In this document: positions 1 through 64,000 of the stretch, piece by piece
Layout of the letters: each line of letters begins with the position of its first letter
How positions within the stretch are numbered: the stretch's first letter is position 1
Assembly: GCF_029227855.1 (NCBI RefSeq)
Contig: NZ_CP074356.1
From: Escherichia coli
Lineage (GTDB): Bacteria > Pseudomonadota > Gammaproteobacteria > Enterobacterales > Enterobacteriaceae
Reading direction: 5' to 3' (one strand)
DNA: 64,000 nt
The notes under the pieces: generated by a model
Told to the model about the DNA's origin: nothing
Seen by the model: the letters and a program-made list of their open reading frames with translations, nothing else
Databases searched by the model: none
Program-made: the position numbers and the translations under genes

Positions 1-1739
1 TCGTTGTACTTCTGCTGTTTCTCGCGGCGACGTTCGGTTTCGCCAATCGCTTTCGCCATTGACGGGGTGATCTTATCGCCGTAGAGAATCGCTTTACCGT
101 TAACGTTACGCGCCGCACGACCAATAGTCTGGATCAACGAACGTTCAGAACGCAGGAAGCCTTCTTTGTCGGCGTCGAGGATCGCCACCAGCGACACTTC
201 TGGCATATCCAGACCTTCGCGCAGTAAGTTGATCCCCACCAGCACGTCGAACTCGCCCAGACGCAAGTCGCGGATAATCTCCATACGCTCGACGGTGTCG
301 ATATCGGAGTGAAGATAACGCACGCGCTCGCCGTGTTCTTCGAGATATTCCGTGAGATCTTCCGCCATTCGCTTGGTCAGAGTTGTAACCAGTACGCGTT
401 CGTTAATTGCCGCTCGCTGACGAATCTCCGAAAGAAGATCATCAACCTGTGTCGCCACTGGCCGCACTTCGATAATCGGATCAAGCAATCCGGTTGGACG
501 CACCACCTGATCCACCACATCGCCGCCCGATTTTTCCAGCTCGTAATTACCCGGCGTCGCCGAAACATAGATGGTTTGCGGCGCTAATGCTTCGAACTCT
601 TCAAACTTCAGCGGACGGTTATCCAGCGCTGATGGCAGGCGGAAGCCGTACTCCACCAGCGTCTCTTTACGCGCCCGGTCACCGCGATACATGCCGCCAA
701 TTTGCGGAATGGTGACGTGTGATTCATCGACCACCAGCAGCCCATCGGCAGGCAGGTAATCAAACAGCGTCGGCGGTGGCTCACCCGGTCCACGACCGGA
801 GAGGAAGCGCGAGTAGTTCTCAATCCCGGAACAGTAGCCCAGCTCGTTCATCATCTCCAGATCAAACTGGGTACGCTGGGTCAGCCGCTGCTCTTCAAGC
901 AACTTGTTGTTCTCCAACAGCACTTTGCGTCTGGCGGCCAGTTCTTCTTTGATCTCTTCCATCGCCTGTACGATGCGCTCGCGCGGCGTGACGTAGTGCG
1001 TTTTCGGGTAGATGGTAAAACGTGGAATAGTGGAAACAATCTGCCCGGTGAGCGGGTCAAATAACGACAATCGTTCCACTTCCTCGTCAAACAGCTCCAC
1101 GCGAAGTGCAATGTCATCCGATTCTGCTGGGAAGATATCAATCACCTCACCACGAACGCGGAAAGTACCACGCTGGAATGCCTGATCATTACGAGCGTAT
1201 TGCAGCTCCGCCAGTCGGCGCAGAATCGCGCGCTGATCGATAATCATACCGACCGTGAGATGGAGCATCATCTTGAGATATAAATCAGGATCGCCCAGAC
1301 CATAAATCGCGGAAACAGAGGCCACTACAACCACATCACGCCGCTCCAGCATCGCTTTGGTGGCGGATAAACGCATCTGCTCAATATGTTCGTTAACCGA
1401 GGCATCTTTCTCAATGAAGGTGTCGGAACTCGGTACATAGGCTTCCGGCTGATAGTAGTCGTAGTAGGAGACGAAATATTCCACCGCGTTTTCCGGGAAG
1501 AACTCTTTCATTTCGCCATACAACTGGGCCGCCAGCGTTTTGTTGGGCGCAAGTACCATGGTAGGGCGCTGAAGATCAGCAATGACATTGGCAATGGTGA
1601 AGGTTTTCCCGGAGCCAGTCACGCCAAGTAACGTCTGATGCGCCAGGCCATCTTCCAGCCCCTCTTCGAGACGTCGAATCGCCTCTGGCTGATCGCCAGA
1701 AGGTTTAAAAGCGGAATTCAGTTTGAACGGTTTACTCAT
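1..1739 (-). CDS. uvrB: Excinuclease ABC subunit B (UvrB), partial; 3' end runs off the window start
   Basis: Minus-strand reading frame from the ATG (complement at 1737-1739) begins [21 protein letters not shown] and continues uninterrupted to position 1, where it reads ...[12 protein letters not shown]; matches remembered UvrB. Not in the ORF track because no stop lies in the window. Confidence 0.95.
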
Positions 1740-1815
1740 GAGTCGCTACCTGAAGGAGTTGGGCGGGCAGGTATGTAATTTTACTCGTCGTACTTAATTA
1801 TGCCAACAAATTATA

Positions 1816-1831
1816 CTGGATAAAAAAACAG
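1816..1831. promoter_or_regulatory. LexA (SOS) box in the uvrB promoter region
   Basis: Sequence ctggataaaaaaacag has the CTG-N10-CAG form of a LexA operator and lies about 90 bp upstream of the uvrB start. Confidence 0.75.
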
Positions 1832-2317
1832 TTCCTCACCATAATATTTCTGTTACAGCGTAAACTCCGCTGTCAATCATGAGCAAAATTTACTCTGTGG
1901 CGAGATAAAACTCCGGCCTTACCGGGTTATCCCCAAAGCAACGGCTTTTTTAACATTTGTCAAGATGAGTGATGACAGTTTTATGGCAAGAGATGCCTCT
2001 TCAGTGACTGCCATTGCAATTATCTAACCAGTTAAAAAATAAAAGATATTTCTTTGAGCCGTCTTTAACGCCAATTCGCGTGCAAGCCGCGTATTCTCTC
2101 GCTTGCCTCGTGTTTTCTAACTCTAATACACATGGTTATCCACAGGAATAGTGGATAACTGTCTGCAGCCCCTATCCCCCGCCGCCTGGGCAATTCCCAC
2201 ATTCATCGCATGATGCGGAAGTAAAATTTTTTTCGTGATTATTTTAGAATTTAATTGGTTAAATTGCAGTCAATCGAAGACGCGATCTCGCTCGCAATTT
2301 AACCAAATACAGGATGG

Positions 2318-2995
2318 CTACAACAAGGCAAGGTTTATGTACTTTCCGGTTGCCGCATTTTCTGGATTTTCTGCAAGCCAGGGGATCTCTCCCAGCAGCG
2401 GCGCGGGAATCATGCGGGTGAGCGTGGTCATATATTCAGCGTGACGTTTTCCCGGAGGCGTGACATCATTCGCCACCCAACCCGCCAGAGTCAGCCCGGC
2501 GTGTTGTATTGCCTGTGCCGTCAACATCGCGTGATTAATACAGCCGAGTTTCACACCAACTACCAGTATCACCGGCAGTTGTTCCTGTGTTACCCAATCT
2601 GCAAAAGTGAAAGTGTCAGAAAGCGGCGTAAACCAGCCGCCAGCACCTTCCACTAACACCCAGTCAGCCTGTTGTTCAAGCGCGCGTAATCCGGCGCTCA
2701 TTACCAATGATTCTATCGGCCTGCCCTCTTGTGCGCTGATGATGTGCGGCGAAGTGGGTTCTGCGAAGGTGTAAGGATTTACCGTTGCGTAATCCAGCTG
2801 CAGGCTGCTGTTGCGCTGTAACGCCAGCGCGTCACTATTACGTAAGCCTTCCGGGGTCTTTTCGCTGCCAGAGGCGACCGGTTTATAACCTGCCGTCCGA
2901 TAACCTGCTGCCTTCGCGGCTTGTAAAAGTGCACAACTGGCGACAGTTTTCCCCACTTCGGTATCCGTTCCGGTGACAAAATAACGTTTACTCAC
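2318..2995 (-). CDS. bioD: Dethiobiotin synthetase (BioD)
   Basis: ORF-track protein ...[27 protein letters not shown]... matches BioD; start placed at the GTG (2993-2995) giving MSKRYF, since the ORF track begins two codons earlier at a TTG. Confidence 0.93.
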
Positions 2996-3743
2996 GAGCA
3001 ATTACTCCCAAAAAAAGATGATACGTCAGAGGATATCGCCCCTGTTGTTGCGGCCAGGCCAGTTGCAATCGCTGCAACTGCGAACGCGTTAATATTCGTG
3101 GGTCGCGCCCTTTATGAATATGCGTGGCACCGATGCCTTTCAGCGAACGCATGGCACTGAGCGCATCAGCAAACCACAGCGTGATGGGCTGAATATGATG
3201 TTGATAATGCACGCCGTTCAGCGACTGTTCGATTTCATCTGGCGGTAAAAAGCGATTAGCATGCGGGCGCTCGTCCACCGCCTGCCACGCCTGATGTAAT
3301 TCAGGGAGCGATCCCTGCGCCAGCGTGGTAAACGCGACCACGCCTCCGGGGCGCACCACCCTGTATAGCTCGCGGAGTGCCGTGGATAAATTACCGCACC
3401 ACTGCACCGCGAGATTGCTCCATGCAAGATCGAACGTCGCAGTCGCTAACGGCAGGGATTCGATATCTCCCGCCAGATAATGGTCTGCGGCATCTTTATG
3501 GCGGGCTTGCGCAAGCATTGGCGGCGAGAGATCTAACGCCGTCACCTGCGCGTGACGTTCCCGCCAGTGGCGGCTCATCCAGCCAGGTCCACAACCCGCG
3601 TCCAGTACGTGGGTGTATTTACGCTGTGGAAGCATTGCCAGTAAGACGTCAGCACTCTGGCGCTGTAACTCTGCGTGTTGCTCATAGTGCGCGGCTGCCC
3701 GACCAAATGCCGCTGCAATGGCTTGTTTATTAACCGTTGCCAT
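2988..3743 (-). CDS. bioC: Malonyl-ACP O-methyltransferase (BioC)
   Basis: Translation from the internal Met reads [28 protein letters not shown]..., a SAM-methyltransferase matching BioC; start trimmed from ORF-track 3782 to 3743; overlaps bioD start and bioF stop as in the bio operon. Confidence 0.9.
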
Positions 3744-4884
3744 GCAGCACCTCCAGCAGACGGTCGATATCCTGCATTTCATGCGCGGCGGTTAGTGTTA
3801 AGCGCAGTCGCGCAGTACCAGCAGGTACGGTTGGCGGGCGAATCGCCGTGACCCAGCAGCCTTGCTGGCGCAGTTTTTCTGCCAGTTGTAACGCACGGCT
3901 GTTATCACCAACAATCAATGGCTGGATGGCGCTGCATGAATCAGCAAGCGTAAACGGTAAATCCTGTACTCCGGCACGAAAACGCGTAATGAGTGCCGCC
4001 AGTTTTTCGCGCCGTGCATCACCCTCATCACTGCGAATGACCGCCAGCGATGCACGTAATGCCTGCGCCTGAGCGGGCGGCATACTGGTGCTGTAGATAA
4101 GATGGCGGGCGAATTGCAGCAGATAATCCGCCACCGTATTGGAGCAAAGCACCGCAGCCCCGCTGACGCCAAATCCTTTGCCAAAAGTCACCACCAGCAA
4201 TTCTGGTTTTACCTTTTGCAACCAGCAGGTGCCGCGCCCCTGCTCCCCGATAACGCCCGTGCCGTGGGCATCATCGACCATCAACCAGCCATTGTGCTGT
4301 TGCGTTACCTGCTGGATTTCCGCCAGTGGCGCACTATCGCCGTCCATGCTGAACACGCCTTCTGTCACCACCAGTTGCTGCCCCGGACAGGGGGAAGCAA
4401 GCAGTCGCGCCAGATGAGTAACATCGTTATGAACAAAACGGCGAAGCTGCGCCGGGCTTAAACTGGCAGCTTCCAGCAATGAGGCGTGACTCAGCCGATC
4501 GGCAACAATACGGTCCTCTTTCGCCGTCATCGCGGTAATAACTGCCTGGTTAGCGGCAAAACCAGAGATAAACAGCAGTGCCCGCGAATAGCCCAGCCAC
4601 TCGGCCAGTTCTTCTTCCAGCGCCTGATGCGCCACGCTATAACCGCTGACGTGACCGGAACCGCCGCTACCGACGCCAAATTGCTCCGCACTCTGCTTCC
4701 AGGCACGGATAATTTGCGGATGATGGCTTAAACCTAAATAATCGTTACTGGAAAAGTTCAGATACTGGCGATCGTCCGCCACCAGCCAGCGTCCGGCCCC
4801 TTGCGCCACTGGATAACGGCGACGCAGGGCATCGGCAGCACGCCGCGCATCGAGCGCCGCGTTGATTTTATCCTGCCAGCTCAT
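3730..4884 (-). CDS. bioF: 8-amino-7-oxononanoate synthase (BioF)
   Basis: 384 aa [55 protein letters not shown]..., PLP-dependent acyltransferase matching BioF. Confidence 0.95.
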
Positions 4885-5921
4885 AGCGCTGCCGCGTTGT
4901 AATATTCGTCAGTGTCCGGGGTCATCAGTGCCTGCTCCAGACGCTGCTGTTGTTCGTTATCCCCTGCCAGCACGGCAGTTTGCTGCGGATTTAGCCCCAG
5001 TTTGCGGAACAGTTGCAGGTCTTTATCTTCTTCCGGATTCGGCGTGGTTAGCAGTTTGCAACCGTAGAAAATCGAGTTAGCCCCGGCCATAAAGCACATC
5101 GCCTGAGTCTGTTCATTCATCTGCTCGCGTCCGGCAGAAAGGCGCACGTATGAGGTCGGCATCATGATCCGCGCTACGGCAATGGTGCGAATAAAATCAA
5201 AGGCATCGACATCATCGTTATCCGCCAGCGGTGTGCCTTTCACCTTCACCAGCATGTTGATTGGCACGCTTTCCGGCGGCGTCGGCAGGTTTGCCAGTTG
5301 CAGTAATAATCCGGCGCGATCTTTCACCGTTTCGCCTAAGCCCACAATGCCACCTGAGCAGACTTTGATCCCGGCATCGCGCACTTTTTCCAGCGTATCA
5401 AGGCGTTCCTGATAAGTGCGTGTGGTGATGATATTGCCGTAAAACTCCGGCGAGGTGTCGAGGTTGTGGTTGTAGTAATCCAGCCCGGCGTTCGCAAGGC
5501 GCTGCGCCTGAGATTCACTCAACGTACCCAGCGTCATACACGCCTCCAGCCCCATCGCTTTTACTCCCTGCACCATTTGTTCCAGGTAGGGCATATCGCG
5601 TTCGTGGGGATTCTTCCACGCCGCGCCCATGCAGAAGCGCGTCGATCCTGCCGCTTTCGCTTTGCGCGCCGACTCCAGCACCTGTTCAACTTCCATCAAC
5701 CGCTCGGCTTCCAGCCCGGTTTTGTAGCGCGAGCTTTGCGGGCAGTATTTGCAATCTTCCGGACAAGCTCCGGTCTTAATTGACAGCAAAGTGCTGACCT
5801 GCACCTGACGTGGATCGAAATGCTGACGATGCACCTGCTGCGCTTCAAACAGCAGATCCAGCAACGGTTTTTCAAATAATTCTGTGACTTGCGACAATGT
5901 CCAGCGTGGGCGGTGAGCCAT
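4881..5921 (-). CDS. bioB: Biotin synthase (BioB), radical SAM
   Basis: 346 aa [67 protein letters not shown]... with the CxxxCxxC radical-SAM motif; matches BioB. Confidence 0.96.
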
Positions 5922-5964
5922 GGGGCTTCTCCAAAACGTGTTTTTTGTTGTTAATTCGGTGTAG

Positions 5965-6004
5965 ACTCGTAAACCTAAATCTTTTCAATTTGGTTTACAA
6001 GTCG
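5965..6004. promoter_or_regulatory. bio operator (BirA binding site) in the divergent bioA/bioBFCD promoter
   Basis: Imperfect palindrome cgtaaacctaaatcttttcaatttggtttacaag (TGTAAACC ... GGTTTACA half-sites) sits between the divergent bioB and bioA starts. Confidence 0.8.
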
Positions 6005-6007
6005 ATT

Positions 6008-7297
6008 ATGACAACGGACGATCTTGCCTTTGACCAACGCCATATCTGGCACCCATACACATCCATGACCTCCCCGCTACCGGTTTATCCGGTGGCGAGC
6101 GCCGAAGGTTGCGAGCTAATTTTGTCTGACGGCAGACGCCTGGTTGACGGTATGTCGTCCTGGTGGGCGGCGATCCACGGCTACAATCACCCGCAGCTTA
6201 ATGCGGCGATGAAGTCGCAAATTGATGCCATGTCGCATGTGATGTTTGGTGGTATCACTCATGCGCCAGCCATTGAGCTGTGCCGCAAACTGGTGGCGAT
6301 GACGCCGCAACCGCTGGAATGCGTTTTTCTCGCGGACTCCGGTTCCGTAGCGGTGGAAGTGGCGATGAAAATGGCGTTGCAGTACTGGCAGGCCAAAGGC
6401 GAAGCGCGCCAGCGTTTTCTGACCTTCCGCAATGGTTATCATGGCGATACCTTTGGCGCGATGTCTGTGTGCGATCCGGACAACTCGATGCACAGCCTGT
6501 GGAAAGGCTATCTGCCAGAAAACTTGTTTGCTCCCGCCCCGCAAAGCCGCATGGATGGTGAATGGGATGAACGCGATATGGTGGGCTTTGCCCGCCTGAT
6601 GGCGGCACATCGTCATGAAATCGCCGCCGTGATCATTGAACCGATTGTCCAGGGCGCAGGCGGGATGCGCATCTACCATCCGGAATGGTTAAAACGAATC
6701 CGCAAAATGTGCGATCGCGAAGGTATCTTGCTGATTGCTGACGAGATCGCCACCGGATTTGGTCGTACCGGCAAACTGTTTGCCTGTGAACATGCAGATA
6801 TCGCGCCGGACATTTTGTGCCTCGGTAAAGCCTTAACCGGCGGTACAATGACCCTTTCCGCCACACTCACCACGCGCGAGGTTGCGGAAACCATCAGCAA
6901 CGGCGAAGCCGGTTGCTTTATGCATGGGCCAACTTTTATGGGCAATCCGCTGGCCTGCGCAGCAGCAAACGCCAGCCTGGCGATTCTCGAATCTGGCGAC
7001 TGGCAGCATCAGGTGGCGGCTATTGAAGGGCAGCTACGCGAGCAACTTGCCCCCGCCTGTGACGCCGAAATGGTTGCCGATGTGCGCGTACTGGGGGCAA
7101 TCGGCGTGGTCGAAACCACTCGTCCGGTGAATATGGCGGCGCTGCAAAAATTCTTTGTCGAACAGGGGGTATGGATCCGGCCTTTTGGCAAACTGATTTA
7201 CCTGATGCCGCCCTATATTATTCTCCCGCAACAGTTGCAGCGTCTGACCGCAGCGGTTAATCGTGCGGTGCAGGATGAAACATTTTTTTGCCAATAA
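6008..7297 (+). CDS. bioA: Adenosylmethionine-8-amino-7-oxononanoate aminotransferase (BioA)
   Basis: ORF-track frame 5897..7297 contains [34 protein letters not shown]... from the ATG at 6008; the upstream 37 codons overlap the operator and bioB and are treated as a spurious extension. Confidence 0.95.
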
Positions 7298-7355
7298 CGG
7301 GAAGTCAGCGTGAGGGTTTCTGGCTACACTTTCTGCAAACTAGAAAGGAGGGTTC

Positions 7356-7832
7356 ATGAAACTCATCAGTAATGATCTGCGCGATGGCGATAAGCTGCCG
7401 CATCGTCATGTCTTTAACGGCATGGGTTACGATGGCGATAATATTTCACCGCATCTGGCGTGGGATGATGTTCCTGTGGGAACGAAAAGTTTTGTTGTCA
7501 CCTGCTACGACCCGGATGCGCCAACTGGCTCCGGCTGGTGGCACTGGGTAGTTGTTAATTTACCCGCGGATACCCGCGTATTACCGCAAGGGTTTGGCTC
7601 TGGTCTGGTAGCAATGCCAGACGGCGTTTTGCAGACGCGTACCGACTTTGGTAAAACCGGGTACGATGGTGCAGCGCCGCCGAAAGGCGAAACCCATCGC
7701 TACATTTTTACCGTTCACGCGCTGGATGTAGAACGTATTGATGTCGATGAAGGTGCCAGCGGCGCGATGGTCGGGTTTAACGTCCATTTCCATTCTCTGG
7801 CAAGCGCCTCGATTACTGCGATGTTTAGTTAA
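7356..7832 (+). CDS. ybhB: PEBP/YbhB-family protein (kinase-inhibitor homologue)
   Basis: 158 aa ORF MKLISNDLRDGDKLPHRHVFNGMGYDGDNISPHLAWDD... matches YbhB. Confidence 0.92.
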   Translation: MKLISNDLRDGDKLPHRHVFNGMGYDGDNISPHLAWDDVPVGTKSFVVTCYDPDAPTGSGWWHWVVVNLPADTRVLPQGFGSGLVAMPDGVLQTRTDFGKTGYDGAAPPKGETHRYIFTVHALDVERIDVDEGASGAMVGFNVHFHSLASASITAMFS

Positions 7833-7983
7833 TCACTCTGCCAGATGGCGCTATGCCATCTGGTATCACTTAAAGGTATTAAAAACAACTTTTTGTCTTT
7901 TTACCTTCCCGTTTCGCTCAAGTTAGTATAAAAAAGCAGGCTTCAACGGATTCATTTTTCTATTTCATAGCCCGGAGCAACCT

Positions 7984-9267
7984 GTGAACACATTTTCAGT
8001 TTCCCGTCTGGCGCTGGCATTGGCTTTTGGCGTGACGCTGACCGCCTGTAGCTCAACACCGCCCGATCAACGTCCTTCTGATCAAACCGCGCCTGGTACC
8101 TCTTCTCGCCCGATTCTGTCGGCAAAAGAAGCGCAGAATTTCGATGCTCAACACTATTTTGCATCCCTGACACTAGGTGCGGCAGCGTGGAATCCTTCCC
8201 CGATTACCCTGCCTGCGCAACCTGACTTTGTTGTCGGCCCGGCGGGTACTCAAGGTGTAACGCATACCACGATTCAGGCGGCGGTAGATGCGGCAATTAT
8301 CAAGCGCACCAACAAGCGCCAGTATATTGCCGTGATGCCTGGTGAGTATCAGGGAACGGTGTATGTCCCTGCCGCTCCGGGTGGAATTACTCTGTACGGT
8401 ACAGGTGAAAAACCGATTGATGTGAAGATTGGGCTTTCCCTTGATGGTGGCATGAGCCCTGCCGACTGGCGTCACGACGTCAACCCGCGCGGCAAATATA
8501 TGCCAGGTAAACCGGCGTGGTATATGTACGATAGCTGCCAGAGCAAACGCAGCGACAGTATCGGCGTTCTCTGCTCTGCGGTCTTCTGGTCACAAAACAA
8601 TGGCCTGCAACTGCAAAACCTGACCATCGAAAACACGCTGGGCGATAGCGTAGATGCGGGTAACCATCCGGCGGTGGCACTGCGTACTGATGGTGACCAG
8701 GTACAGATTAACAACGTTAACATTCTCGGTCGTCAGAACACCTTCTTTGTCACCAACAGCGGTGTGCAGAACCGTCTGGAAACGAATCGTCAGCCGCGTA
8801 CTCTGGTGACCAACAGTTACATTGAAGGGGATGTGGATATCGTTTCTGGTCGCGGCGCAGTGGTGTTCGATAATACCGAATTCCGCGTGGTGAACTCACG
8901 TACTCAGCAAGAAGCGTATGTGTTTGCACCGGCTACGCTGTCTAACATCTATTACGGTTTCCTCGCCGTAAACAGCCGTTTCAATGCTTCCGGTGATGGC
9001 GTGGCGCAACTGGGTCGCTCGCTGGATGTTGATGCCAATACCAACGGTCAGGTGGTGATCCGTGATAGCGCCATCAACGAAGGTTTTAACACGGCTAAAC
9101 CGTGGGCCGATGCGGTGATTTCCAATCGTCCGTTTGCGGGTAATACTGGCAACGTTGATGATAACGACGAAGTACAGCGTAATCTGAATGACACTAACTA
9201 CAACCGCATGTGGGAATACAATAACCGCGGCGTGGGTAGCAAAGTGGTTGCAGAGGCGAAGAAGTAA
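7984..9267 (+). CDS. ybhC: Outer-membrane lipoprotein YbhC (pectinesterase-like fold)
   Basis: 427 aa ORF with lipoprotein signal peptide ...LALAFGVTLTAC-SSTPPDQ; GTG start; matches YbhC. Confidence 0.9.
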   Translation: MNTFSVSRLALALAFGVTLTACSSTPPDQRPSDQTAPGTSSRPILSAKEAQNFDAQHYFASLTLGAAAWNPSPITLPAQPDFVVGPAGTQGVTHTTIQAAVDAAIIKRTNKRQYIAVMPGEYQGTVYVPAAPGGITLYGTGEKPIDVKIGLSLDGGMSPADWRHDVNPRGKYMPGKPAWYMYDSCQSKRSDSIGVLCSAVFWSQNNGLQLQNLTIENTLGDSVDAGNHPAVALRTDGDQVQINNVNILGRQNTFFVTNSGVQNRLETNRQPRTLVTNSYIEGDVDIVSGRGAVVFDNTEFRVVNSRTQQEAYVFAPATLSNIYYGFLAVNSRFNASGDGVAQLGRSLDVDANTNGQVVIRDSAINEGFNTAKPWADAVISNRPFAGNTGNVDDNDEVQRNLNDTNYNRMWEYNNRGVGSKVVAEAKK

Positions 9268-9273
9268 AAAAGA

Positions 9274-9338
9274 AAACCCGATAGTCTGAACCATCGGGTT
9301 AATGAAACAGGGCGCTATATTTCATAGCGCCTTTTTTT
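9274..9338. terminator. Pair of convergent intrinsic terminators between ybhC and ybhJ
   Basis: Hairpin aacccgat-N11-atcgggtt preceded by an A-run (terminator read on the minus strand) and hairpin ggcgctat-N5-atagcgcc followed by ttttttt (read on the plus strand). Confidence 0.7.
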
Positions 9339-11598
9339 ACATCTGACGGTTTTTATTGAAATTAATCAAACTACCCGCCTTGATAATCTCGCGCTCTTCA
9401 GCAGTCAGACTTTCCATATAGAGCGTAATCTCTGTTACCGGCGCATCTTCATGGATCACATAACCTTTAAACGTCGTACCCGGATTATCCAGCGCCGCTT
9501 TAATGCCAGGGATGTAAATGTAATCCCCCACTTCAAACGTTGGTGCTTCCGCCATTTGCAGCGGTAACATCCCCCAGTTGATGACGTTAGAACGGTAGCG
9601 TTTAGTCGCGTATTCCTCGGCAATATTCGCCAGACCGCCAATCACACGCTGGCAGCTCGCCGCCTGCTCACGCGCAGAACCATCGCCTGGTTTCACCGCA
9701 TAGACCATGCTGCCAATTTCAGTTTGCAGCGGATCAATATGCTCCTGACCAGCAATCTGCTTAATGCGCGCAAACACCTCTGTCAGCTCGCTGACATTCC
9801 CCGCCAGACGCTGATTTTCCAGCTCGGCAGTCGCTTTACTTCTGCCAACATAACCTGGATCGCGGCGTGACAGGGTAAACTCCGCCAGACCAATCGGATT
9901 TGAACGATAAGAAGATGTTTCACCGGAAGGAATCAGTTCGTCGGTGGTGGTGACTTCGTCGAGGATCTTCGAGCACACTTTGAGGACGATATTGTCAGTC
10001 AGCGCACCCAATTCCGGCCAGTCTTTAATGTTCGGTCCGTAAATCAGCGGTTGCTGGGTCGCCCCTTTCACAAAGCCCTGATAAACACGGTTTTTATACG
10101 GCGTTACATCGAAGGCGTACTCCGGCACGTTGTCCCAGCAATCGAGTTCGCTGGCAGAAGTTAAATAGCCACCGTTTGCCGCAGTCGCAGCGATAGAACG
10201 AGCGTCCATCAACGCCACCGCTGACATCTGCCCATTAGCTGGCTTAGAGCCTTCGCGGTTCGGGAAGTTACGCGTAGTGTGGCGAATACTTAAACCGTTG
10301 TTGATTGGCGTATCGCCCGCGCCAAAGCATGGGCCGCAGAACGCGGTTCTGATGATTGCGCCTGCGCCAATCAAATCTGCTACCACACCTTTTTTGGCGA
10401 GATCCATAAACACCGGCTGTGATGACGGGTAAACCGCCAGCGAGAAGGTGTCATTGCCACAGGATTGACCGCGCAGTGCATTCGCCGCCGCGATGACGTT
10501 TTCGTAGTTACCGCCAGAACAGCCCGCGATAATCCCCTGCTGCACTTTCAGGCGACCATTTTCCACTTTATCCAGCAGCGAGAGTTTGGCTTTACCGTGC
10601 GCCACGCGTTCGGACTCAATTTCAATCTCACGCAGAATGTCGGTCAGGTTCTGGTTCAGTGTGTCGATTTCATACACGTTGCTCGGGTGGAACGGCAGCG
10701 CAATCATTGGTTTGATAGCGCTTAAATCAACGCTGATGCAGCCATCGTAGTACGCCATCGGTTGAGGGTTAAGCTGGCAGTAATCCTGGCCGCGACCGTG
10801 CAGCGCCAGCCAGTTATGGACTTCTTCATCGGTTTGCCAGACAGAACTTAAACAGGTCGTTTCAGTGGTCATAACGTCAACGCTGTTACGGAAATCGGTA
10901 GAGAGCGCAGCAACACCGGGACCTACGAATTCCATCACTTTGTTTTTGACGTAGCCGTTTTTGAACACCGCGCCGATAATCGCCAGCGCCACATCCTGCG
11001 GACCCACATACGGAGCAGGTTTTCCGGTCAGATGCACCGCAACCACGTCCGGATAGTCGATATCCCATGTGTCATTAAGCAGTTGTTTTACCAGCTCGCC
11101 GCCGCCCTCACCGACTGCCATTGTCCCTAATGCACCGTAACGGGTGTGGCTGTCTGACCCGAGGATCATTTTGCCGCCGCCTGCCATCATTTCACGCATA
11201 TATTGATGGATAACCGCAATATGCGGAGGCACAAAAATACCGCCATAACGCTGCGCTGCCGATAAGCCAAAAATATGGTCATCACCGTTAATGGTGCCGC
11301 CGACGGCGCAGAGTGAGTTATGGCAGTTGGTCAGCACATACGGCAGCGGGAAACGTTCCATACCCGACGCTTTAGCGGTCTGTACAATACCAACAAAGGT
11401 AATATCGTGAGAGGCTAATGAATCAAACTTAATTTTAAGTTTATCCATATTTCCGGACGTATTATGAGAAGAGAGAATAGACCAGGCAATAGTGCCTTTT
11501 TTTGCTTCTTCTTTTTTAATTTCGCCGGTGAAATGTTCTTCGGCAATTATTTCGTTATTACTGGCGAGAAACACGCCTTTTTCAGATAACTTGATCAT
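9337..11598 (-). CDS. ybhJ: Aconitase-family hydratase YbhJ
   Basis: Long minus ORF (761 aa in track) with aconitase-family sequence; start moved to the ATG giving [10 protein letters not shown]..., which has a GGAG ribosome-binding site 6 nt upstream; the track start is an upstream GTG. Confidence 0.88.
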
Positions 11599-11652
11599 CA
11601 AATGCTCCAGATATCTGCGCACCGAGAAGTGCGCAGAAAGATAATAAATGGA

Positions 11653-11779
11653 TATACTCTAAATAATTCGAGTTGCAGGAAGGCGACAATCGAGTGAATC
11701 CCCAGGAGCTTACATAAGTAAGTGACTGGGGTGAGCGAACGCAGACGCAGCACATGCAACTTGAAGTATGACGAGTATA
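11653..11779. repeat. ERIC (IRU) enterobacterial repetitive intergenic consensus element, 127 bp
   Basis: Contains the two classic ERIC core sequences gtgaatccccaggagcttacat and aagtaagtgactggggtgagcg with flanking inverted ends (agttgcagg ... tgcaactt); sits between the ybhI stop and the ybhJ start. Confidence 0.9.
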
Positions 11780-11780
11780 T

Positions 11781-13214
11781 TTACAGCATGTTCCAGCCGA
11801 TCAGCATATTCCACCACCACACGCCAAGGGTGATATGCACCAGGAAGGTTAATATCGTCAGTACCGCACCGACCAACCACCAGGATTTAATATCGTTATA
11901 ACCCACGCCAAAGATGACCGGACCTGCCGCGCCGCCATAGTGAGTAACCATGCCGCCATAGGAGTTGGAGAACAACAGTGCCAGCGCGGTTAACATTAAC
12001 GGTGCGCCGGAGACGTTCGCCAGCATGGCAAATACCGGTAACATGGCAACGATATAGGCACTACCGGAAGCGAAGAAATAACGCACGATAATGCTGAGGA
12101 AAATAATAACGAAGAAAGCAACGTTACCGTGACCATCAAATGCCAGGTTATTTTTAAAGACTTCAGCTAACCATTCGAAGAATTTAACTTTCGATAATAA
12201 GGAGCTTAAGCCGATAATACCGCCGTACCAGATTAAGGTATTCCAGCCGCCTTTATTTTTAACCACGTCTTCCCAGGTAACGATACCCAGCAGCAGCATA
12301 GTCGCCATAACAACGATTGCCACGGTGGATTCATCAACCCCCAGTGACTTACTGAAAATCCAGCCCAGCAGCGCCAGCACGAAGACACCGAGCAGCATTT
12401 TTTCGCGGATTTTCATCGGTCCCAGTTCGGCAAGGCCCGCTTTGGCGATGGTTTTGTTATCCACCTTCTTAATTTCTGGCGGATACATGGTGTAAATCAC
12501 CAGCGGGGTGACCAGCAGCATAATGATACCCGGCAATCCGGCTGCCAGCGCCCATCCACCCCAGCTAATTTGCAGGTGCAGAATGTCGTTGATCATTTTC
12601 AGCGCCAGAATGTTCCCCGCCATTGCGGTAAAGAACATATAGCTGGTGGTTTTGGTGACCATGTAAATGGACATCATCAGGTAATGTCCGACACGACGCG
12701 GACTTTTTTCCGGTTCTGACCCCAAAGCCACCGCCACGCTGTTGATGATCGGTAACACAATGCCGCCCGCACGCGCGGTGTTAGACGGTGTTGCCGGAGC
12801 CAGTACCAGATCGAGGAATACCGTAACGTAACCCAGACCCAGCGTGGTGTTACCGATTTTACCAATCAGCAGATAGGCAATACGTTTACCTAAGCCGGTG
12901 GTCACAAATGCGGCGCTTAAGGTAAACGCGGAGAACACCAGCCAGGTGGTACCTGAAGAGTAACCGCTTAATACGGCGGTGGTCTTAAACGCACCGTCGG
13001 ATAAGTTACCGACCACCACCATGGAGGCAGCAACGGCAATTAACAGTACGACAGGTTCCGGGAAAGGCTTGATAACCAGCCCCACAATGGCCGCCAGGTA
13101 AATACCAAAAAGCACCCACGCCAGTTCGCTTAATCCTGCCGGAGCTGGCATAAAGCCAATAATACATGGGATCGCTAATATCAGAATTAGCTTCCATAAC
13201 GATTTTTTATTCAT
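11781..13214 (-). CDS. ybhI: DASS-family anion transporter YbhI (putative di/tricarboxylate carrier)
   Basis: 477 aa hydrophobic ORF MNKKSLWKLILILAIPCIIGFMPAPAGL... matching YbhI. Confidence 0.92.
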   Translation of the reverse strand: MNKKSLWKLILILAIPCIIGFMPAPAGLSELAWVLFGIYLAAIVGLVIKPFPEPVVLLIAVAASMVVVGNLSDGAFKTTAVLSGYSSGTTWLVFSAFTLSAAFVTTGLGKRIAYLLIGKIGNTTLGLGYVTVFLDLVLAPATPSNTARAGGIVLPIINSVAVALGSEPEKSPRRVGHYLMMSIYMVTKTTSYMFFTAMAGNILALKMINDILHLQISWGGWALAAGLPGIIMLLVTPLVIYTMYPPEIKKVDNKTIAKAGLAELGPMKIREKMLLGVFVLALLGWIFSKSLGVDESTVAIVVMATMLLLGIVTWEDVVKNKGGWNTLIWYGGIIGLSSLLSKVKFFEWLAEVFKNNLAFDGHGNVAFFVIIFLSIIVRYFFASGSAYIVAMLPVFAMLANVSGAPLMLTALALLFSNSYGGMVTHYGGAAGPVIFGVGYNDIKSWWLVGAVLTILTFLVHITLGVWWWNMLIGWNML

Positions 13215-13289
13215 TTAAAATCCTGTTCTTTCTGTATGACTCATACAGAAGTCCTTTATTGATTGTCCTTATCCTGACAACGAATTTTT

Positions 13290-14342
13290 TCAGGGAAGAA
13301 AAACTTCACCGGAAAATATTTTTCTGGTTGTCCGAATAACAGATGCGCGTAACGTCGTGGCATCCTGACCTTCATTACTTAAATGAACGTCGAGCGCACC
13401 ACTGGGGTGTTCAATATTGATATTGCCGTATCCTATAGAAGAGACGATTTGTCGGGTGACGGTGCCTTCCAATGCACAACTACTGGAAATGGCAATAGCA
13501 CCGGTTATCGCCAGCGCGCGATGGCAAGAATGCGGCATAAAATAACGCACATTAATTGCTCCGCCTTTCTGCGCTGGAGAAATAAGCACAGGTTTAGGGA
13601 TAACCATATTACTGACATCGCCTAAGCCCATTGCTTTACCCGCTTGTAGACGGATAGATTCAATGCGAGCTAATAATGCTTTGTCGGCATCCAGTTCCGT
13701 CGGTAATTCATAGCCTGTTTTTCCCAGATATTCAGCAGGAATAATGACAACTGGCATCGCCATATCGATACAGGTCACCGGGACATCGTCAAAATAATCA
13801 ATCTGATTATCCGTCGGGAAGACTTTTCCGGTTTTGGTTCCGGCGGCATTCAGGAAAGTGAGCGCAACCGGTGCGGCAGTACCCGGTACGCCGTCAATTC
13901 TGGCGCTACCCTCGTACTCGACAACACCATTTGGCGTTTGCACATCAGCTTCGATGAACGTACCCGTATTGACGTTGCGGATACGTACGCGGGTAACTGG
14001 CGAAGTCGCTGCAATCAAACCATTTTCAATGGCGAATGCCCCAACGCCAGACAGCATATTGCCGCAGTTAGGCGTGGTATCGACACGTTGCTCATGGACG
14101 ATAACTTGAGCAAACAGATAATCGACATCAGCACGCGGATCGCTGGAACGGCTAATAATGGCGACTTTACTGGTCAGCGGATTACCGCCGCCAATACCGT
14201 CAATTTCCAGATCGTTACCGGAACCCATAATTGCCATCAATATTTTATCGCGCTGCGTTTGATCTTCGGGTAGATGTTCCGCTAACAGGAACGCGCCCCT
14301 CGAGGTTCCACCTCGCATCATCACGCAGGGTATTTTTTTCAT
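13290..14342 (-). CDS. ybhH: PrpF/AcnD-accessory-family isomerase YbhH
   Basis: 350 aa ORF MKKIPCVMMRGGTSRGAFLLAEHLPEDQTQRDKILMAIMGSGNDLEIDGIGGGNPLTSKVAIISRS... typical of the PrpF family. Confidence 0.9.
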   Translation of the reverse strand: MKKIPCVMMRGGTSRGAFLLAEHLPEDQTQRDKILMAIMGSGNDLEIDGIGGGNPLTSKVAIISRSSDPRADVDYLFAQVIVHEQRVDTTPNCGNMLSGVGAFAIENGLIAATSPVTRVRIRNVNTGTFIEADVQTPNGVVEYEGSARIDGVPGTAAPVALTFLNAAGTKTGKVFPTDNQIDYFDDVPVTCIDMAMPVVIIPAEYLGKTGYELPTELDADKALLARIESIRLQAGKAMGLGDVSNMVIPKPVLISPAQKGGAINVRYFMPHSCHRALAITGAIAISSSCALEGTVTRQIVSSIGYGNINIEHPSGALDVHLSNEGQDATTLRASVIRTTRKIFSGEVFLP

Positions 14343-14525
14343 AATAATGCCCTCAATTTAAAAACATAACTTATTGCGATATGGTTACATTAAGGGCAAA
14401 GCATCTCTAATGACTTTAGCTCAACGATTAATAACATTTTTTCATTAATTTAAGTTAGCTAAATGCAGTTAGAATTTTTAACGGCCAGTCACCCAAAATC
14501 GACGCTTCCATTTTCCGGAGTAATA

Positions 14526-15479
14526 ATGAAGCATGAATTATCAAGTATGAAGGCATTTGTCATACTGGCAGAGTCCAGTTCATTTAACAATGCCGCTAAA
14601 TTACTCAATATTACGCAACCTGCATTAACGCGAAGAATAAAAAAGATGGAGGAAGATTTACATATCCAACTATTTGAGCGTACAACTCGCAAGGTTACGT
14701 TAACAAAAGCAGGAAAAAGATTGCTCCCGGAGGCGCGGGAATTAATAAAGAAATTCGATGAAACGCTTTTTAATATTCGTGATATGAATGCTTATCATCG
14801 TGGTATGGTGACATTAGCGTGTATTCCGACCGCAGTATTTTATTTTTTACCGCTGGCAATCGGTAAATTTAATGAGCTTTATCCCAATATTAAAGTGCGG
14901 ATTCTGGAACAAGGTACGAATAATTGCATGGAATCGGTGCTGTGTAACGAATCAGACTTTGGCATAAACATGAACAACGTCACAAATTCATCCATCGATT
15001 TTACCCCACTGGTCAACGAGCCGTTCGTGCTGGCCTGTCGGCGTGACCATCCATTGGCCAAAAAGCAGCTTGTAGAATGGCAGGAGTTAGTGGGTTACAA
15101 AATGATTGGCGTACGCTCCTCCAGCGGCAACCGACTGTTGATAGAACAACAGCTAGCCGACAAGCCCTGGAAGCTGGACTGGTTTTACGAAGTGCGTCAT
15201 CTTTCGACGTCATTAGGACTGGTGGAGGCAGGACTGGGGATTTCGGCGCTTCCTGGTCTGGCAATGCCCCATGCGCCCTATTCTTCGATTATTGGTATCC
15301 CACTGGTGGAACCGGTTATACGTCGGACATTGGGGATTATTCGCCGCAAAGATGCCGTGCTTTCTCCGGCAGCTGAACGCTTTTTTGCCTTGCTGATTAA
15401 TTTGTGGACTGACGATAAAGACAATTTGTGGACCAATATCGTCGAACGCCAGAGACATGCGTTACAGGAGATAGGTTAA
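14526..15479 (+). CDS. ybhD: LysR-family transcriptional regulator YbhD
   Basis: Frame contains MKHELSSMKAFVILAESSSFNNAAKLLNITQPALTRRIKKMEEDL (helix-turn-helix) from the ATG at 14526; divergent from ybhH; the ORF-track upstream extension is rejected. Confidence 0.88.
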   Translation: MKHELSSMKAFVILAESSSFNNAAKLLNITQPALTRRIKKMEEDLHIQLFERTTRKVTLTKAGKRLLPEARELIKKFDETLFNIRDMNAYHRGMVTLACIPTAVFYFLPLAIGKFNELYPNIKVRILEQGTNNCMESVLCNESDFGINMNNVTNSSIDFTPLVNEPFVLACRRDHPLAKKQLVEWQELVGYKMIGVRSSSGNRLLIEQQLADKPWKLDWFYEVRHLSTSLGLVEAGLGISALPGLAMPHAPYSSIIGIPLVEPVIRRTLGIIRRKDAVLSPAAERFFALLINLWTDDKDNLWTNIVERQRHALQEIG

Positions 15480-15519
15480 TACACCGGCGCAGAAGAGACT
15501 GCGCCGGGTAAATCAGCGG

Positions 15520-16551
<1,032 letters not shown>

Positions 16552-16669
16552 CTAAAATTAGTCGCTTTTGGCGGTGAATGCTGAATTAAAACGCAGAATT
16601 TTGTCCGATAGTGGTATCGGTGTACCATTCGCGCAGAAGAAAATTCTTAACCTTAATCTGGAATACGCC

Positions 16670-17488
16670 ATGACCACACGCGTGATTGCTCTCGACTTAG
16701 ACGGCACCTTATTGACCCCGAAAAAGACCTTGCTTCCATCATCGATAGAAGCCCTGGCCCGCGCTCGCGAAGCAGGCTATCAATTAATCATCGTCACAGG
16801 TCGCCATCACGTCGCTATTCATCCTTTTTATCAGGCGCTGGCGCTGGATACACCTGCTATTTGCTGTAATGGCACCTATTTGTATGATTATCATGCAAAA
16901 ACAGTGCTGGAAGCGGACCCAATGCCCGTTAATAAAGCCCTGCAACTCATTGAGATGCTGAATGAACACCACATTCACGGTCTGATGTATGTCGATGATG
17001 CAATGGTCTATGAGCACCCGACCGGGCATGTCATTCGCACGTCTAACTGGGCGCAAACCCTGCCGCCGGAACAGCGTCCGACTTTCACACAAGTCGCTTC
17101 TCTGGCTGAAACGGCGCAACAAGTTAACGCCGTATGGAAGTTCGCCCTGACGCACGATGACCTGCCGCAATTGCAGCATTTTGGTAAGCATGTCGAACAT
17201 GAACTGGGACTTGAGTGTGAATGGTCCTGGCACGATCAGGTTGATATTGCACGCGGCGGCAACAGCAAAGGTAAACGTTTGACGAAATGGGTTGAGGCAC
17301 AAGGTTGGTCGATGGAAAACGTCGTGGCATTCGGCGATAACTTTAATGATATCAGTATGCTGGAAGCCGCTGGTACAGGCGTGGCGATGGGCAACGCCGA
17401 TGACGCGGTAAAAGCGCGCGCCAACATTGTGATTGGTGATAACACTACCGACAGCATTGCCCAGTTCATTTATAGCCACCTGATTTAA
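16670..17488 (+). CDS. ybhA: HAD-family phosphatase YbhA (pyridoxal phosphate phosphatase)
   Basis: From the ATG at 16670: MTTRVIALDLDGTLLTPKK... with the HAD DxDGT motif; the ORF-track upstream extension is rejected. Confidence 0.9.
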   Translation: MTTRVIALDLDGTLLTPKKTLLPSSIEALARAREAGYQLIIVTGRHHVAIHPFYQALALDTPAICCNGTYLYDYHAKTVLEADPMPVNKALQLIEMLNEHHIHGLMYVDDAMVYEHPTGHVIRTSNWAQTLPPEQRPTFTQVASLAETAQQVNAVWKFALTHDDLPQLQHFGKHVEHELGLECEWSWHDQVDIARGGNSKGKRLTKWVEAQGWSMENVVAFGDNFNDISMLEAAGTGVAMGNADDAVKARANIVIGDNTTDSIAQFIYSHLI

Positions 17489-18547
17489 TCAGGCGGTTAT
17501 CGACACACTTTTAATTTGCGCGTACAGCCACAGGCCTGGTTTGATCGCCAGTTCATCCCTGGCCCACGGGCTGATACGCGCCCACAGCGTTTTACCGCCG
17601 ACTTCCAGCTCCACTTCCACCTGGCCGTTGTCGTCATAACTATTAACAACTTTTGCCCGCAATACGTTACGAATGCTGGTTTGCTGCGGCGGTTGTAAAA
17701 CCAGCGAGACATCGGAAGCCTGAATGCGGATGCGTAGTGCAGCTTGCAGCGGTTCGTCCAGCTTATTGACCCACAAATGCTGATCGCCCAGCGCCAGCGC
17801 GGTCATCGCGTAATGCGGATGATGCTCAAGCACCGTCACTTTCAGAATGCTACTTTGTTGCTCTTTCGGCAGCCACGGATTCATCACGCTACTGCCCCAC
17901 ACTTCCTCCAGCGCGCCAAAGGCTTTCACCTGACCGTTTTCCAGTACCATCACTCTGTCTGCCAGATGGAGGATCTCATCCAGCGAATGGCTGACATACA
18001 ACATCGGAATGTTGATTTCCCGTGTCAGCCGTTGCAGATAAGGCAACAGTTCGCGTTTACGCGGAATATCCAGTGACGCCAGCGGTTCATCCAGCAACAG
18101 CAATTCCGGTGCTGTCAGCAAAGCCCGACCAATCGCCACGCGCTGTTTTTCGCCTCCGGACAGGCTGCCTGGTAAACGGTCAAGCAACGGTTCAATGCCT
18201 AAAAGCGCCACCAGCTTATCGAACTGATCGACCATACTTTTCGACATGCCGTAGCGCAGATTGCCACGCACTTTGTAATGCGGGAACAGCCGCGCATCCT
18301 GAAAAACATAGCCAACGCGACGCTTTTCCGGCGTCAGGCAGATACCTTTTTCGGCATCATTTAGTACCCGCCCATTGAGGACAATCCGCCCTTTTTGCGG
18401 ACGCGTCAGTCCACTGATGGCGTTAATCAGCGAAGTTTTTCCGGCACCGGAGACGCCAAAGATAGCAGTGATGCCATTGGCGGGCAGCGTTTCATTAATG
18501 GTCAGGCAATGGTTGCCCAACGTCTGGGAAAAATTCAGTTCCAGCAT
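17489..18547 (-). CDS. modC: Molybdate ABC transporter ATPase ModC
   Basis: 352 aa ORF with Walker [10 protein letters not shown] and ABC signature LSGGEKQR plus a C-terminal Mop-type domain; matches ModC. Confidence 0.95.
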
Positions 18548-18549
18548 GA

Positions 18550-19239
18550 TTAGCGCCCCGCCCGTTCACGGCTGATTCTGGCCAGCCATTCTGAAATCAA
18601 CAGGGAGATCATCGCCAGCGCAATAGAAATAATGCACAGTCTCGCCGCGCCACTTTCCCCGCCGGGGGTCTGGATCAGGGTATACATGGCAGAAGGAATG
18701 GTTCGCGTTTCACCAGGAATGTTCGACACAAAGGTGATGGTTGCACCAAACTCACCGAGAGAACGAGCAAAAGCCAGTACCGTACCAACAATAATGCCCG
18801 GTAAGGTCAGCGGTAACGTGATAGTAAAGAAAACGCGCCAGCGCCCGGCACCCAGTGTTCTTGCGGCCTGTTCCAGTTTGACATCAACCCCTTCCAGCGC
18901 CAGACGAATTGCCCGCACCATCAGCGGAAACGACATGACGGCGGCAGCGAGAACCGCGCCGCGCCAGCTAAAGGCGAAGGTAATGCCAAACCAGTCATAC
19001 AGACGTTCACCGATAAATCCGCGCCGTCCCATCGAAACTAATAATAAGTAACCGACGACCACGGGCGGTAACACCAGCGGTAGATGCAGTACGCTGTCGA
19101 GCAGAGCTTTGCCCGGAAACGTGCAACGCACCAGTAACCAGGCAAAAAAGATCCCAAACGGCAGGCTAAACAGCACAGCCAGGGAAGAAACTTTCAGGCT
19201 TAATAAAACTGCCTGCCATTCTGGATCGGTCAGTATCAT
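18550..19239 (-). CDS. modB: Molybdate ABC transporter permease ModB
   Basis: 229 aa hydrophobic [42 protein letters not shown]...; operon position between modA and modC. Confidence 0.95.
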
Positions 19240-20012
19240 TACTTGGTTGTAAATCCGTAACGTTTAAAGATTTCCGCAGCCTGCGGCCCTTTCAAATAAT
19301 CATAAAATGCTTTCACCGTCGCATTGTTATGCCCTTCCACAACAGCAACCGGATATTCCACTTTTTTATGCGAATCTTCCGGGAAGGTGGCAACCACTTT
19401 TACCCCTTTGCTGGCAACTGCGTCAGAACCGTAAACAATACCCAGCGGCGCTTCATTGCGTTCGACCAACGCCAGCGCGCCACGAACATCTTCCGCCGGA
19501 GCCAGTTTCGGGGAGAGCGTATCCCATGCGCCCAGTTTTTGCAGTGCTTCTTTTGCATAAATGCCAGCGGGAACATGTTCCGGATCGCCAACCGCCAGAC
19601 GACCGCCATTCAGCAGCGAAGTCCAGTTGGTTTTGCTGTCGATGGTGAAATCTTTCTGCTCGCTGGCTTTCGGTGCTACAACGACCAGGCTATTGCCGAG
19701 CAGTGTCTGACGCGTAGCTGTATCGATCGCTTTTTTATCAACCGCATAATCCATCCATTTCTGATCGGCAGAAATAAACAGATCCGCAGGGGCTCCCGCT
19801 TCAATCTGACGGGCGAGAGTAGATGACGAAGCGAAAGAAGAAACCACATCCACGCCTTTCTCTTTTTTATACTGCGTAGCAATGTCCTGCATTGCGTTAG
19901 TCAGTGATGCGGCGGCGAACACCGTGATTTTCCCTTCATCTGCCAGTGCATTGCCAGCAACAGCGAAAGAGAGTGCCGCCCCGGCAAACAAGTTCAACCA
20001 TTTACGAGCCAT
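19239..20012 (-). CDS. modA: Periplasmic molybdate-binding protein ModA
   Basis: 257 aa ORF with signal peptide MARKWLNLFAGAALSFAVAGNALA; matches ModA. Confidence 0.95.
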   Translation of the reverse strand: MARKWLNLFAGAALSFAVAGNALADEGKITVFAAASLTNAMQDIATQYKKEKGVDVVSSFASSSTLARQIEAGAPADLFISADQKWMDYAVDKKAIDTATRQTLLGNSLVVVAPKASEQKDFTIDSKTNWTSLLNGGRLAVGDPEHVPAGIYAKEALQKLGAWDTLSPKLAPAEDVRGALALVERNEAPLGIVYGSDAVASKGVKVVATFPEDSHKKVEYPVAVVEGHNNATVKAFYDYLKGPQAAEIFKRYGFTTK

Positions 20013-20031
20013 TGGTAACCCCTTAATCTAA

Positions 20032-20055
20032 CGTTATGTAGGCGTCAATATAACG
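20032..20055. promoter_or_regulatory. ModE operator at the modABC promoter
   Basis: Inverted repeat cgttatgtaggcgtcaatataacg (CGTTAT-N12-ATAACG) lies 20 bp upstream of the modA start codon, where the ModE site is expected. Confidence 0.8.
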
Positions 20056-20178
20056 GCAAGTTCGGAATTTTCCCAGCAGTTATTGCTAACCTTTGTGAGG
20101 TAGATGAGAAAAAATATCGGCAGGAAAAGCAGGAAGTTGAGAAAAAGAAAATGCCCGACTAAGCGGGCATTCAGGGAA

Positions 20179-20346
<168 letters not shown>

Positions 20347-20456
20347 TCATGAGACTATTCTAACCGCTAAGCACAGAAAAGCACTCCCCTTTTGTGCGGT
20401 CAGCTTTGCGTGGCGTTCGTTTTCCGTCACAATAAGACTTTTGCCAGGATATTGTT

Positions 20457-21245
20457 ATGCAGGCCGAAATCCTTCTCACCCTTAAGCTCCAACAAAAATT
20501 ATTCGCCGACCCGCGCCGCATTTCGCTACTAAAACACATTGCGCTTTCCGGTTCCATTAGCCAGGGAGCGAAAGATGCCGGTATCAGCTATAAAAGCGCC
20601 TGGGATGCCATTAACGAAATGAATCAGTTAAGTGAGCATATTCTGGTCGAGCGCGCAACAGGCGGTAAAGGTGGCGGCGGCGCAGTACTGACCCGCTATG
20701 GTCAGCGACTGATTCAGCTCTATGACTTACTGGCGCAAATCCAGCAAAAAGCCTTTGATGTGTTAAGTGACGATGACGCCCTGCCACTGAACAGCCTGCT
20801 GGCCGCGATCTCACGTTTTTCACTGCAAACCAGCGCCCGTAACCAGTGGTTCGGTACCATCACCGCCCGCGATCATGATGACGTTCAACAGCATGTTGAT
20901 GTCTTACTGGCTGATGGAAAAACACGCCTGAAAGTCGCAATTACCGCACAAAGCGGCGCGCGTCTGGGGCTGGATGAAGGCAAAGAAGTGTTGATATTGC
21001 TAAAAGCGCCGTGGGTAGGCATTACTCAGGACGAAGCTGTCGCACAAAACGCCGACAACCAATTACCGGGTATTATTAGTCATATTGAGCGCGGCGCAGA
21101 GCAGTGCGAAGTATTAATGGCGCTACCCGACGGGCAAACACTGTGCGCCACAGTGCCGGTAAATGAAGCGACTTCTCTTCAGCAAGGACAGAATGTCACG
21201 GCCTACTTTAATGCCGACAGCGTGATTATCGCCACGCTGTGCTAA
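20457..21245 (+). CDS. modE: Molybdate-responsive transcriptional regulator ModE
   Basis: 262 aa ORF MQAEILLTLKLQQKLFADPRRISLLKHIALSGSISQGAKDAGISYKSAWDAINEMN... matches ModE. Confidence 0.95.
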   Translation: MQAEILLTLKLQQKLFADPRRISLLKHIALSGSISQGAKDAGISYKSAWDAINEMNQLSEHILVERATGGKGGGGAVLTRYGQRLIQLYDLLAQIQQKAFDVLSDDDALPLNSLLAAISRFSLQTSARNQWFGTITARDHDDVQQHVDVLLADGKTRLKVAITAQSGARLGLDEGKEVLILLKAPWVGITQDEAVAQNADNQLPGIISHIERGAEQCEVLMALPDGQTLCATVPVNEATSLQQGQNVTAYFNADSVIIATLC

Positions 21246-21312
21246 GCGTGTTGACAATTTGTTATGAAACACGTATCCCTGTCAGTAATCTCTGCAAAAA
21301 ATGGGATATAAA

Positions 21313-22785
21313 ATGTCATCGTTGCAAATTTTGCAAGGCACGTTTCGTCTTAGCGACACAAAAACACTGCAATTGCCTCAGCTAACGTTAAACGCGGGTG
21401 ATAGTTGGGCGTTTGTCGGTTCGAATGGAAGCGGCAAGTCAGCGCTGGCCCGCGCGCTGGCGGGGGAACTTCCGCTTTTGAAAGGTGAACGGCAAAGCCA
21501 GTTTTCCCACATCACTCGTCTCTCCTTCGAGCAATTGCAAAAGCTCGTCAGCGACGAATGGCAGCGGAATAACACCGATATGCTCGGCCCTGGCGAAGAT
21601 GACACCGGGCGTACCACGGCTGAAATCATTCAGGATGAAGTAAAGGATACTCCGCGTTGCATGCAACTGGCGCAGCAGTTCGGTATTACCGCCCTCCTCG
21701 ACCGACGCTTTAAATACCTTTCCACTGGCGAGACGCGAAAAACCCTGCTGTGTCAGGCGCTGATGTCGGAGCCTGACTTGTTGATCCTTGATGAACCGTT
21801 CGATGGCCTGGATGTTGCCTCACGTCAGCAGCTGGCTGAGCTACTCGCCTCGTTACATCAGTCCGGTATTACTCTGGTACTGGTGCTCAATCGCTTCGAT
21901 GAGATCCCAGAATTTGTCCAGTTTGCTGGCGTGCTGGCGGATTGTACGTTAGCGGAAACTGGCGCTAAAGAGGAACTGCTCCAGCAAGCACTCGTCGCGC
22001 AACTGGCGCATAGCGAACAGCTTGAAGGTGTACAATTGCCGGAGCCGGATGAACCTTCAGCACGTCACGCCTTACCCGCCAACGAACCGCGCATTGTGCT
22101 GAGCAATGGCGTGGTTTCTTATAACGATCGCCCCATTCTTAATAACCTTAGCTGGCAGGTGAATCCAGGCGAGCACTGGCAAATTGTCGGGCCAAATGGC
22201 GCGGGAAAATCGACGTTATTAAGCCTGATTACTGGCGATCATCCGCAAGGTTACAGCAACGATTTGACGCTTTTCGGCCGACGTCGCGGCAGCGGCGAAA
22301 CCATCTGGGACATCAAAAAGCATATCGGTTACGTCAGCAGTAGTTTGCATCTGGATTACCGGGTCAGCACTACTGTGCGTAATGTGATTCTTTCTGGCTA
22401 TTTTGATTCGATTGGCATTTATCAGGCCGTTTCGGATCGCCAGCAAAAACTGGTGCAGCAGTGGCTGGATATTCTCGGCATTGATAAACGCACGGCTGAC
22501 GCTCCTTTCCATAGTCTTTCCTGGGGACAGCAGCGTCTGGCGCTGATCGTCCGTGCACTGGTGAAACATCCGACGTTGCTTATTCTCGATGAACCACTAC
22601 AGGGGCTTGATCCGCTCAATCGCCAGCTTATCCGCCGTTTTGTTGATGTGCTGATTAGCGAAGGTGAAACGCAATTGTTGTTTGTTTCGCACCACGCTGA
22701 AGATGCGCCTTCCTGTATTACCCATCGTCTTGAGTTCGTGCCGGACGGTGACTTTTATCGCTATGCGCTGACAAAAATAAACTGA
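21313..22785 (+). CDS. modF: ABC-type ATPase ModF (two nucleotide-binding domains)
   Basis: Frame contains MSSLQILQGTFRLSDTKTLQLPQLTLNAGDSWAFVGSNGSGKSALARALAGELP... and a second Walker A GPNGAGKST; start trimmed to the ATG at 21313. Confidence 0.92.
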   Translation: MSSLQILQGTFRLSDTKTLQLPQLTLNAGDSWAFVGSNGSGKSALARALAGELPLLKGERQSQFSHITRLSFEQLQKLVSDEWQRNNTDMLGPGEDDTGRTTAEIIQDEVKDTPRCMQLAQQFGITALLDRRFKYLSTGETRKTLLCQALMSEPDLLILDEPFDGLDVASRQQLAELLASLHQSGITLVLVLNRFDEIPEFVQFAGVLADCTLAETGAKEELLQQALVAQLAHSEQLEGVQLPEPDEPSARHALPANEPRIVLSNGVVSYNDRPILNNLSWQVNPGEHWQIVGPNGAGKSTLLSLITGDHPQGYSNDLTLFGRRRGSGETIWDIKKHIGYVSSSLHLDYRVSTTVRNVILSGYFDSIGIYQAVSDRQQKLVQQWLDILGIDKRTADAPFHSLSWGQQRLALIVRALVKHPTLLILDEPLQGLDPLNRQLIRRFVDVLISEGETQLLFVSHHAEDAPSCITHRLEFVPDGDFYRYALTKIN

Positions 22786-22939
22786 GTCGGTAATGCTGAC
22801 TGTACCGGAGGCGGCCTAAGCGCCCTCTCCGGCCTAAAGTCCGACGCATCCAGGCATGAAACCGCGACTTTTTTCAGATAAAAAGCGCAATCATTCATAA
22901 ACCCTCTGTTTTATAATCACTTAATCGCGCATAAAAAAC

Positions 22940-23045
22940 GGCTAAATTCTTGTGTAAACGATTCCACTAATTTATTCCATGTCACACTTTTCGCATCTTT
23001 GTTATGCTATGGTTATTTCATACCATAAGCCTAATGGAGCGAATT
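22940..23045 (+). promoter_or_regulatory. gal operon promoter region (P1/P2) with GalR operator OE and CRP site
   Basis: gtgtaaacgattccac (OE, 22952-22967), then taatttattccatgtcacacttttcg (CRP site) and tatgctatggttatttcatacc (-10 region) directly upstream of galE; matches the remembered gal control region. Confidence 0.85.
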
Positions 23046-24062
23046 ATGAGAGTTCTGGTTACCGGTGGTAGCGGTTACATTGGAAGTCATACCTGTGTGC
23101 AATTACTGCAAAACGGTCATGATGTCATCATTCTTGATAACCTCTGTAACAGTAAGCGCAGCGTACTGCCCGTTATCGAGCGTTTAGGCGGCAAACATCC
23201 AACGTTTGTTGAAGGCGATATCCGTAACGAAGCGTTGATGACCGAGATCCTGCACGATCACGCTATCGACACCGTGATCCACTTCGCCGGGCTGAAAGCC
23301 GTTGGCGAATCGGTACAAAAACCGCTGGAATATTACGACAACAATGTTAACGGCACCCTGCGCCTGATTAGCGCCATGCGCGCCGCGAACGTCAAAAACT
23401 TTATCTTTAGCTCCTCCGCCACCGTTTATGGCGATCAGCCCAAAATTCCATACGTTGAAAGCTTCCCGACCGGCACACCGCAAAGCCCTTACGGCAAAAG
23501 CAAACTGATGGTTGAACAGATCCTCACCGATCTGCAAAAAGCCCAGCCGGACTGGAGCATTGCCCTGCTGCGCTACTTCAACCCGGTTGGCGCGCATCCG
23601 TCGGGCGATATGGGCGAAGATCCGCAAGGCATTCCGAATAACCTGATGCCATACATCGCCCAGGTTGCTGTAGGCCGTCGCGACTCGCTGGCGATTTTTG
23701 GTAACGATTATCCGACTGAAGACGGTACTGGTGTACGCGATTACATCCACGTAATGGATCTGGCCGACGGTCACGTCGTGGCGATGGAAAAACTGGCGAA
23801 CAAGCCCGGCGTACACATCTACAACCTCGGCGCTGGCGTAGGCAGCAGCGTGCTGGACGTGGTTAATGCCTTCAGCAAAGCCTGCGGCAAACCGGTTAAC
23901 TATCATTTTGCACCGCGTCGCGAGGGCGACCTTCCGGCCTACTGGGCGGACGCCAGCAAAGCCGACCGTGAACTGAACTGGCGCGTGACGCGCACACTCG
24001 ATGAAATGGCGCAGGACACCTGGCACTGGCAGTCACGCCATCCACAGGGATATCCCGATTAA
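23046..24062 (+). CDS. galE: UDP-glucose 4-epimerase GalE
   Basis: From the ATG at 23046: MRVLVTGGSGYIGSHTCVQLLQNGHDVIILDN... (Rossmann GxxGxxG); the internal GalR operator OI gtggtagcggttacat lies at 23065-23080. Confidence 0.97.
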   Translation: MRVLVTGGSGYIGSHTCVQLLQNGHDVIILDNLCNSKRSVLPVIERLGGKHPTFVEGDIRNEALMTEILHDHAIDTVIHFAGLKAVGESVQKPLEYYDNNVNGTLRLISAMRAANVKNFIFSSSATVYGDQPKIPYVESFPTGTPQSPYGKSKLMVEQILTDLQKAQPDWSIALLRYFNPVGAHPSGDMGEDPQGIPNNLMPYIAQVAVGRRDSLAIFGNDYPTEDGTGVRDYIHVMDLADGHVVAMEKLANKPGVHIYNLGAGVGSSVLDVVNAFSKACGKPVNYHFAPRREGDLPAYWADASKADRELNWRVTRTLDEMAQDTWHWQSRHPQGYPD

Positions 24063-24071
24063 GGAACGACC

Positions 24072-25118
24072 ATGACGCAATTTAATCCCGTTGATCATCC
24101 ACATCGCCGCTATAACCCGCTCACCGGGCAATGGATTCTGGTTTCACCGCACCGCGCTAAGCGCCCCTGGCAGGGGGCGCAGGAAACGCCAGCCAAACAG
24201 GTGTTACCTGCGCACGATCCAGATTGCTTCCTCTGCGCAGGTAATGTGCGGGTGACAGGCGATAAAAACCCCGATTACACCGGGACTTACGTTTTCACTA
24301 ATGACTTTGCGGCCTTGATGTCTGACACGCCAGATGCGCCAGAAAGCAACGATCCGCTGATGCGTTGCCAGAGCGCGCGCGGTACCAGCCGGGTGATCTG
24401 CTTTTCACCGGATCACAGTAAAACGTTGCCAGAACTCAGCGTTGCGGCATTGACGGAAATCGTCAAAACCTGGCAGGAGCAAACCGCAGAACTGGGGAAA
24501 ACATACCCATGGGTGCAGGTCTTTGAAAACAAAGGTGCGGCGATGGGCTGCTCTAACCCGCATCCGCACGGACAGATTTGGGCAAATAGCTTCCTGCCTA
24601 ACGAAGCTGAGCGTGAAGACCGCCTGCAAAAAGAATATTTTGCCGAACAGAAATCACCAATGCTGGTGGATTATGTTCAGCGCGAGCTGGCAGACGGTAG
24701 CCGTACCGTTGTCGAAACCGAACACTGGTTAGCCGTTGTGCCTTACTGGGCTGCCTGGCCGTTCGAAACGCTACTGCTGCCCAAAGCCCACGTTTTGCGG
24801 ATCACCGATTTGACCGACGCCCAGCGCAGCGATTTGGCGCTGGCGTTGAAAAAGCTGACCAGTCGTTATGACAACCTCTTCCAGTGCTCCTTCCCCTACT
24901 CTATGGGCTGGCACGGCGCGCCATTTAATGGCGAAGAGAATCAACACTGGCAGCTGCACGCGCACTTTTATCCGCCTCTGTTGCGCTCCGCCACCGTACG
25001 TAAATTTATGGTTGGTTATGAAATGCTGGCAGAGACCCAGCGAGACCTGACCGCAGAACAGGCAGCAGAGCGTTTGCGCGCAGTCAGCGATATCCATTTT
25101 CGCGAATCCGGAGTGTAA
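24072..25118 (+). CDS. galT: Galactose-1-phosphate uridylyltransferase GalT
   Basis: 348 aa [38 protein letters not shown]... with the HPH motif; matches GalT. Confidence 0.97.
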
Positions 25119-25121
25119 GAA

Positions 25122-26270
25122 ATGAGTCTGAAAGAAAAAACACAATCTCTGTTTGCCAACGCATTTGGCTACCCTGCCACTCACACCATTCAGGCGCCTG
25201 GCCGCGTGAATTTGATTGGTGAACACACCGACTACAACGACGGTTTCGTTCTGCCCTGCGCGATTGATTATCAAACCGTGATCAGTTGTGCACCACGCGA
25301 TGACCGTAAAGTTCGCGTGATGGCAGCCGATTATGAAAATCAGCTCGACGAGTTTTCCCTCGATGCGCCCATTGTCGCACATGAAAGCTATCAGTGGGCT
25401 AACTACGTTCGTGGCGTGGTGAAACATCTGCAACTGCGTAACAACAGCTTCGGCGGCGTGGACATGGTGATCAGCGGCAATGTTCCGCAGGGTGCCGGGT
25501 TAAGTTCTTCCGCTTCACTGGAAGTCGCGGTCGGAACCGTATTGCAGCAGCTTTATCATTTGCCGCTGGACGGCGCACAAATCGCGCTTAACGGTCAGGA
25601 AGCAGAAAACCAGTTTGTTGGCTGTAACTGCGGGATCATGGATCAGCTAATTTCCGCACTCGGCAAGAAAGATCATGCCTTGCTGATTGACTGCCGCTCA
25701 CTGGGGACTAAAGCAGTCTCCATGCCGAAAGGTGTGGCTGTCGTCATCATTAACAGTAACTTCAAACGTACCCTGGTTGGCAGCGAATACAACACCCGTC
25801 GTGAACAGTGCGAAACCGGTGCGCGTTTCTTCCAGCAGCCAGCGCTGCGCGATGTCACCATTGAAGAGTTCAACGCTGTTGCGCATGAACTGGACCCAAT
25901 CGTGGCGAAACGCGTGCGTCATATCCTGACTGAAAACGCCCGCACCGTTGAAGCTGCCAGCGCGCTGGAGCAAGGCGACCTGAAACGTATGGGCGAGTTG
26001 ATGGCGGAGTCTCATGCCTCTATGCGCGATGATTTCGAAATCACCGTGCCGCAAATTGACACTCTGGTAGAAATCGTCAAAGCTGTGATTGGTGACAAAG
26101 GTGGCGTACGCATGACCGGCGGCGGATTTGGCGGCTGTATCGTCGCGCTGATCCCGGAAGAGCTGGTGCCTGCCGTACAGCAAGCTGTCGCTGAACAATA
26201 TGAAGCAAAAACAGGTATTAAAGAGACTTTTTACGTTTGTAAACCATCACAAGGAGCAGGACAGTGCTGA
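25122..26270 (+). CDS. galK: Galactokinase GalK
   Basis: 382 aa [52 protein letters not shown]... GHMP kinase; matches GalK. Confidence 0.97.
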
Positions 26271-27304
26271 ACGAAACTCCCGCACTGGCACCCGATGGTC
26301 AGCCGTACCGACTGTTAACTTTGCGTAACAACGCAGGGATGGTAGTCACGCTGATGGACTGGGGTGCGACTTTACTTTCAGCCCGTATTCCGCTTTCCGA
26401 TGGCAGCGTCCGCGAGGCGCTGCTCGGCTGTGCCAGCCCGGAATGCTATCAGGATCAGGCCGCGTTTCTGGGGGCCTCTATTGGTCGTTATGCCAACCGT
26501 ATCGCCAATAGCCGTTATACCTTTGACGGTGAAACCGTGACGCTTTCGCCAAGTCAGGGCGTTAACCAGCTGCACGGCGGCCCGGAAGGGTTCGACAAAC
26601 GTCGCTGGCAGATTGTGAACCAGAACGATCGTCAGGTACTGTTTGCCCTGAGTTCAGATGATGGCGATCAGGGCTTCCCGGGTAATCTCGGTGCGACGGT
26701 GCAATATCGTCTGACCGACGATAACCGTATCTCCATTACTTATCGCGCCACAGTTGATAAACCTTGCCCGGTGAATATGACTAATCACGTCTATTTCAAT
26801 CTTGACGGCGAGCAGTCTGACGTGCGCAATCACAAGTTGCAGATTCTGGCGGACGAATATCTGCCGGTTGATGAAGGCGGCATTCCGCTCGACGGCCTGA
26901 AATCTGTCGCCGGAACGTCTTTTGATTTCCGCAGCGCCAAAATCATCGCCAGTGAGTTTCTTGCCGACGACGATCAGCGCAAAGTGAAAGGTTACGATCA
27001 CGCATTCTTGTTACAGGCCAAAGGCGATGGCAAGAAAGTGGCGGCGCATGTCTGGTCAGCAGATGAAAAATTGCAGCTGAAGGTCTACACCACCGCTCCG
27101 GCTCTGCAATTCTACTCCGGCAACTTCCTCGGCGGCACACCTTCGCGGGGAACCGAACCTTACGCCGACTGGCATGGGCTGGCTCTGGAAAGCGAGTTTC
27201 TGCCGGACAGCCCGAACCACCCTGAATGGCCGCAACCGGACTGCTTCCTGCGTCCTGGCGAAGAGTATTCCAGCCTGACGGAATATCAGTTTATTGCTGA
27301 GTAA
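26264..27304 (+). CDS. galM: Aldose 1-epimerase (galactose mutarotase) GalM
   Basis: 346 aa [46 protein letters not shown]...; matches GalM. Confidence 0.96.
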
Positions 27305-27308
27305 TGTT

Positions 27309-27338
27309 AAGCCCTCGTCATGAGGGCTTTATCTTCAT
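27309..27338 (+). terminator. Intrinsic terminator after galM
   Basis: GC hairpin gccctc-gtcat-gagggc followed by tttatcttc immediately after the galM stop. Confidence 0.75.
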
Positions 27339-27506
27339 ATTGTTCAAATCACCAGCGAACACCGACATATTTGCAACTCAATATTCACAACAACCTTACA
27401 CTGCGACACTATTTTCGCTATGGTTATGCGTAAGCATTGCTGTTGCTTCGTCACGGCAATATAATGAGAATTATTATCATTAAAAGATGATTTGAGGAGT
27501 AAGTAT

Positions 27507-28259
27507 ATGGCTGTAACTAAGCTGGTTCTGGTTCGTCATGGCGAAAGTCAGTGGAACAAAGAAAACCGTTTCACCGGTTGGTACGACGTGGATCTGTCTG
27601 AGAAAGGCGTAAGCGAAGCAAAAGCAGCAGGTAAGCTGCTGAAAGAGGAAGGTTACAGCTTTGACTTTGCTTACACCTCTGTGCTGAAACGCGCTATTCA
27701 TACCCTGTGGAATGTGCTGGACGAACTGGATCAGGCATGGCTGCCCGTTGAGAAATCCTGGAAACTGAACGAACGTCACTACGGTGCGTTGCAGGGTCTG
27801 AACAAAGCGGAAACCGCTGAAAAGTATGGCGACGAGCAGGTGAAACAATGGCGTCGTGGTTTTGCGGTGACTCCGCCGGAACTGACTAAAGATGATGAGC
27901 GTTATCCGGGTCACGATCCCCGTTACGCGAAACTGAGCGAGAAAGAACTGCCGCTAACGGAAAGCCTGGCGCTGACCATTGACCGCGTGATCCCTTACTG
28001 GAATGAAACTATTCTACCGCGTATGAAGAGCGGTGAGCGCGTCATCATCGCTGCACACGGTAACTCGTTACGTGCGCTGGTGAAATATCTTGATAACATG
28101 AGCGAAGAAGAGATTCTTGAGCTGAATATCCCGACTGGCGTGCCGCTGGTTTATGAGTTTGACGAGAACTTCAAACCGCTGAAACGCTATTATCTGGGTA
28201 ATGCTGACGAGATCGCGGCGAAAGCAGCGGCCGTTGCAAACCAGGGTAAAGCGAAGTAA
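27507..28259 (+). CDS. gpmA: 2,3-bisphosphoglycerate-dependent phosphoglycerate mutase GpmA
   Basis: From the ATG at 27507 with GAGGAG ribosome-binding site: [34 protein letters not shown]... (RHGE motif); a Fur-box-like AT-rich palindrome (aatgagaattattatcatt) lies about 30 bp upstream. Confidence 0.96.
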
Positions 28260-28284
28260 ACGTCATTCGTTTAAAAAATAAATA

Positions 28285-28310
28285 TCCTCCGGCATAGCCG
28301 GAGGTTTTTC
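28285..28310 (+). terminator. Intrinsic terminator after gpmA
   Basis: Hairpin tcctccggc-ata-gccggagg followed by ttttt. Confidence 0.8.
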
Positions 28311-28324
28311 AAATGCGCCTATAA

Positions 28325-29025
28325 GGCTCTCTTACCAGCCGCGCCCTAACAGGCGCACACGATCTGACATTTGCATCCAACTTCGTTACTTACGGCCCGT
28401 AAACGGGCTGCCCGGATAGGGAATCGATAACTGCTCTCCCATTTTATCCTCTTCAAGCTGGTGCTTTATGTAATCCTGTATCTTCGCCGTGTTCTTACCC
28501 ACTGTATCGACGTAGTACCCTCTGCACCAGAACTCCCTGTTCCTGTATTTGAATTTCAAATCACCAAACTGCTCGTAAAGCATCAGACTGCTTTTCCCTT
28601 TCAGATATCCCATAAACCCGGATACGCTCATTTTGGGCGGGATCTCCACAAGCATATGGATATGATCTGCACAGCATTCAGCTTCCAGAATCCGTACGCT
28701 TTTCCACTCACACAGCTTTCTCAAAATACTGCCTATTGCTCTACGCTTCTCTCTGTAGAACACCTGTCTTCGGTATTTTGGCGCAAAAACTATGTGATAT
28801 TTACAGTTCCATCGGGTGTGCGCTAAGCTCTTTTCGTTCCCCATTGGGACCCCCTTTTGATTTCTTGTTTGACACTTGCAGTTGCCAGACCGCAAAGTGT
28901 TTTAACAAATCAAAAGGGGTTTTAATAACTGGCTCAAAGCTGAAAGCTTTCCGGAACCCCCAGCCTAGCTGGGGGTTTTCTGTGCACAATGAGAAAGCCG
29001 ACTGCAAGTGAGTCGGCTTTTTTGT
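28325..29025 (-). mobile_element. IS200-family insertion sequence (IS200/IS605 group); ends approximate
   Basis: Contains a Y1 HuH transposase gene; on the transposase-upstream side there are two strong hairpins characteristic of the IS200 left end (aacccccagc-ctag-gctgggggtt at about 28951-28975 and aagccgactgc-aagt-gagtcggctt plus T-run at about 28994-29025); about 700 bp total, the expected IS200 size. Confidence 0.75.
28386..28844 (-). CDS. tnpA: IS200-type transposase TnpA (Y1 HuH transposase, 152 aa)
   Basis: MGNEKSLAHTRWNCKYHIVFAPKYRRQVFYREKRRAIGSILRKLCEWKSVRILEAECCADHIHMLVEIPPK... with the HxH motif (HIHML) and catalytic-Tyr region; start trimmed from the ORF track to the internal Met. 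Confidence 0.9.
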   Translation of the reverse strand: MGNEKSLAHTRWNCKYHIVFAPKYRRQVFYREKRRAIGSILRKLCEWKSVRILEAECCADHIHMLVEIPPKMSVSGFMGYLKGKSSLMLYEQFGDLKFKYRNREFWCRGYYVDTVGKNTAKIQDYIKHQLEEDKMGEQLSIPYPGSPFTGRK

Positions 29026-29052
29026 TTGTCGTTGCTAACAATGGAGCACATT

Positions 29053-29130
29053 GCCTGATGCGACGCTGCGCGTCTTGTCAGGGCTACGGTGATTCATCGG
29101 ATACGCCACTCTGACGGCGCATCCGACAAT
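29053..29130. repeat. REP (palindromic unit) elements, probable BIME, downstream of aroG
   Basis: gcctgatgcgacgctgcgcgtcttgtcagggctac matches the REP consensus form; a second inverted REP-like unit (ggatacgccactctgacggcgcatccg) follows. Confidence 0.75.
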
Positions 29131-29136
29131 TAAACC

Positions 29137-30189
29137 TTACCCGCGACGCGCTTTTACTGCATTCGCCAGTTGACGTAACAGAGCATCGGTATCTTCCCAG
29201 CCGATGCAGGCATCAGTGATGCTCTTGCCATAGGCCAGCGGTTCCCCACTCTCGAGGCTCTGATTGCCTTCCACCAGATGGCTTTCCACCATCACGCCAA
29301 TAATGGCCTTTTCGCCACCGGCAATCTGCTGGCAAACGTCAGCACAAACATCCATCTGCTTTTTAAATTGTTTTGACGAGTTAGCATGGCTGAAATCGAT
29401 CATCACCTGTGCTGGCAGGCCTGCTTTGTTCAGCCCTTCTTTCACTTCAGCAACGTGCTTCGCGCTGTAGTTAGGCTCTTTACCGCCGCGCAGAATGATA
29501 TGGCAATCGCCGTTACCGCTGGTATTCACAATCGCCGAATGCCCCCATTTCGTTACGGACAGGAAGCAGTGCGGCGCACCGGCGGCATTAATGGCATCGA
29601 TAGCCACTTTAATCGTACCATCAGTGCCATTTTTGAAGCCTACCGGGCAAGAAAGCCCTGATGCCAGTTCGCGGTGCACCTGCGATTCCGTAGTACGTGC
29701 GCCAATTGCGCCCCAGCTCATCAGGTCAGCGAGATACTGCGGGGTGATCATATCGAGAAATTCACCCGCTGCTGGCAAACCGCTGTCGTTAATATCAAGC
29801 AGCAATTTACGGGCAATACGCAGACCGTCGTTGATCTGGAAGCTGTTATCCATATGCGGATCATTAATCAGCCCTTTCCAGCCCACAGTGGTACGCGGCT
29901 TTTCAAAATAGACGCGCATCACGATTTCCAGCTCATCTTGCAGCTCTTCACGCAGCGTCAGCAAGCGAGTGGCATACTCTTTAGCCGCGACAGGATCATG
30001 AATTGAGCACGGACCAATCACCACCAACAGGCGATCATCATTACCTTTCAGGATCTTATGGATCTCTTTTCGGGCATGGGCGACCGTATTCGCGGCATTT
30101 TCAGTAGCGGGGAATTTTTCCAGCAATGCGACAGGAGGAAGTAACTCTTTGATTTCTTTGATGCGTAAATCGTCGTTCTGATAATTCAT
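29137..30189 (-). CDS. aroG: DAHP synthase, Phe-sensitive (AroG)
   Basis: 350 aa ORF MNYQNDDLRIKEIKELLPPVALLEKFPATENAANTVAHARK...; matches AroG. Confidence 0.96.
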   Translation of the reverse strand: MNYQNDDLRIKEIKELLPPVALLEKFPATENAANTVAHARKEIHKILKGNDDRLLVVIGPCSIHDPVAAKEYATRLLTLREELQDELEIVMRVYFEKPRTTVGWKGLINDPHMDNSFQINDGLRIARKLLLDINDSGLPAAGEFLDMITPQYLADLMSWGAIGARTTESQVHRELASGLSCPVGFKNGTDGTIKVAIDAINAAGAPHCFLSVTKWGHSAIVNTSGNGDCHIILRGGKEPNYSAKHVAEVKEGLNKAGLPAQVMIDFSHANSSKQFKKQMDVCADVCQQIAGGEKAIIGVMVESHLVEGNQSLESGEPLAYGKSITDACIGWEDTDALLRQLANAVKARRG

Positions 30190-30504
30190 GTCTGTTCCAG
30201 TGTTGCCATACTTATCTTAGTGAATGCAATACTTCCAATCTATATCTTCCGTCAGAATGTGTAAACGGGGTTTTACACTATGAACGGATTAATCCTGGAA
30301 TTAGCAAGAAAAACGCCAGATTGTCGCGAAAAACGAGATCTCTCCTACAATTTCTAACTGTAACTCCTTTGTTTGTTAATTATTTCAAGATTCTCTGCTG
30401 GATATCTTTGCCTGGCTGAAATCTTAAACCATTGCCTTATATTCACCTGCAAATGCACTGTTGGAAGAGGTTATCCGACATAACGACCATAACAGGAGCA
30501 TCCT

Positions 30505-30885
30505 ATGAAAATGACAAAACTGGCCACACTATTTTTGACTGCCACTCTAAGCCTTGCCAGCGGTGCCACACTGGCTGCCGATAGCGGAGCGCAAAGCAAT
30601 AACGGCCAGGCAAACGCCGCAGCTGATGCGGGCCAGGTAGCCCCTGATGCCCGTGAAAATGTCGCGCCAAATAACGTCGACAATAACGGGGTAAATACCG
30701 GCTCTGGCGGCACAATGCTGCATCCGGATGGTTCTTCAATGAACAATGACGGCATGACCAAAGATGAAGAGCACAAGAACACCATGTGCAAAGATGGTCG
30801 CTGCCCGGATATCAATAAAAAAGTCCAAACCGGTGATGGCATCAACAATGATGTCGATACCAAAACCGACGGTACCACGCAGTAA
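30505..30885 (+). CDS. ybgS: Secreted protein YbgS
   Basis: 126 aa ORF with signal peptide [24 protein letters not shown]; low-complexity Asn/Gly/Asp-rich mature part; matches YbgS. Confidence 0.88.
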
Positions 30886-30998
30886 CCCTGCGAAATAGCC
30901 AATAATGGGAGAGCGGAGTCTCTCCCTTTTAATTTTTCCCTTCTAAAAGCAGTATGATGTCATAAAGTTAAGTGAGAATAATTAAGGGATGACTCGTC

Positions 30999-31940
30999 AT
31001 GGCGCACTCACACTCACACACTTCCTCACACCTGCCAGAAGATAATAATGCTCGTCGCTTGTTGTATGCTTTCGGCGTGACTGCCGGGTTTATGCTCGTA
31101 GAAGTCATTGGTGGTTTTCTTTCCGGTTCTCTGGCATTGCTGGCCGATGCGGGTCATATGTTGACCGATACTGCCGCCCTGCTTTTTGCCCTACTCGCAG
31201 TGCAATTTTCCCGTCGTCCTCCCACCATTCGCCACACTTTCGGTTGGCTAAGATTGACCACGCTCGCGGCGTTTGTGAATGCCATCGCCCTGGTGGTGAT
31301 TACTATTTTGATTGTCTGGGAGGCGATAGAACGCTTCCGCACTCCGCGTCCGGTCGAGGGCGGCATGATGATGGCAATTGCCGTGGCTGGGCTGCTGGCA
31401 AATATACTTTCTTTCTGGTTACTTCATCACGGCAGCGAAGAGAAAAACCTCAACGTGCGAGCAGCGGCACTGCATGTCCTCGGGGACCTGCTGGGTTCGG
31501 TTGGGGCTATTATTGCCGCGTTGATTATTATCTGGACCGGCTGGACACCTGCTGATCCCATTCTCTCAATACTGGTGTCGCTTCTGGTTCTGCGTAGCGC
31601 GTGGCGACTGTTGAAAGATAGCGTGAATGAATTACTTGAAGGTGCACCGGTATCGCTGGATATCGCCGAACTGAAGCGTCGTATGTGCCGGGAAATCCCG
31701 GAAGTCCGCAATGTGCACCATGTACATGTATGGATGGTAGGCGAGAAGCCGGTGATGACGCTGCATGTGCAGGTGATCCCGCCACACGATCACGATGCCT
31801 TGTTAGATCAGATCCAACACTACCTGATGGATCACTATCAGATTGAGCACGCCACTATTCAAATGGAATATCAACCTTGTCATGGGCCAGACTGCCACCT
31901 GAATGAAGGGGGGTCTGGCCATTCACATCATCACCATTAA
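30999..31940 (+). CDS. zitB: Zinc efflux CDF transporter ZitB
   Basis: 313 aa [42 protein letters not shown]... with His-rich termini; matches ZitB. Confidence 0.95.
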
Positions 31941-32656
31941 TGGGACAGCGCGCGTGAACCTCTTTCGCGTGCGCTGTTGATCCACATCCGGCTGCCGTTG
32001 AGGGCAATAAAGGTCAGGATGATGTACTCCAGAGACATGGCGTAAACGCCCTGAAGTGCAAAAATAACGACGCTAATCACGTTAATAATCACCCACAACA
32101 GCCAGTTTTCCACATACTTACGCGTCATCAGAATCATTGCCACGATAGATAACACCATCATGCAGGAATCCCAGAACGGGAAAGCGTCCGGTTGCAGTTC
32201 AGGCATCACAACCTGTAATCCTAATGCTTGCATGATCATGACTGCCACGCGGGTCAAAAATGCAAACACCGGATTGATAAATACCGTCATCAGACCAATC
32301 GAAACAACGCAAACCGCCAACCAGCTTAGCGCCTTCGGCAATGGCAACCAGCGAATTTTCAACTCCGCCTCGTTCTGACTGGTTTGTCGCGACCACGCAT
32401 ACCAACCGTAAATATTCGCGGCAAAGAAAAACACCTGTAATAGCAGGCTGGCATACAGCTGAATCTGAAAGAAAATAATGCCAAACAAGGTGACGTTGAT
32501 CAGGCCAAAGAAGTAGTTGCTGATCTTCTCCAGACTGGCAAGGCCAATACACAGCAACCCGGCGATCGTGCCTACCGCTTCGATCCATGAGAGATCATAA
32601 CCGCCTGCTCCTATTGGTATATGTACCAGGATATTCTGCACACTAAAAAAATCCAT
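31937..32656 (-). CDS. pnuC: Nicotinamide riboside transporter PnuC
   Basis: 239 aa hydrophobic [40 protein letters not shown]...; convergent 4-bp overlap with the zitB stop. Confidence 0.95.
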
Positions 32657-32693
32657 CTTTCCCCCAAAGCGTAACGTTACGCCTTATTATTCG

Positions 32694-33737
32694 TTATCCA
32701 CGTAGTGTAGCCGCAAAATCCAGCATACGATTGAGCGGCACCAGCGCCCTCTCTCGCAGCCTTTCATCAACATGAACCTCGTGATTGCTTCCTTCCTGTT
32801 CTAATGCCTCTGCGATGGCCTGAAGGCCATTCATGGCCATCCACGGACAATGCGCGCAGCTGCGGCAGGTTGCACCCTCACCTGCGGTTGGTGCTTCCAG
32901 TAACTCTTTATCTGGCACCGCCTGCTGCATTTTGTAGAAAATACCCCGATCGGTTGCCACAATAAGCCTCTGATGTGGCAATGTTTTCGCAGCAGCGATC
33001 AGTTGACTGGTGGAACCGACCGCATCCGCCATATCGACAATAGCTTGTGGTGATTCTGGATGCACCAGTATGGCAGCATCCGGGTATTCTTCTTGCAAGC
33101 GGGTTAACGCCTGAGTCTTAAATTCATCATGCACAATGCAGGCACCCTGCCAGCATAAAATGTCTGCGCCCGTCTGTTTTTGCACGTAACGCCCCAGATG
33201 TTTGTCGGGTGCCCAGATGATTTTTTCACCCAAACTATCCAGATGATCAATAAGTTCGACGGCAATGCTTGAAGTTACCACCCAATCTGCCCGCGCTTTT
33301 ACCGCAGCAGAAGTGTTGGCGTAGACGACGACAGTATGATCGGGATGGGCATCGCAAAATGCGTTAAATTCTTCAACAGGGCAGCCGAGATCCAGTGAAC
33401 ATTCAGCCTGAAGTGTCGGCATCAGAATTGTTTTTTCCGGACTGAGAATTTTGGCGGTTTCTCCCATAAATCTCACCCCAGCGACTAACAACGTAGAAGC
33501 GGGATGCTTTGCACCGAAGCGCGCCATTTCCAGAGAATCAGAAATACAGCCACCGGTTTCTTCTGCCAGTTGTTGAATTTCGGGATCGGTATAGTAATGG
33601 GCAACCATCACCGCATTACGTTCTTTTAGCAGACGTTTTATCTTCTCGCGGTAATACGCTTTTTCATCAATGCTTAACGGCGTCGGCTTCGGGGGGAAAG
33701 GATAAATCGCCGTGTCTGGATCAAACATCACGCTCAT
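32694..33737 (-). CDS. nadA: Quinolinate synthase NadA
   Basis: 347 aa [58 protein letters not shown]...; matches NadA. Confidence 0.96.
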
Positions 33738-34169
33738 CTTACCATCTCGTTTTACAGGCTTAACGTTAAAACCGACATGAGCGTAATATTCGCTGTTATC
33801 GGTGTAATTTGTTTTATATGCTAAACAAGATAGTCGAATGGTGGGGAAAAGTCACTCGAATTACGTATGAGATGCCGAATGCCACACTTTGCGTCTTATT
33901 TCTCCGACGTAAAGTTGTTTACGCAGCAAACGCGGAGTATGTCATCTGGGTTAAGAATTGAAATTGAGAGATGCCTGAATAGCAAAAAAGCGCCTTTAGG
34001 GCGCTTTTTTACATTGGTGGGTCGTGCAGGATGACTCGCTTCGCTCGCCCTACGGGCCGTCGCCGCGAGCGGCTCCGTTATTTCGCTGCGCTCAACTCGA
34101 ACCTGCTGCAGGTTCGAATCTTTGAGTATCGCAGATAGTAAAAAAGCGCCTTTAGGGCGCTTTTTTACA

Positions 34170-34245
34170 TTGGTGGGTCGTGCAGGATTCGAACCTGCGA
34201 CCAATTGATTAAAAGTCAACTGCTCTACCAACTGAGCTAACGACC
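34170..34245 (-). tRNA. lysQ: tRNA-Lys (anticodon UUU)
   Basis: Reverse complement is GGGTCGTTAGCTCAGTTGGTAGAGCAGTTGACTTTTAATCAATTGGTCGCAGGTTCGAATCCTGCACGACCCACCA; gene name by position in the K-12 order. Confidence 0.93.
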
Positions 34246-34278
34246 CCTTGCGGGATTATGCTGCTTTAATCATTCAGG

Positions 34279-34354
34279 ATGGTGGGTCGTGCAGGATTCG
34301 AACCTGCGACCAATTGATTAAAAGTCAACTGCTCTACCAACTGAGCTAACGACC
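34279..34354 (-). tRNA. lysZ: tRNA-Lys (UUU)
   Basis: Identical 76-nt tRNA-Lys sequence on the minus strand. Confidence 0.93.
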
Positions 34355-34500
34355 CATACGGGTGTTACCTGAAAGATTTCTACTCGGAACCAATCTTTAA
34401 AATTGGTGGGTCGTGCAGGATGACTCGCTTCGCTCGCCCTACGGGCCGTTGCTGGCGCAACGTTATCCTTCACGCTTAACATCTGAGTTTGATGTTAAAA

Positions 34501-34576
34501 TTGGTGGGTCGTGCAGGATTCGAACCTGCGACCAATTGATTAAAAGTCAACTGCTCTACCAACTGAGCTAACGACC
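34501..34576 (-). tRNA. lysY: tRNA-Lys (UUU)
   Basis: Identical 76-nt tRNA-Lys sequence on the minus strand. Confidence 0.93.
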
Positions 34577-34579
34577 CGA

Positions 34580-34655
34580 GTGGTGGGTGATGACGGGATC
34601 GAACCGCCGACCCCCTCCTTGTAAGGGAGGTGCTCTCCCAGCTGAGCTAATCACC
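34580..34655 (-). tRNA. valZ: tRNA-Val (anticodon UAC)
   Basis: Reverse complement is GGGTGATTAGCTCAGCTGGGAGAGCACCTCCCTTACAAGGAGGGGGTCGGCGGTTCGATCCCGTCATCACCCACCA. Confidence 0.93.
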
Positions 34656-34706
34656 CGATACTGCGCTGGATACTACAAACTACTTCCACCGAACCCACCG
34701 TAATTA

Positions 34707-34782
34707 GTGGTGGGTCGTGCAGGATTCGAACCTGCGACCAATTGATTAAAAGTCAACTGCTCTACCAACTGAGCTAACGACC
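34707..34782 (-). tRNA. lysW: tRNA-Lys (UUU)
   Basis: Identical 76-nt tRNA-Lys sequence on the minus strand. Confidence 0.93.
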
Positions 34783-34784
34783 CG

Positions 34785-34860
34785 GTGGTGGGTGATGACG
34801 GGATCGAACCGCCGACCCCCTCCTTGTAAGGGAGGTGCTCTCCCAGCTGAGCTAATCACC
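34785..34860 (-). tRNA. valT: tRNA-Val (UAC)
   Basis: Identical 76-nt tRNA-Val sequence on the minus strand. Confidence 0.93.
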
Positions 34861-34995
34861 CGATACTACGCTGGATACTACAACTAACTAGGTTAGTGGT
34901 GGGTCGTGCAGGATGACTCGACTTCGTCTCGCCCTTCGGGCCGTTGCTGACGCAACGTTATCCTTCACGTTTTACTACCGCTTCCACCTTAGCGA

Positions 34996-35071
34996 TTGGT
35001 GGGTCGTGCAGGATTCGAACCTGCGACCAATTGATTAAAAGTCAACTGCTCTACCAACTGAGCTAACGACC
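34996..35071 (-). tRNA. lysT: tRNA-Lys (UUU), first gene of the operon
   Basis: Identical 76-nt tRNA-Lys sequence on the minus strand. Confidence 0.93.
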
Positions 35072-35236
35072 CACTTTTTCGTTGCTTTCGGTTTGTTTGA
35101 TATCCCGTGGCAACGGCGGCATATATTACTGATTTCAGACTTGAGCGCAACAAAAATTTCGATGTAGATCACTCAACTGCTTATGATTCGCACGACACGA
35201 CCAGAAATAATGCGACTTCTGGTCGTGTGTTATGCA

Positions 35237-36028
35237 TTACATCGCGTTCAGACGTTTTTGTGCCTGTTTAGCGCCATCAGTACCAGGGTATTTACTGATA
35301 ACCTGCTGGTATACGGCTTTCGCTTTTGCGGTGTCACCTTTGTCCTGCATGATGACGCCGACTTTAAACATCGCATCTGCAGCCTTTGGTGACTTCGGAT
35401 AGTTTTTTACTACCGAAGCAAAATAGTACGCCGCATCATCTTTTTTACCCTTGTTGTAGTTTAACTGACCCAGCCAATAATTGGCGTTTGGCAGGTAAGT
35501 TGAATCAGGGTAATTTTTGATGAAATTCTGAAATGCCACCATTGCGTCATCCTGGCGGGATTTATCCTGCACCAGCGCAATTGCTGCATTGTAATCCGTG
35601 TTTGCATCGCCGCTTTTCACCGGCGCGCCAGCATTCGCAGTACCAGCATCAGCTGTCGGCGTCGTTGATGCCGCCGCACCGCTTTGATCACCGCTGGTTG
35701 ATTGCGCCGCTGCACCACCGCTGCTGAGGCTGTCGATCTGCAACAGGATCTGCTTTTGCCGCTCCACGACCTGATTCAGTTGATACTGATTTTCCTGAAT
35801 CTGGCCACGCAGGGAATCAATATCGGATTGATTATCAGAGAGTTGTTGCTGGAGTTGGGTTAAAAGCTGGCTGTGAGCATTTGAAATACGCTCAAGTTGA
35901 GTGACGCGGTCTTCGACCGAGCCTGAGCCGACACTACTGATTGGTGCCTGAGCAAAAGCGGCCCAGGGGGCCGCTATACCAACCAGTAACGACAGACTCA
36001 ATAGTTGATGTCTGAAGTTACTGCTCAT
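35237..36028 (-). CDS. cpoB: Cell-division coordinator CpoB (YbgF), periplasmic TPR protein
   Basis: 263 aa ORF with signal peptide MSSNFRHQLLSLSLLVGIAAPWAAFA and a coiled-coil/TPR C-terminus; matches CpoB. Confidence 0.95.
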   Translation of the reverse strand: MSSNFRHQLLSLSLLVGIAAPWAAFAQAPISSVGSGSVEDRVTQLERISNAHSQLLTQLQQQLSDNQSDIDSLRGQIQENQYQLNQVVERQKQILLQIDSLSSGGAAAQSTSGDQSGAAASTTPTADAGTANAGAPVKSGDANTDYNAAIALVQDKSRQDDAMVAFQNFIKNYPDSTYLPNANYWLGQLNYNKGKKDDAAYYFASVVKNYPKSPKAADAMFKVGVIMQDKGDTAKAKAVYQQVISKYPGTDGAKQAQKRLNAM

Positions 36029-36037
36029 GCAATTCTC

Positions 36038-36583
<546 letters not shown>

Positions 36584-36593
36584 TTAATTATTA

Positions 36594-37886
36594 TCACAGA
36601 TACGGCGACCAGGCAGGGAATTTGACCTGTCCATCAGTTGCCGGAAGACGCGCTTTGAAACGCCCATCTGTAGAAACCAAATTCAGCACGGATCCCATCC
36701 CCTGAGAAGAGCTGTAGATTACCATAGTGCCGTTAGGTGCCAGACTTGGCGTTTCATCCAGGAACGTGGACGACAGAACTTGTACGCCTCCCGTTGCCAG
36801 ATCTTGTTTGGCAATGTGCTGCTGCCCACCATTGGAGCTGACCATTACCATAAATTTACCGTCGCTGCTGACATCCGCATCCTGGTTCTGCGAACCTTCC
36901 CAGGTAATACGTTGTGGCGCACCGCCGTTGATATTCACTTTATAAACCTGTGGACGACCGGCCTGGTCAGAAGTAAATGCCAGGTTCTGGCTGTCCGGGA
37001 ACCAGGTCGGTTCGGTATTGTTACTGCGACCATCCGTCACCTGGCGGATCTGACCAGAAGCCAAATCCATTACGTACAGGTTCAGACTACCGGTTTTCGA
37101 CAAGGCGAATGCCAGTTTGCTGCCGTCTGGCGAGAATGCAGGTGCACCGTTGTGACGCGGGAATGAAGCCACCTGACGTACAGCGCCATTTGCCAGCGTT
37201 TGGATGACCAGCGCGGAACGACCGCTTTCGAAGGTCACATAAGCCAGTTTAGAACCGTCTGGTGACCACGCCGGAGACATCAGCGGCTGCGGTGAACGGT
37301 GAACGACAAACTGGTTGTAACCGTCATAGTCAGATACGCGCAGTTCATACGGGAACTGACCGCCGTTGGTCTGAACAACGTAGGCAATACGGGTACGGAA
37401 CGCACCTTTAATGCCGGTCAGTTTTTCAAACACTTCATCACTGGCGGTATGACCAGCATAACGCAGCCACTGCTTGTTCACTTTGTACGAGTTCTGAGCA
37501 AGTACAGTACCCGGTGCGCCGCCAGTGTCAACAAGTTGATAAGCAACATTGTAAGAACCATCCGGATTCGGAGTGACCTGACCGACAACTACAGCGTCAA
37601 TGCCCAGTGCGGACCATGCAGCTGGTTGTACTTCCTGCGCACTACCCGGCTGCTGTGGCAGACGAGCGCGATCTAACGGATTAAATTTACCGCTGTTACG
37701 CAAGTCAGCAGCAACGATGCCGCCAATATCTTCAGGTGCCGCACCAGGACCCGCCCACTGGAAAGGAACAACACCAATAGGACGACCGGAATCTACACCG
37801 CTGTCGATCACAATGCGGACTTCAGCATGCAGAACTGATGCCCACAGTATGAGAAAACCAAATGCTACTCGTAATGCCTGCTTCAT
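36594..37886 (-). CDS. tolB: Tol-Pal system periplasmic protein TolB
   Basis: [21 protein letters not shown] signal peptide followed by a beta-propeller domain; start taken at the second Met of the ORF-track protein. Confidence 0.95.
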
Positions 37887-38018
37887 CATATCTCCCTTAT
37901 CTGGACCGATGGCCCACGATAATTTAGCAGAATGTTAACAAACTAAAATACACAAAACTACCAGAACCCCGTGGCAACCGGTGCCTGATGTTGACCGTCG
38001 GAACAGTCAACATCGCGA

Positions 38019-39329
38019 TTACGGTTTGAAGTCCAATGGCGCGTTTTTGAACACTTCATATACTGCCTGGCTTGGTGGTTTCGGGATCTTCGCAAGTTTA
38101 GCTGCTGCCAACGCAGCCTGACAAAGTGCGGGATCGCCACCTTCAGGTTTGATATCCAGTAACATACCATCGGGTGCCAGTTTTATGCGCAGCGTACAGG
38201 TTTTGCCTGCATAGGACGATGCGTCATAGAACTTACTTTCGATAGCAGATTTAATCTGCCCGGCATAGTTATTGATATCGGCCCCTGATGCGCCATTGTT
38301 TTTAGTATTACCACTCCCGGCAGGCGAAGCATTGTTCCCTTTCGCCCCTCCCCCCGTTTTCGGTGCATTCTTACCAGAGCTTAGCTCACCGAAAATATCA
38401 TCTGCCTCTGCGGCAGCTTTTGCTGCAGCGGCTTTTTCAGCTGCTGCTTTTGCAGCTGCTGCTTTTGCAGCTGCCGCTTTTTTGTCTGCGGCGGCTTTTT
38501 CTGCCGCTGCTTTCTTATCAGCTGCTGCCTTTTCAGCAGCTGCCTTTTCAGCAGCTGCCTTTTCAGCAGCCGCTTTTTCTGCTGCTTTTTTGTCGGCTGC
38601 AGCTTTCTCTGCTGCCACTTTCTTATCAGCTGCAGCCTTTTCAGCAGCCGCTTTCTTCTCAGCTTCTGCCTTGGCTTTTTCAGCAGCTTCAGTTGCCGCT
38701 TTCTTTCTTGCTTCAGCTGCAGCTGCTTCTGCCGCTTCCGCTTTCTTCTTCAGTGCCGCAGCGGCTGCCTCGGCTTTTTTCTGCGCTTCGGCTGCGGCTT
38801 TGGCGGCTTCTGCTTCTGCTTTTTTCTTCGCGTCTGCAGCCGCTTTCTTCGCAGCTTCTTCCGCAGCTTTAGCATCCGCTTCAGCCTTCGCTTTAGCATC
38901 TTCCGCCGCTTTCGCTGCCGCTTCTTCCGCTTGCTTCTGCTTTAACTCGGCCTGTTTTGCGGCTTCTTCAGCCTGCTTTTTCTGTTCCTGAGCAGCTAAC
39001 CGCTCTTTCTCAAGTTGCTTCAGGCGTTCCTGTTCAGCCGCTTGTTTCTCACGCAGTTCTTCAGCAGCCTGCTGTTCCTTCATCTTGCGCTGCTCATCAG
39101 AACGCTTCGCGCTTGATTCCTGGCTTTGCATGCGTTTGTACTGCTCAACTACCGCACCTGAATCAACCATGACAGCGTCGATGGATGAACCACCGCCGCC
39201 TCCGGCTGAAGCTTCTATATTCTCATCGAACGAACTCCAGATCAGCGCCGCAAATAAGATGACATGCAGCACTGCTGAAATAATTATCGCCCGCTTGAGC
39301 TTGTCGTTTTGTTCGGTTGCCTTTGACAC
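38019..39329 (-). CDS. tolA: Tol-Pal system protein TolA
   Basis: 436 aa ORF MSKATEQNDKLKRAIIISAVLHVILFAALIW... with a long Ala/Lys/Glu-rich helical domain II and a conserved C-terminal domain; matches TolA. Confidence 0.95.
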   Translation of the reverse strand: MSKATEQNDKLKRAIIISAVLHVILFAALIWSSFDENIEASAGGGGGSSIDAVMVDSGAVVEQYKRMQSQESSAKRSDEQRKMKEQQAAEELREKQAAEQERLKQLEKERLAAQEQKKQAEEAAKQAELKQKQAEEAAAKAAEDAKAKAEADAKAAEEAAKKAAADAKKKAEAEAAKAAAEAQKKAEAAAAALKKKAEAAEAAAAEARKKAATEAAEKAKAEAEKKAAAEKAAADKKVAAEKAAADKKAAEKAAAEKAAAEKAAAEKAAADKKAAAEKAAADKKAAAAKAAAAKAAAEKAAAAKAAAEADDIFGELSSGKNAPKTGGGAKGNNASPAGSGNTKNNGASGADINNYAGQIKSAIESKFYDASSYAGKTCTLRIKLAPDGMLLDIKPEGGDPALCQAALAAAKLAKIPKPPSQAVYEVFKNAPLDFKP

Positions 39330-39393
39330 TCTCGGTTTCCAAAAACTGTTCGCCTGTTACCCGCTCTCTTTCAAGCAAGGGAAACGCAGATGT

Positions 39394-39822
39394 TTAGATA
39401 GGCTGCGTCATTAAACCAACCGATTTCACACCCGCACTATGTAACAAGTTCAGTGCTTTAATTATTTCATCGTAAGGCACATCTTTTGCGCCACCGATCA
39501 GAAAGACCGTTTTCGGGTTGGCCTTGAAACGGCTGGACACTTCCGCCACCACCTGCTCTGGTGGTAAACGCTCCAGGCGATCTTTCTCAACCACCACGGT
39601 GTACTGACCAATACCAGACACTTCAACAATCACTGGCGGATTATCGTTACTGCTAACCGCCTGTGATTCAGTAGCGTCTGGCAGATCGACCTCCACGCTC
39701 TGGGTGATGATGGGCGCTGTCGCCATAAAGATCAGCAACAGCACCAGCAGTACGTCCAGCAACGGTACAATGTTGATTTCGGACTTGAGATCGCGACGAC
39801 CTCGTCCACGCGCTCTGGCCAT
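39394..39822 (-). CDS. tolR: Tol-Pal system protein TolR
   Basis: 142 aa ORF MARARGRGRRDLKSEINIVPLLDVLLVLLLIFMATAPIITQ...; matches TolR. Confidence 0.96.
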   Translation of the reverse strand: MARARGRGRRDLKSEINIVPLLDVLLVLLLIFMATAPIITQSVEVDLPDATESQAVSSNDNPPVIVEVSGIGQYTVVVEKDRLERLPPEQVVAEVSSRFKANPKTVFLIGGAKDVPYDEIIKALNLLHSAGVKSVGLMTQPI

Positions 39823-39825
39823 GGC

Positions 39826-40919
<1,094 letters not shown>

Positions 40920-41068
40920 TTTACATCCCGGTAATGCAACAAAAGTTAGAGCTTTTAAACGCTGCTACTATACGCGCGCGATTGAGGTTTGGGAATGAGG
41001 GCAAGTTAAGGGAGCGTAAAAATTTATGGGCCTGGAGCGGCCCATAATTTTTTAAAGAGAATTCTGAT

Positions 41069-41362
41069 TTAAAAGAAGAAGAAAATCAGCCCGACAATGA
41101 GAACAATATCAGCAAGCAATGGGCAAAAAATCCCTTGCCAAAGAACCTTCTGCGGACGAAAGCCCACGCCGTGAATCACACCAGCACAGACGGCCCACAT
41201 CAGCAATAAACCATGCCAGATTTCCAGTTCACTGGTCTTCGCGGCGAAACGTGATGGGTCCCAAAACATACATCCGGCTAACAGAAGCGCCATCACGAAG
41301 GAAAGCGCCCGCAGGGGGCGCTTGTCCATTACCGCATACAAGGTTGCGATAATCTTACTCAT
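41069..41362 (-). CDS. ybgE: Inner-membrane protein YbgE (cyd operon)
   Basis: 97 aa hydrophobic ORF MSKIIATLYAVMDKRPLRALSFVMALLLAGCMFW... Confidence 0.9.
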   Translation of the reverse strand: MSKIIATLYAVMDKRPLRALSFVMALLLAGCMFWDPSRFAAKTSELEIWHGLLLMWAVCAGVIHGVGFRPQKVLWQGIFCPLLADIVLIVGLIFFFF

Positions 41363-41475
41363 CAGATGTCTTCTTGACCGGCTTTGCCTGATTCGACGTG
41401 CTCAAGCGCCAGCGCGGTGATTACCCCAAACGAACAGGCAAGAAGCGTTCCCAGAATCCATGCGAAATACCACAT
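41362..41475 (-). CDS. cydX: CydX (YbgT), 37 aa subunit of cytochrome bd-I oxidase
   Basis: My own translation of the minus strand gives MWYFAWILGTLLACSFGVITALALEHVESGKAGQEDI; stop overlaps the ybgE start (ATGA); below the ORF-track size floor. Confidence 0.9.
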   Translation of the reverse strand: MWYFAWILGTLLACSFGVITALALEHVESGKAGQEDI

Positions 41476-41489
41476 TTTTAGCTCCTTAC

Positions 41490-42629
41490 TTAGTACAGAG
41501 AGTGGGTGTTACGTTCAATATCTTCTTTGGTGATACGACCGAACATTTTCCAGTAACACCAGGCGGTGTAGAGCAGAATGATCGGTACCAGAACCACCGC
41601 AACCCAGGTCATGACGTTAAGCGTCAGCTGGCTGGAAGTTGCATCCCACATTGTCAGACTTGCGTTCATCATGGTGCTGGACGGCATCACAAACGGGAAC
41701 ATTGCGATACCGGCAGTCAGGATGATGCAGGCCAGCGTCAGGGAGGAGAACACAAACGCCCACGCGGCTTTATCCATACGTGCAGTCAGGATGGTCAGCA
41801 GCGGCAGAACCACACCCAGTGCCGGAATAGCCCACAGAATTGGCGTGTTGTTGAAGTTTACCAGCCATGCGCCAGCTTCACGAACCACTTCTTTATTCAG
41901 TGGGTTAGAGGCTGCGTAATGGTCCATTGTCGATTTCACGACATAACCATCGATACCGTACATCACCCATACGCCAGCCAGTGCGAAACAGACCAGTGTC
42001 ACCAGTGCCGCCACCTGAGCCGTTGCACGGGTACGCAGGTGCAGTTCGCCCACGGTACGCATTTGCAGATAGGTTGCGCCCTGAGTAATGATCATCCCTA
42101 CGCTCACCACGCCTGCCAGCAGGCCGAACGGGTTAAGCAGCTGGAAGAAGTTACCGGTGTAGTACAGACGCAGATATTCATCAACGTTGAACGGTACGCC
42201 CTGCAACAGGTTACCGAACGCTACACCAATCACCAGCGGCGGAACGAAGCTACCAATGAAGATGCCCCAGTCCCACATGTTACGCCAGCGGGTTTCTTCA
42301 ATCTTGGAGCGGTAGTCAAAACCGACCGGACGGAAGAACAAAGACGCCAGCACGAGGATCATCGCCACATAGAAGCCGGAGAACGCAGCGGCATAGACCA
42401 TCGGCCAGGCAGCAAAGAGTGCGCCGCCTGCGGTGATCAGCCAAACCTGGTTACCGTCCCAGTGTGGTGCAATGGAGTTAATCATAATTCGACGCTCGGT
42501 GTCGTTACGACCGAGGAAACGGGTGAGCATGCCCACCCCCATGTCGAAACCGTCAGTGACTGCAAAACCAATCAGCAGAACGCCAACCAGCAGCCACCAG
42601 ATAAAACGCAATACTTCATAATCGATCAT
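41490..42629 (-). CDS. cydB: Cytochrome bd-I ubiquinol oxidase subunit II (CydB)
   Basis: 379 aa ORF MIDYEVLRFIWWLLVGVLLIGFAVTDGFDMGVGMLTRFLG...; matches CydB. Confidence 0.96.
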   Translation of the reverse strand: MIDYEVLRFIWWLLVGVLLIGFAVTDGFDMGVGMLTRFLGRNDTERRIMINSIAPHWDGNQVWLITAGGALFAAWPMVYAAAFSGFYVAMILVLASLFFRPVGFDYRSKIEETRWRNMWDWGIFIGSFVPPLVIGVAFGNLLQGVPFNVDEYLRLYYTGNFFQLLNPFGLLAGVVSVGMIITQGATYLQMRTVGELHLRTRATAQVAALVTLVCFALAGVWVMYGIDGYVVKSTMDHYAASNPLNKEVVREAGAWLVNFNNTPILWAIPALGVVLPLLTILTARMDKAAWAFVFSSLTLACIILTAGIAMFPFVMPSSTMMNASLTMWDATSSQLTLNVMTWVAVVLVPIILLYTAWCYWKMFGRITKEDIERNTHSLY

Positions 42630-42644
42630 TTGACGACTCCTGTC

Positions 42645-44213
42645 TTAGCGTGCCGGCTGAGTAGTCGTGGAAGACTGCTCAAAGTGATAGCGACCGGTTT
42701 TCAGGCTGCTTGGGCCGAGGCGTGCAAACTTGAACATTAAGAACAATTCTGCCACCAGGAACAGGGTATACAGGCCGCAAATCAGCACCATTGAGAAGAT
42801 GAGATCGCCTGCGGTCAGTGACGAGTTCGCCACAGCTGTCGGCAGCACTTCACCGATAGCCCACGGTTGGCGGCCATATTCAGCCACAAACCAGCCCGCT
42901 TCTACAGCAATCCACGGCAGCGGAATACCGTACAGCGCGGCGCGCAGCAGCCATTTTTTCTCGCCAATGCGGTTGCGGATGACACTCCAGAAAGAGAGCG
43001 CGATGATTGCCAGCAGTAGGAAGCCACACGCCACCATGATACGGAACGCGAAGTACAGCGGCGCTACACGCGGAATGGAGTCTTTGGTTGCCTGTTGAAT
43101 CTGCGCTTCAGTCGCATCAGCCACGTTTGGCGTATAGCGTTTCAGCAGCAGACCGTAACCGAGGTCTTTCTTCATGCTATTGAACTGGTCACGAACCGCC
43201 TGGTCGGTAGAACCAGAACGCAGTTGCTCGAGCAGAGAGTACGCCTTCATCCCGTTACGAATGCGTTCTTCATGCTGCACCATCAGTTCTTTCAGGCCGA
43301 TAACTGGAGTATCCACGGAACGCGTTGCAATGATGCCCAGCGCGTAAGGGATCTGGATCGCAAATTTGTTCGTCTCCTCTTCCTGATCAGGAATGCCGAA
43401 CAGAGTAAAGGCAGCAGGCGCAGGTTGCGTTTCCCACTCGGCTTCAATAGCAGCCAGTTTGGTTTTCTGCACGTCGCCCATTTCGTAACCAGATTCATCA
43501 CCCAGAACAATAACAGACAGAACGGCAGCCATACCGAAGCTGGCAGCGATAGCAAAGGAGCGTTTAGCGAAGGCGAAGTCACGACCTTTCAGCATATACC
43601 ATGCGCTGATACCGAGGATGAACATCGCGCCAGTCACATAACCAGACGCTACAGTGTGAACGAATTTCACCTGAGCAACCGGGTTAAGCACCAGCTCGGA
43701 GAAGCTCACCATCTCCATACGCATAGTTTCAAAGTTGAAATCGGACGCGATTGGGTTTTGCATCCAGCCGTTCGCAACCAGAATCCACAGTGCGGACAGG
43801 TTTGAACCGAGCGCCACCAGCCAGGTGACACACATATGCTGAACTTTACCCAGACGATCCCAACCGAAGAAGAACAGACCTACAAAGGTGGATTCGAGGA
43901 AGAAGGCCATCAGACCTTCGATTGCCAGCGGCGCACCGAAGATATCCCCTACATAGTGGGAATAGTAAGACCAGTTAGTCCCGAACTGGAACTCCATGGT
44001 CAGACCGGTAGCCACACCCAGAGCGAAGTTGATACCAAACAACTTGCCCCAGAACTTGGTCATATCTTTATAAATCTGTTTGCCGGAAAGGACGTAGACC
44101 GTTTCCATAATGGCCAGCAGGAACGCCATACCGAGCGTCAGTGGCACAAAAAGGAAGTGGTACATCGCGGTCAAGGCAAACTGTAAGCGCGACAGTTCGA
44201 CTATATCTAACAT
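42645..44213 (-). CDS. cydA: Cytochrome bd-I ubiquinol oxidase subunit I (CydA)
   Basis: [41 protein letters not shown]... (start taken at the second Met of the ORF-track protein); matches CydA. Confidence 0.96.
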
Positions 44214-44550
44214 CATGACTCCTTGCTCATCGCATGAAGACTCCGAGAGTGAACCCCGTTAGAAAGGGTCACACGCATGCCCCAATACAAAATTATTTGC
44301 TCGCCTCTATCGTTGCCATTTCATCAAAAGAGGAAAAGACAATGATAAAAAAGTTACAAATATGTTAATGAATAAACCAAATTGATCCCGTAATTATATT
44401 ACGCCGCAAAATCCTTACAATAAACATGTTTTTATTGAGCAAATTTGCATTTTTCGACAGTGATCAATTTATAGCGAAATTGTCACGATCTCACCAATTT
44501 GATCTACGACAATTTATCGTGTTTTGCAGATTTTTTTCAAGAATTAAAAA

Positions 44551-44564
44551 TTGATTTATATCAA
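44551..44564. promoter_or_regulatory. FNR-type box (TTGAT-N4-ATCAA) in the cydAB upstream regulatory region
   Basis: Perfect match ttgatttatatcaa about 340 bp upstream of the cydA start, within a long AT-rich leader; cydAB is a known FNR/ArcA-controlled operon. Confidence 0.65.
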
Positions 44565-45018
44565 AACCAACCAAATATGTTAATTGTGTATAAACCATAG
44601 ATCATTGGTGATTTTATTGTTAATTTATTGTGAAATATTTATGCAACACAATTATTACAATGAAAAGGTATAGATAAAAAACCAGTGTTTTATTTAACAG
44701 AACCGCCTTATCCACTTTTTATAATACCAATTGATTAGATTAGCCAATTTGTTGCTATTTTACATAACATATTTTTATCAAAGTTAATTGATTGTTGCGT
44801 TTATGAGCACCGGCCGTAAGCCCGTTATGTTATTGTTTCATTAGTAATAATCACTTAAATGTATCGATGAAACAGGTATGACTTAGCGGGAGTGATTGTT
44901 TCTGAGTGAACAGAGACCACTTTCGCCTGATAAATGAAAAATGAGCGATTTTTGCAAGTTAGTTTTTCTATAGCCGAGTACGCTCAGCGCCTCGCTTGAT
45001 TACAATGAGGTTGCTGCT

Positions 45019-45963
45019 ATGAGTCCTGATAATATCAGTTCTGCTGTCAATCGCTTCTCAGGTTGGCCATCTAATGATCCTCTAAAAACAGATAAAGAAT
45101 CAATGACATCACCCATGACTGTGCAGGTAATAAAGATGATTGCCGCCATCCTTGACCCACATCGGATAGTCGTTGGAATCGATACACTTTATACAACGCA
45201 GCGCGAAACATTTACCTCAGAGAGTCAACAGCTCATTGAATCAGCATTGCAAACACTTCATGTGATGAATTTAAATAACCTGGAAACAAATCTCGATGAG
45301 GAAGGTCACTATCTGGCTTTTGGATATAACGTTGACACTCCTGACAGAATAACCGTTTCTGCTTATAATGAAAAAAAGCCTGGCTGCTATGGCCAATGTC
45401 TTTTAATACAGGATGACGAAACAGACTTATTTAACCTGATAAAAGTTAAAATTTTTGAAGCCAGGCATAATTATGTCGCTCAATTGATGAGCGATCCGGA
45501 ATTTATGTTCAAATTTAGTTATAGCGCTCAACAAAATAGATTAGAACCTCATCTTCTGGTTCCCACTTATTTCCCTCTAAAAACAAACGAACCGGTTACG
45601 CAAGAGGATGTACTGTTACTTTATCGTTTCTTTAAAATGGATGGTGATTTTAATATATTAACATCAGATGAATACATGAGTATCATGACACCTCTAATGA
45701 AGTGTGAGCGTAGCATCCACGACCACAACAGGTATGTGACGGGCAAAGATACCCTTCTTCTGGACTATCCTCCTTCTGGTAACCAGATATATTTCCATAT
45801 TTTTCCTGACGAATCAGCAACACTAGTCCTTTATTTTTCAAACAATGACATTGAATGTTTCGTCTTTGAAAGAGATATTCCGAGCCAGTATCGCTTTTTC
45901 AAAATGTTTACCAATCTGGCACTGGTTATTGATCAGTTAACCGATGCCAATCAAATACTTTAA
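45019..45963 (+). CDS. Hypothetical protein, 314 aa, AT-rich accessory gene; no family recognised
   Basis: A long open frame in DNA that is markedly AT-rich (where chance ORFs of this length are unlikely); polar Ser/Thr/Pro-rich N-terminus (MSPDNISSAVNRFSGWPSNDPLKTDKESMTSP), no signal peptide or transmembrane segment evident. Confidence 0.6.
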   Translation: MSPDNISSAVNRFSGWPSNDPLKTDKESMTSPMTVQVIKMIAAILDPHRIVVGIDTLYTTQRETFTSESQQLIESALQTLHVMNLNNLETNLDEEGHYLAFGYNVDTPDRITVSAYNEKKPGCYGQCLLIQDDETDLFNLIKVKIFEARHNYVAQLMSDPEFMFKFSYSAQQNRLEPHLLVPTYFPLKTNEPVTQEDVLLLYRFFKMDGDFNILTSDEYMSIMTPLMKCERSIHDHNRYVTGKDTLLLDYPPSGNQIYFHIFPDESATLVLYFSNNDIECFVFERDIPSQYRFFKMFTNLALVIDQLTDANQIL

Positions 45964-46043
45964 TTTTTATATATTCCCTGTGGCAAATATTGCTAAACAA
46001 TGCCCGGGGATTAATTTTTATTACTCACGGAAAGATTTAAATA

Positions 46044-46466
46044 ATGATCCCATCTCAAATCTCTTTCAACACCCTTCCTGTCAATGCAACATACGCTTCA
46101 GAGACAACAGTTGACACACAAAAATTCTCTGACATCCTCTACTCAGCGGGGTGTTCCCTAAAGGATCTGGCTTATTTGAGCAGATGTCTGGCATCAATAC
46201 ATCCGACTATCGCCAAAAACATTTATGAAACAGAAAATCTCAGCGATCAAAAATTACTACATATTGATTGCCGTAGTACAAATGAAATCAAGATAAATAT
46301 CTTTTTTGGTCGACAACGAGAAGGATTAATTGAAATTAGTTCTGACACAGTCATTTTTTCGATACTGTCTTCATTGATTGACTCCACCATTTCTAAATTT
46401 CAACACCAAAACCCCGTTAACGGTTCTGTAAATCCTGACCTATTGTATGAGGATTATACTGATTAA
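46044..46466 (+). CDS. Hypothetical protein, 140 aa, AT-rich accessory gene; no family recognised
   Basis: ORF 81 bp downstream of the previous gene on the same strand; predominantly acidic, Ser/Thr-rich N-terminus (MIPSQISFNTLPVNATYASETTVDTQKF). Confidence 0.5.
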   Translation: MIPSQISFNTLPVNATYASETTVDTQKFSDILYSAGCSLKDLAYLSRCLASIHPTIAKNIYETENLSDQKLLHIDCRSTNEIKINIFFGRQREGLIEISSDTVIFSILSSLIDSTISKFQHQNPVNGSVNPDLLYEDYTD

Positions 46467-47013
46467 ATCCCTCCTGTCGCGAAAAATGGCCTGCGTTATT
46501 GCCAGACGTAATAAAACTTTTGATTAACGTTTCTCGTACTGGTAGCACCCTCATGTACTTTTCTTTTTTACGAAAAATCAAAAGAGCTAACAAAGGTCAT
46601 AATTCGCATGAATCATTAATTATTTGTTATTTTCAACATTATTTTTACATTAAGCAGAGATGAATTGCAGTGAAATTCGACTTAACTTTTATGAAATGCA
46701 TTTACTCATGGCTAAAGCCACGTCACAAAAATGCAAATTAGAAGTTGATCACAATTATCTCAATACATCAAATCAAGTTAATTTTAAAAATTTAACATTC
46801 ATGACATCAGTTGACATAACACACTGAATTAAAATGAGAATTTGAAAACACACTTTAAACAATCATTTCCCGAAAGACATTTTGAAAATAGATCAATTGC
46901 AACATTACGGTCAGATAAAGACACTCCTGTGATATTAAACCTGTGCCGTTATGAACGGCCATAAATACGACGTGTGTAACTTATTTTACTCTCTGTCTTA
47001 CAAAGGATTACCC

Positions 47014-47463
47014 ATGAAGAAAGCAACACTTGTGATTGGCGTTATTGGCGCGGACTGCCATGCAGTAGGCAATAAAGTTCTGGACCGCGTTTTTAGCAAC
47101 CATGGCTTCAGAGTCATTAATCTGGGCGTAATGGTCAGCCAGGACGAATATATTGATGCTGCCATTGAAACTGGTGCTGACGCGATTGTCGTCTCCTCTA
47201 TCTATGGGCATGGCGATATCGACTGTCTGGACATGCGCGAACGCTGCATCGAGCGTGGACTGGGGGACATCCTGCTCTATGTGGGCGGTAACCTGGTGGT
47301 CGGAAAACATGACTTCGCTGACGTGGAAACCAAATTCAAAGAGATGGGATTTGATCGCGTCTTTGCCCCAAGTCATGACTTAGAAGATGTTTGTCAGCTG
47401 ATGGCCCACGATATCAACCAACGTCATGACGTTGATACTCGTATTCTTGAAGAGGCAATCTGA
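47014..47463 (+). CDS. Glutamate mutase S (sigma) component, B12-binding subunit (methylaspartate mutase small subunit)
   Basis: From the ATG at 47014 (AAGGAT ribosome-binding site): [62 protein letters not shown]...; the DxHxxG cobalamin-binding motif (DCHAVG) and strong similarity to clostridial GlmS/MutS as I remember it. The ORF-track upstream extension is rejected. Confidence 0.88.
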
Positions 47464-48851
47464 TGCAAATCGTCTCTGTCGATATTGGATCGACGTGGAC
47501 CAAAGCAGCCCTCTTCGCCCGGGAGGGGGACGCGTTAACGTTGGTTAACCACGTACTGACCCCAACCACCCCCCATCATCTGGCGAAGGGGTTTTTCTCC
47601 AGTCTGAACCTGGTGTTAAACGTAGATGATGCCCTCCCCCTGTTTAACAGCGGTGAGGTTGCATTGAAGTATTCCTCCTCTGCCAAAGGTGGGCTGGCGG
47701 TTGCCGCAATGGGATTGGTGCCTTCTATCACCCTGGAAACCGCGAAAGTAACCGCTCACTCTGCGGGGGCTAAAATTGCGCAATATTACGCCTACAAGCT
47801 GAACCGCCGTGATATCCAGGCACTGGAAGAAACGCAGCCCGATATTCTCTTGTTCACCGGCGGCACCGACGGCGGAGAAGAAAGCTACGGCCTGAATAAC
47901 GCCCGTGTGCTGGCAGAATCCAAACTCGACTGCGCCATTATTTATGCCGGAAACCGGGATATTCAGGACAAGGTGCAGGAGATCCTAGGGCATAAAGACC
48001 TGACCATCGTCGACAACGTTCTGCCCGATCTTGACCATCCGAACCCTTTAGCTGCACGCCAGGCTATCTGCGACATATTCCTTAAACGCATCGTTAAAGG
48101 GAAAGGGCTGGATGTCGTTGTTGATAAAACAGGCGAAGAACCAATGCCGACACCGTGGACAGTCTTTGAACTGGTTAAGGCAATCAGTAATGTCGATCAC
48201 AGCTGGAAAGAGTTCATGCTGATCGACATGGGCGGCGCAACCACCGATGTCTATTCCGCCTGTGCCAACACGCTCTCGCCCGACACCGTTTTACACGGCG
48301 TACCGGAACCCTTCGTGAAACGGACGGTGGAAGGCGATCTGGGAATGCGCGTCTCGGCAATGGTGGTTGGTGAAAGTGCGAAAGAGTTAGTCAATGTGAA
48401 TTTTGCTCAGCAACCCGCACAGCTGGACGCTTTTTATCATTACCTCCGTCATCTAGTCGCTCATCCCGACTACTTACCCGCGAATTCAGAAGAAAAATAT
48501 TTCGATACCGTCCTGGCCGGACTGTGTGTGGGTTATGCCACCGAAAGACATGCGGGCACCAAAAAAGAGGTCTGCACCTGCGTCGGCAATGTCGATTTAC
48601 AGATGGGACGTGACCTGACAACCGTGCGTAAAGTCGTCGGATCCGGCGGATGGCTCTCGCGTGCCAGTCAGTTCGATATGCATCACTGGTTGAAATACCG
48701 CAAGTTAAACGACGACGGTAAACGCATTCTCTTACCGACCGAATTTGAATATTACCGCGATTCCCGGGGGCTATTACCATTGCTGGCAAACGTCGCCAGA
48801 GTCGATCCGCTGGCCGCCGCGCGCACCAGTATTCAATGCTTAACCCTATAA
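47463..48851 (+). CDS. Glutamate mutase L component (MutL/GlmL-like accessory/reactivating protein)
   Basis: 462 aa [39 protein letters not shown]... (actin-like ATPase N-terminus); start overlaps the stop of the preceding gene (TGATG); position between the S and E subunits as in clostridial operons. Confidence 0.8.
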   Translation: MQIVSVDIGSTWTKAALFAREGDALTLVNHVLTPTTPHHLAKGFFSSLNLVLNVDDALPLFNSGEVALKYSSSAKGGLAVAAMGLVPSITLETAKVTAHSAGAKIAQYYAYKLNRRDIQALEETQPDILLFTGGTDGGEESYGLNNARVLAESKLDCAIIYAGNRDIQDKVQEILGHKDLTIVDNVLPDLDHPNPLAARQAICDIFLKRIVKGKGLDVVVDKTGEEPMPTPWTVFELVKAISNVDHSWKEFMLIDMGGATTDVYSACANTLSPDTVLHGVPEPFVKRTVEGDLGMRVSAMVVGESAKELVNVNFAQQPAQLDAFYHYLRHLVAHPDYLPANSEEKYFDTVLAGLCVGYATERHAGTKKEVCTCVGNVDLQMGRDLTTVRKVVGSGGWLSRASQFDMHHWLKYRKLNDDGKRILLPTEFEYYRDSRGLLPLLANVARVDPLAAARTSIQCLTL

Positions 48852-48869
48852 CAATTAAGGCTGCAATCA

Positions 48870-50315
48870 ATGGAACTTCGAAATAAGAAATTAACCCATG
48901 ACGAATTCATGACCGAGCGGCAACAGGTACTGAAAACCTGGGAAACCGGCAAGGATGTTGAAAACTTTGAAGATGGCGTTAAATACCAACAAACCATTCC
49001 TGAGCATAAACGCTTCTCTCTTGCGCTGTTGAAAGCAGACAAGGAAGGTAAAACCCTTAGCCAACCGCGCGCAGGTGTGGCGCTGATGGACGAACACATC
49101 GAACTACTGAAAACACTACAAGAAGAGTGCGATCTGCTGCCGAGCACTATCGATGCATATACCCGTCTGAATCGGTACGAAGAAGCGGCTGTAGGGATTA
49201 AAAAATCCATCGAAGCCGGAACCTCTAAACTGAACGGTTTGCCGGTAGTTAACCATGGCGTCGCAGCTTGCCGTCGCCTCACCGAAACCCTGCAAAAACC
49301 GCTACAGATCCGCCACGGCACGCCAGATGCGCGTCTGCTGGCTGAAATCTCGATGTCCAGCGGCTTTACCAGTTACGAAGGCGGCGGCATTTCCTACAAC
49401 ATTCCGTATGCCAAACGCGTAACGCTGGAAAAATCGATCCGCGACTGGCAGTACTGCGACCGTTTAATGGGGATGTATGAAGAACACGGGATCCGCATCA
49501 ACCGCGAACCGTTTGGCCCACTAACAGGTACGCTGATCCCGCCGTTTATCTCGCACTCTATCGCGATAATCGAAGGCTTGCTGGCGCTGGAACAGGGTGT
49601 GAAATCTATCACCGTTGGTTATGGACAGGTCGGCAGCCTGACGCAGGATGTTGCGGCGATCCAGTCTCTGCGTGAACTTGCACACGAATATTTTCAGAGC
49701 TATGGCTATACCGACTATGAATTAAGTACCGTGTTTCACCAGTGGATGGGCGGCTTTCCGGAAGACGAATCGAAAGCGTTCGCTATTATCTCCTGGGGCG
49801 CAGCCGTCGCGGGGATGTCTGGTGCCACCAAAGTCATCACCAAAAGCCCGCACGAAGCCTGGGGTATCCCGACTGCCGCTGCCAACATTCAGGGGCTGAA
49901 AGCCTCCCGCCAGATGCTCAACATGGTCAACGAGCAGAAATTCCCGCCGTGCCCTGCGGTTGAACTGGAAATTGAACTGATTAAGAGCGAGGTTCGCGCG
50001 GTACTGAATAAAGTGTTCGAACTGGGTAATGGTGATATTGCGCGCGGTACGGTGCTGGCATTTGAAGCGGGCGTACTGGATGTGCCGTTTGCGCCAGCCG
50101 CCTGCAACGCGGGCAAAATTCTTCCGGTCCGTGACAACACCGGCGCGATACGCGTACTGGAAGCCGGAGCCGTTCCATTGCCAAAAGATATTCTCGACCT
50201 CCACCACGATTACGTTGCTGAACGCGCACGCTTTGAAGGACGCCAACCGACATTCCAGATGGTTGTAGATGACATCAATGCTGTATCCCACAGTAAATTA
50301 ATAGGAAGACCATAA
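48870..50315 (+). CDS. Glutamate mutase E (epsilon) catalytic subunit (methylaspartate mutase large subunit)
   Basis: 481 aa ORF MELRNKKLTHDEFMTERQQVLKTWETGKDVENFEDGVKYQQTIPEHKRFSLALLKADKEGKTLSQPRAGVALMDEHIELLKTLQ... matching remembered GlmE/MutE. Confidence 0.88.
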   Translation: MELRNKKLTHDEFMTERQQVLKTWETGKDVENFEDGVKYQQTIPEHKRFSLALLKADKEGKTLSQPRAGVALMDEHIELLKTLQEECDLLPSTIDAYTRLNRYEEAAVGIKKSIEAGTSKLNGLPVVNHGVAACRRLTETLQKPLQIRHGTPDARLLAEISMSSGFTSYEGGGISYNIPYAKRVTLEKSIRDWQYCDRLMGMYEEHGIRINREPFGPLTGTLIPPFISHSIAIIEGLLALEQGVKSITVGYGQVGSLTQDVAAIQSLRELAHEYFQSYGYTDYELSTVFHQWMGGFPEDESKAFAIISWGAAVAGMSGATKVITKSPHEAWGIPTAAANIQGLKASRQMLNMVNEQKFPPCPAVELEIELIKSEVRAVLNKVFELGNGDIARGTVLAFEAGVLDVPFAPAACNAGKILPVRDNTGAIRVLEAGAVPLPKDILDLHHDYVAERARFEGRQPTFQMVVDDINAVSHSKLIGRP

Positions 50316-51556
50316 TGAAAATAAAACAGGCCCTTTTTACCGCTGGCTACTCCTCATTCTATTTCGATGACCAGCAGGCGATAAAAAACGGAGCGGGTCA
50401 CGACGGTTTTTTTTATACCGGGGAGCCAGTAACACAGGGGTTTAACGCCGTACGTCAGGCCGGGGAGTGCGTATCGGTACAGTTGATTCTGGAAAACGGC
50501 GCGGTCGCCGTAGGTGACTGTGCTGCCGTACAGTATTCCGGGGCAGGCGGTCGCGATCCACTGTTCCTCGCGGAGCACTTTATTCCGTTCCTCAACGACC
50601 ATATCAAGCCATTACTGGTAGGCCGCGATGTGGATGTTTTCCTGCCGAATGCCCGTTTCTTCGACAAATTGCGTATTGACGGCAACTTGCTGCATACCGC
50701 CGTGCGCTACGGATTATCACAGGCTCTGCTTGATGCTACCGCGCTGGCAACCGGCCGTCTGAAAACTGAAGTGATCTGTGATGAATGGCAGTTGCCACGC
50801 GTGGCGGAATCCATTCCATTATTTGGTCAGAGCGGGGACGATCGATATATCGCCGTCGATAAGATGATCCTTAAGGGCATCGACGTGCTGCCCCATGCGC
50901 TGATTAATAACGTCGAAGAGAAGCTGGGCTTTAAAGGTGAAAAACTGCGCGAATATGTCCGCTGGTTGTCGGATCGCATTCTGAGCAAGCGCACCAGCGC
51001 ACGCTACCACCCAATCCTGCACATCGATGTATACGGCACTATCGGTCTGATCTTCGATATGGATCCGCTTCGCTGTGCGCAATACATCGCCAGCCTGGAA
51101 AAAGAAGCGCAAGGCCTGCCGCTCTACATTGAAGGGCCGGTCGATGCCGGTAACAAGCCCGATCAAATTCGCCTGCTGACCGCGATTACCAAAGAGCTGA
51201 CGCGCCTCGGTTCCGGCGTGAAACTAGTGGCCGATGAATGGTGTAACACCTACCAGGATATTGTTGATTTCACAGATGCCGCCAGTTGCCACATGGTGCA
51301 AATCAAAACCCCGGATCTGGGCAGTATTCACAACATCGTCGATGCAGTTCTTTATTGCAACAGCCACAGCATGGAAGCGTACCAGGGCGGCACCTGCAAT
51401 GAAACTGATGTCAGTGCCCGCACCTGTGTCCACGTCGCCCTTGCCGCTCGCCCCATGCGTATGCTGGTAAAACCAGGGATGGGCTTTGACGAAGGCCTCG
51501 ATATCGTCTTCAACGAAATGAATCGTACTATCGCGCTGTTGCAGGCTAAGGATTAA
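50315..51556 (+). CDS. 3-methylaspartate ammonia-lyase (methylaspartase; enolase superfamily)
   Basis: 413 aa ORF MKIKQALFTAGYSSFYFDDQQAIKNGAGHDGFFYTGEPVTQGFNAVRQAGECVSVQLILENG... with conserved blocks (CAAVQYSGAGGRDPLFLA, QSGDDRY, LPHALINNVEEKLG, HMVQIKTPDLG, AKPGMG) shared with the clostridial enzyme; start overlaps the preceding stop. Confidence 0.9.
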   Translation: MKIKQALFTAGYSSFYFDDQQAIKNGAGHDGFFYTGEPVTQGFNAVRQAGECVSVQLILENGAVAVGDCAAVQYSGAGGRDPLFLAEHFIPFLNDHIKPLLVGRDVDVFLPNARFFDKLRIDGNLLHTAVRYGLSQALLDATALATGRLKTEVICDEWQLPRVAESIPLFGQSGDDRYIAVDKMILKGIDVLPHALINNVEEKLGFKGEKLREYVRWLSDRILSKRTSARYHPILHIDVYGTIGLIFDMDPLRCAQYIASLEKEAQGLPLYIEGPVDAGNKPDQIRLLTAITKELTRLGSGVKLVADEWCNTYQDIVDFTDAASCHMVQIKTPDLGSIHNIVDAVLYCNSHSMEAYQGGTCNETDVSARTCVHVALAARPMRMLVKPGMGFDEGLDIVFNEMNRTIALLQAKD

Positions 51557-51559
51557 CAA

Positions 51560-52930
51560 ATGGCTCGTTCTTTTAAAGTCTTATCGCCAACGGCAATCCT
51601 CGGGTATGGATTCCCGGAAGAGAGCTTCCGCAAAGCGATGGCAGAATCGCCCGATCTGATCGCCGTTGATGCAGGCTCTTCCGATCCTGGCCCCCACTAC
51701 CTCGGGGCGGGCAAACCGTTTACCGATCGCGCAGGGGTCAAGCGCGATCTGCGCTATATGATCACCGCAGGCGTGCAAAATAATATACCGGTGGTGATCG
51801 GAACGGCCGGCGGTTCTGGTGCCGCTCCACACCTGGAGTGGTGCCGAGAAATAATTCATGAGATTGCCCGGGAAGAGCACCTCTCGTTCTCGATGGCGTT
51901 GATCCCGGCAGACGTTGACAAAGCCATCGTCCACCAGGCGCTGGATAACGGCAAAATCACGGCGCTGGAGTTTGTCCCGCCGTTAACCCACGACGCGATT
52001 GACGAAAGTACGTATATCGTTGCGCAAATGGGCATCGAACCCTTCCAGCGGGCGCTGAAAGAAGGCGCGCAAGTGGTGCCGGGCGGGCGCGCTTACGACC
52101 CGGCCTGCTTTGCTGCGCTTCCGATCATGCAAGGCTTTGATGAAGGTCTGGCGCTTCATTGTGGGAAAATCCTTGAATGCGCGGCAATCGCCGCAACGCC
52201 CGGCTCAGGCTCTGACTGTGCGATGGGCATCATTGATGACAACGGCTTTACGCTGAAGACATTTAATCCGAAGCGTAAATTTACCGAAACGTCAGCAGCT
52301 GCACACACACTGTATGAGAAATCCGATCCCTACTTCCTGCCTGGACCTGGCGGCGTGTTGAACCTGAAAGGCTGCACATTTAAAGCGGTCAATGACAGCG
52401 AAGTGTACGTCAGCGGTTCTAAGCATGAAGAAACGCCGTATTCCCTGAAACTGGAAGGTGCGCGACGGGTGGGCTTCCGCTGTCTGACCATCGCAGGAAC
52501 GCGCGACCCGATCATGATCGCCGGGATCGATAAAATCATCGATGAAGTCAAAACCAGCGTTTCGCGTAACCTGTCGCTCGACGATGACAGCATTCACATC
52601 AATTTCCACCTGTACGGCAAAAACGGGGTGATGGGCGACCATGAACCGATGCAAACTGCCGGGCATGAGCTGGGGATTGTCCTAGATGTAGTTGCGCCGA
52701 CCCAGGAAATTGCCAACAGCGTTTGCTCGCTGGTGCGCTCTACTATGCTGCACTACGGCTATGAAAACCGCATCGCTACCGCAGGCAACCTGGCGTTCCC
52801 GTTCTCCCCTTCTGATATCCAGGGCGGGCCGGTATACGAATTTTCCATATATCACCTGATTGAAGCCAACGACGCTCTGCGTTTTGATTTCCATATTGAA
52901 CAGGTGACGCCAGAAGGAGTTCAGGCATGA
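51560..52930 (+). CDS. Conserved hypothetical protein, 456 aa (possibly DUF1446/AtuA-like; assignment from memory, unverified)
   Basis: ORF MARSFKVLSPTAILGYGFPEESFRKAMAESPDLIAVDAGSSDPGPHYLGAGKPF... begins 4 bp after the methylaspartase stop; no catalytic motif I can name. Confidence 0.6.
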   Translation: MARSFKVLSPTAILGYGFPEESFRKAMAESPDLIAVDAGSSDPGPHYLGAGKPFTDRAGVKRDLRYMITAGVQNNIPVVIGTAGGSGAAPHLEWCREIIHEIAREEHLSFSMALIPADVDKAIVHQALDNGKITALEFVPPLTHDAIDESTYIVAQMGIEPFQRALKEGAQVVPGGRAYDPACFAALPIMQGFDEGLALHCGKILECAAIAATPGSGSDCAMGIIDDNGFTLKTFNPKRKFTETSAAAHTLYEKSDPYFLPGPGGVLNLKGCTFKAVNDSEVYVSGSKHEETPYSLKLEGARRVGFRCLTIAGTRDPIMIAGIDKIIDEVKTSVSRNLSLDDDSIHINFHLYGKNGVMGDHEPMQTAGHELGIVLDVVAPTQEIANSVCSLVRSTMLHYGYENRIATAGNLAFPFSPSDIQGGPVYEFSIYHLIEANDALRFDFHIEQVTPEGVQA

Positions 52931-53244
52931 AACAGTCAATTGTCTCACTGGCGCAAGTCATTCGTTCGAAAAATGCCGGACCTTACGAACTGGTTTTAGA
53001 TATTTTATTTAAAACGAAAGAAAACTATGAGCGAGTTAAATCATCAGGGCAATTAACCCCAGAACTGATTGCGCGCTTATATCATGTTGAACCTGACTTT
53101 ATTCACCGTATTGTCTGGTTTGATCCTTCTAACGCAGTAAAAATCGTCATGCCACGAGATATTATCTCCGGGAATGTAGGTGACAATGATGTCTATGGTG
53201 CACAGCAACATGCACCTTTATTAAATATGAGTTTCGATTTGTAA
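52927..53244 (+). CDS. Conserved hypothetical protein, 105 aa (possibly DUF4387-like partner of the preceding gene; unverified)
   Basis: ORF MKQSIVSLAQVIRSKNAGPYELVLDILFKTKENYERVKSSGQLTPELIARLYH...; start codon overlaps the stop of the upstream gene (ATGA), implying translational coupling. Confidence 0.55.
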   Translation: MKQSIVSLAQVIRSKNAGPYELVLDILFKTKENYERVKSSGQLTPELIARLYHVEPDFIHRIVWFDPSNAVKIVMPRDIISGNVGDNDVYGAQQHAPLLNMSFDL

Positions 53245-53404
53245 AAATCCGAATACTTTTAGCCAACTGACATCCCGTCACTTATTGCAGTTCAACACTT
53301 CAGCTATTTGTAAGGTTGTAATAGCAGGTAGATGCCTGAATCTCTATTCAGGCATCTACTTCTCCTGATTCTGATTTATCGCCGTGCACCTGATGGAGGA
53401 AAAA

Positions 53405-54685
53405 ATGAAGAAAATAAGTTTAACCACGATGATTCTTTTGGCGCTGGTACTTGGAATGATTATCGGCGTAGTGCTCAATAACACTGCTTCACCGGAAACC
53501 GCAAAACTCTATGCGCAAGAAATATCGATATTCACGACGATTTTCTTACGACTGATAAAAATGATTATCGCTCCGTTAGTGGTCTCTACCCTGGTGGTAG
53601 GTATAGCTAAAATGGGCGATGCCAAAGCCCTTGGTCGTATTTTTTCTAAAACACTCTTTTTATTTATTTGCGCCTCATTGCTGTCAATTGCCTTAGGCTT
53701 GATAACAGTAAATTTCTTCATGCCAGGCACAGGAATTAATTTTGTTGCACACGGAGCCGAAACCACCGGAGTGGTCGCGTCAGAACCCTTTACGCTAAAA
53801 GTATTTATTTCGCATGCTTTCCCCACCAGCATTGTCGATGCCATGGCGCACAATGAAATTTTGCAAATCGTGGTGTTCTCAATTTTCCTCGGCTGTAGCC
53901 TGACGGCGATTGGCGAGAAAGGCAGCGCCATCGTTCACGCCTTAGATTCGCTGGCACATGCCATGTTAAAGCTCACTGGCTACGTCATGCTCTTCGCTCC
54001 CCTGACCGTATTCGCTGCTATTTCAGCATTGATTGCTGAACGAGGACTGGCAGTTATGGTGAGCGCCGGGATCTTTATGGGTGAATTTTATTTCACCATG
54101 TTATTACTTTGGGTGCTGCTTATCGGTCTGGCCATCGTTTATGTTGGCCCCTGCATCAGACGCCTGACCCGCGCCCTTTCGGAACCCGCCCTGCTGGCAT
54201 TTACCACATCCAGTTCTGAAGCGGCTTTTCCGGGAACGCTTGAAAAACTGGAGCAATTTGGCGTTTCCCCAAAAATTGCCAGTTTTGTCTTACCCATTGG
54301 CTACTCATTTAATCTCGTTGGATCAATGGCCTACTGCTCCTTCGCCACAGTTTTCATCGCCCAGGCCTGCAATATCCATTTATCCATCGGTGAGCAAATC
54401 ACCATGCTGTTGATCCTGATGTTGACCTCGAAAGGAATGGCTGGCGTACCACGCGCCTCAATGGTGGTTATCGCCGCCACGCTCAACCAGTTCAATATTC
54501 CGGAAGCGGGGCTGATCTTGCTGATGGGCGTTGATCCGTTCCTTGATATGGGGCGTTCAGCGACAAACGTCATGAGCAACGCAATGGGCGCTGCGATGGT
54601 GAGTCGGTGGGAAGGCGAACATTTCGGCGAGGGCTGTCGGGGTAAAGCATTAAAACCCAATGAATCGAACGTTGCTCTGCCCTGA
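53405..54685 (+). CDS. Dicarboxylate/amino acid:cation symporter (DAACS family; GltP/DctA-like)
   Basis: From the ATG at 53405 (GGAGGA ribosome-binding site): MKKISLTTMILLALVLGMIIGVVLN... multi-pass membrane protein with DAACS-type layout; substrate not inferable from sequence alone. Confidence 0.8.
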   Translation: MKKISLTTMILLALVLGMIIGVVLNNTASPETAKLYAQEISIFTTIFLRLIKMIIAPLVVSTLVVGIAKMGDAKALGRIFSKTLFLFICASLLSIALGLITVNFFMPGTGINFVAHGAETTGVVASEPFTLKVFISHAFPTSIVDAMAHNEILQIVVFSIFLGCSLTAIGEKGSAIVHALDSLAHAMLKLTGYVMLFAPLTVFAAISALIAERGLAVMVSAGIFMGEFYFTMLLLWVLLIGLAIVYVGPCIRRLTRALSEPALLAFTTSSSEAAFPGTLEKLEQFGVSPKIASFVLPIGYSFNLVGSMAYCSFATVFIAQACNIHLSIGEQITMLLILMLTSKGMAGVPRASMVVIAATLNQFNIPEAGLILLMGVDPFLDMGRSATNVMSNAMGAAMVSRWEGEHFGEGCRGKALKPNESNVALP

Positions 54686-54792
54686 GGGGGATCTTAAGCA
54701 ATCAGAAGCCAATGACTACGCATTTTTATAAGCCGGATCATGAAGTTAGACGGCAATTAAGTAAAACTAACGTTTAAGGTGAAAAGTGAAAT

Positions 54793-56445
54793 ATGTCCAA
54801 ACCATTTATCTGGCAAGAACCGTTTCTACAAAATAAAGACGGTACAGAATATACATTAATTAGCGATCAACATATTACAGTAACGGAATTAGACGGCGAA
54901 GAAGTAATAAAAATCGCTCCTGAAGCATTAACGCTGCTTGCCCGGCAGGCATTTTATGAAGCCTCTTTTTTCTTACGTTCCGCTCATTTGCAACAGGTCG
55001 CCAGCATTCTTAACGATCCGCAGGCCAGTAGTAATGATAAATACGTTGCGTTGCAGTTATTACGTAATGCTGAAGTCTCAGCAAAAGGGGTATTACCCAA
55101 CTGTCAGGATACCGGCACCGCAACTATTGTTGCCAGTAAAGGGCAACAGATATGGACGGGAGGTAACGACGCTGAAGCCTTAAGCAAAGGCATTTACACC
55201 ACTTTTCAGGAAAATAATCTGCGCTTTTCACAAAATGCGCCACTGGATATGTTTACCGAAGTCAATACGCAAACCAATCTCCCGGCGCAGATTGATATCA
55301 GCGCCGTCGCTGGTGATGAGTACCATTTTCTCTGTATTAATAAAGGGGGCGGCTCTGCCAATAAAGCCGCGCTTTATCAGGAAACCAAATCCCTATTGCA
55401 ACCAGAAAAACTGACCGCATTTTTAATCGAAAAAATGAAATCGCTGGGCACCGCTGCCTGCCCGCCTTACCACATCGCCTTTGTCGTCGGAGGACTTTCA
55501 GCCGATCAAACCTTAAAAGTTGCCAAGCTGGCCTCAACGAAATATTACGACAATTTGCCCACCAGCGGAAACGAGCAAGGACAAGCATTCCGTGATATTG
55601 AGCTGGAAAAAGTATTGCTCGAGGCCAGTCAGCAATTTGGTATTGGTGCGCAATTTGGGGGTAAATATTTCGCTCATGATATTCGCGTCATTCGTCTGCC
55701 GCGTCACGGTGGCTCTTGCCCGATAGCTATGGCGCTCTCCTGTTCTGCGGATCGCAATATCAAAGCAAAAATTAACAAGCACGGTATCTGGCTGGAAAAA
55801 CTCGAACACAATCCGGGGCAATATATTCCAGCCTCACTGCGGGAAGAAAATCACGCGCAACATGTACAGCTGGATCTAAACCGTCCGTTGCGTGACGTGA
55901 TGCAGGATCTCGCCAGATTACCGGTAGGCACCCGCGTGTCGTTAAGTGGTCCCATCGTAGTGGCGCGCGATATCGCCCACGCCAAAATAAAAGCGCGGCT
56001 GGATAGCGGCGAACCGATGCCGGATTACCTGAAGCATCATATTGTCTATTACGCTGGCCCGGCGAAAACACCGGAGAACATGGCCTGCGGTTCACTGGGT
56101 CCAACCACGGGCGGTCGAATGGACGGTTATGTCGATACCTTCCAGGCGGTTGGCGGCAGTCTGGTGATGTTATCGAAAGGTCACCGCAGCCAGCAGGTCA
56201 CCGATGCCTGTCACAAACATGGCGGCTTCAATCTGGGAAGTATTGGCGGTGCAGCTGCGTTACTGGCGCAAGAATATGTCAAAAGTCTGCGTTGCCTGGA
56301 ATACCCGGAGCTGGGTATGGAAGCGGTGTGGATGATGGAAGTGGAAAATCTGCCCGCATTCATCCTGGTAGATGATAAAGGCAATAATTTCTTTAGTCAG
56401 TTTGAGCAGCAACACCGCTGCGCCAGTTGCCCTGCGGGACATTAA
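54793..56445 (+). CDS. fumD: Class I (Fe-S) fumarate hydratase paralogue; probable mesaconase/fumarase
   Basis: 550 aa [65 protein letters not shown]... collinear with remembered FumA/FumB (e.g. [41 protein letters not shown] blocks). The symbol is from my recollection of a described O157:H7 paralogue. Confidence 0.85.
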
Positions 56446-56454
56446 GGAAAATGA

Positions 56455-57057
56455 ATGGAAGCGCGAATTTCAACTGAACGGCATGTGCAGCGCCAGCAGA
56501 AATTGAAGGAACAGGTCGATACGCGCATCGCGGCGGCGATAGAGAAAAAAGGGATTTTGATTGTTTTCACCGGCAATGGCAAAGGGAAATCCACTGCCGC
56601 GTTTGGTACTGTGACGCGCGCGGTGGGTCATGGCAAAACGGTGGGGGTTGCGCAGTACATCAAGGGGCAATGGGACAACGGCGAATACAACCTTCTCCAG
56701 CCGCTGGGGGTTGAGTTTCATATTATGGGAACCGGTTTTACCTGGGAGACACAGAACCGGCAAGCGGATATCGACGCGGCGAAAGAGGTCTGGTCGGAAA
56801 GCAAACGGATGCTGGCTGACAAGCGTTACGACTTAGTGGTGCTTGATGAGCTGACCTATATGCTGGCTTACCATTATCTGGATACCGAAGAAGTGATCGC
56901 TTCTCTGCAAAACCGCCCGGCACAACAAAGTGTCATTGTCACCGGACGCGGTTGCCACAGTCAGATATTAAAAATGGCGGATACGGTCAGCGAAATCCGC
57001 CCCGTCAAACATGCTTTTGATAACGGCATTCAGGCGCAGCCGGGTATCGACTGGTAA
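56455..57057 (+). CDS. Cob(I)alamin adenosyltransferase paralogue (CobA/BtuR family)
   Basis: 200 aa ORF with P-loop GNGKGKSTAAFG and blocks shared with E. coli BtuR (RAVGHGK, TGFTWETQNR, LDELTYM, GRGCH, ADTVSE, RPVKHAF). Confidence 0.85.
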   Translation: MEARISTERHVQRQQKLKEQVDTRIAAAIEKKGILIVFTGNGKGKSTAAFGTVTRAVGHGKTVGVAQYIKGQWDNGEYNLLQPLGVEFHIMGTGFTWETQNRQADIDAAKEVWSESKRMLADKRYDLVVLDELTYMLAYHYLDTEEVIASLQNRPAQQSVIVTGRGCHSQILKMADTVSEIRPVKHAFDNGIQAQPGIDW

Positions 57058-57090
57058 TAACTGCGCCTGGCATCCCGCCAGGCGCAGGTT

Positions 57091-57996
57091 TTACATCTCC
57101 TGCGGTACAACCGATTTCGCCAGCAACCATTCACGAAATTGCTGCAAGTGCGGTGAGTCAGACTTCTCTTCCTGCCACGTCATAATAAAACGATTACCGG
57201 TACGAATAGGCACATCACAGGGGATCACCATATCGCCACTATCCAAATCATGTTGAATAGCGAAACGTGGTAACAGCGCCACGCCGAGATTAGAGCGCAC
57301 GGCGGCAATCAGCATTGAAAGCAAATCGAAACGTGGTCCGTTGTTGACCAGTGGACTGCTAACGCCAGATAAAGCAAACCACTCTTCCCAGCCAGTAATA
57401 CGGGTGCTTTGATGCAGAAGTGGTAACTCAGTAAGCAGTTCTGCCACTGACAGTTTTTGATCGGACATTGCAAGCAAACTGCCGCTGCATACCGGCAAAA
57501 TCTCCTCATCAAAGAGATATTCTACTTCCGCCCAGGGCGCGCAAAAATTTTCGCGCATAATGACAGCATCGTACTCCCGATTAAGAAAATCGCCGTTATT
57601 AGCTAAAGAGTGAATATTAACAATAATATCGGGATGTAACTTTGTGAATTCATGTAAATTTGGGATTAACCAGTGGGTACTAAACGTAGGATTCACGGCA
57701 AGTTCAATAACCTGAACCGTAGGCTGCCAGGTCATAATAGTATTGGTATCGCGTTCCAGCTTATTTAATGTTTCTTTTACTATCCCCAGGTAATACTTCC
57801 CTGCATCATTAAGAAAAATACGTTTTTTAGAGTGTGAAAATAACGGAGTATGTAAAAATTCCTCCAGCGCACTCACTTGTCTGAATACAGCACTTTGGGT
57901 TAACGCTAACTCCTCTGCCGCTCTGGTATAACTTTCATAACGTGCGACGACCTCAAAAGTCACCAGCAGCTCCGTTTTAGGTATTTTTCCTCGCAT
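57091..57996 (-). CDS. LysR-family transcriptional regulator
   Basis: Minus ORF with N-terminal helix-turn-helix (LVTFEVVARYESYTRAAEELALTQSAVFRQVSALEEFL) and a LysR substrate-binding domain; start assigned to the Met of MRGKIPKTELL (the ORF track begins 10 codons upstream); start uncertain. Confidence 0.8.
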   Translation of the reverse strand: MRGKIPKTELLVTFEVVARYESYTRAAEELALTQSAVFRQVSALEEFLHTPLFSHSKKRIFLNDAGKYYLGIVKETLNKLERDTNTIMTWQPTVQVIELAVNPTFSTHWLIPNLHEFTKLHPDIIVNIHSLANNGDFLNREYDAVIMRENFCAPWAEVEYLFDEEILPVCSGSLLAMSDQKLSVAELLTELPLLHQSTRITGWEEWFALSGVSSPLVNNGPRFDLLSMLIAAVRSNLGVALLPRFAIQHDLDSGDMVIPCDVPIRTGNRFIMTWQEEKSDSPHLQQFREWLLAKSVVPQEM

Positions 57997-58209
57997 AATT
58001 CCGTCCGTGAAAAAATAACAATTCAAAAATTATTTTATAAAAAACAGTAGCACTAATGAATATCATAATTCAAATAAACAAACCAGTCAGCTATATGTCT
58101 AACCAGGAAAATAAAGTGACAATAATCCTAAAACAGGAATTTCACCTCAGTTATCCGCATGCAATACTTTAAAGCTATTATTGCAAGAATATTATTCATA
58201 TACATGAAT

Positions 58210-58334
58210 ATACTCTAAATAAGTCAAGTTGCAGGAAGGGAACAAATAATGAATTTCCAGAAGCTTACATAAGTAAGTGACCTGAGTGAGCGAACATCGA
58301 TGCAGCACATGCAACTTGAATTATGACAAGTATA
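58210..58334. repeat. Diverged ERIC (IRU) element
   Basis: tatactctaaataagtcaagttgcaggaagg ... agcttacataagtaagtgacctgagtgagcgaac ... gcagcacatgcaacttgaattatgacaagtata aligns along its length with the ERIC copy at 11653-11779, with substitutions. Confidence 0.8.
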
Positions 58335-58585
58335 CAATGATAAATTTATATACCCTATGTTATATATTATCTATGTCCGGTTAAATTGAATGAGTCATGG
58401 CCTTAAAAGACTTCACAAAAGATAATTCCTCTTTAACAATAAGCCAGATTTACCACTTGTAAAACTTGCTATCGCCACATACACTACGCGCGTTTTCTTT
58501 CCCTTTTGCTGGCTGCTGACCGGAAAGACAAAATTACCCTCGCAATACAGGGGGTTGTTTAACGTCTATATTTCAGGACAGCGTT

Positions 58586-59983
58586 ATGCATCATCTTTCA
58601 AGGCTTGATAAAGCCTTTCTGCGCAAAGGGATCCAACTTTCCCGCGCCAACAATATTGTTTCATTATCTCGTCCATCAGGTGCCAGTGCCCGCGTACTGC
58701 TGCCGGACGAACTGCCGCTGGAAGAAAAAGCAGTAACACAACTGCTTGATTTTGCAGAAGTGAAGCTACCAGACCACCCAGGTTATGTGCGCCAGACGTG
58801 CGCGACGCCAGATTTTCATCCCGGCAATGGCGTCCCCGTTGGCGCGGTGGTGGCCTCAACGCCGGATTTAGTCATTCCCGCCGCCATCGGCACCGATATT
58901 TCTTGTGGCATGCGGCTGCTGACGACCGGATTAACACTTGAGCAAGCCGAAGCGCATAAAGACATCATCGCTCAGCGGTTAACGCAAGTGCTGCTGCAAA
59001 ATGAGCGCGATGTTCCGTTATCCGCACAGGCGTTCACTGCGCTTTTTGATGGCGGACCGGCAGATTGCGTGTCGACCTTGCCATCAGCAGGTCTCTGGAC
59101 ACGCACGAATATCCCCCGAATGGTACAAGAGATTGACTGCTGCATTGGGCTTAACGAGCATAACAGTCATTCGCGTTATGCCCCACCCGCCCTGCTGGCA
59201 ACGGACCGCGCATTACTCCGCGATCCTTGTCTGGGTACGCCGGGTTCAGGTAATCATTTTATTGAACTTCAGGTCGTTGATAGCGTGGTTGATCGCCATG
59301 TAGCCTGGCAACAAGGGCTGAAAACAGGCGATATTGTGGTGATGATCCACAGTGGATCGCGAGATGTTGGCTTTTACGTCGGAAGACGCTGGATGGATCG
59401 CGCCCGTGCTGAATGGCCCACCGGACATAAACATCCACAAAGCGGGTTATATGGTCTGGCAGGCGGACTGGCGGAGGAATATCTACAAGCGATAGGAATG
59501 GCTGCGCGTTACGCGTGGTTAAATCGCGTCACAATTGCCGAAATGGTGCGCGTATGTCTCGCCAATCTCTTTCATCAGGACAATTCGCATCTGGTGGTGG
59601 ATGTGCCGCATAACATCATCCTTCGCGAGCATGAAATGAATATTCATCGCAAAGGTGCAACACCGGCACGAGTGGGCGATCTGGCATTAATCCCCGGTTC
59701 AATGGGCGATTATTCGTGGCTTGCAGTCGGTTGCGGCAACCCGGAGTGGCTGTGGTCATGCAGTCACGGAGCAGGACGCAGCCAGCGTCGACAGGCCATG
59801 CGCTCAAGCGCGACTGAAGAGTCAACGCTGCCGTGGCAATGCGTCACATTGCGTGAAGAACGACGTCTTGAAGAAGCGCCAGCGGCTTATAAAGATATTG
59901 GTCCGGTTATCGAAGCCCAACAAGAAGCCGGATTAATTCAACCAGCGGTCAGATTTCGACCGTGGTTAACGTTTAAGGGGTAA
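58586..59983 (+). CDS. RtcB-family protein (RNA 3'-phosphate ligase paralogue), 465 aa
   Basis: ORF with RtcB-like blocks: TPDFHPGNGVPVG, GTDISCGM, GSGNHFIEL, HSGSRDVG, HNIILREHE, SCSHGAGR. No rtcA, rtcR or prfH-like gene adjacent. Confidence 0.8.
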   Translation: MHHLSRLDKAFLRKGIQLSRANNIVSLSRPSGASARVLLPDELPLEEKAVTQLLDFAEVKLPDHPGYVRQTCATPDFHPGNGVPVGAVVASTPDLVIPAAIGTDISCGMRLLTTGLTLEQAEAHKDIIAQRLTQVLLQNERDVPLSAQAFTALFDGGPADCVSTLPSAGLWTRTNIPRMVQEIDCCIGLNEHNSHSRYAPPALLATDRALLRDPCLGTPGSGNHFIELQVVDSVVDRHVAWQQGLKTGDIVVMIHSGSRDVGFYVGRRWMDRARAEWPTGHKHPQSGLYGLAGGLAEEYLQAIGMAARYAWLNRVTIAEMVRVCLANLFHQDNSHLVVDVPHNIILREHEMNIHRKGATPARVGDLALIPGSMGDYSWLAVGCGNPEWLWSCSHGAGRSQRRQAMRSSATEESTLPWQCVTLREERRLEEAPAAYKDIGPVIEAQQEAGLIQPAVRFRPWLTFKG

Positions 59984-60127
59984 CTGAAATGATAAATGGC
60001 CTGCGGTTCTCACGCAGGTCAAATCTGGTATCTGCGTAAGCTAACAAACTTGTTTATCAACAATCTCAGGCCATCCGAAGATGGCCTGAAATTATTGCCC
60101 CCCTTAGATACACTTTTAGCGCAATAA

Positions 60128-62761
60128 TCAGCCAAGGCGGTAGCTAAATGTCCGTGACTGCCCCGGTAAAAATGCCCCCAGTTCCTTTAAATTATCTCTT
60201 TCCGCTGTGCTGATGCTTTCATCCATCATCGTTTGCGTACATGAAATCACCTCACGACTGAACGCGACAGTTGCCTCACAGGTTGTCGATTCTGCCGGAT
60301 TAAACAGTCGCAATACCACTTCTTGCCGGTCTTCCGCTTTTTTAAGAGCGCTAATCAGGCATCCCACAGGGGGCATTTTCAGCAAGCTATAGCTTTCCGG
60401 CACATTGAATCCGGCTTTATTTAACTTCATCGCATCCCACGGGATTTTGTTGTAACACTGTACTGGCGTCAGCCATGCACGCGCCTGCTGGGCTACACCG
60501 GCGGTCGAAGGCGTACCTGTATAACTAAATAAGCTCAGACGGCAGCTAAAGGAGCCACGTAATTGTGAATCGGGCACCGGCATTTTTATACCCGAAGGAC
60601 GTCCAGGCCTTAAAAGCAGATCTTCTTTCCCCAGTAAGCCCACGCCACGCAGCAACGTAATGGCAAAGGTTTTCTTCTCTTCACCGATGACTTCGAATTC
60701 ACGTAGCCCTTCGCTAAAGACAGCCAGACCGTTACGCCCTTCCTGTAAGGCAGCATAGTTGAGCATATTCCATACCGGAACAGGCGCTTCTTTCCAGCCT
60801 TCTTGTTGCCAGACATCCATCGCACTGTCGCTCACCGGGCGCGTTAGCGAACCAAACTGGGTATCGGCCAGAACATTGTCGGTGTTGAAAGGTGTAGGGA
60901 CCAGGACGCGAAGGCGATGATCGTCAGCCTGGTTATCAAGGTTGATAACCACATCAATGCGCCTGCTGTTATCACTCAGAGTGACAACCAACTCCACCCC
61001 TACTCTACCCGTGCATTGCCGTGCGCTGCGTTCTTGTAGATTACGCGGCACCGCCATGTCATAGCGGATAACAGCCCTGCTCTGCCAGGCCTCATGAATA
61101 ATCTCGCATTGCGGTTTCGCATTCGCCGAAGTAATTACCCACTCTTCTTTTGCAGGTGAATAGTCATATTCATCACCATCATCAGAGCTTTCTTCAATTT
61201 GCAATACCCGGTCATAGCGCACACCGCTGTCTTTATCTACCAGTTGTAGCGTTCCATCCTCATTGAGCGCAATTTGCCAGAAAGCATTTTCCAGTATCCC
61301 TTCAGCGTCACTTTTTGCCGCAATCACGTTGCCAGGCTGATTCGTTTCGATATAAAGCGTGCGATAGCCCATAGAAGGGACAATCTGGTTGATCTGAATA
61401 TCAAACTCCATAAAGGGATCGTAATTACCGTAATGAACGATTTGCCGATCGATTAGGCCAGGATCGATCTCACGGGCATGGCGAATAAAATACGGTACAG
61501 GCTGACCGCGATCGTCCCGCAAATTAAACTGGCTAGCGCGCAGCCGCACAGTGGTGTTGATCACTTCTTCCCGCGGCCAGGGCATCAGGTTAAACAGCAC
61601 AAGTTTGTCGGCATCACTCTGTGGCATGTTATCGGCAATTTTGCGCATGTAGAAACGAATCAGATTATCCGCCATGTCTTCAGCCAGTTCGAAGCGGGCG
61701 ACGATTTCGCGATGAACTTTGTCACTGCAACAACAACCGATACTGTCGTGGGCATGATTTTTTAAGATCTCTTTCCACATTTTCTCCAGCAAGCCGTGGT
61801 GGTATTCAAAACCTAAAGTCCAGGCCAGTGTTGCCAGCGGTTCCAGCAGATTAACAATCTTATTTTCAATACGCGCGTGGGCAATTTTGATATCCATGCG
61901 CGTGGAACCGATGGTGCGATGCACGCGCATATATTTGCCATCGATAAATTCACCTTTCAGAGTCGCCAGATTATCTCGCTGCGCTTCAATCTGCTCGAAT
62001 ACCTCTTCAAAGCGGCTCATCACAAACTTTCGTTGAGGATAAATTTCGCGAAGTTTCTCCATCACTTCGAAGATATTTTGCTGCAATGGCATCTGATCAT
62101 GACCATTCGGCAATAAAATTTCTTTGGTTACTGACGCTTTTTCCAGCACGTCAAAATAACTGTCGAGACGTTTGCGTAATCCGTCTTCGTCGGCAGGTAA
62201 GTACTTACCGATGGCGTAGCCCAGCGGCAGCACCTGCGCCGTCACTTCGCTACCATCACTGCTTTGCCACAAAAACTCGGTTTTATCAGTACCGTGGCGC
62301 TCAGAACATCCGCGCCAGAACATGGTGCGGGTAATGCCAAATCCATTGTAAATATGCGGCAGTTGCTCGGACATGCCAAAGGAATCTGGTAAATAACCTA
62401 TTTTCATCGGCTCGCCAAACGCGAGGCAGTCACGCATTCCGTACATCAGATTACGGACGATGGATTCCGCAGAAACAATCGTGGTATCGGTCTGGGTATA
62501 CCAGGGGCCGATAATCAACTTACCGGCTTCTACCAGTTTCTTCACGCGCTCTTTGTTTTCCGGTTTCACCGCGAAATAATCTTCGAGGATCGCCGTTTGC
62601 CCGTCGAGTACGTAATATTTGTATTCGTTGTCCTGTTCCAGTCGGCGCAGGATCTCTTCCATATTATTGACCAGCAGAATGCGTGACTCTTCGGTGGTGA
62701 AATACCACTCCCGATCCCAGTGCATATGCGGGGTGATGTGAACGCGAGATACCGCTTTCAT
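60128..62761 (-). CDS. mngB: Alpha-mannosidase MngB (mannosylglycerate hydrolase; GH38)
   Basis: 877 aa [47 protein letters not shown]... matching MngB. Confidence 0.95.
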
Positions 62762-62778
62762 CGTCGTTTCCTTTTTGT

Positions 62779-64000
62779 TTATGGCATTACGCCATCAGTC
62801 AGATAGTTGCCATGCTTAACCGCGTAACGCCGCCAGATCAGGAGAATTGCAGTCGAGATTGCAGCCCCCACCAATGCCGCACCAAACCAGCCAATTGCCG
62901 CCATAACACCGCCCGCGCCATTATCATGAAGTAAAAAGAGCGAGAAAATGCCGGCACCGGGTGTCGAAAGGCCGATATTCATCGCGCCGACAATAGCGCC
63001 CGTTACCATAGAGCCCAGCACAAACGAACCAATAACCCGCAGCGGATCTTCAATCGCCATCGGGATCGCCCCTTCGGTAATACCTGCCAGCCCTAACAGC
63101 CAGGTGGATTTCCCGGTCTCAATTTCAAACTCTTTAAACAGGCGCGGTGCGAGCATCGTGGAAGCGGTTACGGTAAATGCCGAAACCATTTTGACGGAGG
63201 CGAAAATGGCATACGGGCCGTAAACGCCGTTCGCCATTGCGCCCAGGCAGAATGCATAAGCGGCTTTGTTCACTGGCCCTCCAAGGTCAAAGGAACACAT
63301 AAAACCGAGAATGGCACCCAGCAACAGCGCGTTACTTCCTGACAGACCGTTCAGCCAGGCGGTAAGCGAGTTATTGATCCAGGCGACAGGTTCCCCCACC
63401 ACAAACAGCATCAGACTGCCCGCTCCCAACGTACCGAGCACCGGGTAGAGATAAAAAGTCAGGAATCCATTGAATTTACTGCTAAGACGTAAGTGATTTT
63501 TCACCCAGCGCATCAGATAACCGGCTATCAATCCGCCAACGACCGCGCCGAGAAACCCGGAACCGATCATGTTGGCGGCAAGTCCAGCCGCAAAGCCCGG
63601 CGCTAACGCCGGTTTATCTGCCAGCGAATAGGCGGTATAGGCTGCCAGCACCGGCACCATCAAAATCCCGAGCATCCCGCCGCCCAGTTTGCGGTACATC
63701 CACAACCAGGAGTTTTCTTCATTAAATAGATCTTGTAGCCCGAAGATTTGCGACAGTAATACCGCAACCGCCAGCACCGTACCCCCCGCGACAATCAACG
63801 GCACGGCGAAAGAGATCCCGCTTAACAGCGCCTGTTTCAGCTCCGTTTTGACGCTTTTCGCCGGTTGCGTATCTTGCTGTACGGTACGCGTCTCACCGCT
63901 ACGCTCGAGGGTCAGTGCTTGTTGGATCAACGCTTCAGCATGGCGAATCGGCTCGGCAACAGGCACTGAAAGCGCGGGAATGCCGTTAAAACGCTCACTC
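62779..64000 (-). CDS. mngA: PTS 2-O-alpha-mannosyl-D-glycerate transporter MngA (EIIABC), partial; 5' end beyond the window
   Basis: Minus-strand frame is open from the window end (reads ...[27 protein letters not shown]...) to the stop at 62779; the C-terminal part is a hydrophobic fructose-type EIIC domain. The ORF-track start at 63966 is an internal GTG. Confidence 0.9.

Follow-up and report, generated by a model that had tools for sequence, protein, structure and literature searches.

Tandem fail-safe intrinsic terminators stand behind highly expressed stable-RNA operons, as in the case of rrnB T1-T2. The trailer of a tRNA operon can also give rise to an RNA in its own right: 3'ETS-leuZ derives from a tRNA trailer upstream of the only terminator of its operon, and it has known sRNA partners. 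A further system is formed by the 178-bp repeats distal to tyrT-tyrV (RF00391; rttR, b4425), the RtT elements, for which a covariation-supported structure has been described (PMC7657543). For the lysine tRNA operons, Agrawal, Mohanty and Kushner (2014, PMC4176162) reported, in the passages of that paper considered here, that the terminators of lysV and lysQ are identical, and they treated the sequence as a Rho-independent terminator. According to the same passages, the full-length valU transcript of ~438 nt binds the terminator probe on Northern blots, and the terminator is removed by RNase P, which cuts between U and G, two to three nt past the CCA.

In this work, we analysed a window of 64,000 nucleotides of Escherichia coli DNA (RefSeq assembly GCF_029227855.1, contig NZ_CP074356.1), in which two copies of a terminator hairpin follow a tRNA operon. 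The feature is real and ordinary, and essentially already known: it is a polymorphic Lys-type RtT unit with its own terminator, present in K-12 and annotated in RefSeq.

The lysQ-nadA interval and its duplicated terminator

The tRNA search, the ORF list and the annotation of an identical genome gave the minus-strand order tolB, pal, cpoB, seven tRNA genes, nadA and pnuC; the genome in question is that of E. coli strain JNEC-KY178, whose sequence is 100% identical over 33740-35240. The duplicated hairpins sit between lysQ and nadA, and the gene that the initial annotation had placed downstream on the same strand is indeed there, 247 nt past the second hairpin copy. A generic promoter/terminator scan returned no sigma-70-like promoter in 33500-35500. 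Upstream of nadA, at 33810-33827 (minus strand) and 157 nt downstream of the distal hairpin, we noted TGTTTAGCATATAAAACA, which we take to resemble the NadR operator, TGTTTA-N6-TAAACA. Elsewhere in the window, Rfam also matched the STnc490 Hfq-binding RNA (28854-28977, minus strand, 144.6 bits) and the CpoB/ybgF thermometer (35999-36137, minus strand, 142.2 bits). The features discussed below are collected in Table 1.

Table 1 Features of the lysQ-nadA interval and of the tRNA operon upstream of it (positions in the window).
Feature	Position	Strand	Basis
nadA, co-directional, insulated by terminators	32694-33737	-	ORF list; annotation of identical genome
Downstream copy of the 54-nt repeat	33979-34032	-	repeat search
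T2, distal terminator hairpin copy; followed by GCTATTCAGGCAT, the native lysQ-nadA flank	33984-34010	-	exact match; fold
Pseudo 3' end, exact copy of the last 18 nt of tRNA-Lys (AUCCUGCACGACCCACCA)	34015-34032	-	repeat search; script
RtT-type tRNA-trailer element, long form, ending in the tRNA-Lys 3'-end copy	34015-34139	-	Rfam RF00391; PGAP label; alignment with tyrT repeats
Conserved RtT core: AACG, hairpin, then ACGGCCCGUAGGGCGA (GCCC-GNA-GGGC hairpin)	34045-34079	-	invariant alignment columns
Palindrome: T-stem 5' strand and T-loop bases of tRNA-Lys (GCAGGUUCGA), preceded by their complement	34097-34119	-	sequence; fold
First 12 nt of the unit, ACTATCTGCGAT; equal to the native 3' flank of the K-12 lysV terminator (G for A at the first base)	34128-34139	-	comparison of lysQ and lysV loci
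Upstream copy of the 54-nt repeat: real lysQ 3' 18 nt, ATGT, T1, 5 nt	34135-34188	-	repeat search
T1, proximal intrinsic terminator hairpin (AAAAAAGCGCC CUAAA GGCGCUUUUUU)	34140-34166	-	exact match; fold -19.1 kcal/mol, z -7.8
lysQ, last tRNA-Lys(UUU) gene of the seven-gene operon (lysT operon)	34171-34246	-	ARAGORN; Rfam tRNA 79.2 bits; K-12 annotation of homologous locus
Short-form RtT unit, lysY-lysZ spacer; pseudo 3' end 34404-34421	34404-34501	-	Rfam RtT 54.4 bits; alignment
Short-form RtT unit, lysT-valT spacer; pseudo 3' end 34897-34914	34897-34996	-	Rfam RtT 60.6 bits; alignment

An exact-match search of the 64-kb window found the hairpin AAAAAAGCGCC-TTTAG-GGCGCTTTTTT in two exact copies, as the initial annotation had claimed, with its coordinates off by 1-2 nt. 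The full 27-nt sequence, AAAAAAGCGCCTTTAGGGCGCTTTTTT, is absent elsewhere in the 64 kb, and 100 dinucleotide-preserving shuffles gave a mean of 0.00 matches. The direct repeat exceeds the hairpin: 33979-34032 and 34135-34188 share 54 nt at 98% identity with a period of 156, the lone mismatch being C at 33983 against T at 34139. Read in the direction of transcription, the repeat consists of the last 18 nt of tRNA-Lys (AUCCUGCACGACCCACCA), AUGU, the hairpin and 5 nt, which agrees with the earlier view that the duplication took in both the terminator and part of the tRNA-Lys 3' end. T1 begins only 4 nt (AUGU, 34167-34170) past the CCA end of lysQ.

On the operon strand, T1 and T2 were predicted to fold as 13-bp hairpins of -19.1 kcal/mol (z = -7.8 and -5.3, respectively), each consisting of a 5-bp G/C stem, a 5-nt loop and U6, with A6:U6 pairing extending the stem to 13 bp. 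Both therefore carry what an intrinsic terminator needs on the transcribed strand, that is, a G+C-rich stem-loop with a directly adjoining U run. The initial annotation had taken the hairpin for the Rho-independent terminator of the tRNA operon, and this is supported by the fold, by the exact match and by the identical sequence published for K-12 after lysV and lysQ. The generic promoter/terminator scan missed both T1 and T2, and direct folding was used instead; our guess is that the scanner extended the stem through the A/T runs and was then left with no T tail. The only terminator of strain AZ146, a strain without the unit, has ATGC for ATGT and GGCGT for GGCGC, which turns one G-C pair of the 5-bp G/C stem into G-U.

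The hairpin had also been proposed to terminate transcription in both directions. This is plausible as far as its symmetry goes, which folding detects on both strands (plus-strand folds of -20.3 and -15.6 kcal/mol for the two copies), but the ORF list contains no convergent gene at the lysQ locus for such termination to act on. At the sister hairpin after lysV in K-12, the convergent xapR ends 78 nt away.

As to which copy is used, the ~438 nt of the valU transcript in the passages considered of PMC4176162 equal the distance to the first hairpin of the valU operon; the blots thus place termination of the valU operon at this hairpin, which makes T1 the probable working terminator after lysV, and the same is presumed for lysQ. 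In reading these blots it should be kept in mind that the terminator probe of that study would hybridise with both T1 and T2. At least 49 nt are shared without a difference by T1 and T2, and likewise by the copies at lysQ and lysV; for this reason short-read 3'-end maps and terminator probes cannot separate the copies. In the part of the Term-seq data of Adams et al. (2021) that we consulted, the lysQ locus lists only the mature CCA end, at 781652; the 49-nt identity makes short reads ambiguous, and such multi-mapping is part of the reason why these data are uninformative on T1 versus T2. Another paper lists no entries at the lysQ-terminator coordinates, and the passages searched of PMC4176162 make no mention of a second terminator copy or of an intervening RtT element.

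T2 would be at most a back-up terminator before nadA. It is most likely present because it is part of the repeat unit and not because a second terminator was separately selected, and the roughly half of E. coli genomes that manage with one terminator count against a need for it. In the predicted fold, the RNase P cut site between U and G falls at the 5' base of the 13-bp hairpin, which would be expected if RNase P treats the hairpin as a helix resembling the acceptor/T-stem. Between T2 and the nadA promoter, a patch of ~95 nt (window 33866-33959) is ~30% diverged in K-12 MG1655 relative to the window and three other E. coli strains, with flanks that are nearly identical across strains.

The segment between the two terminators

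The segment between the hairpins matched the Rfam RtT model (RF00391) at 34015-34140 on the minus strand over its full length (1-130, E 3e-7) with 48.4 bits against a gathering score of 45, a marginal score that lies only ~3 bits above the threshold, compared with 133-138 bits for the tyrT units. RefSeq places the PGAP label "RtT sRNA" on exactly the corresponding segment (34015-34139), both in the genome with 100% identity and in the majority of the listed genomes that carry the interior. Judged by sequence, the interior is shown to be a member of the RtT family, homologous to the 178-bp repeats behind tyrT.

Several properties of RtT elements are found in it. It directly follows lysQ and is thus part of a tRNA operon's 3' trailer, with the same (minus) strand orientation as the operon; all 18 of its last 18 nt equal the tRNA-Lys 3' end, CCA included; and the invariant columns of its core are common to it and the tyrT units in the alignment. 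The outer helix, which joins the 5' end of the element to AUCC and the 3' strand of the T-stem, is not formed here: cmscan reported several non-canonical pairs, and CTCAAAGAT fits only 4 of the 9 positions of the required GTGCAGGAT, against 8 of 9 in Budvicia and Erwinia. The tpr-like (protamine-like) ORF is likewise absent from the Lys unit, which reads AGATTCG where the K-12 tyrT unit has GGATGAG with the ATG of the tpr start, and therefore has no start codon at this site.

The conserved part can be delimited by comparison. The Lys segment and the four K-12 tyrT-locus units share the core AACG-hairpin-ACGGCCCGNAGGGCGA in the alignment, in each case preceded by a palindrome of the cognate T-arm. 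In the Lys unit this palindrome is tcgaacctgctgcaggttcgaat, an 11-bp hairpin in the predicted fold, and both the Tyr and the Pro units have equivalents made from their own T-arms. The hairpin after AACG shows compensatory changes among 96 related units, with one pair occurring as U-A in 60, C-G in 18 and U-G in 11 of them and the next as G-C in 80, C-G in 8 and A-U in 3.

The truncated tRNA-Lys fragment that the initial annotation had seen between the hairpins corresponds to the 18-nt 3' end ATCCTGCACGACCCACCA, running from 34032 to 34015 on the minus strand. The order of parts along the interior is GCAGGUUCGA (the T-stem 5' strand and five T-loop bases), a core of ~65 nt, and then AU-CCUGC-ACGACCC-A-CCA; since the tRNA pieces flank the core in this order, the core sits inside a split T-loop copy. 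The accompanying claim that the interior is a degenerated tRNA copy did not hold. Of the 76 tRNA positions no more than 28 can be made out, the 10 of GCAGGTTCGA and the last 18 nt, and what lies between them is a core that recurs across tRNAs and in many genera. Neither ARAGORN nor the Rfam tRNA model detected a tRNA within the interior. The cloverleaf remains expected of a tRNA pseudogene are not seen along the segment, and the 10 + 18 of 76 positions are separated by the ~65 nt of RtT core. In the literature on RtT, rttR and lysQ, we found no description of a Lys-type RtT module.

Copy number, origin and wider distribution of the unit

The initial annotation had suggested comparing the copy number of the unit in other E. 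coli genomes, and this comparison proved informative: at the lysQ site, strains differ in having no unit, one or two. It is missing in O157:H7 Z892 and in AZ146, where lysQ-T-GCTATTCAGG leads straight into the nadA flank; the window strain and K-12 carry one; and strain F374 carries two, which gives it three terminators. Of 5426 complete E. coli genomes, 2837 carried the unique 107-nt interior (window 34033-34139; K-12 781684-781790), in 1-4 places each (4381 in total), and it was thus absent from any location in ~48% of them. As a rough figure, about 17 of 39 evenly spaced chromosomes had it at lysQ. Only this interior-only count and the evenly spaced sample were used; allele counts based on 80% coverage were set aside, since they were confounded by pieces joined across the 156-nt insertion and by partial matches at other loci.

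K-12 MG1655 has the same lysQ-T1-RtT-T2 layout, together with four internal short-form units. Those after lysW and lysZ are present in K-12 and absent in the window strain, where the spacers measure 51 nt (34657-34707) and 33 nt (34247-34279), compared with 149 and 132 in K-12. These losses are precise, running from the real tRNA-Lys 3' end to the pseudo 3' end. A few plasmids also carry tRNA-Val/tRNA-Lys sequence matching the lysT operon, in 14 plasmid places, for example at about 20250-20600 of the 50-kb NZ_CP098226.1.

A second, nearly identical module lies after lysV in the valU operon of K-12. There the repeat reaches 61 nt and takes in CTATCTGCGAT, the native lysV flank. At lysQ, this lysV-type flank CTATCTGCGAT appears only after T1, and T2 runs into GCTATTCAGGCAT, which strains lacking the unit have immediately behind their one terminator. 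Because the left edge of the unit carries the lysV flank CTATCTGCGAT, the unit appears to have been copied to lysQ from a lysV-type locus. We infer that it formed at such a locus and probably reached lysQ by gene conversion, the direction from lysV to lysQ being read from a 12-nt flank only. The module of Budvicia, which stands behind the Lys gene of a Val-Val-Val-Lys operon, fits a lysV-type origin.

Outside E. coli, the terminator-RtT-terminator layout was also found in Citrobacter, Pseudocitrobacter, Enterobacter, Erwinia and Budvicia, and in Klebsiella sp. BIGb0407 a valU-type operon is followed by three 156-bp units in tandem. Within each lineage the terminator copies have the lineage's own sequence, and such lineage-specific matching points to concerted evolution or recent duplication. 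In Enterobacter sp. Bisph1, the unit behind tRNA-Lys measures 231 nt (direct-repeat period 231, compared with 156 in E. coli) and contains two cores in series, one belonging to the type of the non-enteric repeats and the other to that of the Lys RtT units, which links both groups.

The core itself was followed with a pattern scan of one genome per species, whose hits mix chance matches with many true units. In Enterobacterales the core stands directly behind tRNA-Lys, Tyr, Pro(CGG) and Arg(ACG), and in other Gammaproteobacteria near tRNA-Gln, tRNA-Ser and tRNA-Tyr genes. In Superficieibacter, Pantoea and Pseudocitrobacter, an RtT core adjoins a duplicated 5S rRNA 3' end (AACTGCCAGGCAT) between the 5S gene and tRNA-Thr, and these 5S-linked cores gave no Rfam RtT match. 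Tandem intergenic repeats of 76-80 nt in Alloalcanivorax, Aliiglaciecola, Pectobacterium, Pseudomonas, Halomonas and Salinicola contain the same core, as AACG-hairpin-ACGGCCCGNAGGGTGA-hairpin-TCAT, without a tRNA end; they match no Rfam family at the gathering score, and their likeness to Xanthomonas sX7 is weak (26 bits against 55).

It is a speculative and rather doubtful extension that the RtT core is a widespread structured module, which always interrupts a partial 3' copy of the preceding stable RNA between T-loop positions 58 and 59, and that T1-RtT-T2 is one local form of a self-propagating or processing-related RNA element. If so, RNase P or the enzymes of 3'-end maturation might use the core as an entry site or be decoyed by it; alternatively, the repeats might spread by recombination at the 3' ends of stable RNAs. 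In several tRNA families the RtT elements are consistently built around a split T-arm, which is in any case a lead for work on tRNA-trailer RNAs. The Lys unit is a normal, polymorphic part of the lysT and valU tRNA operons of E. coli, and as strains have from one to three terminators separating this very strong tRNA operon from nadA, it provides natural alleles for the measurement of read-through.

Readings of the arrangement and likeness to known systems

Taken together, the 3' end of the lysT operon probably carries a tandem-repeat module, in which one 156-bp unit was added behind lysQ to give lysQ-T1-RtT-T2. The unit consists of an RtT-type trailer element, the 18 nt copied from the tRNA-Lys 3' end, ATGT and a terminator, and its copy number would shift by unequal recombination or slippage between the direct repeats of 49-61 nt. 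RNA polymerase would stop mostly at T1, as the valU Northern blots in the passages considered of PMC4176162 suggest; on read-through past T1, the RtT element would be transcribed, and the stop would come at T2, before the nadA promoter.

We regard it as quite unlikely that the operon 3' end (tRNA-Lys plus terminator) was duplicated once and that the second tRNA then decayed into the 107-nt interior. Pieces of tRNA-Lys do bound the interior in the right order (GCAGGTTCGA, ATCCTGCACGACCCACCA, terminator), and the 5' part of the element is degenerate in E. coli compared with Budvicia and Erwinia, but the acceptor 5' strand, the D-arm and the anticodon arm have left no trace detectable by ARAGORN or Rfam. 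Decay would moreover leave a unit of 129 nt (tRNA 76, ATGT 4, terminator 27 and the 22-nt spacer before the palindrome), compared with the 156 found. The conserved sequence between the tRNA pieces is common to the units behind tRNA-Tyr, tRNA-Pro and tRNA-Arg, and with a core so shared the interior cannot be random tRNA-Lys decay. Much the same material could be read as a functional small RNA comparable to RttR, the stable processed 171-nt RNA from the tyrT operon, made on T1 read-through, trimmed to the CCA and dosed by the layout. The covariation support for the RtT structure (PMC7657543; our own count of 96 units) and the retention of the module across Enterobacterales families speak for this, as does the 3' end with its AUGU-terminator junction, which is that of real tRNA-Lys, so that trimming by RNase P and exonucleases could apply. 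The missing unit in ~48% of complete E. coli genomes, the unformed outer helix of the E. coli copy and the tpr-like ORF without a start codon nevertheless make a small RNA improbable, and the literature examined reports no RNA from the interior.

The repeats also invite a reading as scars. Integrases that target tRNA genes usually leave as their footprint a direct repeat like the 18-nt stretch from the T-loop to the CCA, and the two tRNA 3'-end repeats could then be the attL and attR remains of an almost fully deleted element, once integrated in the T-loop-to-3'-end region of tRNA-Lys. The 18-nt direct repeat from the T-loop to the CCA end resembles this footprint, and internal units are gained and lost precisely at these repeats. 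Such an origin is nonetheless very unlikely: the 107 nt between the repeats hold no integrase remnant and no credible ORF, the repeat continues beyond the tRNA to include the terminator, at least four different tRNAs as well as 5S rRNA are followed by the same core, and a search of a phage collection with the unit gave no phage, its sole match being a Salmonella genome contig annotated RtT. Another possibility would be that T1 and T2 pair with each other in the read-through RNA as a long-range clamp around the RtT element. In the minimum free energy fold of the 200-nt read-through RNA (-87.2 kcal/mol, z -7.6), the 5' half of T1 does pair with the 3' half of T2, but any duplicated palindrome gives such pairing automatically, T1 would fold locally once transcribed, and alleles with 0, 2 and 3 units exist; we consider a clamp extremely improbable.

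The tandem-repeat module can finally be set beside the known systems. With 3'ETS-leuZ it has in common that the sequence runs from the last tRNA to a terminator and might be left as a stable by-product of tRNA processing, and it differs in that the Lys RtT element lies beyond the first terminator and has no known partner or product. Like rrnB T1-T2, it places serial intrinsic terminators between a very strong operon upstream and an unrelated gene downstream; unlike them, the lysQ pair consists of exact copies within a repeat unit, not of two distinct terminators, and the second is missing in about half of the strains. The valU/lysT terminator described in the passages considered of PMC4176162 has the same sequence as T1. 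From the tyrT-tyrV distal repeats (RF00391; rttR, b4425), the Lys unit is set apart by its length (156 nt compared with 178), by being based on tRNA-Lys and not on tRNA-Tyr, by an intrinsic terminator of its own in every unit where the tyrT units have none, and by a degenerate outer helix without a tpr-like ORF. Both are nevertheless built alike, as repeated trailer units on the operon strand that end in the cognate tRNA 3' end including CCA, share the core AACG-hairpin-ACG(G/A)CCCGNAGGGCGA together with a palindrome of the cognate T-arm, and form tandem arrays of variable length.

Follow-up and report, generated by a model that had tools for sequence, protein, structure and literature searches.

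The window analysed here, a stretch of 64,000 nucleotides from an Escherichia coli genome, carries on its minus strand a 436-codon reading frame whose middle part is built from short repeats. From the sequence alone this gene had been read as tolA with a repeat domain longer than that of strain K-12. The locus thus raises the question whether the repeat tract is a natural length variant, in which way its additional units were generated, and whether they could be of relevance for the function of the protein.

The identification of the gene was confirmed. The protein was recognised by two TolA equivalog models of NCBIfam, NF007065 (559 bits compared with a cutoff of 213, E 4e-168) and TIGR02794 (312 bits compared with a cutoff of 59), its C-terminal domain was found by Pfam, and the gene lies within the tol-pal operon, flanked by tolR (39394..39822) and tolB (36594..37889). 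Beyond reasonable doubt, the reading frame is tolA. In the alignment with the K-12 protein the sequence of domain III is identical, and the motif residues S18, H22, L29, and S33 are likewise the same; an SHLS motif (Ser-His-Leu-Ser) has been described for the N-terminal transmembrane helix (Williams-Jones et al. 2023, PMC10666116). Residues 3-34 form a helix in the AF2 model of the window protein. The plus-strand open reading frames 38272..38991 and 38363..38872 were rejected as genes, since they are no more than low-complexity mirror images of the repeat in translation (Ala/Phe/Ser or Leu/Gln). The features of the locus are compiled in Table 1.

Downstream of cpoB, at 34171-35072, the window contains seven tRNA genes, five for tRNA-Lys(UUU) and two for tRNA-Val(UAC), which follow the order of the K-12 cluster lysT-valT-lysW-valZ-lysY-lysZ-lysQ. 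The cluster comprises self-similar blocks of about 180 nt, and the last two Lys genes are separated, start to start, by 109 nt in the window compared with 208 nt in K-12.

Table 1. Position of the tolA features in the window
Feature	Position	Strand	Evidence
Operon ybgC, tolQ, tolR, tolA, tolB, pal, cpoB	35237..40919	-	Open reading frames; order as in K-12 b0736-b0742 and in JNEC-KY178
tolA coding sequence, GTG start, 436 aa	38019..39329	-	Open reading frame list, NCBIfam, collinear with K-12 b0739
Domain I, N-terminal membrane-anchor helix (aa 1-34)	39228..39329	-	Sequence reading, AF2 model
Domain II upstream of the tract, more degenerate Ala/Lys/Glu repeats (aa 130-222)	38664..38942	-	Weak Tandem Repeats Finder arrays
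Missense A143E relative to K-12 (gene nt 428)	38902..38902	-	Alignment; also in JNEC-KY178
Domain II tandem-repeat tract, 16 in-frame units of 15 or 18 nt (aa 223-306)	38412..38663	-	Unit parse, Tandem Repeats Finder
Missense A238V relative to K-12, within unit 3 (gene nt 713)	38617..38617	-	Alignment; also in JNEC-KY178
Unit 7 (AEKAA) three times, GCTGAAAAGGCAGCT twice, then GCTGAAAAGGCAGCA; K-12 plus two copies	38523..38567	-	Unit parse
Unit 11 (AAKAA) twice, exact copies, GCTGCAAAAGCAGCA twice; K-12 plus one copy	38442..38471	-	Unit parse
Domain III, TolA C-terminal domain (aa 340-434)	38028..38312	-	Pfam PF06519, E 2e-38

Tandem Repeats Finder reported arrays with periods of 15, 30, and 33 at 38408-38664 and weaker arrays with a period of 12/24 at 38771-38942. 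For the unit parse we used a scheme that recovers the 13 published units of strain MG1655 and in which the stop-codon primer of Zhou et al. falls in unit 3. The plus-strand 18-mer GCAGCTGCCTTTTCAGCA was found at 15-nt spacing within 38521-38568, with two exact matches (at 38536 and 38551) and one match carrying a single mismatch; with up to three mismatches five matches were counted compared with 0.08 expected from shuffled sequences. The true unit is 15 nt long, or 18 nt in the case of the DKK and EKK units, and the 18-mer corresponds to one unit plus 3 nt. The tandem near-identical units described for domain II in the sequence-only reading were therefore recovered by the arrays, the parse, and the 18-mer matches above the shuffled background. 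The range proposed there, 38400-38900, holds for the conserved tract, whereas its remainder up to 38900 consists of the more degenerate Ala/Lys/Glu repeats. The units upstream of unit 1 have previously been described as less conserved (Zhou, Michiels and Aertsen, PLoS One 2012, PMC3477136).

The tolA gene of K-12 MG1655 comprises 1266 nt and encodes 421 amino acids, which agrees with the length of about 421 residues given for it in the sequence-only reading. In protein and DNA alignments the window allele departs in length from K-12 only through two insertions in the domain II tract, both in frame: one of 30 nt, consisting of two exact copies of the 15-nt AEKAA unit (unit 7), and one of 15 nt, consisting of one exact copy of the 15-nt AAKAA unit (unit 11). 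Parsed in the same way, the window allele has 16 units and the K-12 allele 13. Consequently, the gain of 15 amino acids is due to three extra whole units; the product is indeed longer than K-12 TolA by repeat number, and the window shares neither the length nor the repeat count of the reference. At the protein level A143E and A238V are the sole substitutions. Units 12 and 13 and everything downstream of them are intact in the window, the extra copy of unit 11 being situated directly upstream of this stretch.

As a control for chance periodicity, the synonymous codons of the tract were shuffled 1000 times while the protein was kept fixed. In the window tract the identity at a lag of 15 was 0.743 compared with 0.691 +/- 0.016 in the shuffles, a value that none of the 1000 reached, and the longest exact self-match at this lag was 32 nt, which was reached by 3 of 1000. 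The excess over the periodicity imposed by the peptide stems from this 32-nt match. In the same test the K-12 tract had no excess of periodicity (z 1.1), and its longest exact self-match at lag 15 was 7 nt. Most of the 15-nt periodicity of the DNA thus follows from the repeated peptide. Each of the three extra units matches its neighbour exactly at the nucleotide level, whereas synonymous differences separate all of the older units. It follows that the extra units are recent duplications of whole units.

The closest complete genome, that of JNEC-KY178, allowed a near-clonal comparison. Across window positions 14288-63000 (48 kb) seven substitutions set it apart from the window, in addition to an insertion of about 710 nt present in the window and a gap of 15 nt. 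BLAST places this gap at 38438-38452; it amounts to a single copy of tolA unit 11 and is the sole indel within 34 kb. Both genomes have A143E, A238V, and the triple unit 7; the window has one copy of unit 11 more. In the next-closest genomes (99.1% identity over 18 kb) unit 11 is already doubled, so that the difference may have arisen either by a gain in the window or by a loss in JNEC-KY178. This is direct evidence that one unit was gained or lost within the time of a handful of SNPs.

The insertion of about 710 nt is situated at 28278-28987 between gpmA (27492..28259, plus strand) and aroG and is absent from JNEC-KY178 and K-12. It contains an open reading frame (28386..28895, minus strand) that matches the Pfam family Y1_Tnp, an IS200-like transposase, with E 5e-38, and small hairpins are found near both of its ends (28281-28309 and 28955-28977); it looks like a recent insertion of the IS200 family. 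A second segment, of about 15.5 kb (about 44585-60127), lies between the region upstream of cydA and mngB; K-12 lacks a counterpart at this position. For the corresponding stretch the annotation of JNEC-KY178 lists two hypothetical proteins, methylaspartate mutase (glmS, glmL, and subunit E), methylaspartate ammonia-lyase, an AtuA-family protein, a DUF4387 protein, a dicarboxylate symporter, a class I fumarate hydratase, cobO, a LysR regulator, and RtcB. Window positions 30000-48000 are covered to at least 80% in one piece by only 74 of 5,426 complete genomes.

A tolA match was obtained in 5,425 of the 5,426 complete E. coli genomes. The best match, the 1296-nt gene of JNEC-KY178, is only 98.9% identical, and the exact window allele is therefore absent from this set. 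In an exact-product gene index neither the product of the window allele nor that of JNEC-KY178 returned a block, the K-12 allele serving as positive control with 78,780 blocks. The length of the gene was surveyed in 60 evenly spaced records from the 5,425 matching genomes, 59 of which were full length. The K-12 length of 1266 nt was found in 41 of these 59 (69%), followed by 1311 nt (5 records), 1251 nt (3), 1299 and 1185 nt (2 each), and 1215, 1233, 1272, 1281, 1290, and 1296 nt (1 each). A second search with a synthetic query carrying a doubled tract added lengths of 1293, 1302, and 1314 nt. The two halves of this query align to overlapping parts of the subject, so that the ranking is not strictly by length, and the finding that none of its top 60 matches exceeds 1314 nt is not a census. 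Overall the genes range from 1185 to 1314 nt, and the longest (1314 nt) has 16 units, too.

Thirteen alleles encoding 394-437 amino acids were parsed. All of them have a constant N-terminal part of 129 and a constant C-terminal part of 127 amino acids, and all length differences reside in domain II. Gains and losses of whole units account for the other parsed alleles, which have 11 to 16 units: units 3-4 are deleted in MB06172 (11 units), unit 11 is lost in B19 (12 units) and duplicated in KFu014 and 2021CK-01784 (14 units), units 1-2 are duplicated in B19429 (15 units), and a 45-nt block of three units in S10EC and a 48-nt block in NH-21 are duplicated (16 units each). In three alleles the change lies in, or reaches into, the part of the domain upstream of this tract. 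ATCC 8739 has 6 additional nt (two extra Ala) in the upstream degenerate repeats and outside the 13-unit tract, MN06021 has 24 additional nt (AKAKAEAD duplicated) in the same degenerate part, and the 394-aa allele of O157:H7 has an 81-nt deletion extending upstream of unit 1. Differences in the length of tolA hence also occur outside the 13 units.

The S10EC-type allele (WP_000030659.1) has the same 436 amino acids in length and the same 16 units as the window allele. It arose, however, from the block duplication mentioned above and not from single-unit duplications, and in a gapped DNA alignment it is 94.4% identical to the window allele; the length is common to both, the history is separate. 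Its product returned 11,179 blocks in the gene index, compared with none for the window allele. Hence 436 amino acids is a common length of TolA, whereas the arrangement of units in the window is rare.

That the repeat number of tolA varies from strain to strain, as the sequence-only reading had stated, is visible in the complete genomes and is documented in the literature; this variation was already known and had been tested experimentally in 2012. For MG1655 tolA, 13 imperfect units were described, each 15 or 18 bp long (PMC3477136). A survey of 234 isolates (Zhou, Vanoirbeek, Aertsen, Michiels, Res Microbiol 2012), as it is quoted in PMC3477136, gave 8-16 units with 13 units in 66%. Within this quoted range the 16 units of the window represent the upper limit. 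In an engineered series with 2, 6, 8, 13, 26, and 39 units all variants complemented a tolA deletion at least partly (PMC3477136). Contractions occurred with a frequency of up to 6.9e-5; they required RecA, were more frequent in uvrD, and did not depend on MutS, and no expansion was found among 150 colonies screened (PMC3477136). The term expansion-prone, which had been applied to the tract, thus goes beyond the experimental record: the natural alleles prove that expansions occur, but the laboratory work measured contractions. The rearrangements never involved units 12 and 13, which may reflect the binding of YbgF/CpoB by the last 31 residues of domain II (PMC3477136).

From these observations we consider it very probable that the tolA gene of the window carries the known intragenic tandem repeat in a naturally occurring copy-number variant. 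Three whole units have been added through duplication of neighbouring units, unit 7 twice more and unit 11 once. Judged from the published experiments, the duplications were presumably generated by misalignment of neighbouring units, mainly in the course of RecA-dependent unequal recombination and possibly by replication slippage. Neither domains I and III nor the final two units, which are part of the CpoB-binding stretch, have been altered by these events.

At the protein level the alpha helix of domain II is expected to be longer by 15 residues. This would correspond to about 22 Angstrom for a straight helix at 1.5 Angstrom per residue, or to about half of this per arm if the domain forms a hairpin. 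Domain II has been modelled as a hairpin of about 220 Angstrom in a periplasm of 250-300 Angstrom (Webby et al. 2022, PMC8928145). Its structure and rigidity, more than its identity, were reported to determine the stabilisation of the outer membrane, and force transduction requires a structured domain II (PMC10666116). We modelled the window and K-12 proteins with AF2 using an alignment of 13 E. coli alleles only (mean pLDDT about 68, pTM 0.25). With this shallow alignment a helix was predicted across the whole tract including the extra units (pLDDT about 70-79). The two models disagree on whether domain II has a break, with helices at residues 57-215 and 226-316 in the window protein and a single helix at 61-283 in K-12. 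Because of this disagreement and of the low scores, the models were used for the helicity of the tract only and not for its geometry. The phenotypic effect of 16 compared with 13 units is probably small. The published work on 2-39 units predicts no more than a slightly higher deoxycholate tolerance together with a somewhat reduced sensitivity to filamentous phage.

We considered alternatives concerning the meaning of the three extra units. First, the polymorphism could be neutral, i.e., the repeat number would drift within the tolerated range of 8-16 units and the extra units would be without phenotypic consequence. Every variant of the 2- to 39-unit series fully restored tolerance to SDS and to high salt, and under salt plus acid, where 6-13 units are favoured, the variants with 6, 8, and 13 units behaved alike (PMC3477136). 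Neutrality would also be in line with the several architectures that arrive at 15 or 16 units, with the great abundance of one 436-aa allele (11,179 blocks against 78,780 for K-12), and with a change that concerns only 15 of about 260 residues of domain II. Deoxycholate tolerance, however, climbs monotonically with the number of units across four orders of magnitude, and every variant with a number other than 13 was less sensitive to phage fd (PMC3477136). The dominance of 13 units (66-69%) furthermore hints at stabilising selection, although population structure could also yield such a dominance. Taken together, we would give neutrality slightly less than an even chance.

Second, the tract could be a contingency (bet-hedging) locus at which reversible changes in unit number tune the length of TolA to pressure by bile, osmotic stress, acid, phage, or colicin; the window allele would then be an adaptive expansion. 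Zhou et al. proposed such a role from the opposing stress optima and from the frequency of contraction (PMC3477136). The one-unit difference between two genomes that are just 7 SNPs apart in 48 kb is consistent with this proposal, as are the gains and losses of unit 11 in several backgrounds. On the other hand, in-frame units do not permit on/off switching, and expansions were not obtained in the laboratory (PMC3477136). Moreover, the units of K-12 are all unique at synonymous sites and their DNA identity is no higher than imposed by the peptide, which argues against a constant turnover in the majority allele. We regard this possibility as rather unlikely. Frame-shifting phase variation was rejected: the units have 15 or 18 nt, all observed lengths are multiples of three, and the frame is intact in the 13 parsed alleles.

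A further-reaching version of this proposal would be that the three exact, young copies render the 16-unit allele considerably more unstable than the majority allele with 13 units, all unique at synonymous sites, and that the one-unit difference to JNEC-KY178 records an ongoing, possibly in-host, tuning of TolA length (e.g., to bile) within one clone. We judge this to be improbable; if true, it would be the natural counterpart of the expansions that were never captured in the laboratory.

Finally, an artefact by which the extra units, or at least the unit distinguishing the window from JNEC-KY178, result from mis-assembled repeats might be suspected from the repetitive nature of the tract and from the lack of other records of the exact allele (5,426 complete genomes, exact-product index), but it is very improbable, and an assembly error in either genome as the cause of the one-unit difference is unlikely: the two genomes differ by precisely one 15-nt unit, in frame and unlike an error of the homopolymer type, the perfect arrays of just 30 and 45 nt should be spanned by ordinary sequencing reads, the triple unit 7 was found independently in the complete genome of JNEC-KY178, unit 11 is doubled in further complete genomes as well (KFu014, 2021CK-01784), and the reading frame and its flanks are intact.

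The reading as a natural copy-number allele is mainly a confirmation of what was known about tolA. What is added is the one-unit difference between near-clonal genomes, the young exact copies, and the rarity of the arrangement. The length of domain II is one of the few natural parameters for the reach of the proton-motive-force-driven Tol motor to the outer membrane. Since the repeat number modulates bile-salt tolerance and sensitivity to filamentous phage, tests of length against function can conveniently draw on alleles from either end of the natural range. The tract is also a source of length homoplasy and of differences in allele calling in gene-by-gene typing, and short-read assemblies need to be checked at this position. 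In Salmonella, a different species, a difference in the repeat number of TolA domain II between serovars Typhi and Typhimurium has reportedly been linked to detergent or bile resistance (by Lahiri et al. in Microbiology, 2011).

The closest known system is the polymorphism described by Zhou et al. in 2012. The gene, the tract, the 15- or 18-nt units, the variation by whole units, and the untouched units 12 and 13 are all as in the window. Particular to the window allele is the arrangement of a threefold unit 7 and a twofold unit 11 on a background of A143E and A238V, absent from the 5,426 complete genomes and the exact-product index, which is a difference at the level of the allele and not of the kind. 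Classical simple-sequence contingency loci switch on and off by changes in frame or promoter spacing, a behaviour that the tolA gene of the window does not share. With respect to architecture, domain II of TonB, which is made of Glu-Pro and Lys-Pro repeats, is likewise a repetitive periplasm-spanning spacer that joins an SHLS-motif anchor to a C-terminal domain binding the outer-membrane partner. The TonB spacer is a polyproline II helix, whereas that of TolA is an alpha helix, and the two have no sequence similarity; they are nevertheless partly interchangeable (PMC10666116).

Follow-up and report, generated by a model that had tools for sequence, protein, structure and literature searches.

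A chromosomal gene cluster between cydA and mngB of Escherichia coli that very probably encodes a complete methylaspartate pathway from glutamate to pyruvate and acetate

What occupies the interval between cydA and mngB in this E. coli chromosome, and how did it come to be there? In the window, i.e. the whole stretch of 64,000 nucleotides that was analyzed, cydA (minus strand) ends at 44213/44216 and the stop codon of mngB lies at 60128, which leaves the gap of 15.9 kb that had been predicted originally. The sequence of the window matches E. coli strain JNEC-KY178 at 100% identity. In K-12 strain AB1157 the two genes are indeed neighbours, with a spacer of 846 bp. BLASTing the K-12 locus against the window gave homology at positions 40000-44584 and 60125-64000 and none between; likewise, the K-12 matches of a 19-kb query were limited to the flanks. 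The block is thus missing from K-12, as had been supposed. Its features are listed in Table 1.

Table 1. Features of the cydA-mngB interval, with positions counted from the first letter of the window
Feature	Position	Strand	Evidence or remark
Core cydA upstream region, common to K-12, outside accessory block	44214-44584	-	BLAST of K-12 locus
DNA without K-12 counterpart	44585-60124		15,540 bp in place of 475 bp of K-12 spacer
hyp1, 314-aa Escherichia-only ORFan	45019-45963	+	38% GC; no family match
hyp2, 140-aa Escherichia/Shigella-only ORFan	46044-46466	+	37% GC; no family match
Likely glm operon leader/promoter region, AT-rich	46467-47013	+	composition (32% GC), position
Conserved box TTTGAAAATAGATCAATTG, dyad TTGA-N7-TCAA, T-N11-A core	46881-46899	+	cross-genus conservation
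glmS, glutamate (methylaspartate) mutase subunit S, B12-binding	47014-47463	+	NF002612, 253 bits (cut-off 110)
glmL (mutL), glutamate mutase accessory protein/reactivase	47463-48851	+	NF040745, 506 bits (cut-off 475); TIGR01319, 878 bits
glmE, glutamate mutase catalytic subunit E	48870-50315	+	TIGR01503, 863 bits (cut-off 390)
mal, 3-methylaspartate ammonia-lyase	50315-51556	+	TIGR01502, 544 bits (cut-off 286)
cmlA, predicted citramalate lyase large subunit (AtuA/DUF1446 family)	51560-52930	+	Pfam AtuA, 6e-18; PDB 9ERQ/9EVF chain A
cmlB, predicted citramalate lyase small subunit (DUF4387)	52927-53244	+	Pfam DUF4387, 3e-39; PDB 9ERQ chain B
Hairpin between cmlB and symporter gene	53328-53359	+	perfect 14-bp inverted repeat, about 16 bp in fold; z = -3.1
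DAACS-family dicarboxylate/amino acid:cation symporter	53405-54685	+	DctA 312 bits, GltP 302 bits, under both cut-offs
fumD, class I fumarase acting as mesaconase/fumarase	54793-56445	+	NF011921, 1281 bits (cut-off 1060)
cobO, ATP:cob(I)alamin adenosyltransferase (adenosylcobalamin maker)	56455-57057	+	NF004637, 296 bits (cut-off 185); TIGR00708, 247 bits (cut-off 168)
GC-rich hairpin between convergent cobO and lysR	57061-57087		inverted repeat, 11-bp stem with 9 GC pairs
LysR-family (GcvA-like) transcriptional regulator	57091-57996	-	NF008352, 219 bits, under cut-off 288
Degenerate ERIC/IRU repeat in 58015-58477 spacer	58200-58334		84% identical to copy at 11644-11779
Stand-alone RtcB-family RNA ligase gene	58586-59983	+	Pfam RtcB, 1e-94; under NCBIfam subfamily cut-offs

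The interval contains 13 genes, 12 on the forward and one on the reverse strand, rather than the eleven and one counted before, and all 13 reading frames are intact. Every family that had been named for the cargo holds, but the list lacked five genes, namely rtcB, both ORFans and the AtuA-family/DUF4387 pair. Most enzyme genes have a GC content of 49-55%, as opposed to 31-40% for the ORFans and the non-coding stretches. Of the two AT-rich stretches that had been regarded as flanks, 44217-45018 begins with 371 bp (to 44584) of core DNA upstream of cydA that is shared with K-12, and homology to B2 strains such as EC958 extends on this side to 44854; 46467-47013 is internal, lying between the ORFan pair and glmS, and is likely the promoter region of the glm operon. 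The downstream junction, 59984-60127, was placed correctly. Rather than being a single insert, the block combines three or more modules in a mosaic (an Escherichia-only ORFan pair, a metabolic module and an rtcB module), and it sits in a variable, mosaic sucD-cydA hotspot. Within the metabolic module, two co-oriented units, glmSLE-mal-cmlAB and symporter-fumD-cobO, are separated by a hairpin, which is probably a partial terminator or an mRNA-stabilising stem dividing two sub-operons. Other genera have non-homologous stem-loops at this position, and that of Enterobacter is followed by a T-run. The second hairpin, downstream of cobO, is probably a bidirectional terminator.

At the left end, hyp1 had no match in Pfam, NCBIfam, PADLOC or PHROG, and the same profile searches gave no family for hyp2. 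Searches of 5.8 and 1.8 billion proteins found homologues of hyp1 in Escherichia only; those of hyp2 were confined to E. coli and Shigella. The dN/dS values are 0.43-0.6 for hyp1, whose reading frame is still intact at a dS of 0.51, and 0.12-0.33 for hyp2; the AF2 models reached pLDDT values of 43 (unusable) and 42, respectively. The following AT-rich region contains no Rfam family, cobalamin riboswitch included. It does contain the box TTTGAAAATAGATCAATTG, which hardly varies among E. coli, Pseudescherichia, Enterobacter and Yersinia, in contrast to the unconserved sequence around it. This T-N11-A box lies 115-130 bp upstream of glmS and occurs as a single copy in the window, where 0.01 would be expected by chance. 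It is a candidate operator, and the protein binding it would, we infer, be the LysR regulator of the block, whose gene stays beside the cluster in E. coli, Pseudescherichia, Enterobacter, Salmonella and Yersinia.

The gene identities were established here. All six classical pathway proteins (GlmS, GlmL, GlmE, methylaspartase, class I fumarase and CobO) exceed their curated NCBIfam equivalog or subfamily thresholds, in agreement with the original prediction, which had also recognized a symporter, here assigned to DAACS, and a LysR regulator, here found to be GcvA-like. The glmS start at 47014 was taken from RefSeq and a cross-genus alignment, and the translation shows the motif D14-x-H16-x-x-G19. 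GlmE aligns over its full length to the Clostridium GlmE structures 1CCW and 6H9E (E about 1e-189). Mal shares 92.7% identity with the Citrobacter amalonaticus enzyme, known from the crystal structure 1KKO, and has kept 10 of 10 catalytic and pocket residues (Q73, Q172, H194, D238, E273, D307, Q329, K331, C361, L384). FumD scores under the FumA and FumB cut-offs and is 98.4% identical to its Sakai orthologue; mesaconase activity has been measured for FumD of an O157:H7 strain (PMC4682846). The activities assigned to the enzymes of the block are borrowed from characterised orthologues of 91-98% identity.

The enzyme set for converting glutamate to citramalate was predicted correctly; the endpoint was not, since the AtuA-family/DUF4387 pair is, judging from PDB molecule names and one preprint using the enzyme, the predicted CmlAB citramalate lyase. 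CmlA is 91.2% identical, full-length, to chain A of 9ERQ/9EVF, "Citramalate lyase, subunit A (cmlA)" (E = 4e-289), and CmlB matches chain B of 9ERQ, "Citramalate lyase, subunit B (cmlB)", with E = 5e-57. The deposited enzyme from Raoultella planticola likewise combines a 456-aa AtuA-family with a 105-aa DUF4387 subunit; lengths are equal, the alignments are gapless and the small subunits are near-identical. Its use as a lyase that splits citramalate directly into pyruvate and acetate is described in a preprint (bioRxiv 10.64898/2026.01.16.699985). The 4-bp overlap of cmlA and cmlB suggests translational coupling. The six-gene order glmS-mutL-glmE-mal-AtuA-DUF4387 is kept in distant phyla. If the pair is CmlAB, the pathway continues beyond citramalate to pyruvate and acetate. 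Alternatively, glutamate might be processed only to (S)-citramalate or mesaconate, which would be secreted or otherwise used, the AtuA/DUF4387 pair being unrelated. Kronen and Berg could not detect citramalate lyase activity in extracts of O157:H7 and considered that secretion might be an option (PMC4682846), and CitDEF-type lyase genes are absent from the cluster. However, the cluster was not expressed at all in the cells from which these extracts were made (PMC4682846), the deposited lyase has been used as such, and the pair directly follows mal even in phyla as far off as Riflebacteria. We therefore regard a truncated pathway as most improbable.

Taken together, the interval very probably holds a complete chromosomal, coenzyme-B12-dependent methylaspartate pathway from glutamate to pyruvate and acetate, in a mosaic locus of long residence. 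The symporter probably imports glutamate, which GlmS/GlmE would turn into (2S,3S)-3-methylaspartate; CobO would build the adenosylcobalamin from salvaged corrinoid, and GlmL would reactivate the mutase. Mal would then strip ammonia from 3-methylaspartate to yield mesaconate, FumD would hydrate mesaconate to (S)-citramalate, and the CmlAB heteromer would split the latter directly into pyruvate and acetate. From standard E. coli metabolism, pyruvate is expected to proceed via pyruvate formate-lyase and acetate kinase. If so, glutamate would be fermented in redox balance to formate, ammonia and two acetate, and substrate-level phosphorylation would yield one ATP. E. coli is not known to synthesize corrinoids de novo; the pathway would hence need external B12.

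The choice of substrate deserves a separate comment. The symporter, called GltP by Kronen and Berg (PMC4682846), is nearer to DctA than to GltP and scores under both cut-offs, so that the operon might mainly serve external mesaconate, 3-methylaspartate or citramalate. Histidine-derived glutamate is a further candidate, as the hut operon (histidine to glutamate) adjoins the cluster in other E. coli strains; in some enterobacteria a glutaminase is added. Yet there is no need for a glutamate mutase with a dedicated reactivase and adenosyltransferase unless glutamate is the entry point, and feeding by histidine or glutamine passes through glutamate anyway, which extends the main explanation rather than contradicting it. 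A different principal substrate is accordingly unlikely.

Control of both units probably lies with the adjacent LysR regulator, acting via the conserved box upstream of glmS, and the AT-rich promoter region may be silent under laboratory conditions. Kronen and Berg could not detect methylaspartase activity in an O157:H7 strain, which neither grew anaerobically on glutamate nor was stimulated by it (PMC4682846); this agrees with the earlier remark that the physiology in E. coli is poorly worked out. The genes could accordingly be a silent, decaying relic without present function in E. coli: O157:H7 showed no expression or activity in any condition tried (PMC4682846), AT-rich promoter regions are typical of silenced DNA, and deletions are frequent in other strains. 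However, all reading frames are intact here and in Sakai, AF46 and 1532WA, the dN/dS values of the enzyme genes are 0.04-0.2, and conservation reaches 100% for CmlB and 99.8% for the symporter. The low dN/dS and this conservation indicate continuing purifying selection, and we consider a relic very improbable.

The direction of gain or loss we infer from the distribution of the block. Of 5426 complete E. coli genomes, 1135 (21%) carry the core of the block at 95-99% identity, and about 144 share the right-hand junction of the window; the block also occurs, as predicted, in O157:H7 (strain Sakai). The designation "accessory" is thus appropriate for the pangenome, but, on the evidence, loss in K-12-like lineages is more likely than recent gain here. 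The opposite scenario, in which this lineage recently acquired a classical genomic island within a K-12-like cydA-mngB backbone, would account for the 79% of complete genomes without the block and for the ORFans and AT-rich DNA on its left side; moreover, a related cluster resides on a 416-kb Salmonella plasmid and another near an ISL3 transposase on a further Salmonella contig. Against a recent insertion, neither a tRNA or integrase gene nor flanking direct repeats were found at the island, and the enzyme genes have a host-like GC content. The concatenated island has, relative to Sakai, a dN/dS of about 0.10 and a dS of 0.051, matching the flanking core genes (dS 0.02-0.07). The left boundary lies at staggered positions (44584 in K-12, 44854 in B2 strains, past hyp1 in another Escherichia), EC958 retains a 72-nt glmS-like remnant, and in Pseudescherichia and Enterobacter the cluster occupies the same sucD-cydA region. 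Several deletion derivatives arose independently; decayed forms are found in E2348/69 (with ISEc13), 2012C-4502 (internal deletion) and Sakai (remnants of hutH and rtcB). From the equal dS, purifying selection, staggered edges, decayed variants, occurrence in other genera and lack of mobility hallmarks, the block is most likely an old resident of the species, repeatedly lost; to a recent insertion we assign a small but appreciable probability.

At the right end, the spacer 58015-58477 is specific to this configuration, and the internal deletion of 2012C-4502 ends at 58198/58199, next to the ERIC repeat. The 11644-11779 copy of this repeat contains AAGTAAGTGACTGGGGTGAGCG, which we take to be the ERIC2 primer sequence. 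The metal and His-GMP motifs of the RtcB protein (DISCG, GSGNHF, HSGSR, PHN, SHGAGR) align with those of solved RtcBs. In other strains rtcB adjoins sucD or hut; it is a separate module outside the pathway.

Among known systems, the haloarchaeal methylaspartate cycle has glutamate mutase and methylaspartase in common with the block. It serves acetate assimilation via mesaconyl-CoA, without a mesaconase or citramalate lyase step, and CoA-transferase or hydratase genes do not occur in the block. The clostridial cluster (C. tetanomorphum, C. tetani, C. cochlearium) shares GlmS/GlmE/MutL, methylaspartase, a class I fumarase-type mesaconase and the chemistry from glutamate to pyruvate and acetate. 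In contrast to the clostridial CitDEF-type, ACP-dependent citramalate lyase with its CitCXG maturation genes, split MesAB mesaconase and GntR regulator, the block has CmlAB, a fused FumD, a LysR regulator and its own CobO. Kronen and Berg (2015, PLoS One 10:e0145098; PMC4682846) have described a glutamate-fermentation cluster in O157:H7 and further Enterobacteriaceae; the cluster is therefore already known, and the observation, though correct, is an ordinary one. The O157:H7 cluster (Sakai) shares its gene set and order with the block from hyp1 through the LysR gene, at the same place beside cydA and with 93.6-100% protein identity. Past the LysR gene the two differ: Sakai runs through its hutH and rtcB remnants straight into sucD, whereas the window continues with the spacer that carries the ERIC repeat, then with rtcB and the mngBA-mngR operon, both intact.

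The block between cydA and mngB is already known and was correctly recognised as an accessory metabolic island. A publication of 2015 (PMC4682846) described the gene cluster, linked it to O157:H7, put its occurrence at about a quarter of E. coli and reported that FumD has mesaconase activity; among complete RefSeq E. coli genomes, we found the block in 20.9% (1135 of 5426 with the metabolic core). Over a 19-kb query around the block, the window is 100% identical to the chromosome of strain JNEC-KY178, whose RefSeq annotation served to cross-check the genes. From the end of cydA and the stop of mngB (see the table), a distance of 15.9 kb results. In K-12 strain AB1157, both genes are adjacent with a spacer of 846 bp, which bears out the original observation that neighbours in K-12 are separated here. 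According to BLAST, homology of the K-12 locus to the window ends at 44584 and restarts at 60125; hence 15,540 bp of the window take the place of a 475-bp K-12-specific spacer, in which a sensitive BLAST against the window detected no island remnant. All ORFs of the block are intact, and their number is twelve forward and one reverse instead of the eleven and one counted initially. Two AT-rich stretches had been proposed as flanks: the first 371 bp of 44217-45018 turned out to be core cydA upstream region, and 46467-47013 is located inside the block, between two AT-rich ORFans (hyp1, hyp2) and glmS. In EC958, as an example of B2 strains, the shared left-hand sequence continues to 44854. The right junction (59984-60127) had been placed correctly, as had the start of glmS, which is supported by RefSeq, a cross-genus alignment and an AAGGA ribosome-binding site; a mechanical ORF list chose an upstream ATG (46951), which corresponds to 170 residues.

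Positions and assignments of features in the window and in comparison loci; scores are in bits, with the curated cut-off in brackets
Feature	Sequence	Position	Size	Assignment or remark
ERIC/IRU-type repeat	window	11644-11779		
cydA end	window	44213/44216		minus strand
conserved box	window	46881-46899		upstream of glmS
glmS	window	47014 (start)	149 aa	NCBIfam equivalog model, 253 (110)
glmL	window			NCBIfam, 506 (475)
glmE	window			NCBIfam equivalog model, 863 (390)
mal (methylaspartase)	window			TIGR01502, 544 (286)
cmlA	window	51560-52930	456 aa	weak Pfam match to AtuA (DUF1446)
cmlB	window	52927-53244	105 aa	DUF4387; overlaps cmlA
perfect inverted repeat	window	53328-53359	14 bp	between cmlB and symporter gene
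fumD (class I fumarase)	window			NF011921, 1281 (1060)
cobO	window			NCBIfam, 296 (185)
GC-rich hairpin	window	57061-57087		between convergent cobO and lysR
ERIC/IRU-type repeat	window	58200-58334		
rtcB	window	58586-59983		Pfam PF01139, 1e-94, residues 63-465
mngB	window	60128-62761		stop at 60128
TPR gene and glmS-like stretch	EC958 (L004)	3592-3660, 4257-5450		between cydA and mngB
lysR-sucD spacer	Sakai (L002)	22999-23664		
hut operon	1532WA (L019)	16767-24508		between lysR and rtcB
protein after DUF4387	distant phylum (L008)	11712-12665	~315 aa	
protein after DUF4387	distant phylum (L009)	11677-12618	~315 aa	
protein after DUF4387	distant phylum (L010)	11698-12654	~315 aa	
AtuA/DUF4387 pair	Accumulibacter (L012)	10001-11679		beside rpoBC
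paralogous AtuA-family/DUF4387 pair	Klebsiella plasmid (L021)	6443-14502		position of the whole region; pair by divergent lysR

The proposed methylaspartate pathway was supported with corrections: its enzyme families pass the curated NCBIfam cut-offs, and an AtuA/DUF4387 pair that had been left unassigned could be added. Both the S and the E subunit of a coenzyme-B12-dependent glutamate mutase are encoded; the GlmS translation shows the cobalamin-binding motif D14-x-H16-x-x-G19 (DxHxxG), and a full-length match to 1CCW and 6H9E was obtained for GlmE. With the crystallised enzyme of Citrobacter amalonaticus (1KKO), the methylaspartase shares 92.7% identity; it possesses the intact active site of a 3-methylaspartate ammonia-lyase. 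All ten checked residues (Q73, Q172, H194, D238, E273, D307, Q329, K331, C361, L384) are retained; these are catalytic or pocket positions in the literature on MAL structures. The class I fumarase passes NF011921, fails the FumA and FumB models and is 98.4% identical to its Sakai orthologue FumD; it is assigned as a mesaconase (mesaconate to (S)-citramalate); the activity of O157:H7 FumD has been measured biochemically, and mesaconate is preferred (PMC4682846). The symporter is a DAACS member scoring below both the DctA and the GltP cut-off, and the regulator, a LysR protein of the GcvA-like kind, scores below its cut-off.

Kronen and Berg assigned no function to the DUF1446 gene and described what becomes of citramalate as "unclear" (PMC4682846). 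A sequence search of the PDB led to the entries 9ERQ and 9EVF, which hold chains designated "Citramalate lyase, subunit A (cmlA)" and "subunit B (cmlB)". The cmlA product aligns end-to-end with chain A (91.2% identity, E = 4e-289), as does the cmlB product with chain B (E = 5e-57). The block thus encodes a citramalate lyase (citramalate to pyruvate plus acetate) of the CmlAB type; a classical CitDEF-type lyase is absent from the block according to annotation and NCBIfam. Lyase activity is stated in one preprint using the enzyme (bioRxiv 10.64898/2026.01.16.699985), which, besides Kronen and Berg 2015, was all that the searchable literature gave on a primary CmlAB paper or on DUF1446-DUF4387 function; PADLOC and PHROGs had no match for CmlAB. 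The gene order glmS-mutL-glmE-mal-AtuA-DUF4387 is conserved in Riflebacteria and two other distant genomes, where CmlA identity is 62-66%; at one such distant locus (L010/L011), no fumarase gene occurs within the 10-kb flanks. With its last enzyme encoded inside the cluster as CmlAB, the pathway is complete on paper: GlmSE would convert glutamate to 3-methylaspartate, Mal the latter to mesaconate, FumD mesaconate to (S)-citramalate, and CmlAB would cleave (S)-citramalate to pyruvate and acetate, with CobO supplying adenosylcobalamin and GlmL reactivating the mutase.

Several further observations concern CmlAB and its relatives. The GC content of cmlB is 38.7% (GC3 33%) compared with 55% for the overlapping cmlA, and the CmlB protein is 100% conserved among the window strain, Sakai and 1532WA. 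In the distant phyla, the gene directly after DUF4387 encodes a protein of about 315 residues with a Walker-A-like GxxGSGKST motif that belongs to no Pfam family. The enterobacterial clusters lack this protein, which may serve CmlAB or the mutase as an accessory factor. A paralogous AtuA-family/DUF4387 pair is present on conjugative Klebsiella plasmids: on the IncFIB plasmid NZ_CP054968.1 of K. pneumoniae, the pair is accompanied by two aldehyde dehydrogenases, two alcohol/glucose dehydrogenases and a fumarate hydratase, with neither glm nor mal, which suggests a CmlAB-like lyase in a different catabolic pathway. In Accumulibacter, a pair 67% identical to CmlA stands alone, and no glutamate mutase, methylaspartase or fumarase was found within 10 kb.

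With respect to regulation, an Rfam search (E <= 1) of 44000-60300 gave nothing, so this region contains no cobalamin riboswitch or known sRNA. An alignment of the glmS upstream regions of E. coli, Pseudescherichia, Enterobacter and Yersinia revealed the near-invariant block TTTGAAAATAGATCAATTG in otherwise unconserved DNA. It holds the dyad TTGA-N7-TCAA with a T-N11-A core and occurs once in the window. A LysR gene is retained beside the cluster in five genera, and we infer that the box is a candidate site of this regulator. An FNR site was rejected at this position: the half-sites are one base too distant (TTGAA-N5-ATCAA), the consensus spacing being N4. The inverted repeat downstream of cmlB folds well beyond shuffled controls (z = -3.1), and other genera possess non-homologous stem-loops at the same position, followed in Enterobacter by a T-run. 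The cluster is therefore probably composed of two units, the six core genes, which are widely conserved, and an enterobacterial extension consisting of symporter, fumD and cobO. In scans for consensus promoters and terminators, counts did not exceed those of shuffled sequence; the cobO/lysR hairpin was the sole standout.

The block is a mosaic and not a single insert. Its left module consists of hyp1 and hyp2 (38% and 37% GC), for which Pfam, NCBIfam, PADLOC and PHROGs gave no match and whose homologues were limited to Escherichia/Shigella in two large protein searches; when 1.84 billion representatives were searched in full by HMMER, hyp1 recovered nothing but fragments of itself. The 314-codon frame of hyp1 is intact at dS 0.51 (dN/dS 0.43) and dN/dS of hyp2 is 0.12-0.33; judged from these values, both look like real genes. 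AlphaFold2 models were unusable (pLDDT 43 and 42, respectively). In one more distant Escherichia, hyp1 lies beside cydA without the metabolic genes; within E. coli, 1138 genomes have the pair and 1135 the metabolic core, and the two are co-inherited in essentially every genome. Two elements make up the right module: a spacer of 463 bp, in which a degenerate ERIC repeat lies, and an rtcB that stands alone. The encoded RtcB has a complete domain, contains the metal-binding Cys/His residues and the guanylylated His motif, and aligns with the enzymes of T. thermophilus and P. horikoshii with intact catalytic motifs. It scores below both NCBIfam RtcB subfamily cut-offs and is consequently a member of neither; in PHROGs and PADLOC, it matched only phage "tRNA splicing ligase" families. 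In contrast to the RtcBA/RtcR RNA repair operon, neither an rtcA cyclase nor the sigma-54 activator rtcR is adjacent; its neighbours are the LysR gene and mngB in the window, and hutU or sucD in other strains. The junction lysR-ERIC-rtcB-mngB is common to only about 144 genomes. The two ERIC/IRU-type repeats of the window are 84% identical to each other, and the copy at 11644-11779 includes an exact match to the ERIC2 primer sequence.

The locus varies considerably between strains. K-12 has nothing between cydA and mngB. ST131 strain EC958 has a tetratricopeptide-repeat (TPR) gene and, at the expected place, a 72-nt, 76%-identical glmS-like fragment that matches 47247-47318 of the window (E = 1.5e-7) in conserved order and orientation and may be a relic of a lost island. 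E2348/69 retains hyp1, hyp2 and glmS, followed by ISEc13; 2012C-4502 lacks 49357-58198, the deletion stopping precisely at the edge of the ERIC copy at 58200. In 1532WA, the order is cydA-hyp1-hyp2-island-lysR-hutHGI-hutD-permease-hutU-rtcB-sucD; this full hut operon brings the histidine-to-glutamate and the glutamate-to-pyruvate-plus-acetate pathways next to each other. In another locus (L017, 5-kb flank), hut and rtcB lie side by side next to sucD; K-12 has no hut. The lysR-sucD spacer of O157:H7 Sakai and of AF46 retains the hutH 3' end (about 140 bp in Sakai, where 61 nt from inside hutH are left as well) along with two rtcB fragments, both from the 3' end. Deletion from the hut-rtcB arrangement therefore gave rise to that of O157, which is devoid of mngRAB. 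Elsewhere, the cluster is found between cydA and sucD in Pseudescherichia vulneris, between mngR and sucD in one Enterobacter, at another locus in Yersinia, and in Salmonella on a 416-kb plasmid and also near an ISL3 element. A plasmid location in E. coli was rejected, as the "plasmid" matches were records of 0.7-4.9 Mb, the two largest being chromosome-sized; in the complete-genome set, the cluster is on a plasmid in one place only. The mngB allele has dS 0.287 relative to K-12 (94% nucleotide identity) and is only 90% identical to that of EC958, whereas its cyd and tol neighbours have dS 0.01-0.10 relative to K-12; this suggests that the recombination history of the mng operon differs from that of its surroundings.

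Unlike a classical integrative genomic island, the block is not accompanied by an integrase or transposase (RefSeq annotates none in the identical genome), a tRNA insertion site (no tRNA in 40000-64000) or flanking direct repeats (only short, chance-level repeats in the region, with none at the boundaries). The enzyme genes have a host-like GC content of 49-55%; that of the ORFans, cmlB, lysR and the intergenic regions is 30-45%. When the nine pathway genes (glmS to cobO) were concatenated, comparison with Sakai gave dS 0.051 and dN 0.005, and the flanking tolQ-cydA genes gave dS 0.00-0.07; block identity is 95-99% across all carriers. Because mobility signs are missing, the GC content of the enzyme genes is host-like, dS is core-like, carriers are this similar, block boundaries are staggered, independent decay products exist, and the locus is shared with other genera, we interpret the block as a long-standing resident of the variable sucD-cydA hotspot; many lineages, K-12 among them, would have lost the block. 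A recent insertion of the block appears unlikely in the light of these data. Beyond the old-resident reading, it is conceivable, at quite a low probability, that sucD-cydA is an ancient modular "amino acid to pyruvate" locus, whose ancestral Escherichia form linked hut (histidine to glutamate) to a methylaspartate pathway of the CmlAB type (glutamate to pyruvate plus acetate), and in which the ORFans, or else the stand-alone RtcB, help in some unrecognised way to control or protect a normally silent operon.

For an O157:H7 strain, Kronen and Berg observed neither methylaspartase activity nor glutamate-dependent anaerobic growth (PMC4682846). This negative result is the sole experimental report on pathway expression or flux that we found, and searching the literature for expression data from EHEC on the cluster gave nothing of use. 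Despite the negative physiology of 2015, purifying selection on the block genes is clear. Since 2015, the structure of the citramalate lyase has been solved and others have made use of the enzyme, and the published E. coli picture can be updated: the "missing" last enzyme is CmlAB, encoded inside the cluster. The question shifts from where citramalate goes to when the operon is switched on. Glutamate is abundant in the gut, and its B12-dependent, redox-neutral conversion to pyruvate and acetate could give a niche advantage to the carriers, which make up about a fifth of sequenced E. coli, O157:H7 included. The window agrees with the published picture of this cluster, the exception being the combination of its right-hand modules.

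Follow-up and report, generated by a model that had tools for sequence, protein, structure and literature searches.

The AT-rich spacer upstream of cydA in an Escherichia coli chromosome with a methylaspartate cluster is probably a native cydAB control region that differs from that of K-12

Induction of cytochrome bd at low oxygen is linked to gut colonisation. The closest described counterpart of the locus examined here is the cydAB region of E. coli K-12, whose mngB–cydA spacer is 847 bp long, contains five promoters and is listed as H-NS-associated (PMC3946193). The roles of H-NS silencing, of its countering by phosphorylated ArcA (ArcA-P) and of FNR repression at K-12 cydAB have been summarised (PMC3798270, PMC3688515). 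A ChIP-seq-supported FNR site lies at -53.5 of K-12 cydA promoter P1 (Myers et al., PMC3688515), and the sequences of the K-12 cydA ArcA sites are given in supplementary tables (PMC3798270). Earlier work on K-12 cydAB regulation, by Cotter et al. 1997 and Govantes et al. 2000, is used here as cited in PMC3688515, PMC3798270 and PMC3946193. Published positions of the K-12 promoters P2–P5 were not located in the literature.

The concept of ‘switched’ intergenic regions, or horizontal regulatory transfer, is reportedly that of Oren et al. 2014. Regions of this kind are described in Thorpe et al. 2018 (PMC5890482); our literature search found no paper linking cydA with regulatory switching or natural spacer variation. 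The third described system is the methylaspartate cluster of E. coli O157:H7, in which FumD is a mesaconase (Kronen and Berg 2015, PMC4682846). The same paper (PMC4682846) puts the share of E. coli strains that have the cluster at 26.5%, to be compared with the 20.9% of complete genomes that carry the junction described below, and makes no mention of cydA, an island or horizontal transfer in this connection.

The DNA analysed here is a 64-kb stretch (the window) of an E. coli chromosome; a 1.3-kb probe across the spacer at issue matches strain JNEC-KY178 at 100% identity. The spacer, 44214–45018, spans 805 bp between cydA on the minus strand and a 314-aa ORF on the plus strand (Table 1). An initial annotation of the same DNA had described about 800 bp of AT-rich sequence 5′ of cydA and a next gene starting at 45019, and both observations stand: GC content is 33.2% over 44217–45018 and 28–29% in the inner part (44288–44854). 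RefSeq starts cydA at 44213, and the initial annotation used an in-frame ATG at 44216 (ORF 42645–44216). According to the annotation of identical and near-identical strains, the spacer lies directly upstream of the orthologous cydA-cydB-cydX-ybgE operon.

Table 1. Features in and around the spacer upstream of cydA (positions in the window)
Feature	Position	Strand	Basis or remark
cydA (cytochrome bd-I subunit I)	42645–44213	-	ORF; RefSeq annotation of 100%-identical strain and of O157:H7
Proximal cydA leader, invariant	44214–44287	-	Same in all E. coli haplotypes; 98.6–99.3% in Citrobacter
Variable stretch inside leader	44288–44350	-	Identity to K-12 falls abruptly; varies among Citrobacter species too
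Predicted ArcA box, counterpart of K-12 cydA3	44351–44368		PWM, 20.1 bits
Invariant 32-bp block (44395–44426) with putative promoter TTGTAA-16-TATAAT (44420 to 44393)	44393–44426	-	Promoter scan, 10/12 matches
Proximal FNR-type site TTGATctacGACAA	44499–44512		About -1.5 relative to P1; aligns to K-12 TTGATcgagAACAA
Putative P1 core promoter: -10 ATAAAT (44517 to 44512), 17-bp spacing, -35 TTGAAA (44540 to 44535)	44512–44540	-	Read from sequence
Distal FNR box TTGATTTATATCAA	44551–44564		Equivalent of K-12 site at -53.5; aligns to K-12 TTGATAAATATCAA
Predicted ArcA-box cluster, counterpart of K-12 cydA2	44577–44634		PWM, three boxes
Conserved distal block with predicted ArcA boxes (44764–81, 44781–98)	44715–44810		Position of K-12 cydA1
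5′ flank of 314-aa ORF	44855–45018	+	164 bp, 41.5% GC
314-aa hypothetical ORF	45019–45963	+	Divergent from cydA; RefSeq: hypothetical protein

The initial annotation had read the spacer as the control region of cydAB, an operon known to be under FNR, ArcA and H-NS. The identification as a cydAB control region holds: the landmarks known from K-12 are kept in position. The perfect FNR box that it had placed at 44551–44564 is present exactly there and is the sole perfect TTGAT-N4-ATCAA in the window. The chance expectation for such a box is 0.13, and at least one occurred in 13 of 100 shuffles, so counting alone does not exclude chance. Of 19 other sequences compared, from Escherichia, Citrobacter, Salmonella, Klebsiella, Pseudescherichia and Enterobacter, 18 keep the box at the aligned position; the left half is TTGAC in one Citrobacter, and the Atlantibacter extract ended short of the box. 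Downstream of it lies the second, proximal FNR-type box, the two centres being 52 bp apart. The FNR-type boxes of K-12 are centred at 770339.5 and 770391.5 (U00096.2), and its FNR site at -53.5 therefore places the K-12 P1 start at 770393 and the second box at -1.5. Carried over by the coordinate map, P1 transcription in the window would start near 44504. Read from the sequence, the putative P1 core of the window is TTGAAA-17-ATAAAT, a site that the promoter scan calls as TTGAAA-18-TAAATT; at the aligned position K-12 has TTGGAA-17-ATAAAT. The spacer thus appears to carry the marks of a cydAB control region, namely an FNR box at the -53.5 position, a second predicted FNR site overlapping the start, and P1-like hexamers.

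ArcA boxes were predicted with a position weight matrix (PWM) derived from 112 published boxes, with the three cydA boxes left out. On the K-12 coordinate map, all three published ArcA sites land exactly where reported. Upstream of cydA in the window the matrix predicts three ArcA-P regions, two of which fall where BLAST no longer aligns the window to K-12. Region 3 is 138–155 bp upstream of the ATG (135–152 bp in K-12, where it scores 14.7 bits). Region 2 comprises boxes at 44577–94, 44606–23 and 44617–34 (12.5, 14.7 and 20.6 bits, respectively); the last of these lies 404–421 bp upstream of the ATG (401–418 bp in K-12), with neighbours at 364–381 and 393–410 bp, and Salmonella, Klebsiella, Citrobacter and E. 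kobei have an aligned motif. Region 1, at 551–568 and 568–585 bp (573–590 bp for K-12 cydA1), falls in a 96-bp block that is 88–97% identical across Escherichia species, with surroundings at 64–80%. The enrichment is modest, with 7 hits against 1.7 ± 1.4 in shuffles and a shuffle maximum of 8.

Escherichia, Citrobacter and K-12 have the 32-bp block at 44395–44426 in identical form, and five further genera have it almost unchanged. Together with the FNR boxes, the P1 hexamers and ArcA regions 3 and 2, it is recognisable in Salmonella, Klebsiella, Pseudescherichia and E. kobei, and the layout is thus ancient. Judged from sequence, both E. coli alleles fit this layout and differ mainly in inter-site DNA and site strength.

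Segment 44214–44854 probably works like the K-12 cydAB control region. By analogy with K-12, H-NS would coat the 28%-GC DNA and silence cydAB in air; the GC content of 44288–44854 (28%) is the one feature of the window sequence that points to H-NS. The three box clusters upstream of the ATG (at ∼140, 400 and 570 bp) would be bound by phosphorylated ArcA, which would relieve H-NS silencing once oxygen is scarce. In full anaerobiosis, FNR on the perfect box (44551–64, at -53.5) and the weaker box (44499–512, at -1.5) would shut P1.

The part of the spacer nearest cydA belongs to a ∼99% conserved segment, made up of the 72-nt proximal leader and ∼120 codons of cydA, which extends even to Citrobacter. 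RNA folding of the leader (44214–44287) gave no significant structure (z = +0.36), and an Rfam scan of 44000–47000 at a permissive threshold returned only a chance microRNA match (E = 0.97); a structured RNA as the cause of leader conservation was rejected on these two results. An antisense ORF (43836–44186) over the strongly conserved cydA 5′ end was considered as an overlapping gene and rejected; its reading frame is broken by 5 stop codons in Salmonella, 3 in Klebsiella and 1 in E. kobei. Beyond the conserved segment, 44300–44349 has 26 differences from K-12, against 1 in the preceding 690 bp. The abrupt loss of identity at 44288 falls where the ∼99% conserved segment ends; it need not be a recombination endpoint and may instead mark an edge of constraint.

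The initial annotation had proposed that alignment with K-12 would locate an island breakpoint, and that its reading would fall if the entire 800 bp aligned. The full length does not align: the spacer is identical to K-12 up to 44287, ∼25% divergent over 44288–44584, and beyond 44584 BLAST finds no K-12 similarity. In numbers, there is 1 difference in 43600–44287, followed by 75 in 44288–44584. Divergence from 44288 outward is 25–29%, and the cydA gene beside the spacer differs by ∼0.15%. K-12 has 475 bp in place of 15.5 kb of the window.

We searched a 1.3-kb probe across the spacer against 5,426 complete E. coli genomes and obtained a match in 5,425, all covered by three spacer haplotypes. 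The cluster-linked haplotype, in which the whole probe matches, is found in 1,135 genomes (20.9%). In the TPR-type haplotype (∼1,124 genomes) the match ends at 44854 with ∼93% identity. The example of this type is strain A26, which has the gene order sucD, TPR gene, cydA and lacks the cluster; it differs from the window at three positions in 44288–44566 (98.9% identity), is ∼20% divergent from there to 44854 and is then unrelated. In the K-12-type haplotype (∼3,172–3,178 genomes) the match ends at 44584 with 87.5% identity. The split between K-12-type and window-type is 3,172 versus 2,245 genomes. The K-12 spacer is uniform, with at least 99% identity in ∼3,175 genomes, and the window-type family, to which 536, 042, an ST69 strain and O157:H7 belong, spans 88.6–100%. 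We take these four to belong to phylogroups B2, D, D and E, respectively, the placing of alleles in phylogroups being by a few well-known strains. The K-12-like lineages, with 58% of sequenced genomes, are probably phylogroups A and B1 and their relatives.

The point at which BLAST similarity to K-12 stops (44584), the exchange of 475 bp for 15.5 kb, and the AT-richness of the first 2 kb past 45019 (35–38% GC) would all be accounted for if a K-12-like backbone had taken an island inside the cydAB control region, so that the spacer past ∼44585 were of island origin, with a potential to rewire cydAB or to drive expression of the first gene of the island. This is close to what the initial annotation had proposed, and we regard it as very unlikely. 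The supposedly island-derived part is present where there is no cluster: 44585–44854 is found in other Escherichia species and in E. coli that lack the cluster, 44288–44854 as a whole occurs in ∼1,100 such E. coli genomes, and E. albertii and two further non-coli species of the genus likewise have the spacer out to 44854. The predicted ArcA boxes past 44585 sit at the K-12 cydA2 and cydA1 distances from the ATG. The divergence from K-12 starts at 44288, well within the part that should be shared. The whole junction, which on an island reading should be absent from relatives, is common to E. albertii and the Escherichia sp. MOD1-EC7003.

Likewise, the boundaries are nested and do not form one discrete breakpoint: they lie at 44288 (the K-12 identity drop), at ∼44567 (where A26-type divergence begins) and at 44854/5 (the structural break). 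Neither mobility genes nor flanking repeats mark the border: the annotation of the cydA–mngB interval lists no integrase, tRNA or transposase, and repeats in 44150–45100 are only short two-copy families. As for a promoter driving the 314-aa gene, which the initial annotation had thought the spacer might provide, a consensus scan predicted none on the plus strand. Sequences of the A26 type, E69 and E1V33 lose homology at 44854/44855, by these comparisons the only recurrent structural breakpoint, and it lies beyond the control region. Past it, 44855–45018 is kept only in cluster-bearing E. coli, in MOD1-EC7003 (82%) and in E. albertii (74%), and these 164 bp belong with the divergent 314-aa gene. 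The model of an island inserted in the control region is thus largely refuted. The spacer itself is mostly ordinary biology, a normal cydAB switch and not the product of an insertion, and island-driven rewiring is accordingly not to be expected.

The genes beyond the spacer form more than one unit. The two AT-rich ORFs beside cydA, of 314 and 140 aa, gave no Pfam, NCBIfam or PADLOC match. Neither occurs in E1V33 or Citrobacter, and E. albertii, which lacks the cluster, has one of them. The homolog of the 314-aa ORF is frameshifted in E. albertii and interrupted by ERIC elements in MOD1-EC7003. These two ORFs are a module separate from the methylaspartate cluster. The cluster itself (methylaspartate, or glutamate fermentation) occupies 46951–58026, is 98.3% identical to that of O157:H7 and encodes glmS, glmL, glmE, methylaspartate ammonia-lyase, an AtuA-like protein, a DUF4387 protein, a symporter, the class I fumarase FumD, cobO and a LysR regulator. 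On its 3′ side are an ERIC element, an rtcB-family gene and then mngB/mngA. The neighbour of cydA differs across genera: it is the glm cluster in Citrobacter amalonaticus (81% identity) and Pseudescherichia, mngB in E. kobei and C. sedlakii, and sucD in Salmonella, Klebsiella and Atlantibacter. The differing neighbours indicate that the sucD–cydA interval is an old variable slot, which would have served as a hotspot for mngRAB, the methylaspartate cluster, the TPR gene or nothing.

To place the two E. coli alleles among related bacteria, a 20-mer common to both was scanned against one genome per species. It matched only in Escherichia and Citrobacter, apart from two spurious matches and a MAG contig, probably of E. 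coli, with 99% identity to the window. The 12 Escherichia and Citrobacter matches include E. albertii, Escherichia sp. E1V33 and MOD1-EC7003, and E69 (labelled E. coli). Over 44288–44566, identity to the window is 98.6% in MOD1-EC7003, 95.3% in E1V33, 93.9% in E69, 92.9% in E. albertii and 78–84% in the Citrobacter species; for K-12 it is 71.4%. The Escherichia and Citrobacter values are roughly as expected from vertical descent. The K-12 spacer is 73–77% identical to that of Citrobacter. Gene order is shared as well: the collinearity of E. albertii with the window runs from cydA to 46069 (82% identity), and that of MOD1-EC7003 reaches the 314-aa gene and continues to glmS.

The 98.6% identity and common gene order of MOD1-EC7003 could also mean that the window-type spacer and the cluster came jointly from another Escherichia species and that the K-12 spacer is the original. 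We give this reading almost no credence, since MOD1-EC7003 is about equally close in the flanking cydA (∼2% divergent, about as in the spacer), so there is no excess similarity in the spacer. Window-type alleles are, moreover, diverse within E. coli, including 536, 042 and O157:H7; identity declines with phylogenetic distance as vertical descent predicts; and the K-12 allele matches no Escherichia or Citrobacter allele.

We built neighbour-joining trees with 300 bootstraps from ∼310–313 aligned columns. The Escherichia-type alleles form a clade without K-12 in 300 of 300 bootstraps. Adding five genera found via YbgE homologs (Salmonella, Klebsiella, Atlantibacter, Pseudescherichia and E. kobei) left this support at 300/300, and K-12 joined the Escherichia clade in 5 of 300. 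In the enlarged tree the K-12 allele branches outside Escherichia plus Citrobacter. The polarity assumed by the initial annotation therefore appears reversed on this evidence, with the K-12 spacer as the odd one out.

We consider it likely that 44214–44854 is the native, vertically inherited cydAB region of Escherichia and not island DNA, and that the K-12-type spacer is a divergent replacement with the same layout. A replaced K-12 spacer beside an ancestral Escherichia type in the window would be the simplest reading of these sequences. The adjoining gene points in the same direction. The 3′ end of mngB is 28% divergent between K-12 and the window in its last 100 bp and 1–2% divergent about 2 kb in, a gradient by which the K-12 mngB 3′ end is mosaic; comparing the MngB C-terminus with Citrobacter did not reveal which mngB 3′ end is ancestral. 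A more specific scenario, offered tentatively, is that a K-12-like ancestor swapped the ∼0.8-kb spacer and the mngB 3′ end for a copy from an unsampled enterobacterial lineage, and that phylogroups B2, D and E and related lineages, like the window, keep the native region. No K-12-like donor was found among the 12 Escherichia and Citrobacter matches or in Salmonella, Klebsiella, Atlantibacter, Pseudescherichia and E. kobei. Besides the five usable genera, the YbgE homolog search and contig look-ups yielded a noisy long-read assembly whose genes are fragmented; none of these was K-12-like, and a look-up of the exact CydX sequence gave only E. coli contexts.

The failure to find a donor in the genera compared is also what would be seen had there been no transfer, the K-12-type and window-type spacers being old alleles, or that of K-12 a fast-evolving one, that diverged in place with only the binding sites constrained. 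In all genera, identity blocks stand between scrambled spacers, and the Escherichia-type alleles are themselves already 20–25% divergent in stretches of the spacer (for example, the window and E. albertii are only 75% identical over 44567–44714). Fast spacer evolution in every lineage, and possible long-branch effects in a tree of 313 bp, leave such divergence in place some probability. We nonetheless think it improbable: the 25–29% divergence adjoins a cydA that differs by ∼0.15%, more than 3,170 genomes carry the K-12 allele in uniform form, and the adjoining mngB 3′ end is also mosaic. In addition, K-12 shares Citrobacter and not Escherichia states in several blocks (e.g. GAAAGGTT.CAAACATGTTAAT.AAAAACTC), and it groups with the Escherichia-type alleles in only 5 of 300 bootstraps. 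Replacement of the K-12 spacer is the reading we prefer.

These comparisons bear on respiratory regulation and on how regulation evolves. In about 41% of complete E. coli genomes, among them those of O157:H7, 536 and 042, the cydAB control region is 25–29% unlike that of K-12. To our knowledge, all cydAB footprinting, ChIP and promoter work has been done on the K-12-type spacer. K-12 coordinates and site affinities are not safely carried over to pathogenic strains. The natural allele pair, with the same layout and different site sequences, can be used to test the weight of spacer DNA and of site strength in microaerobic induction. If the replacement reading is true, low-oxygen induction of cytochrome bd could differ systematically between phylogroups, and a reference strain with a replaced regulatory region of a core respiratory operon would be a fresh example of a known phenomenon.

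Set beside the described systems, the spacer most resembles the K-12 cydAB region. Both lie upstream of a nearly identical cydA and are similar in AT-richness and length; they share the P1 -10 hexamer, the 17-bp spacing, the perfect FNR box at -53.5 with a second box 52 bp downstream, and three ArcA-box regions at like distances from the ATG. They differ in sequence, by 25–29% from 44288 and with no BLAST-level similarity past 44584. At the level of sites, the window has TTGAAA at -35 where K-12 has TTGGAA, and the right half-site of the proximal FNR box is GACAA in the window and AACAA in K-12. Predicted ArcA box 3 scores 20.1 bits in the window and 14.7 bits in K-12, and for box 2 the values are 20.6 and 12.3 bits, respectively; the window's box at the cydA1 position scores lower than that of K-12 and has the opposite orientation. 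The upstream neighbour is a divergent ORF in the window and the end of mngB in K-12. The neighbouring 12-kb cluster has the gene content of the O157:H7 methylaspartate cluster, at 98.3% identity, but in the window it stands alongside mngRAB and an rtcB-family gene, both missing from the O157:H7 arrangement. As with ‘switched’ intergenic regions, two highly divergent spacers occupy one locus beside a nearly identical conserved core gene; the K-12 variant may also depart from species relationships. Such regions comprise at least two variants less than 90% identical beside a conserved core gene; here the figure is 71.4% over 44288–44566, and by sequence the dimorphism between K-12 and the window fits this known class. 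It differs in that homology is retained between the two cydA spacer variants, which have a common layout of binding sites; the switch may therefore be nearly neutral for function.

Across E. coli, the interval between sucD and cydA is found in no fewer than five gene arrangements (window 44214-60127; comparison loci L001-L003, L019 and L029-L033). These comprise mngRAB alone; mngRAB together with rtcB and the methylaspartate cluster; the methylaspartate cluster alone; a TPR gene alone; and a TPR gene together with mngAB. Further arrangements are found in other genera. The sucD-cydA interval behaves like a hotspot of long standing, occupied by alternative metabolic cargo and lacking mobility genes.

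Further features of the window
Feature	Position	Description
ERIC (IRU) repeat, ~127 bp	11652-11779	Exact ERIC2 primer site at 11716-37
Antisense ORF, 116 aa	43836-44186	Antisense to cydA; overlaps the conserved cydA 5′ stretch
Two AT-rich ORFs, 314 aa and 140 aa	45019-46466	35-38% GC; between cydA and the methylaspartate cluster
ERIC (IRU) repeat, ~127 bp	58208-58334	Three mismatches to the ERIC2 primer site; between LysR and rtcB-family genes
RtcB-family RNA ligase gene	58586-59983	Pfam PF01139, E = 8e-95

The two AT-rich ORFs are a module distinct from the methylaspartate cluster. Neither matches a family in Pfam, NCBIfam or PADLOC, and the module is missing from E1V33, a non-coli Escherichia, and from Citrobacter. 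E. albertii has the 314-aa gene, but in frameshifted form. In Escherichia sp. MOD1-EC7003 (locus L018), the homolog of this gene is broken up by copies of the same ERIC element that is found in the window.

At the opposite end of the cluster, the rtcB-family gene stands alone, with the LysR gene of the cluster on one side and mngB on the other; neither the O157:H7 nor the K-12 arrangement includes it. Comparison of window 60125-62200 with the corresponding K-12 sequence (L002 5058-7100) indicates that mngB is a mosaic between K-12 and the window strain. Divergence from K-12 reaches 28% in the final 100 bp of the gene, is 11–19% across the following 400 bp, and drops to 1–2% ∼2 kb in. The encoded MngB proteins share 95% identity overall, but only ∼60% across their last 37 residues.

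On the cydA side, positions 43850-44287 span the first ∼120 cydA codons and the 72-nt proximal leader. Sequence comparison with Citrobacter gives ∼3% divergence across this segment, versus ∼15% across the remainder of cydA. Synonymous changes number 0–5 per 20 codons in the cydA 5′ stretch and ∼7 deeper in the gene. RNA folding of the proximal leader gave no significant structure, and the 116-aa antisense ORF does not stay open in other genera, where stop codons interrupt it. The low divergence of the cydA 5′ end recurs in comparisons with Klebsiella and E. kobei, and in weaker form with Salmonella.

Follow-up and report, generated by a model that had tools for sequence, protein, structure and literature searches.

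A probable pair of silenced, Escherichia-restricted orphan genes in an AT-rich islet beside the cydAB control region

ORFan genes that lie in AT-rich, H-NS-silenced islets of the Enterobacteriaceae offer a close described parallel to the two genes considered here. The likeness extends to a GC content about 15 points below the genome average, the lack of any homologue beyond one genus, dN/dS ratios that are elevated yet below 1, apparently near-zero laboratory expression, sporadic decay and annotation as 'hypothetical protein'. Unlike the general case, however, the present islet is old, being common to E. albertii, has no recognisable mobile element and is locked beside the control region of a core respiratory operon, and its link to H-NS is one that we infer. 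A second system to which the genes can be compared is the glm cluster of E. coli O157:H7 (glmS-glmL-glmE-MAL-...-fumD; Kronen & Berg 2015, PMC4682846), with which they are contiguous, share a strand and have an equal genome count within E. coli, but from which they depart in base composition, in having no counterpart in other cluster-bearing genera and in having outlasted the cluster in two lineages where it was deleted. In addition, class I chaperone/effector pairs of type III secretion systems (T3SS), such as CesT-Tir and SycE-YopE, also combine a small acidic protein (here ORF2, 140 aa) with a larger same-strand neighbour and polar, Ser/Thr/Asn-rich N-termini, and type II toxin-antitoxin modules likewise consist of two same-strand genes of which the second is small.

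The window, that is, the whole stretch of E. coli DNA that was analysed (64,000 nt), carries the pair between cydA and glmS, and the features on which the argument depends are as follows.

44217..44855, minus strand: cydAB upstream control region, also present in ORF-less E. coli strains, with an FNR palindrome
44937..45018, plus strand: ORF1-proximal upstream segment, conserved, with GAGG 8 nt before the ATG
45019..45963, plus strand: ORF1, 314 aa, ATG start, 36.3 kDa, pI 4.69; RefSeq WP_001305591.1, 'hypothetical protein'
45964..46043, plus strand: spacer between ORF1 and ORF2, 80 nt, GC 0.30
46044..46466, plus strand: ORF2, 140 aa, ATG start, 15.7 kDa, pI 4.78; RefSeq WP_275877313.1, 'hypothetical protein'
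46467..47013, plus strand: glmS-upstream spacer, 547 bp, GC 0.32

RefSeq places both same-strand ORFs at coordinates identical to those of a preliminary description of this DNA, which had put the gap between them at 81 bp; the measured length is 80 nt, and no terminator-like site was found in it. The same description had located the pair in the most AT-rich DNA of the window, and 1-kb bins from 44 to 47 kb do have the lowest GC contents (0.363, 0.377 and 0.342, the next lowest being 0.410). Across 44.2-47.0 kb, GC is 0.30-0.38, and in the rest of the window it is approximately 0.52. ORF1 and ORF2 have a GC content of 0.38 and 0.37 and a GC3 of 0.35 and 0.34, respectively, compared with a GC3 of 0.51-0.62 for cydA together with glmS/L/E (0.51-0.59 for the glm genes). 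From base composition, the chance of a 314-codon open frame at 38% GC is estimated as (1-0.06)^314, or ~1e-9, and the ORF1 frame is therefore far beyond what chance would produce. Both products are predicted to be soluble, acidic proteins. The absence of transmembrane segments and signal peptides, which had been noted earlier, holds for both, as the maximum of a 19-residue Kyte-Doolittle window is 1.25 in ORF1 and 1.52 in ORF2, and the basic N-region typical of a signal peptide is found in neither. The small protein is acidic, as had been claimed, but acidity does not set it apart, given that the larger protein has a pI of 4.69.

On the evidence of homology searches, ORF1 and ORF2 appear as Escherichia-only orphan genes without detectable relative, fold or function, in line with the earlier remark that neither contains a recognisable motif or family. 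NCBIfam returned 0 matches and PADLOC 0 families for either protein; nothing fell below E=0.14 in Pfam (best E=0.14-0.46, which is at chance level), the single PHROGs match, to ORF2, was also at chance level (E=0.076), and hmmsearch of both proteins against PDB sequences gave only matches with E>1. DNA-binding and nuclease motifs were recognised in neither. When ORF1 was searched with phmmer against 1.84 billion representative proteins, only its own fragments were returned, and in word-indexed searches of 5.8 billion proteins all matches of ORF1 and ORF2 belonged to Escherichia. For ORF2, the space covered outside Escherichia is that of these word-indexed protein searches and of a scan of GTDB species genomes, in which relatives were present only in E. 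albertii, Escherichia sp. and two mis-binned MAGs. In the paper texts searched, the genes are not mentioned under the locus tags ECs0765-0767 or Z0897-Z0899, the lone match for Z0898 being an unrelated cancer paper. AlphaFold2 models of ORF1 from a single sequence (pLDDT 35.5) and of ORF2 from a 7-sequence alignment (pLDDT 37.6) are unusable, and a Foldseek comparison of the ORF2 model with the PDB, which gave no match at E<=0.001 and TM values of <=0.28, is meaningless at that pLDDT. Models of such low pLDDT also fit products that are poorly structured or non-functional.

The pair had been described as sandwiched between AT-rich non-coding regions of roughly 0.5-0.8 kb, and the sizes hold, with 802 bp on the cydA side and 547 bp on the glmS side; most of the 802 bp, however, can be assigned to the control region of cydAB. 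Within this cydA-side stretch, a perfect FNR palindrome, TTGATTTATATCAA, lies at 44551-44564. At least the first ~246-368 nt of the stretch are matched in 5425 of 5426 E. coli genomes, and 638 nt are matched at ~91% in some E. coli genomes that do not carry the ORFs. A five-way alignment shows conservation over about 370 nt, and the region upstream of cydAB is 88-100% identical to that of E. albertii. Because it is common to ORF-less E. coli and carries the FNR palindrome, about 370-640 bp of the 802-bp stretch represent cydAB regulatory DNA and not island DNA. Closer to the pair, identity to E. albertii reaches 93% in the 60-nt bin at 44937-44996 and 88% in that at 44997-45056, compared with 65-67% for the bins just upstream of 44937 and about 77% on average for ORF1, and the segment 44937..45018 is probably the promoter, 5'UTR and ribosome-binding site of ORF1, its promoter role being suggested by conservation and position. 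On the other side, the ORF2-proximal part of the 547-bp spacer is poorly conserved and has a 115-bp indel relative to E. albertii, while conservation is 83-92% in patches between 46617 and 47013, which probably form the control region of the glm operon. An Rfam scan of 44000-47200 at E<=1 gave no RNA family, and the counts from promoter and terminator scans were not above those in shuffled sequence.

Comparison with relatives argues that ORF1 and ORF2 are genuine protein-coding genes under relaxed but significant purifying selection. Against E. albertii, the 314 codons of ORF1 align without indel or stop at a dS of 0.53, with a dN/dS of 0.41 (Fisher p=7e-8); the range summarised for ORF1 is 0.34-0.47, and 0.34-0.79 for comparisons within E. 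coli. For ORF2, dN/dS is 0.09-0.42 overall (p=0.005-0.008) and 0.09-0.40 within E. coli. Across all informative comparisons dN lies significantly below dS (p values between 7e-8 and 8e-3). Among 60 evenly spread carriers, ORF1 is matched over exactly 945 bp in 57; in the other three, the alignment ends 2 nt before the end of the query, a net 2 bp is deleted or an IS interrupts the gene (one carrier each), which leaves length-changing disruption of ORF1 in only 2 of the 60 sampled E. coli carriers. Omega is ~0.4 for both genes, and in neighbouring genes it is five to forty times lower (0.01-0.08). Functional bacterial genes usually have values lower than ~0.4, which counts against reading the pair as genuine genes.

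Of 5426 complete E. coli genomes, 1135 carry the pair, and the glm genes have the same count. Carriers include O157:H7, O145, EPEC E2348/69 and extraintestinal D/F-type strains such as ST69 and IAI39, and the ORF1-ORF2-glm synteny recurs in E. albertii L023-L025. The pair occupies one chromosomal position only, with no second-site copies; phage copies were not found, and the only plasmid records are mislabelled chromosomal ones (two of 4.9 Mb and one of 0.73 Mb). The pair is accordingly an old, vertically inherited block and not a mobile module, because the same ORF1-ORF2-glm arrangement exists in E. albertii, and it predates the split of E. coli from that species. The earlier proposal of an independent, horizontally acquired module is at odds with the glm-equal count, the E. 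albertii arrangement and the lack of plasmid or phage copies. An apparent rule that ORF1 stands without the glm cluster in E. albertii was rejected as strain-specific, since other strains carry the full arrangement.

Decay has nevertheless touched both genes. E. albertii L003 and L023-25, like E. coli UTME-7, have a degraded ORF2 next to an intact ORF1, and the reverse case, in which ORF1 alone is lost and ORF2 kept, was not seen. The E. albertii type strain has a frameshift in ORF1, ERIC insertions interrupt both genes in Escherichia sp. MOD1-EC7003, ORF2 is pseudogenised in Shigella dysenteriae, and frameshifted 160-aa variants of ORF2 circulate in E. coli. It had been suggested that missing expression and conservation, or frameshifts in close relatives, would mark the ORFs as decaying; such signs exist in part outside E. 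coli, but they are outweighed by dN/dS below 1 and by retention of the frame.

Little transcription of the interval has been recorded. In RNA-seq of strain EDL933 (Table S4 of PMC4048457), Z0896-Z0899 have an RPKM of 0-12 in all 11 culture conditions, a figure obtained at low sequencing depth that describes as a group the four 'hypothetical' CDSs between glmS (Z0895) and cydA (Z0900); cydA itself ranges from 2 to 212 over the 11 conditions (PMC4048457). Read for the whole glmS-cydA interval, the CDSs appear close to silent in laboratory culture of EDL933. Two Ribo-seq supplements and a bovine-gut transcriptome contain no entries under ECs0765-0767 or Z0897-Z0899, nor does an O157 proteome supplement under these tags, although this last may use another identifier scheme.

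The explanation that we favour, with a probability of about 0.62 for the reading as a whole, is that ORF1 and ORF2 form a real, silenced, genus-restricted Escherichia orphan gene pair of no known family in an AT-rich islet. That the pair is real, silenced, Escherichia-specific and without a known family is held with good confidence, and confidence in any specific biochemical role is low. The two genes lie in an islet of ~2.2 kb flanked by the cydAB control region and the glutamate-mutase/methylaspartate cluster. The islet may be old foreign DNA that is transcriptionally silent, probably through H-NS-type binding to AT-rich DNA; the adjoining cydAB promoter region is a known target of H-NS. Expression would then take place only under some particular condition, driven by the conserved stretch that directly precedes ORF1. 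ORF1 would be the main functional unit, because it is intact in lineages with a decayed ORF2, and ORF2 may be a dispensable accessory. As no catalytic motif or cofactor signature is present, the products may act by binding other macromolecules more probably than as enzymes.

Approximately one fifth of complete E. coli genomes carry these two genes without relative, predicted fold or recorded function. If functional, they would constitute one or two new Escherichia-specific protein families and a tractable example of old AT-rich orphan genes kept beside a core respiratory promoter. The result is mainly a clean negative: the pair is ordinary genomic dark matter and not a recognisable effector or toxin module, the speculation about effectors and toxins is removed, and most of what had been called the edge of an island is reassigned to the cydAB control region.

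Among the other explanations, one holds that the ORFs are functionless, unused leftovers of an ancient acquisition, and that their survival in E. coli reflects only the youth of the block or its hitch-hiking with the glm cluster and the cydAB control region. Such relics would be expected to look in several ways as the pair does, with an RNA-seq signal near zero across 11 conditions, an omega of ~0.4 that is five to forty times that of the neighbours, no confident fold for either protein, and independent pseudogenisation in the E. albertii type strain, MOD1-EC7003 and, for ORF2, E. albertii, UTME-7 and Shigella dysenteriae. They would not, however, account for a dN significantly below dS in every informative comparison, for a 314-codon frame that has stayed free of indels and stops at dS 0.53 in AT-rich DNA prone to stop codons, for the constancy of ORF1 at exactly 945 bp in 57 of 60 sampled carriers with 2 length-changing disruptions, or for an ORF1-proximal upstream segment that is better conserved than its surroundings. 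We regard this explanation as unlikely.

It is quite unlikely, too, that the genes are accessory or regulatory members (for example, a sensor, chaperone or regulator) of the methylaspartate cluster, made upstream of glmS, even though pair and cluster occur in 1135 and 1135 of 5426 E. coli genomes, lie on the same strand with the pair directly upstream of glmS, and are arranged alike in E. albertii. The GC3 of 0.34-0.35 differs from the 0.51-0.59 of the glm genes, and the 547-bp spacer before glmS is poorly conserved in its ORF2-side half. The methylaspartate cluster is also found in Klebsiella, Citrobacter, Enterobacter, Salmonella, Yersinia and Morganella (PMC4682846), that is, in at least six other genera, but no relative of ORF1 or ORF2 was found outside Escherichia. 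Moreover, the cluster has its own LysR regulator, and the ORFs have been retained after its deletion in the E2348/69-derived EPEC1 lineage and in E. albertii L003. The earlier view that the pair is not obviously part of the metabolic operon is thus upheld by base composition, by the 547-bp separation and by survival of the pair where the operon is deleted.

The preliminary description had also speculated about an effector/chaperone or toxin/immunity pair, and neither idea has positive support, as PADLOC, Pfam and NCBIfam gave no meaningful matches. Because ORF2 decays alone in several lineages, a role for it as an essential antitoxin, immunity protein or chaperone of ORF1 is disfavoured. A pair of type III secretion substrates of the LEE or ETT2, either effector plus chaperone or two effectors, could be suggested by N-termini that, judged by eye, are rich in Ser/Thr/Asn/Ile/Pro, by the start of ORF2, MIPSQISFNTLPVNATYAS, in which the first 19 positions are free of charged residues, and by the small size and acidity of ORF2, a class I chaperone-like but non-specific feature. 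Many nle genes are AT-rich, as the islet is, and LEE-positive lineages (O157:H7, O145, E2348/69 and E. albertii) are among the carriers. Against this stand the absence of any effector or chaperone family in Pfam and NCBIfam, including a CesT/SycE profile, and a location between cydA and glmS, away from any T3SS locus, prophage or exchangeable effector locus. Furthermore, the pair occurs in extraintestinal D/F-type strains such as ST69 and IAI39, which we take to lack the LEE. In contrast to CesT-Tir and SycE-YopE, the larger protein is also acidic and the small gene has been lost on its own; the N-terminal likeness was judged by eye only, and the structure models are unusable for a comparison of folds. 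Secretion substrates of this kind are hence very unlikely.

A related idea, that ORF1 with or without ORF2 is a new-fold family, either an ancestral Escherichia T3SS substrate (LEE/ETT2) or another host- or competitor-directed factor that is silenced by H-NS and induced in the gut, is likewise a long shot. A factor of this type would have been overlooked through its lack of homologues and its position in neither a prophage nor a pathogenicity island.

A toxin-antitoxin, toxin-immunity or anti-phage defence pair, brought to mind by two adjacent same-strand genes of unequal size and no assigned function in AT-rich DNA, is highly improbable, given 0 PADLOC matches and nothing meaningful in Pfam, NCBIfam or PHROGs (and no toxin or antitoxin domain), an 80-nt spacer in place of overlap or the coupled translation of type II modules, two acidic proteins with no DNA-binding or nuclease motif recognised, no secretion signal or polymorphic-toxin architecture, a single-copy, fixed chromosomal locus without plasmid, phage or second-site copies, and a putative 'antitoxin' that has been lost beside an intact ORF1 in E. 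albertii (several contigs) and in UTME-7.

Several minor candidates were set aside. An RNA or DNA element embedded in the core of ORF2 was considered, but the identity of this core to E. albertii (82-88%) is not above that of the best parts of ORF1. Predicted helix / beta-meander / helix patterns in ORF1 and ORF2 had prompted the idea that ORF2 is paralogous to a domain of ORF1, or that ORF1 contains an internal repeat; BLASTP (E=2.2), hhalign (probability 0.95%) and Smith-Waterman scores against 2000 shuffles (z=0.9, -0.7 and 1.35) led to its rejection. Two 82-aa 'distant' matches of ORF2, P0046 and P0047, proved to be frameshift artefacts of error-rich assemblies.

ORF1 and ORF2, two ORFs between cydA and glmS, are best interpreted as an old, Escherichia-restricted orphan pair in AT-rich DNA, which has been vertically inherited with the glm cluster (the glutamate-mutase/methylaspartate genes 3' of ORF2), is weakly constrained and appears silent in culture. 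The pair is a real, correctly located feature belonging to no recognisable system. The window is E. coli chromosomal DNA; its positions 44217-46960 are 100% identical to strain JNEC-KY178 (NZ_AP045174.1), whose RefSeq annotation provides the gene order.

Features around the ORF pair (gene order from RefSeq annotation)
Minus strand: pnuC-nadA-tRNAs-cpoB-pal-tolBARQ-ybgC-ybgE-cydX-cydB-cydA
45019-45963, plus strand: ORF1, 314 aa, ATG start
46044-46466, plus strand: ORF2, 140 aa, ATG start
After cydA, plus strand: ORF1 and ORF2 (annotated as two 'hypothetical proteins'), then glmS-glmL-glmE-methylaspartate ammonia-lyase-AtuA-DUF4387-symporter-class I fumarase-cobO
After cobO, plus strand: LysR regulator, RtcB-family gene, mngB-mngA-mngR-sucD

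Coordinates, sizes and common strand agree with the preliminary description, and the re-measured positions and composition therefore confirm it with two corrections: the gap between the adjacent ORFs is 80 nt rather than 81 bp, and not only the small protein but both are acidic (pI 4.69 for ORF1 and 4.78 for ORF2) and mildly hydrophilic. The pair does lie in the most AT-rich DNA of the window, as the three 1-kb bins over 44-47 kb have the lowest GC (0.363, 0.377 and 0.342), and the flanking AT-rich spacers, put at roughly 0.5-0.8 kb, measure 802 bp and 547 bp (GC 0.33 and 0.32). GC3 is 0.35 in ORF1 and 0.34 in ORF2, versus 0.62 in cydA and 0.51-0.59 in glmS/L/E. Hydrophobicity over 19-residue windows peaks at no more than 1.52 in either protein, and both lack a basic N-region, consistent with the reported lack of transmembrane segments and signal peptides.

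The cydA-side spacer, described earlier as an AT-rich non-coding region, is for the most part not island DNA, as most of it is shared with genomes lacking the ORFs. Its first part is matched in 5425 of 5426 complete E. coli genomes, over 368 nt at ~80% identity in most and over 638 nt at ~91% in some without the ORFs. An alignment of five sequences (the window, E. albertii, an Escherichia sp., a K-12-type strain and one whose slot holds a TPR gene) shows conservation that extends ~370 nt upstream of cydA and encloses the sole perfect FNR palindrome in the window (44551-44564). This stretch is the cydAB control region, and DNA specific to the ORF module starts at ~44.86-44.9 kb. The last ~80 nt 5' of ORF1 (44937-45018), with 88-93% identity to E. 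albertii, exceed ORF1 itself in conservation and are a candidate ORF1 promoter/5'UTR. Over the ~368 nt immediately upstream of cydA (44217-44584), this haplotype shares only ~80% identity with the K-12-type majority of E. coli (3732 genomes in the 80-90% band); the CydA protein is identical (WP_000884361.1). Haplotypes of the cydAB control region are therefore deeply diverged, and the K-12-type FNR palindrome differs in its spacer, TTGATAAATATCAA.

Substitution patterns show that both ORFs are genes, under constraint that is real but relaxed. Compared with an E. albertii allele at 65% amino-acid identity, ORF1 shows zero indels or stops across 314 codons; its dS is 0.53 and its dN 0.21, giving an omega of 0.41 (Fisher p=7e-8). 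The ORF2 core has an omega of 0.42 (p=0.005) in the E. albertii comparison, and the most divergent E. coli allele yields 0.34 for ORF1 (p=4e-5) and 0.40 for ORF2 (p=8e-3). For the neighbours in the E. coli/E. albertii genome pair used for ORF1, omega is 0.01 (cydAB) and 0.02-0.08 (glmSLE). Among 60 evenly spread genomes of the 1135 carriers, ORF1 was matched over exactly 945 bp in 57, the other three showing an alignment ending 2 nt before the query end, a 2-bp net deletion and an IS interruption.

The ORF1-ORF2 pair is found in 1135 of 5426 complete E. coli genomes, always chromosomal and always at the cydA-glm locus, and the glm genes occur in the same number; carriers include O157:H7, O145, ST69, IAI39 and EPEC E2348/69. 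The order cydA-ORF1-ORF2-glmS-glmL-glmE is common to several E. albertii strains, and the block is therefore either older than the E. coli/E. albertii split or has been exchanged as a unit; dS of ORF1 (0.53) is intermediate between those of cydAB (0.18-0.25) and the glm genes (0.62-0.78). Among 72,556 plasmid and 50,697 phage records, tblastn recovered only mislabelled chromosomal records, namely two 4.9-Mb and one 0.73-Mb E. coli PLSDB 'plasmids' that carry the cydA-glm locus. The equal genome counts, single locus, E. albertii synteny and lack of plasmid or phage copies in that search speak against the earlier proposal of an independent horizontally acquired module. ORF1 and ORF2 can nevertheless outlive the glm cluster: in E2348/69-derived EPEC1 (L022 5001-6895), ORF1, ORF2 and glmS are kept while the cluster is cut just after glmS, next to ISEc13, and in E. 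albertii L003 and L017 ORF1 adjoins cydA and is followed by an unrelated 258-aa protein and sucD. In the E2348/69 lineage mngA is also partial, leaving intact ORFs beside a dead metabolic island.

The earlier failure to recognise a motif is borne out. NCBIfam and PADLOC gave no match for either ORF, PHROGs a single one (ORF2, E=0.076), Pfam none better than E=0.14, and profile searches of PDB sequences only E>1. When 1.84 billion cluster representatives were searched by phmmer, ORF1 recovered solely its own fragments; word-indexed searches of 5.8 billion proteins with single sequences and an ORF2 profile yielded Escherichia sequences alone, each either without a name or called 'hypothetical protein'. 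Across one genome per GTDB species, ORF1 relatives were confined to E. albertii, Escherichia sp. MOD1-EC7003 and two MAGs; the latter, assigned to Collinsella sp. and Citrobacter sp., contain E. coli ORF1 at 99-100% identity and are therefore mis-binned or contaminated. AlphaFold2 pLDDT was 35.5 for ORF1 and 37.6 for ORF2, and Foldseek with the latter model gave noise, as expected. Homology searches and structure prediction provide neither a known family nor a usable fold for either protein. Tests for ORF2 as a paralogue of an ORF1 domain, and for an internal duplication in ORF1, were negative.

A serious minority view is that the ORFs are functionless relics, a view supported by their near-silence and by recurrent decay in relatives beyond E. 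coli. Within E. albertii, ORF2 is cut short by a stop after codon 35 in L023 and is nearly gone in L003; it is frameshifted in E. coli UTME-7 and truncated in Shigella dysenteriae 1617. The type strain of E. albertii carries a frameshift in ORF1. Selection appears to act on ORF1, with ORF2 probably dispensable. Escherichia sp. MOD1-EC7003 has two ERIC/IRU elements (L018 8350-8470 and 9090-9215), which contain the ERIC1R primer sequence GTAAGCTCCTGGGGATTCAC; they interrupt ORF1 and take the place of the 5' two-thirds of ORF2, showing that ERIC can move into coding sequence. A recurrent ORF2 allele (P0009, P0010, P0014), frameshifted near codon 128 so that the acidic C-terminal tail is replaced and the length becomes 160 aa, occurs on at least 13 contigs, one a 4.7-Mb chromosome.

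H-NS acts at cydAB promoters, and its role there, together with the base composition, suggests that H-NS may silence the pair. In strand-specific RNA-seq of EDL933 under 11 conditions (Table S4; Landstorfer et al. 2014, PMC4048457), the four 'hypothetical' CDSs between glmS (Z0895) and cydA (Z0900) have RPKM 0-12 throughout, and cydA 2-212. The two ORFs, not told apart among the four tags, appear close to silent whichever two they are, as do the glm genes; the other expression and proteome supplements searched held no entries for them. The best-supported reading places the pair, as a new and uncharacterised case, in a familiar class: orphan genes specific to one genus and lying in silenced AT-rich DNA, the silencing here being putative.

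A toxin-antitoxin pair, or a toxin/immunity pair as suggested earlier, is disfavoured because ORF2 can be lost on its own, the two genes are 80 nt apart, the locus is single and fixed, and no defence or toxin domain was matched. A role in glutamate fermentation is likewise disfavoured, as the ORFs differ in composition from the glm genes, survive cluster deletion and are absent from other genera in which the glm cluster also occurs (PMC4682846). The proposed effector/chaperone pair, suggested by N-terminal composition judged by eye and by the size and charge of ORF2, is improbable given no family match, a locus without T3SS or prophage context, and carriage by LEE-negative lineages.

The sucD-cydA interval (window 44217-62761, cydA to mngB) is hypervariable and has at least four alternative contents (loci L003, L019, L020, L022 and L023): a 75-aa hypothetical CDS with mngBAR in K-12-type strains, a TPR protein only in strain A26, ORF1 with a 258-aa outer-membrane-like protein in some E. 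albertii, and, in the window, ORF1-ORF2, the glm cluster, LysR, RtcB and mngBAR. The RtcB-family (RNA ligase) gene (58586-59983) stands alone between the glm-island LysR regulator and mngB in relatively AT-rich surroundings (GC 0.42-0.46 at 57-59 kb), with no rtcA or rtcR partner visible in the annotation. A strong AT-skew excursion at 38001-39000 (-0.456 in the 1-kb bin) coincides with tolA, whose repetitive Ala/Lys/Glu-rich domain is on the minus strand and whose product here is a 431-aa variant (WP_471724212.1).
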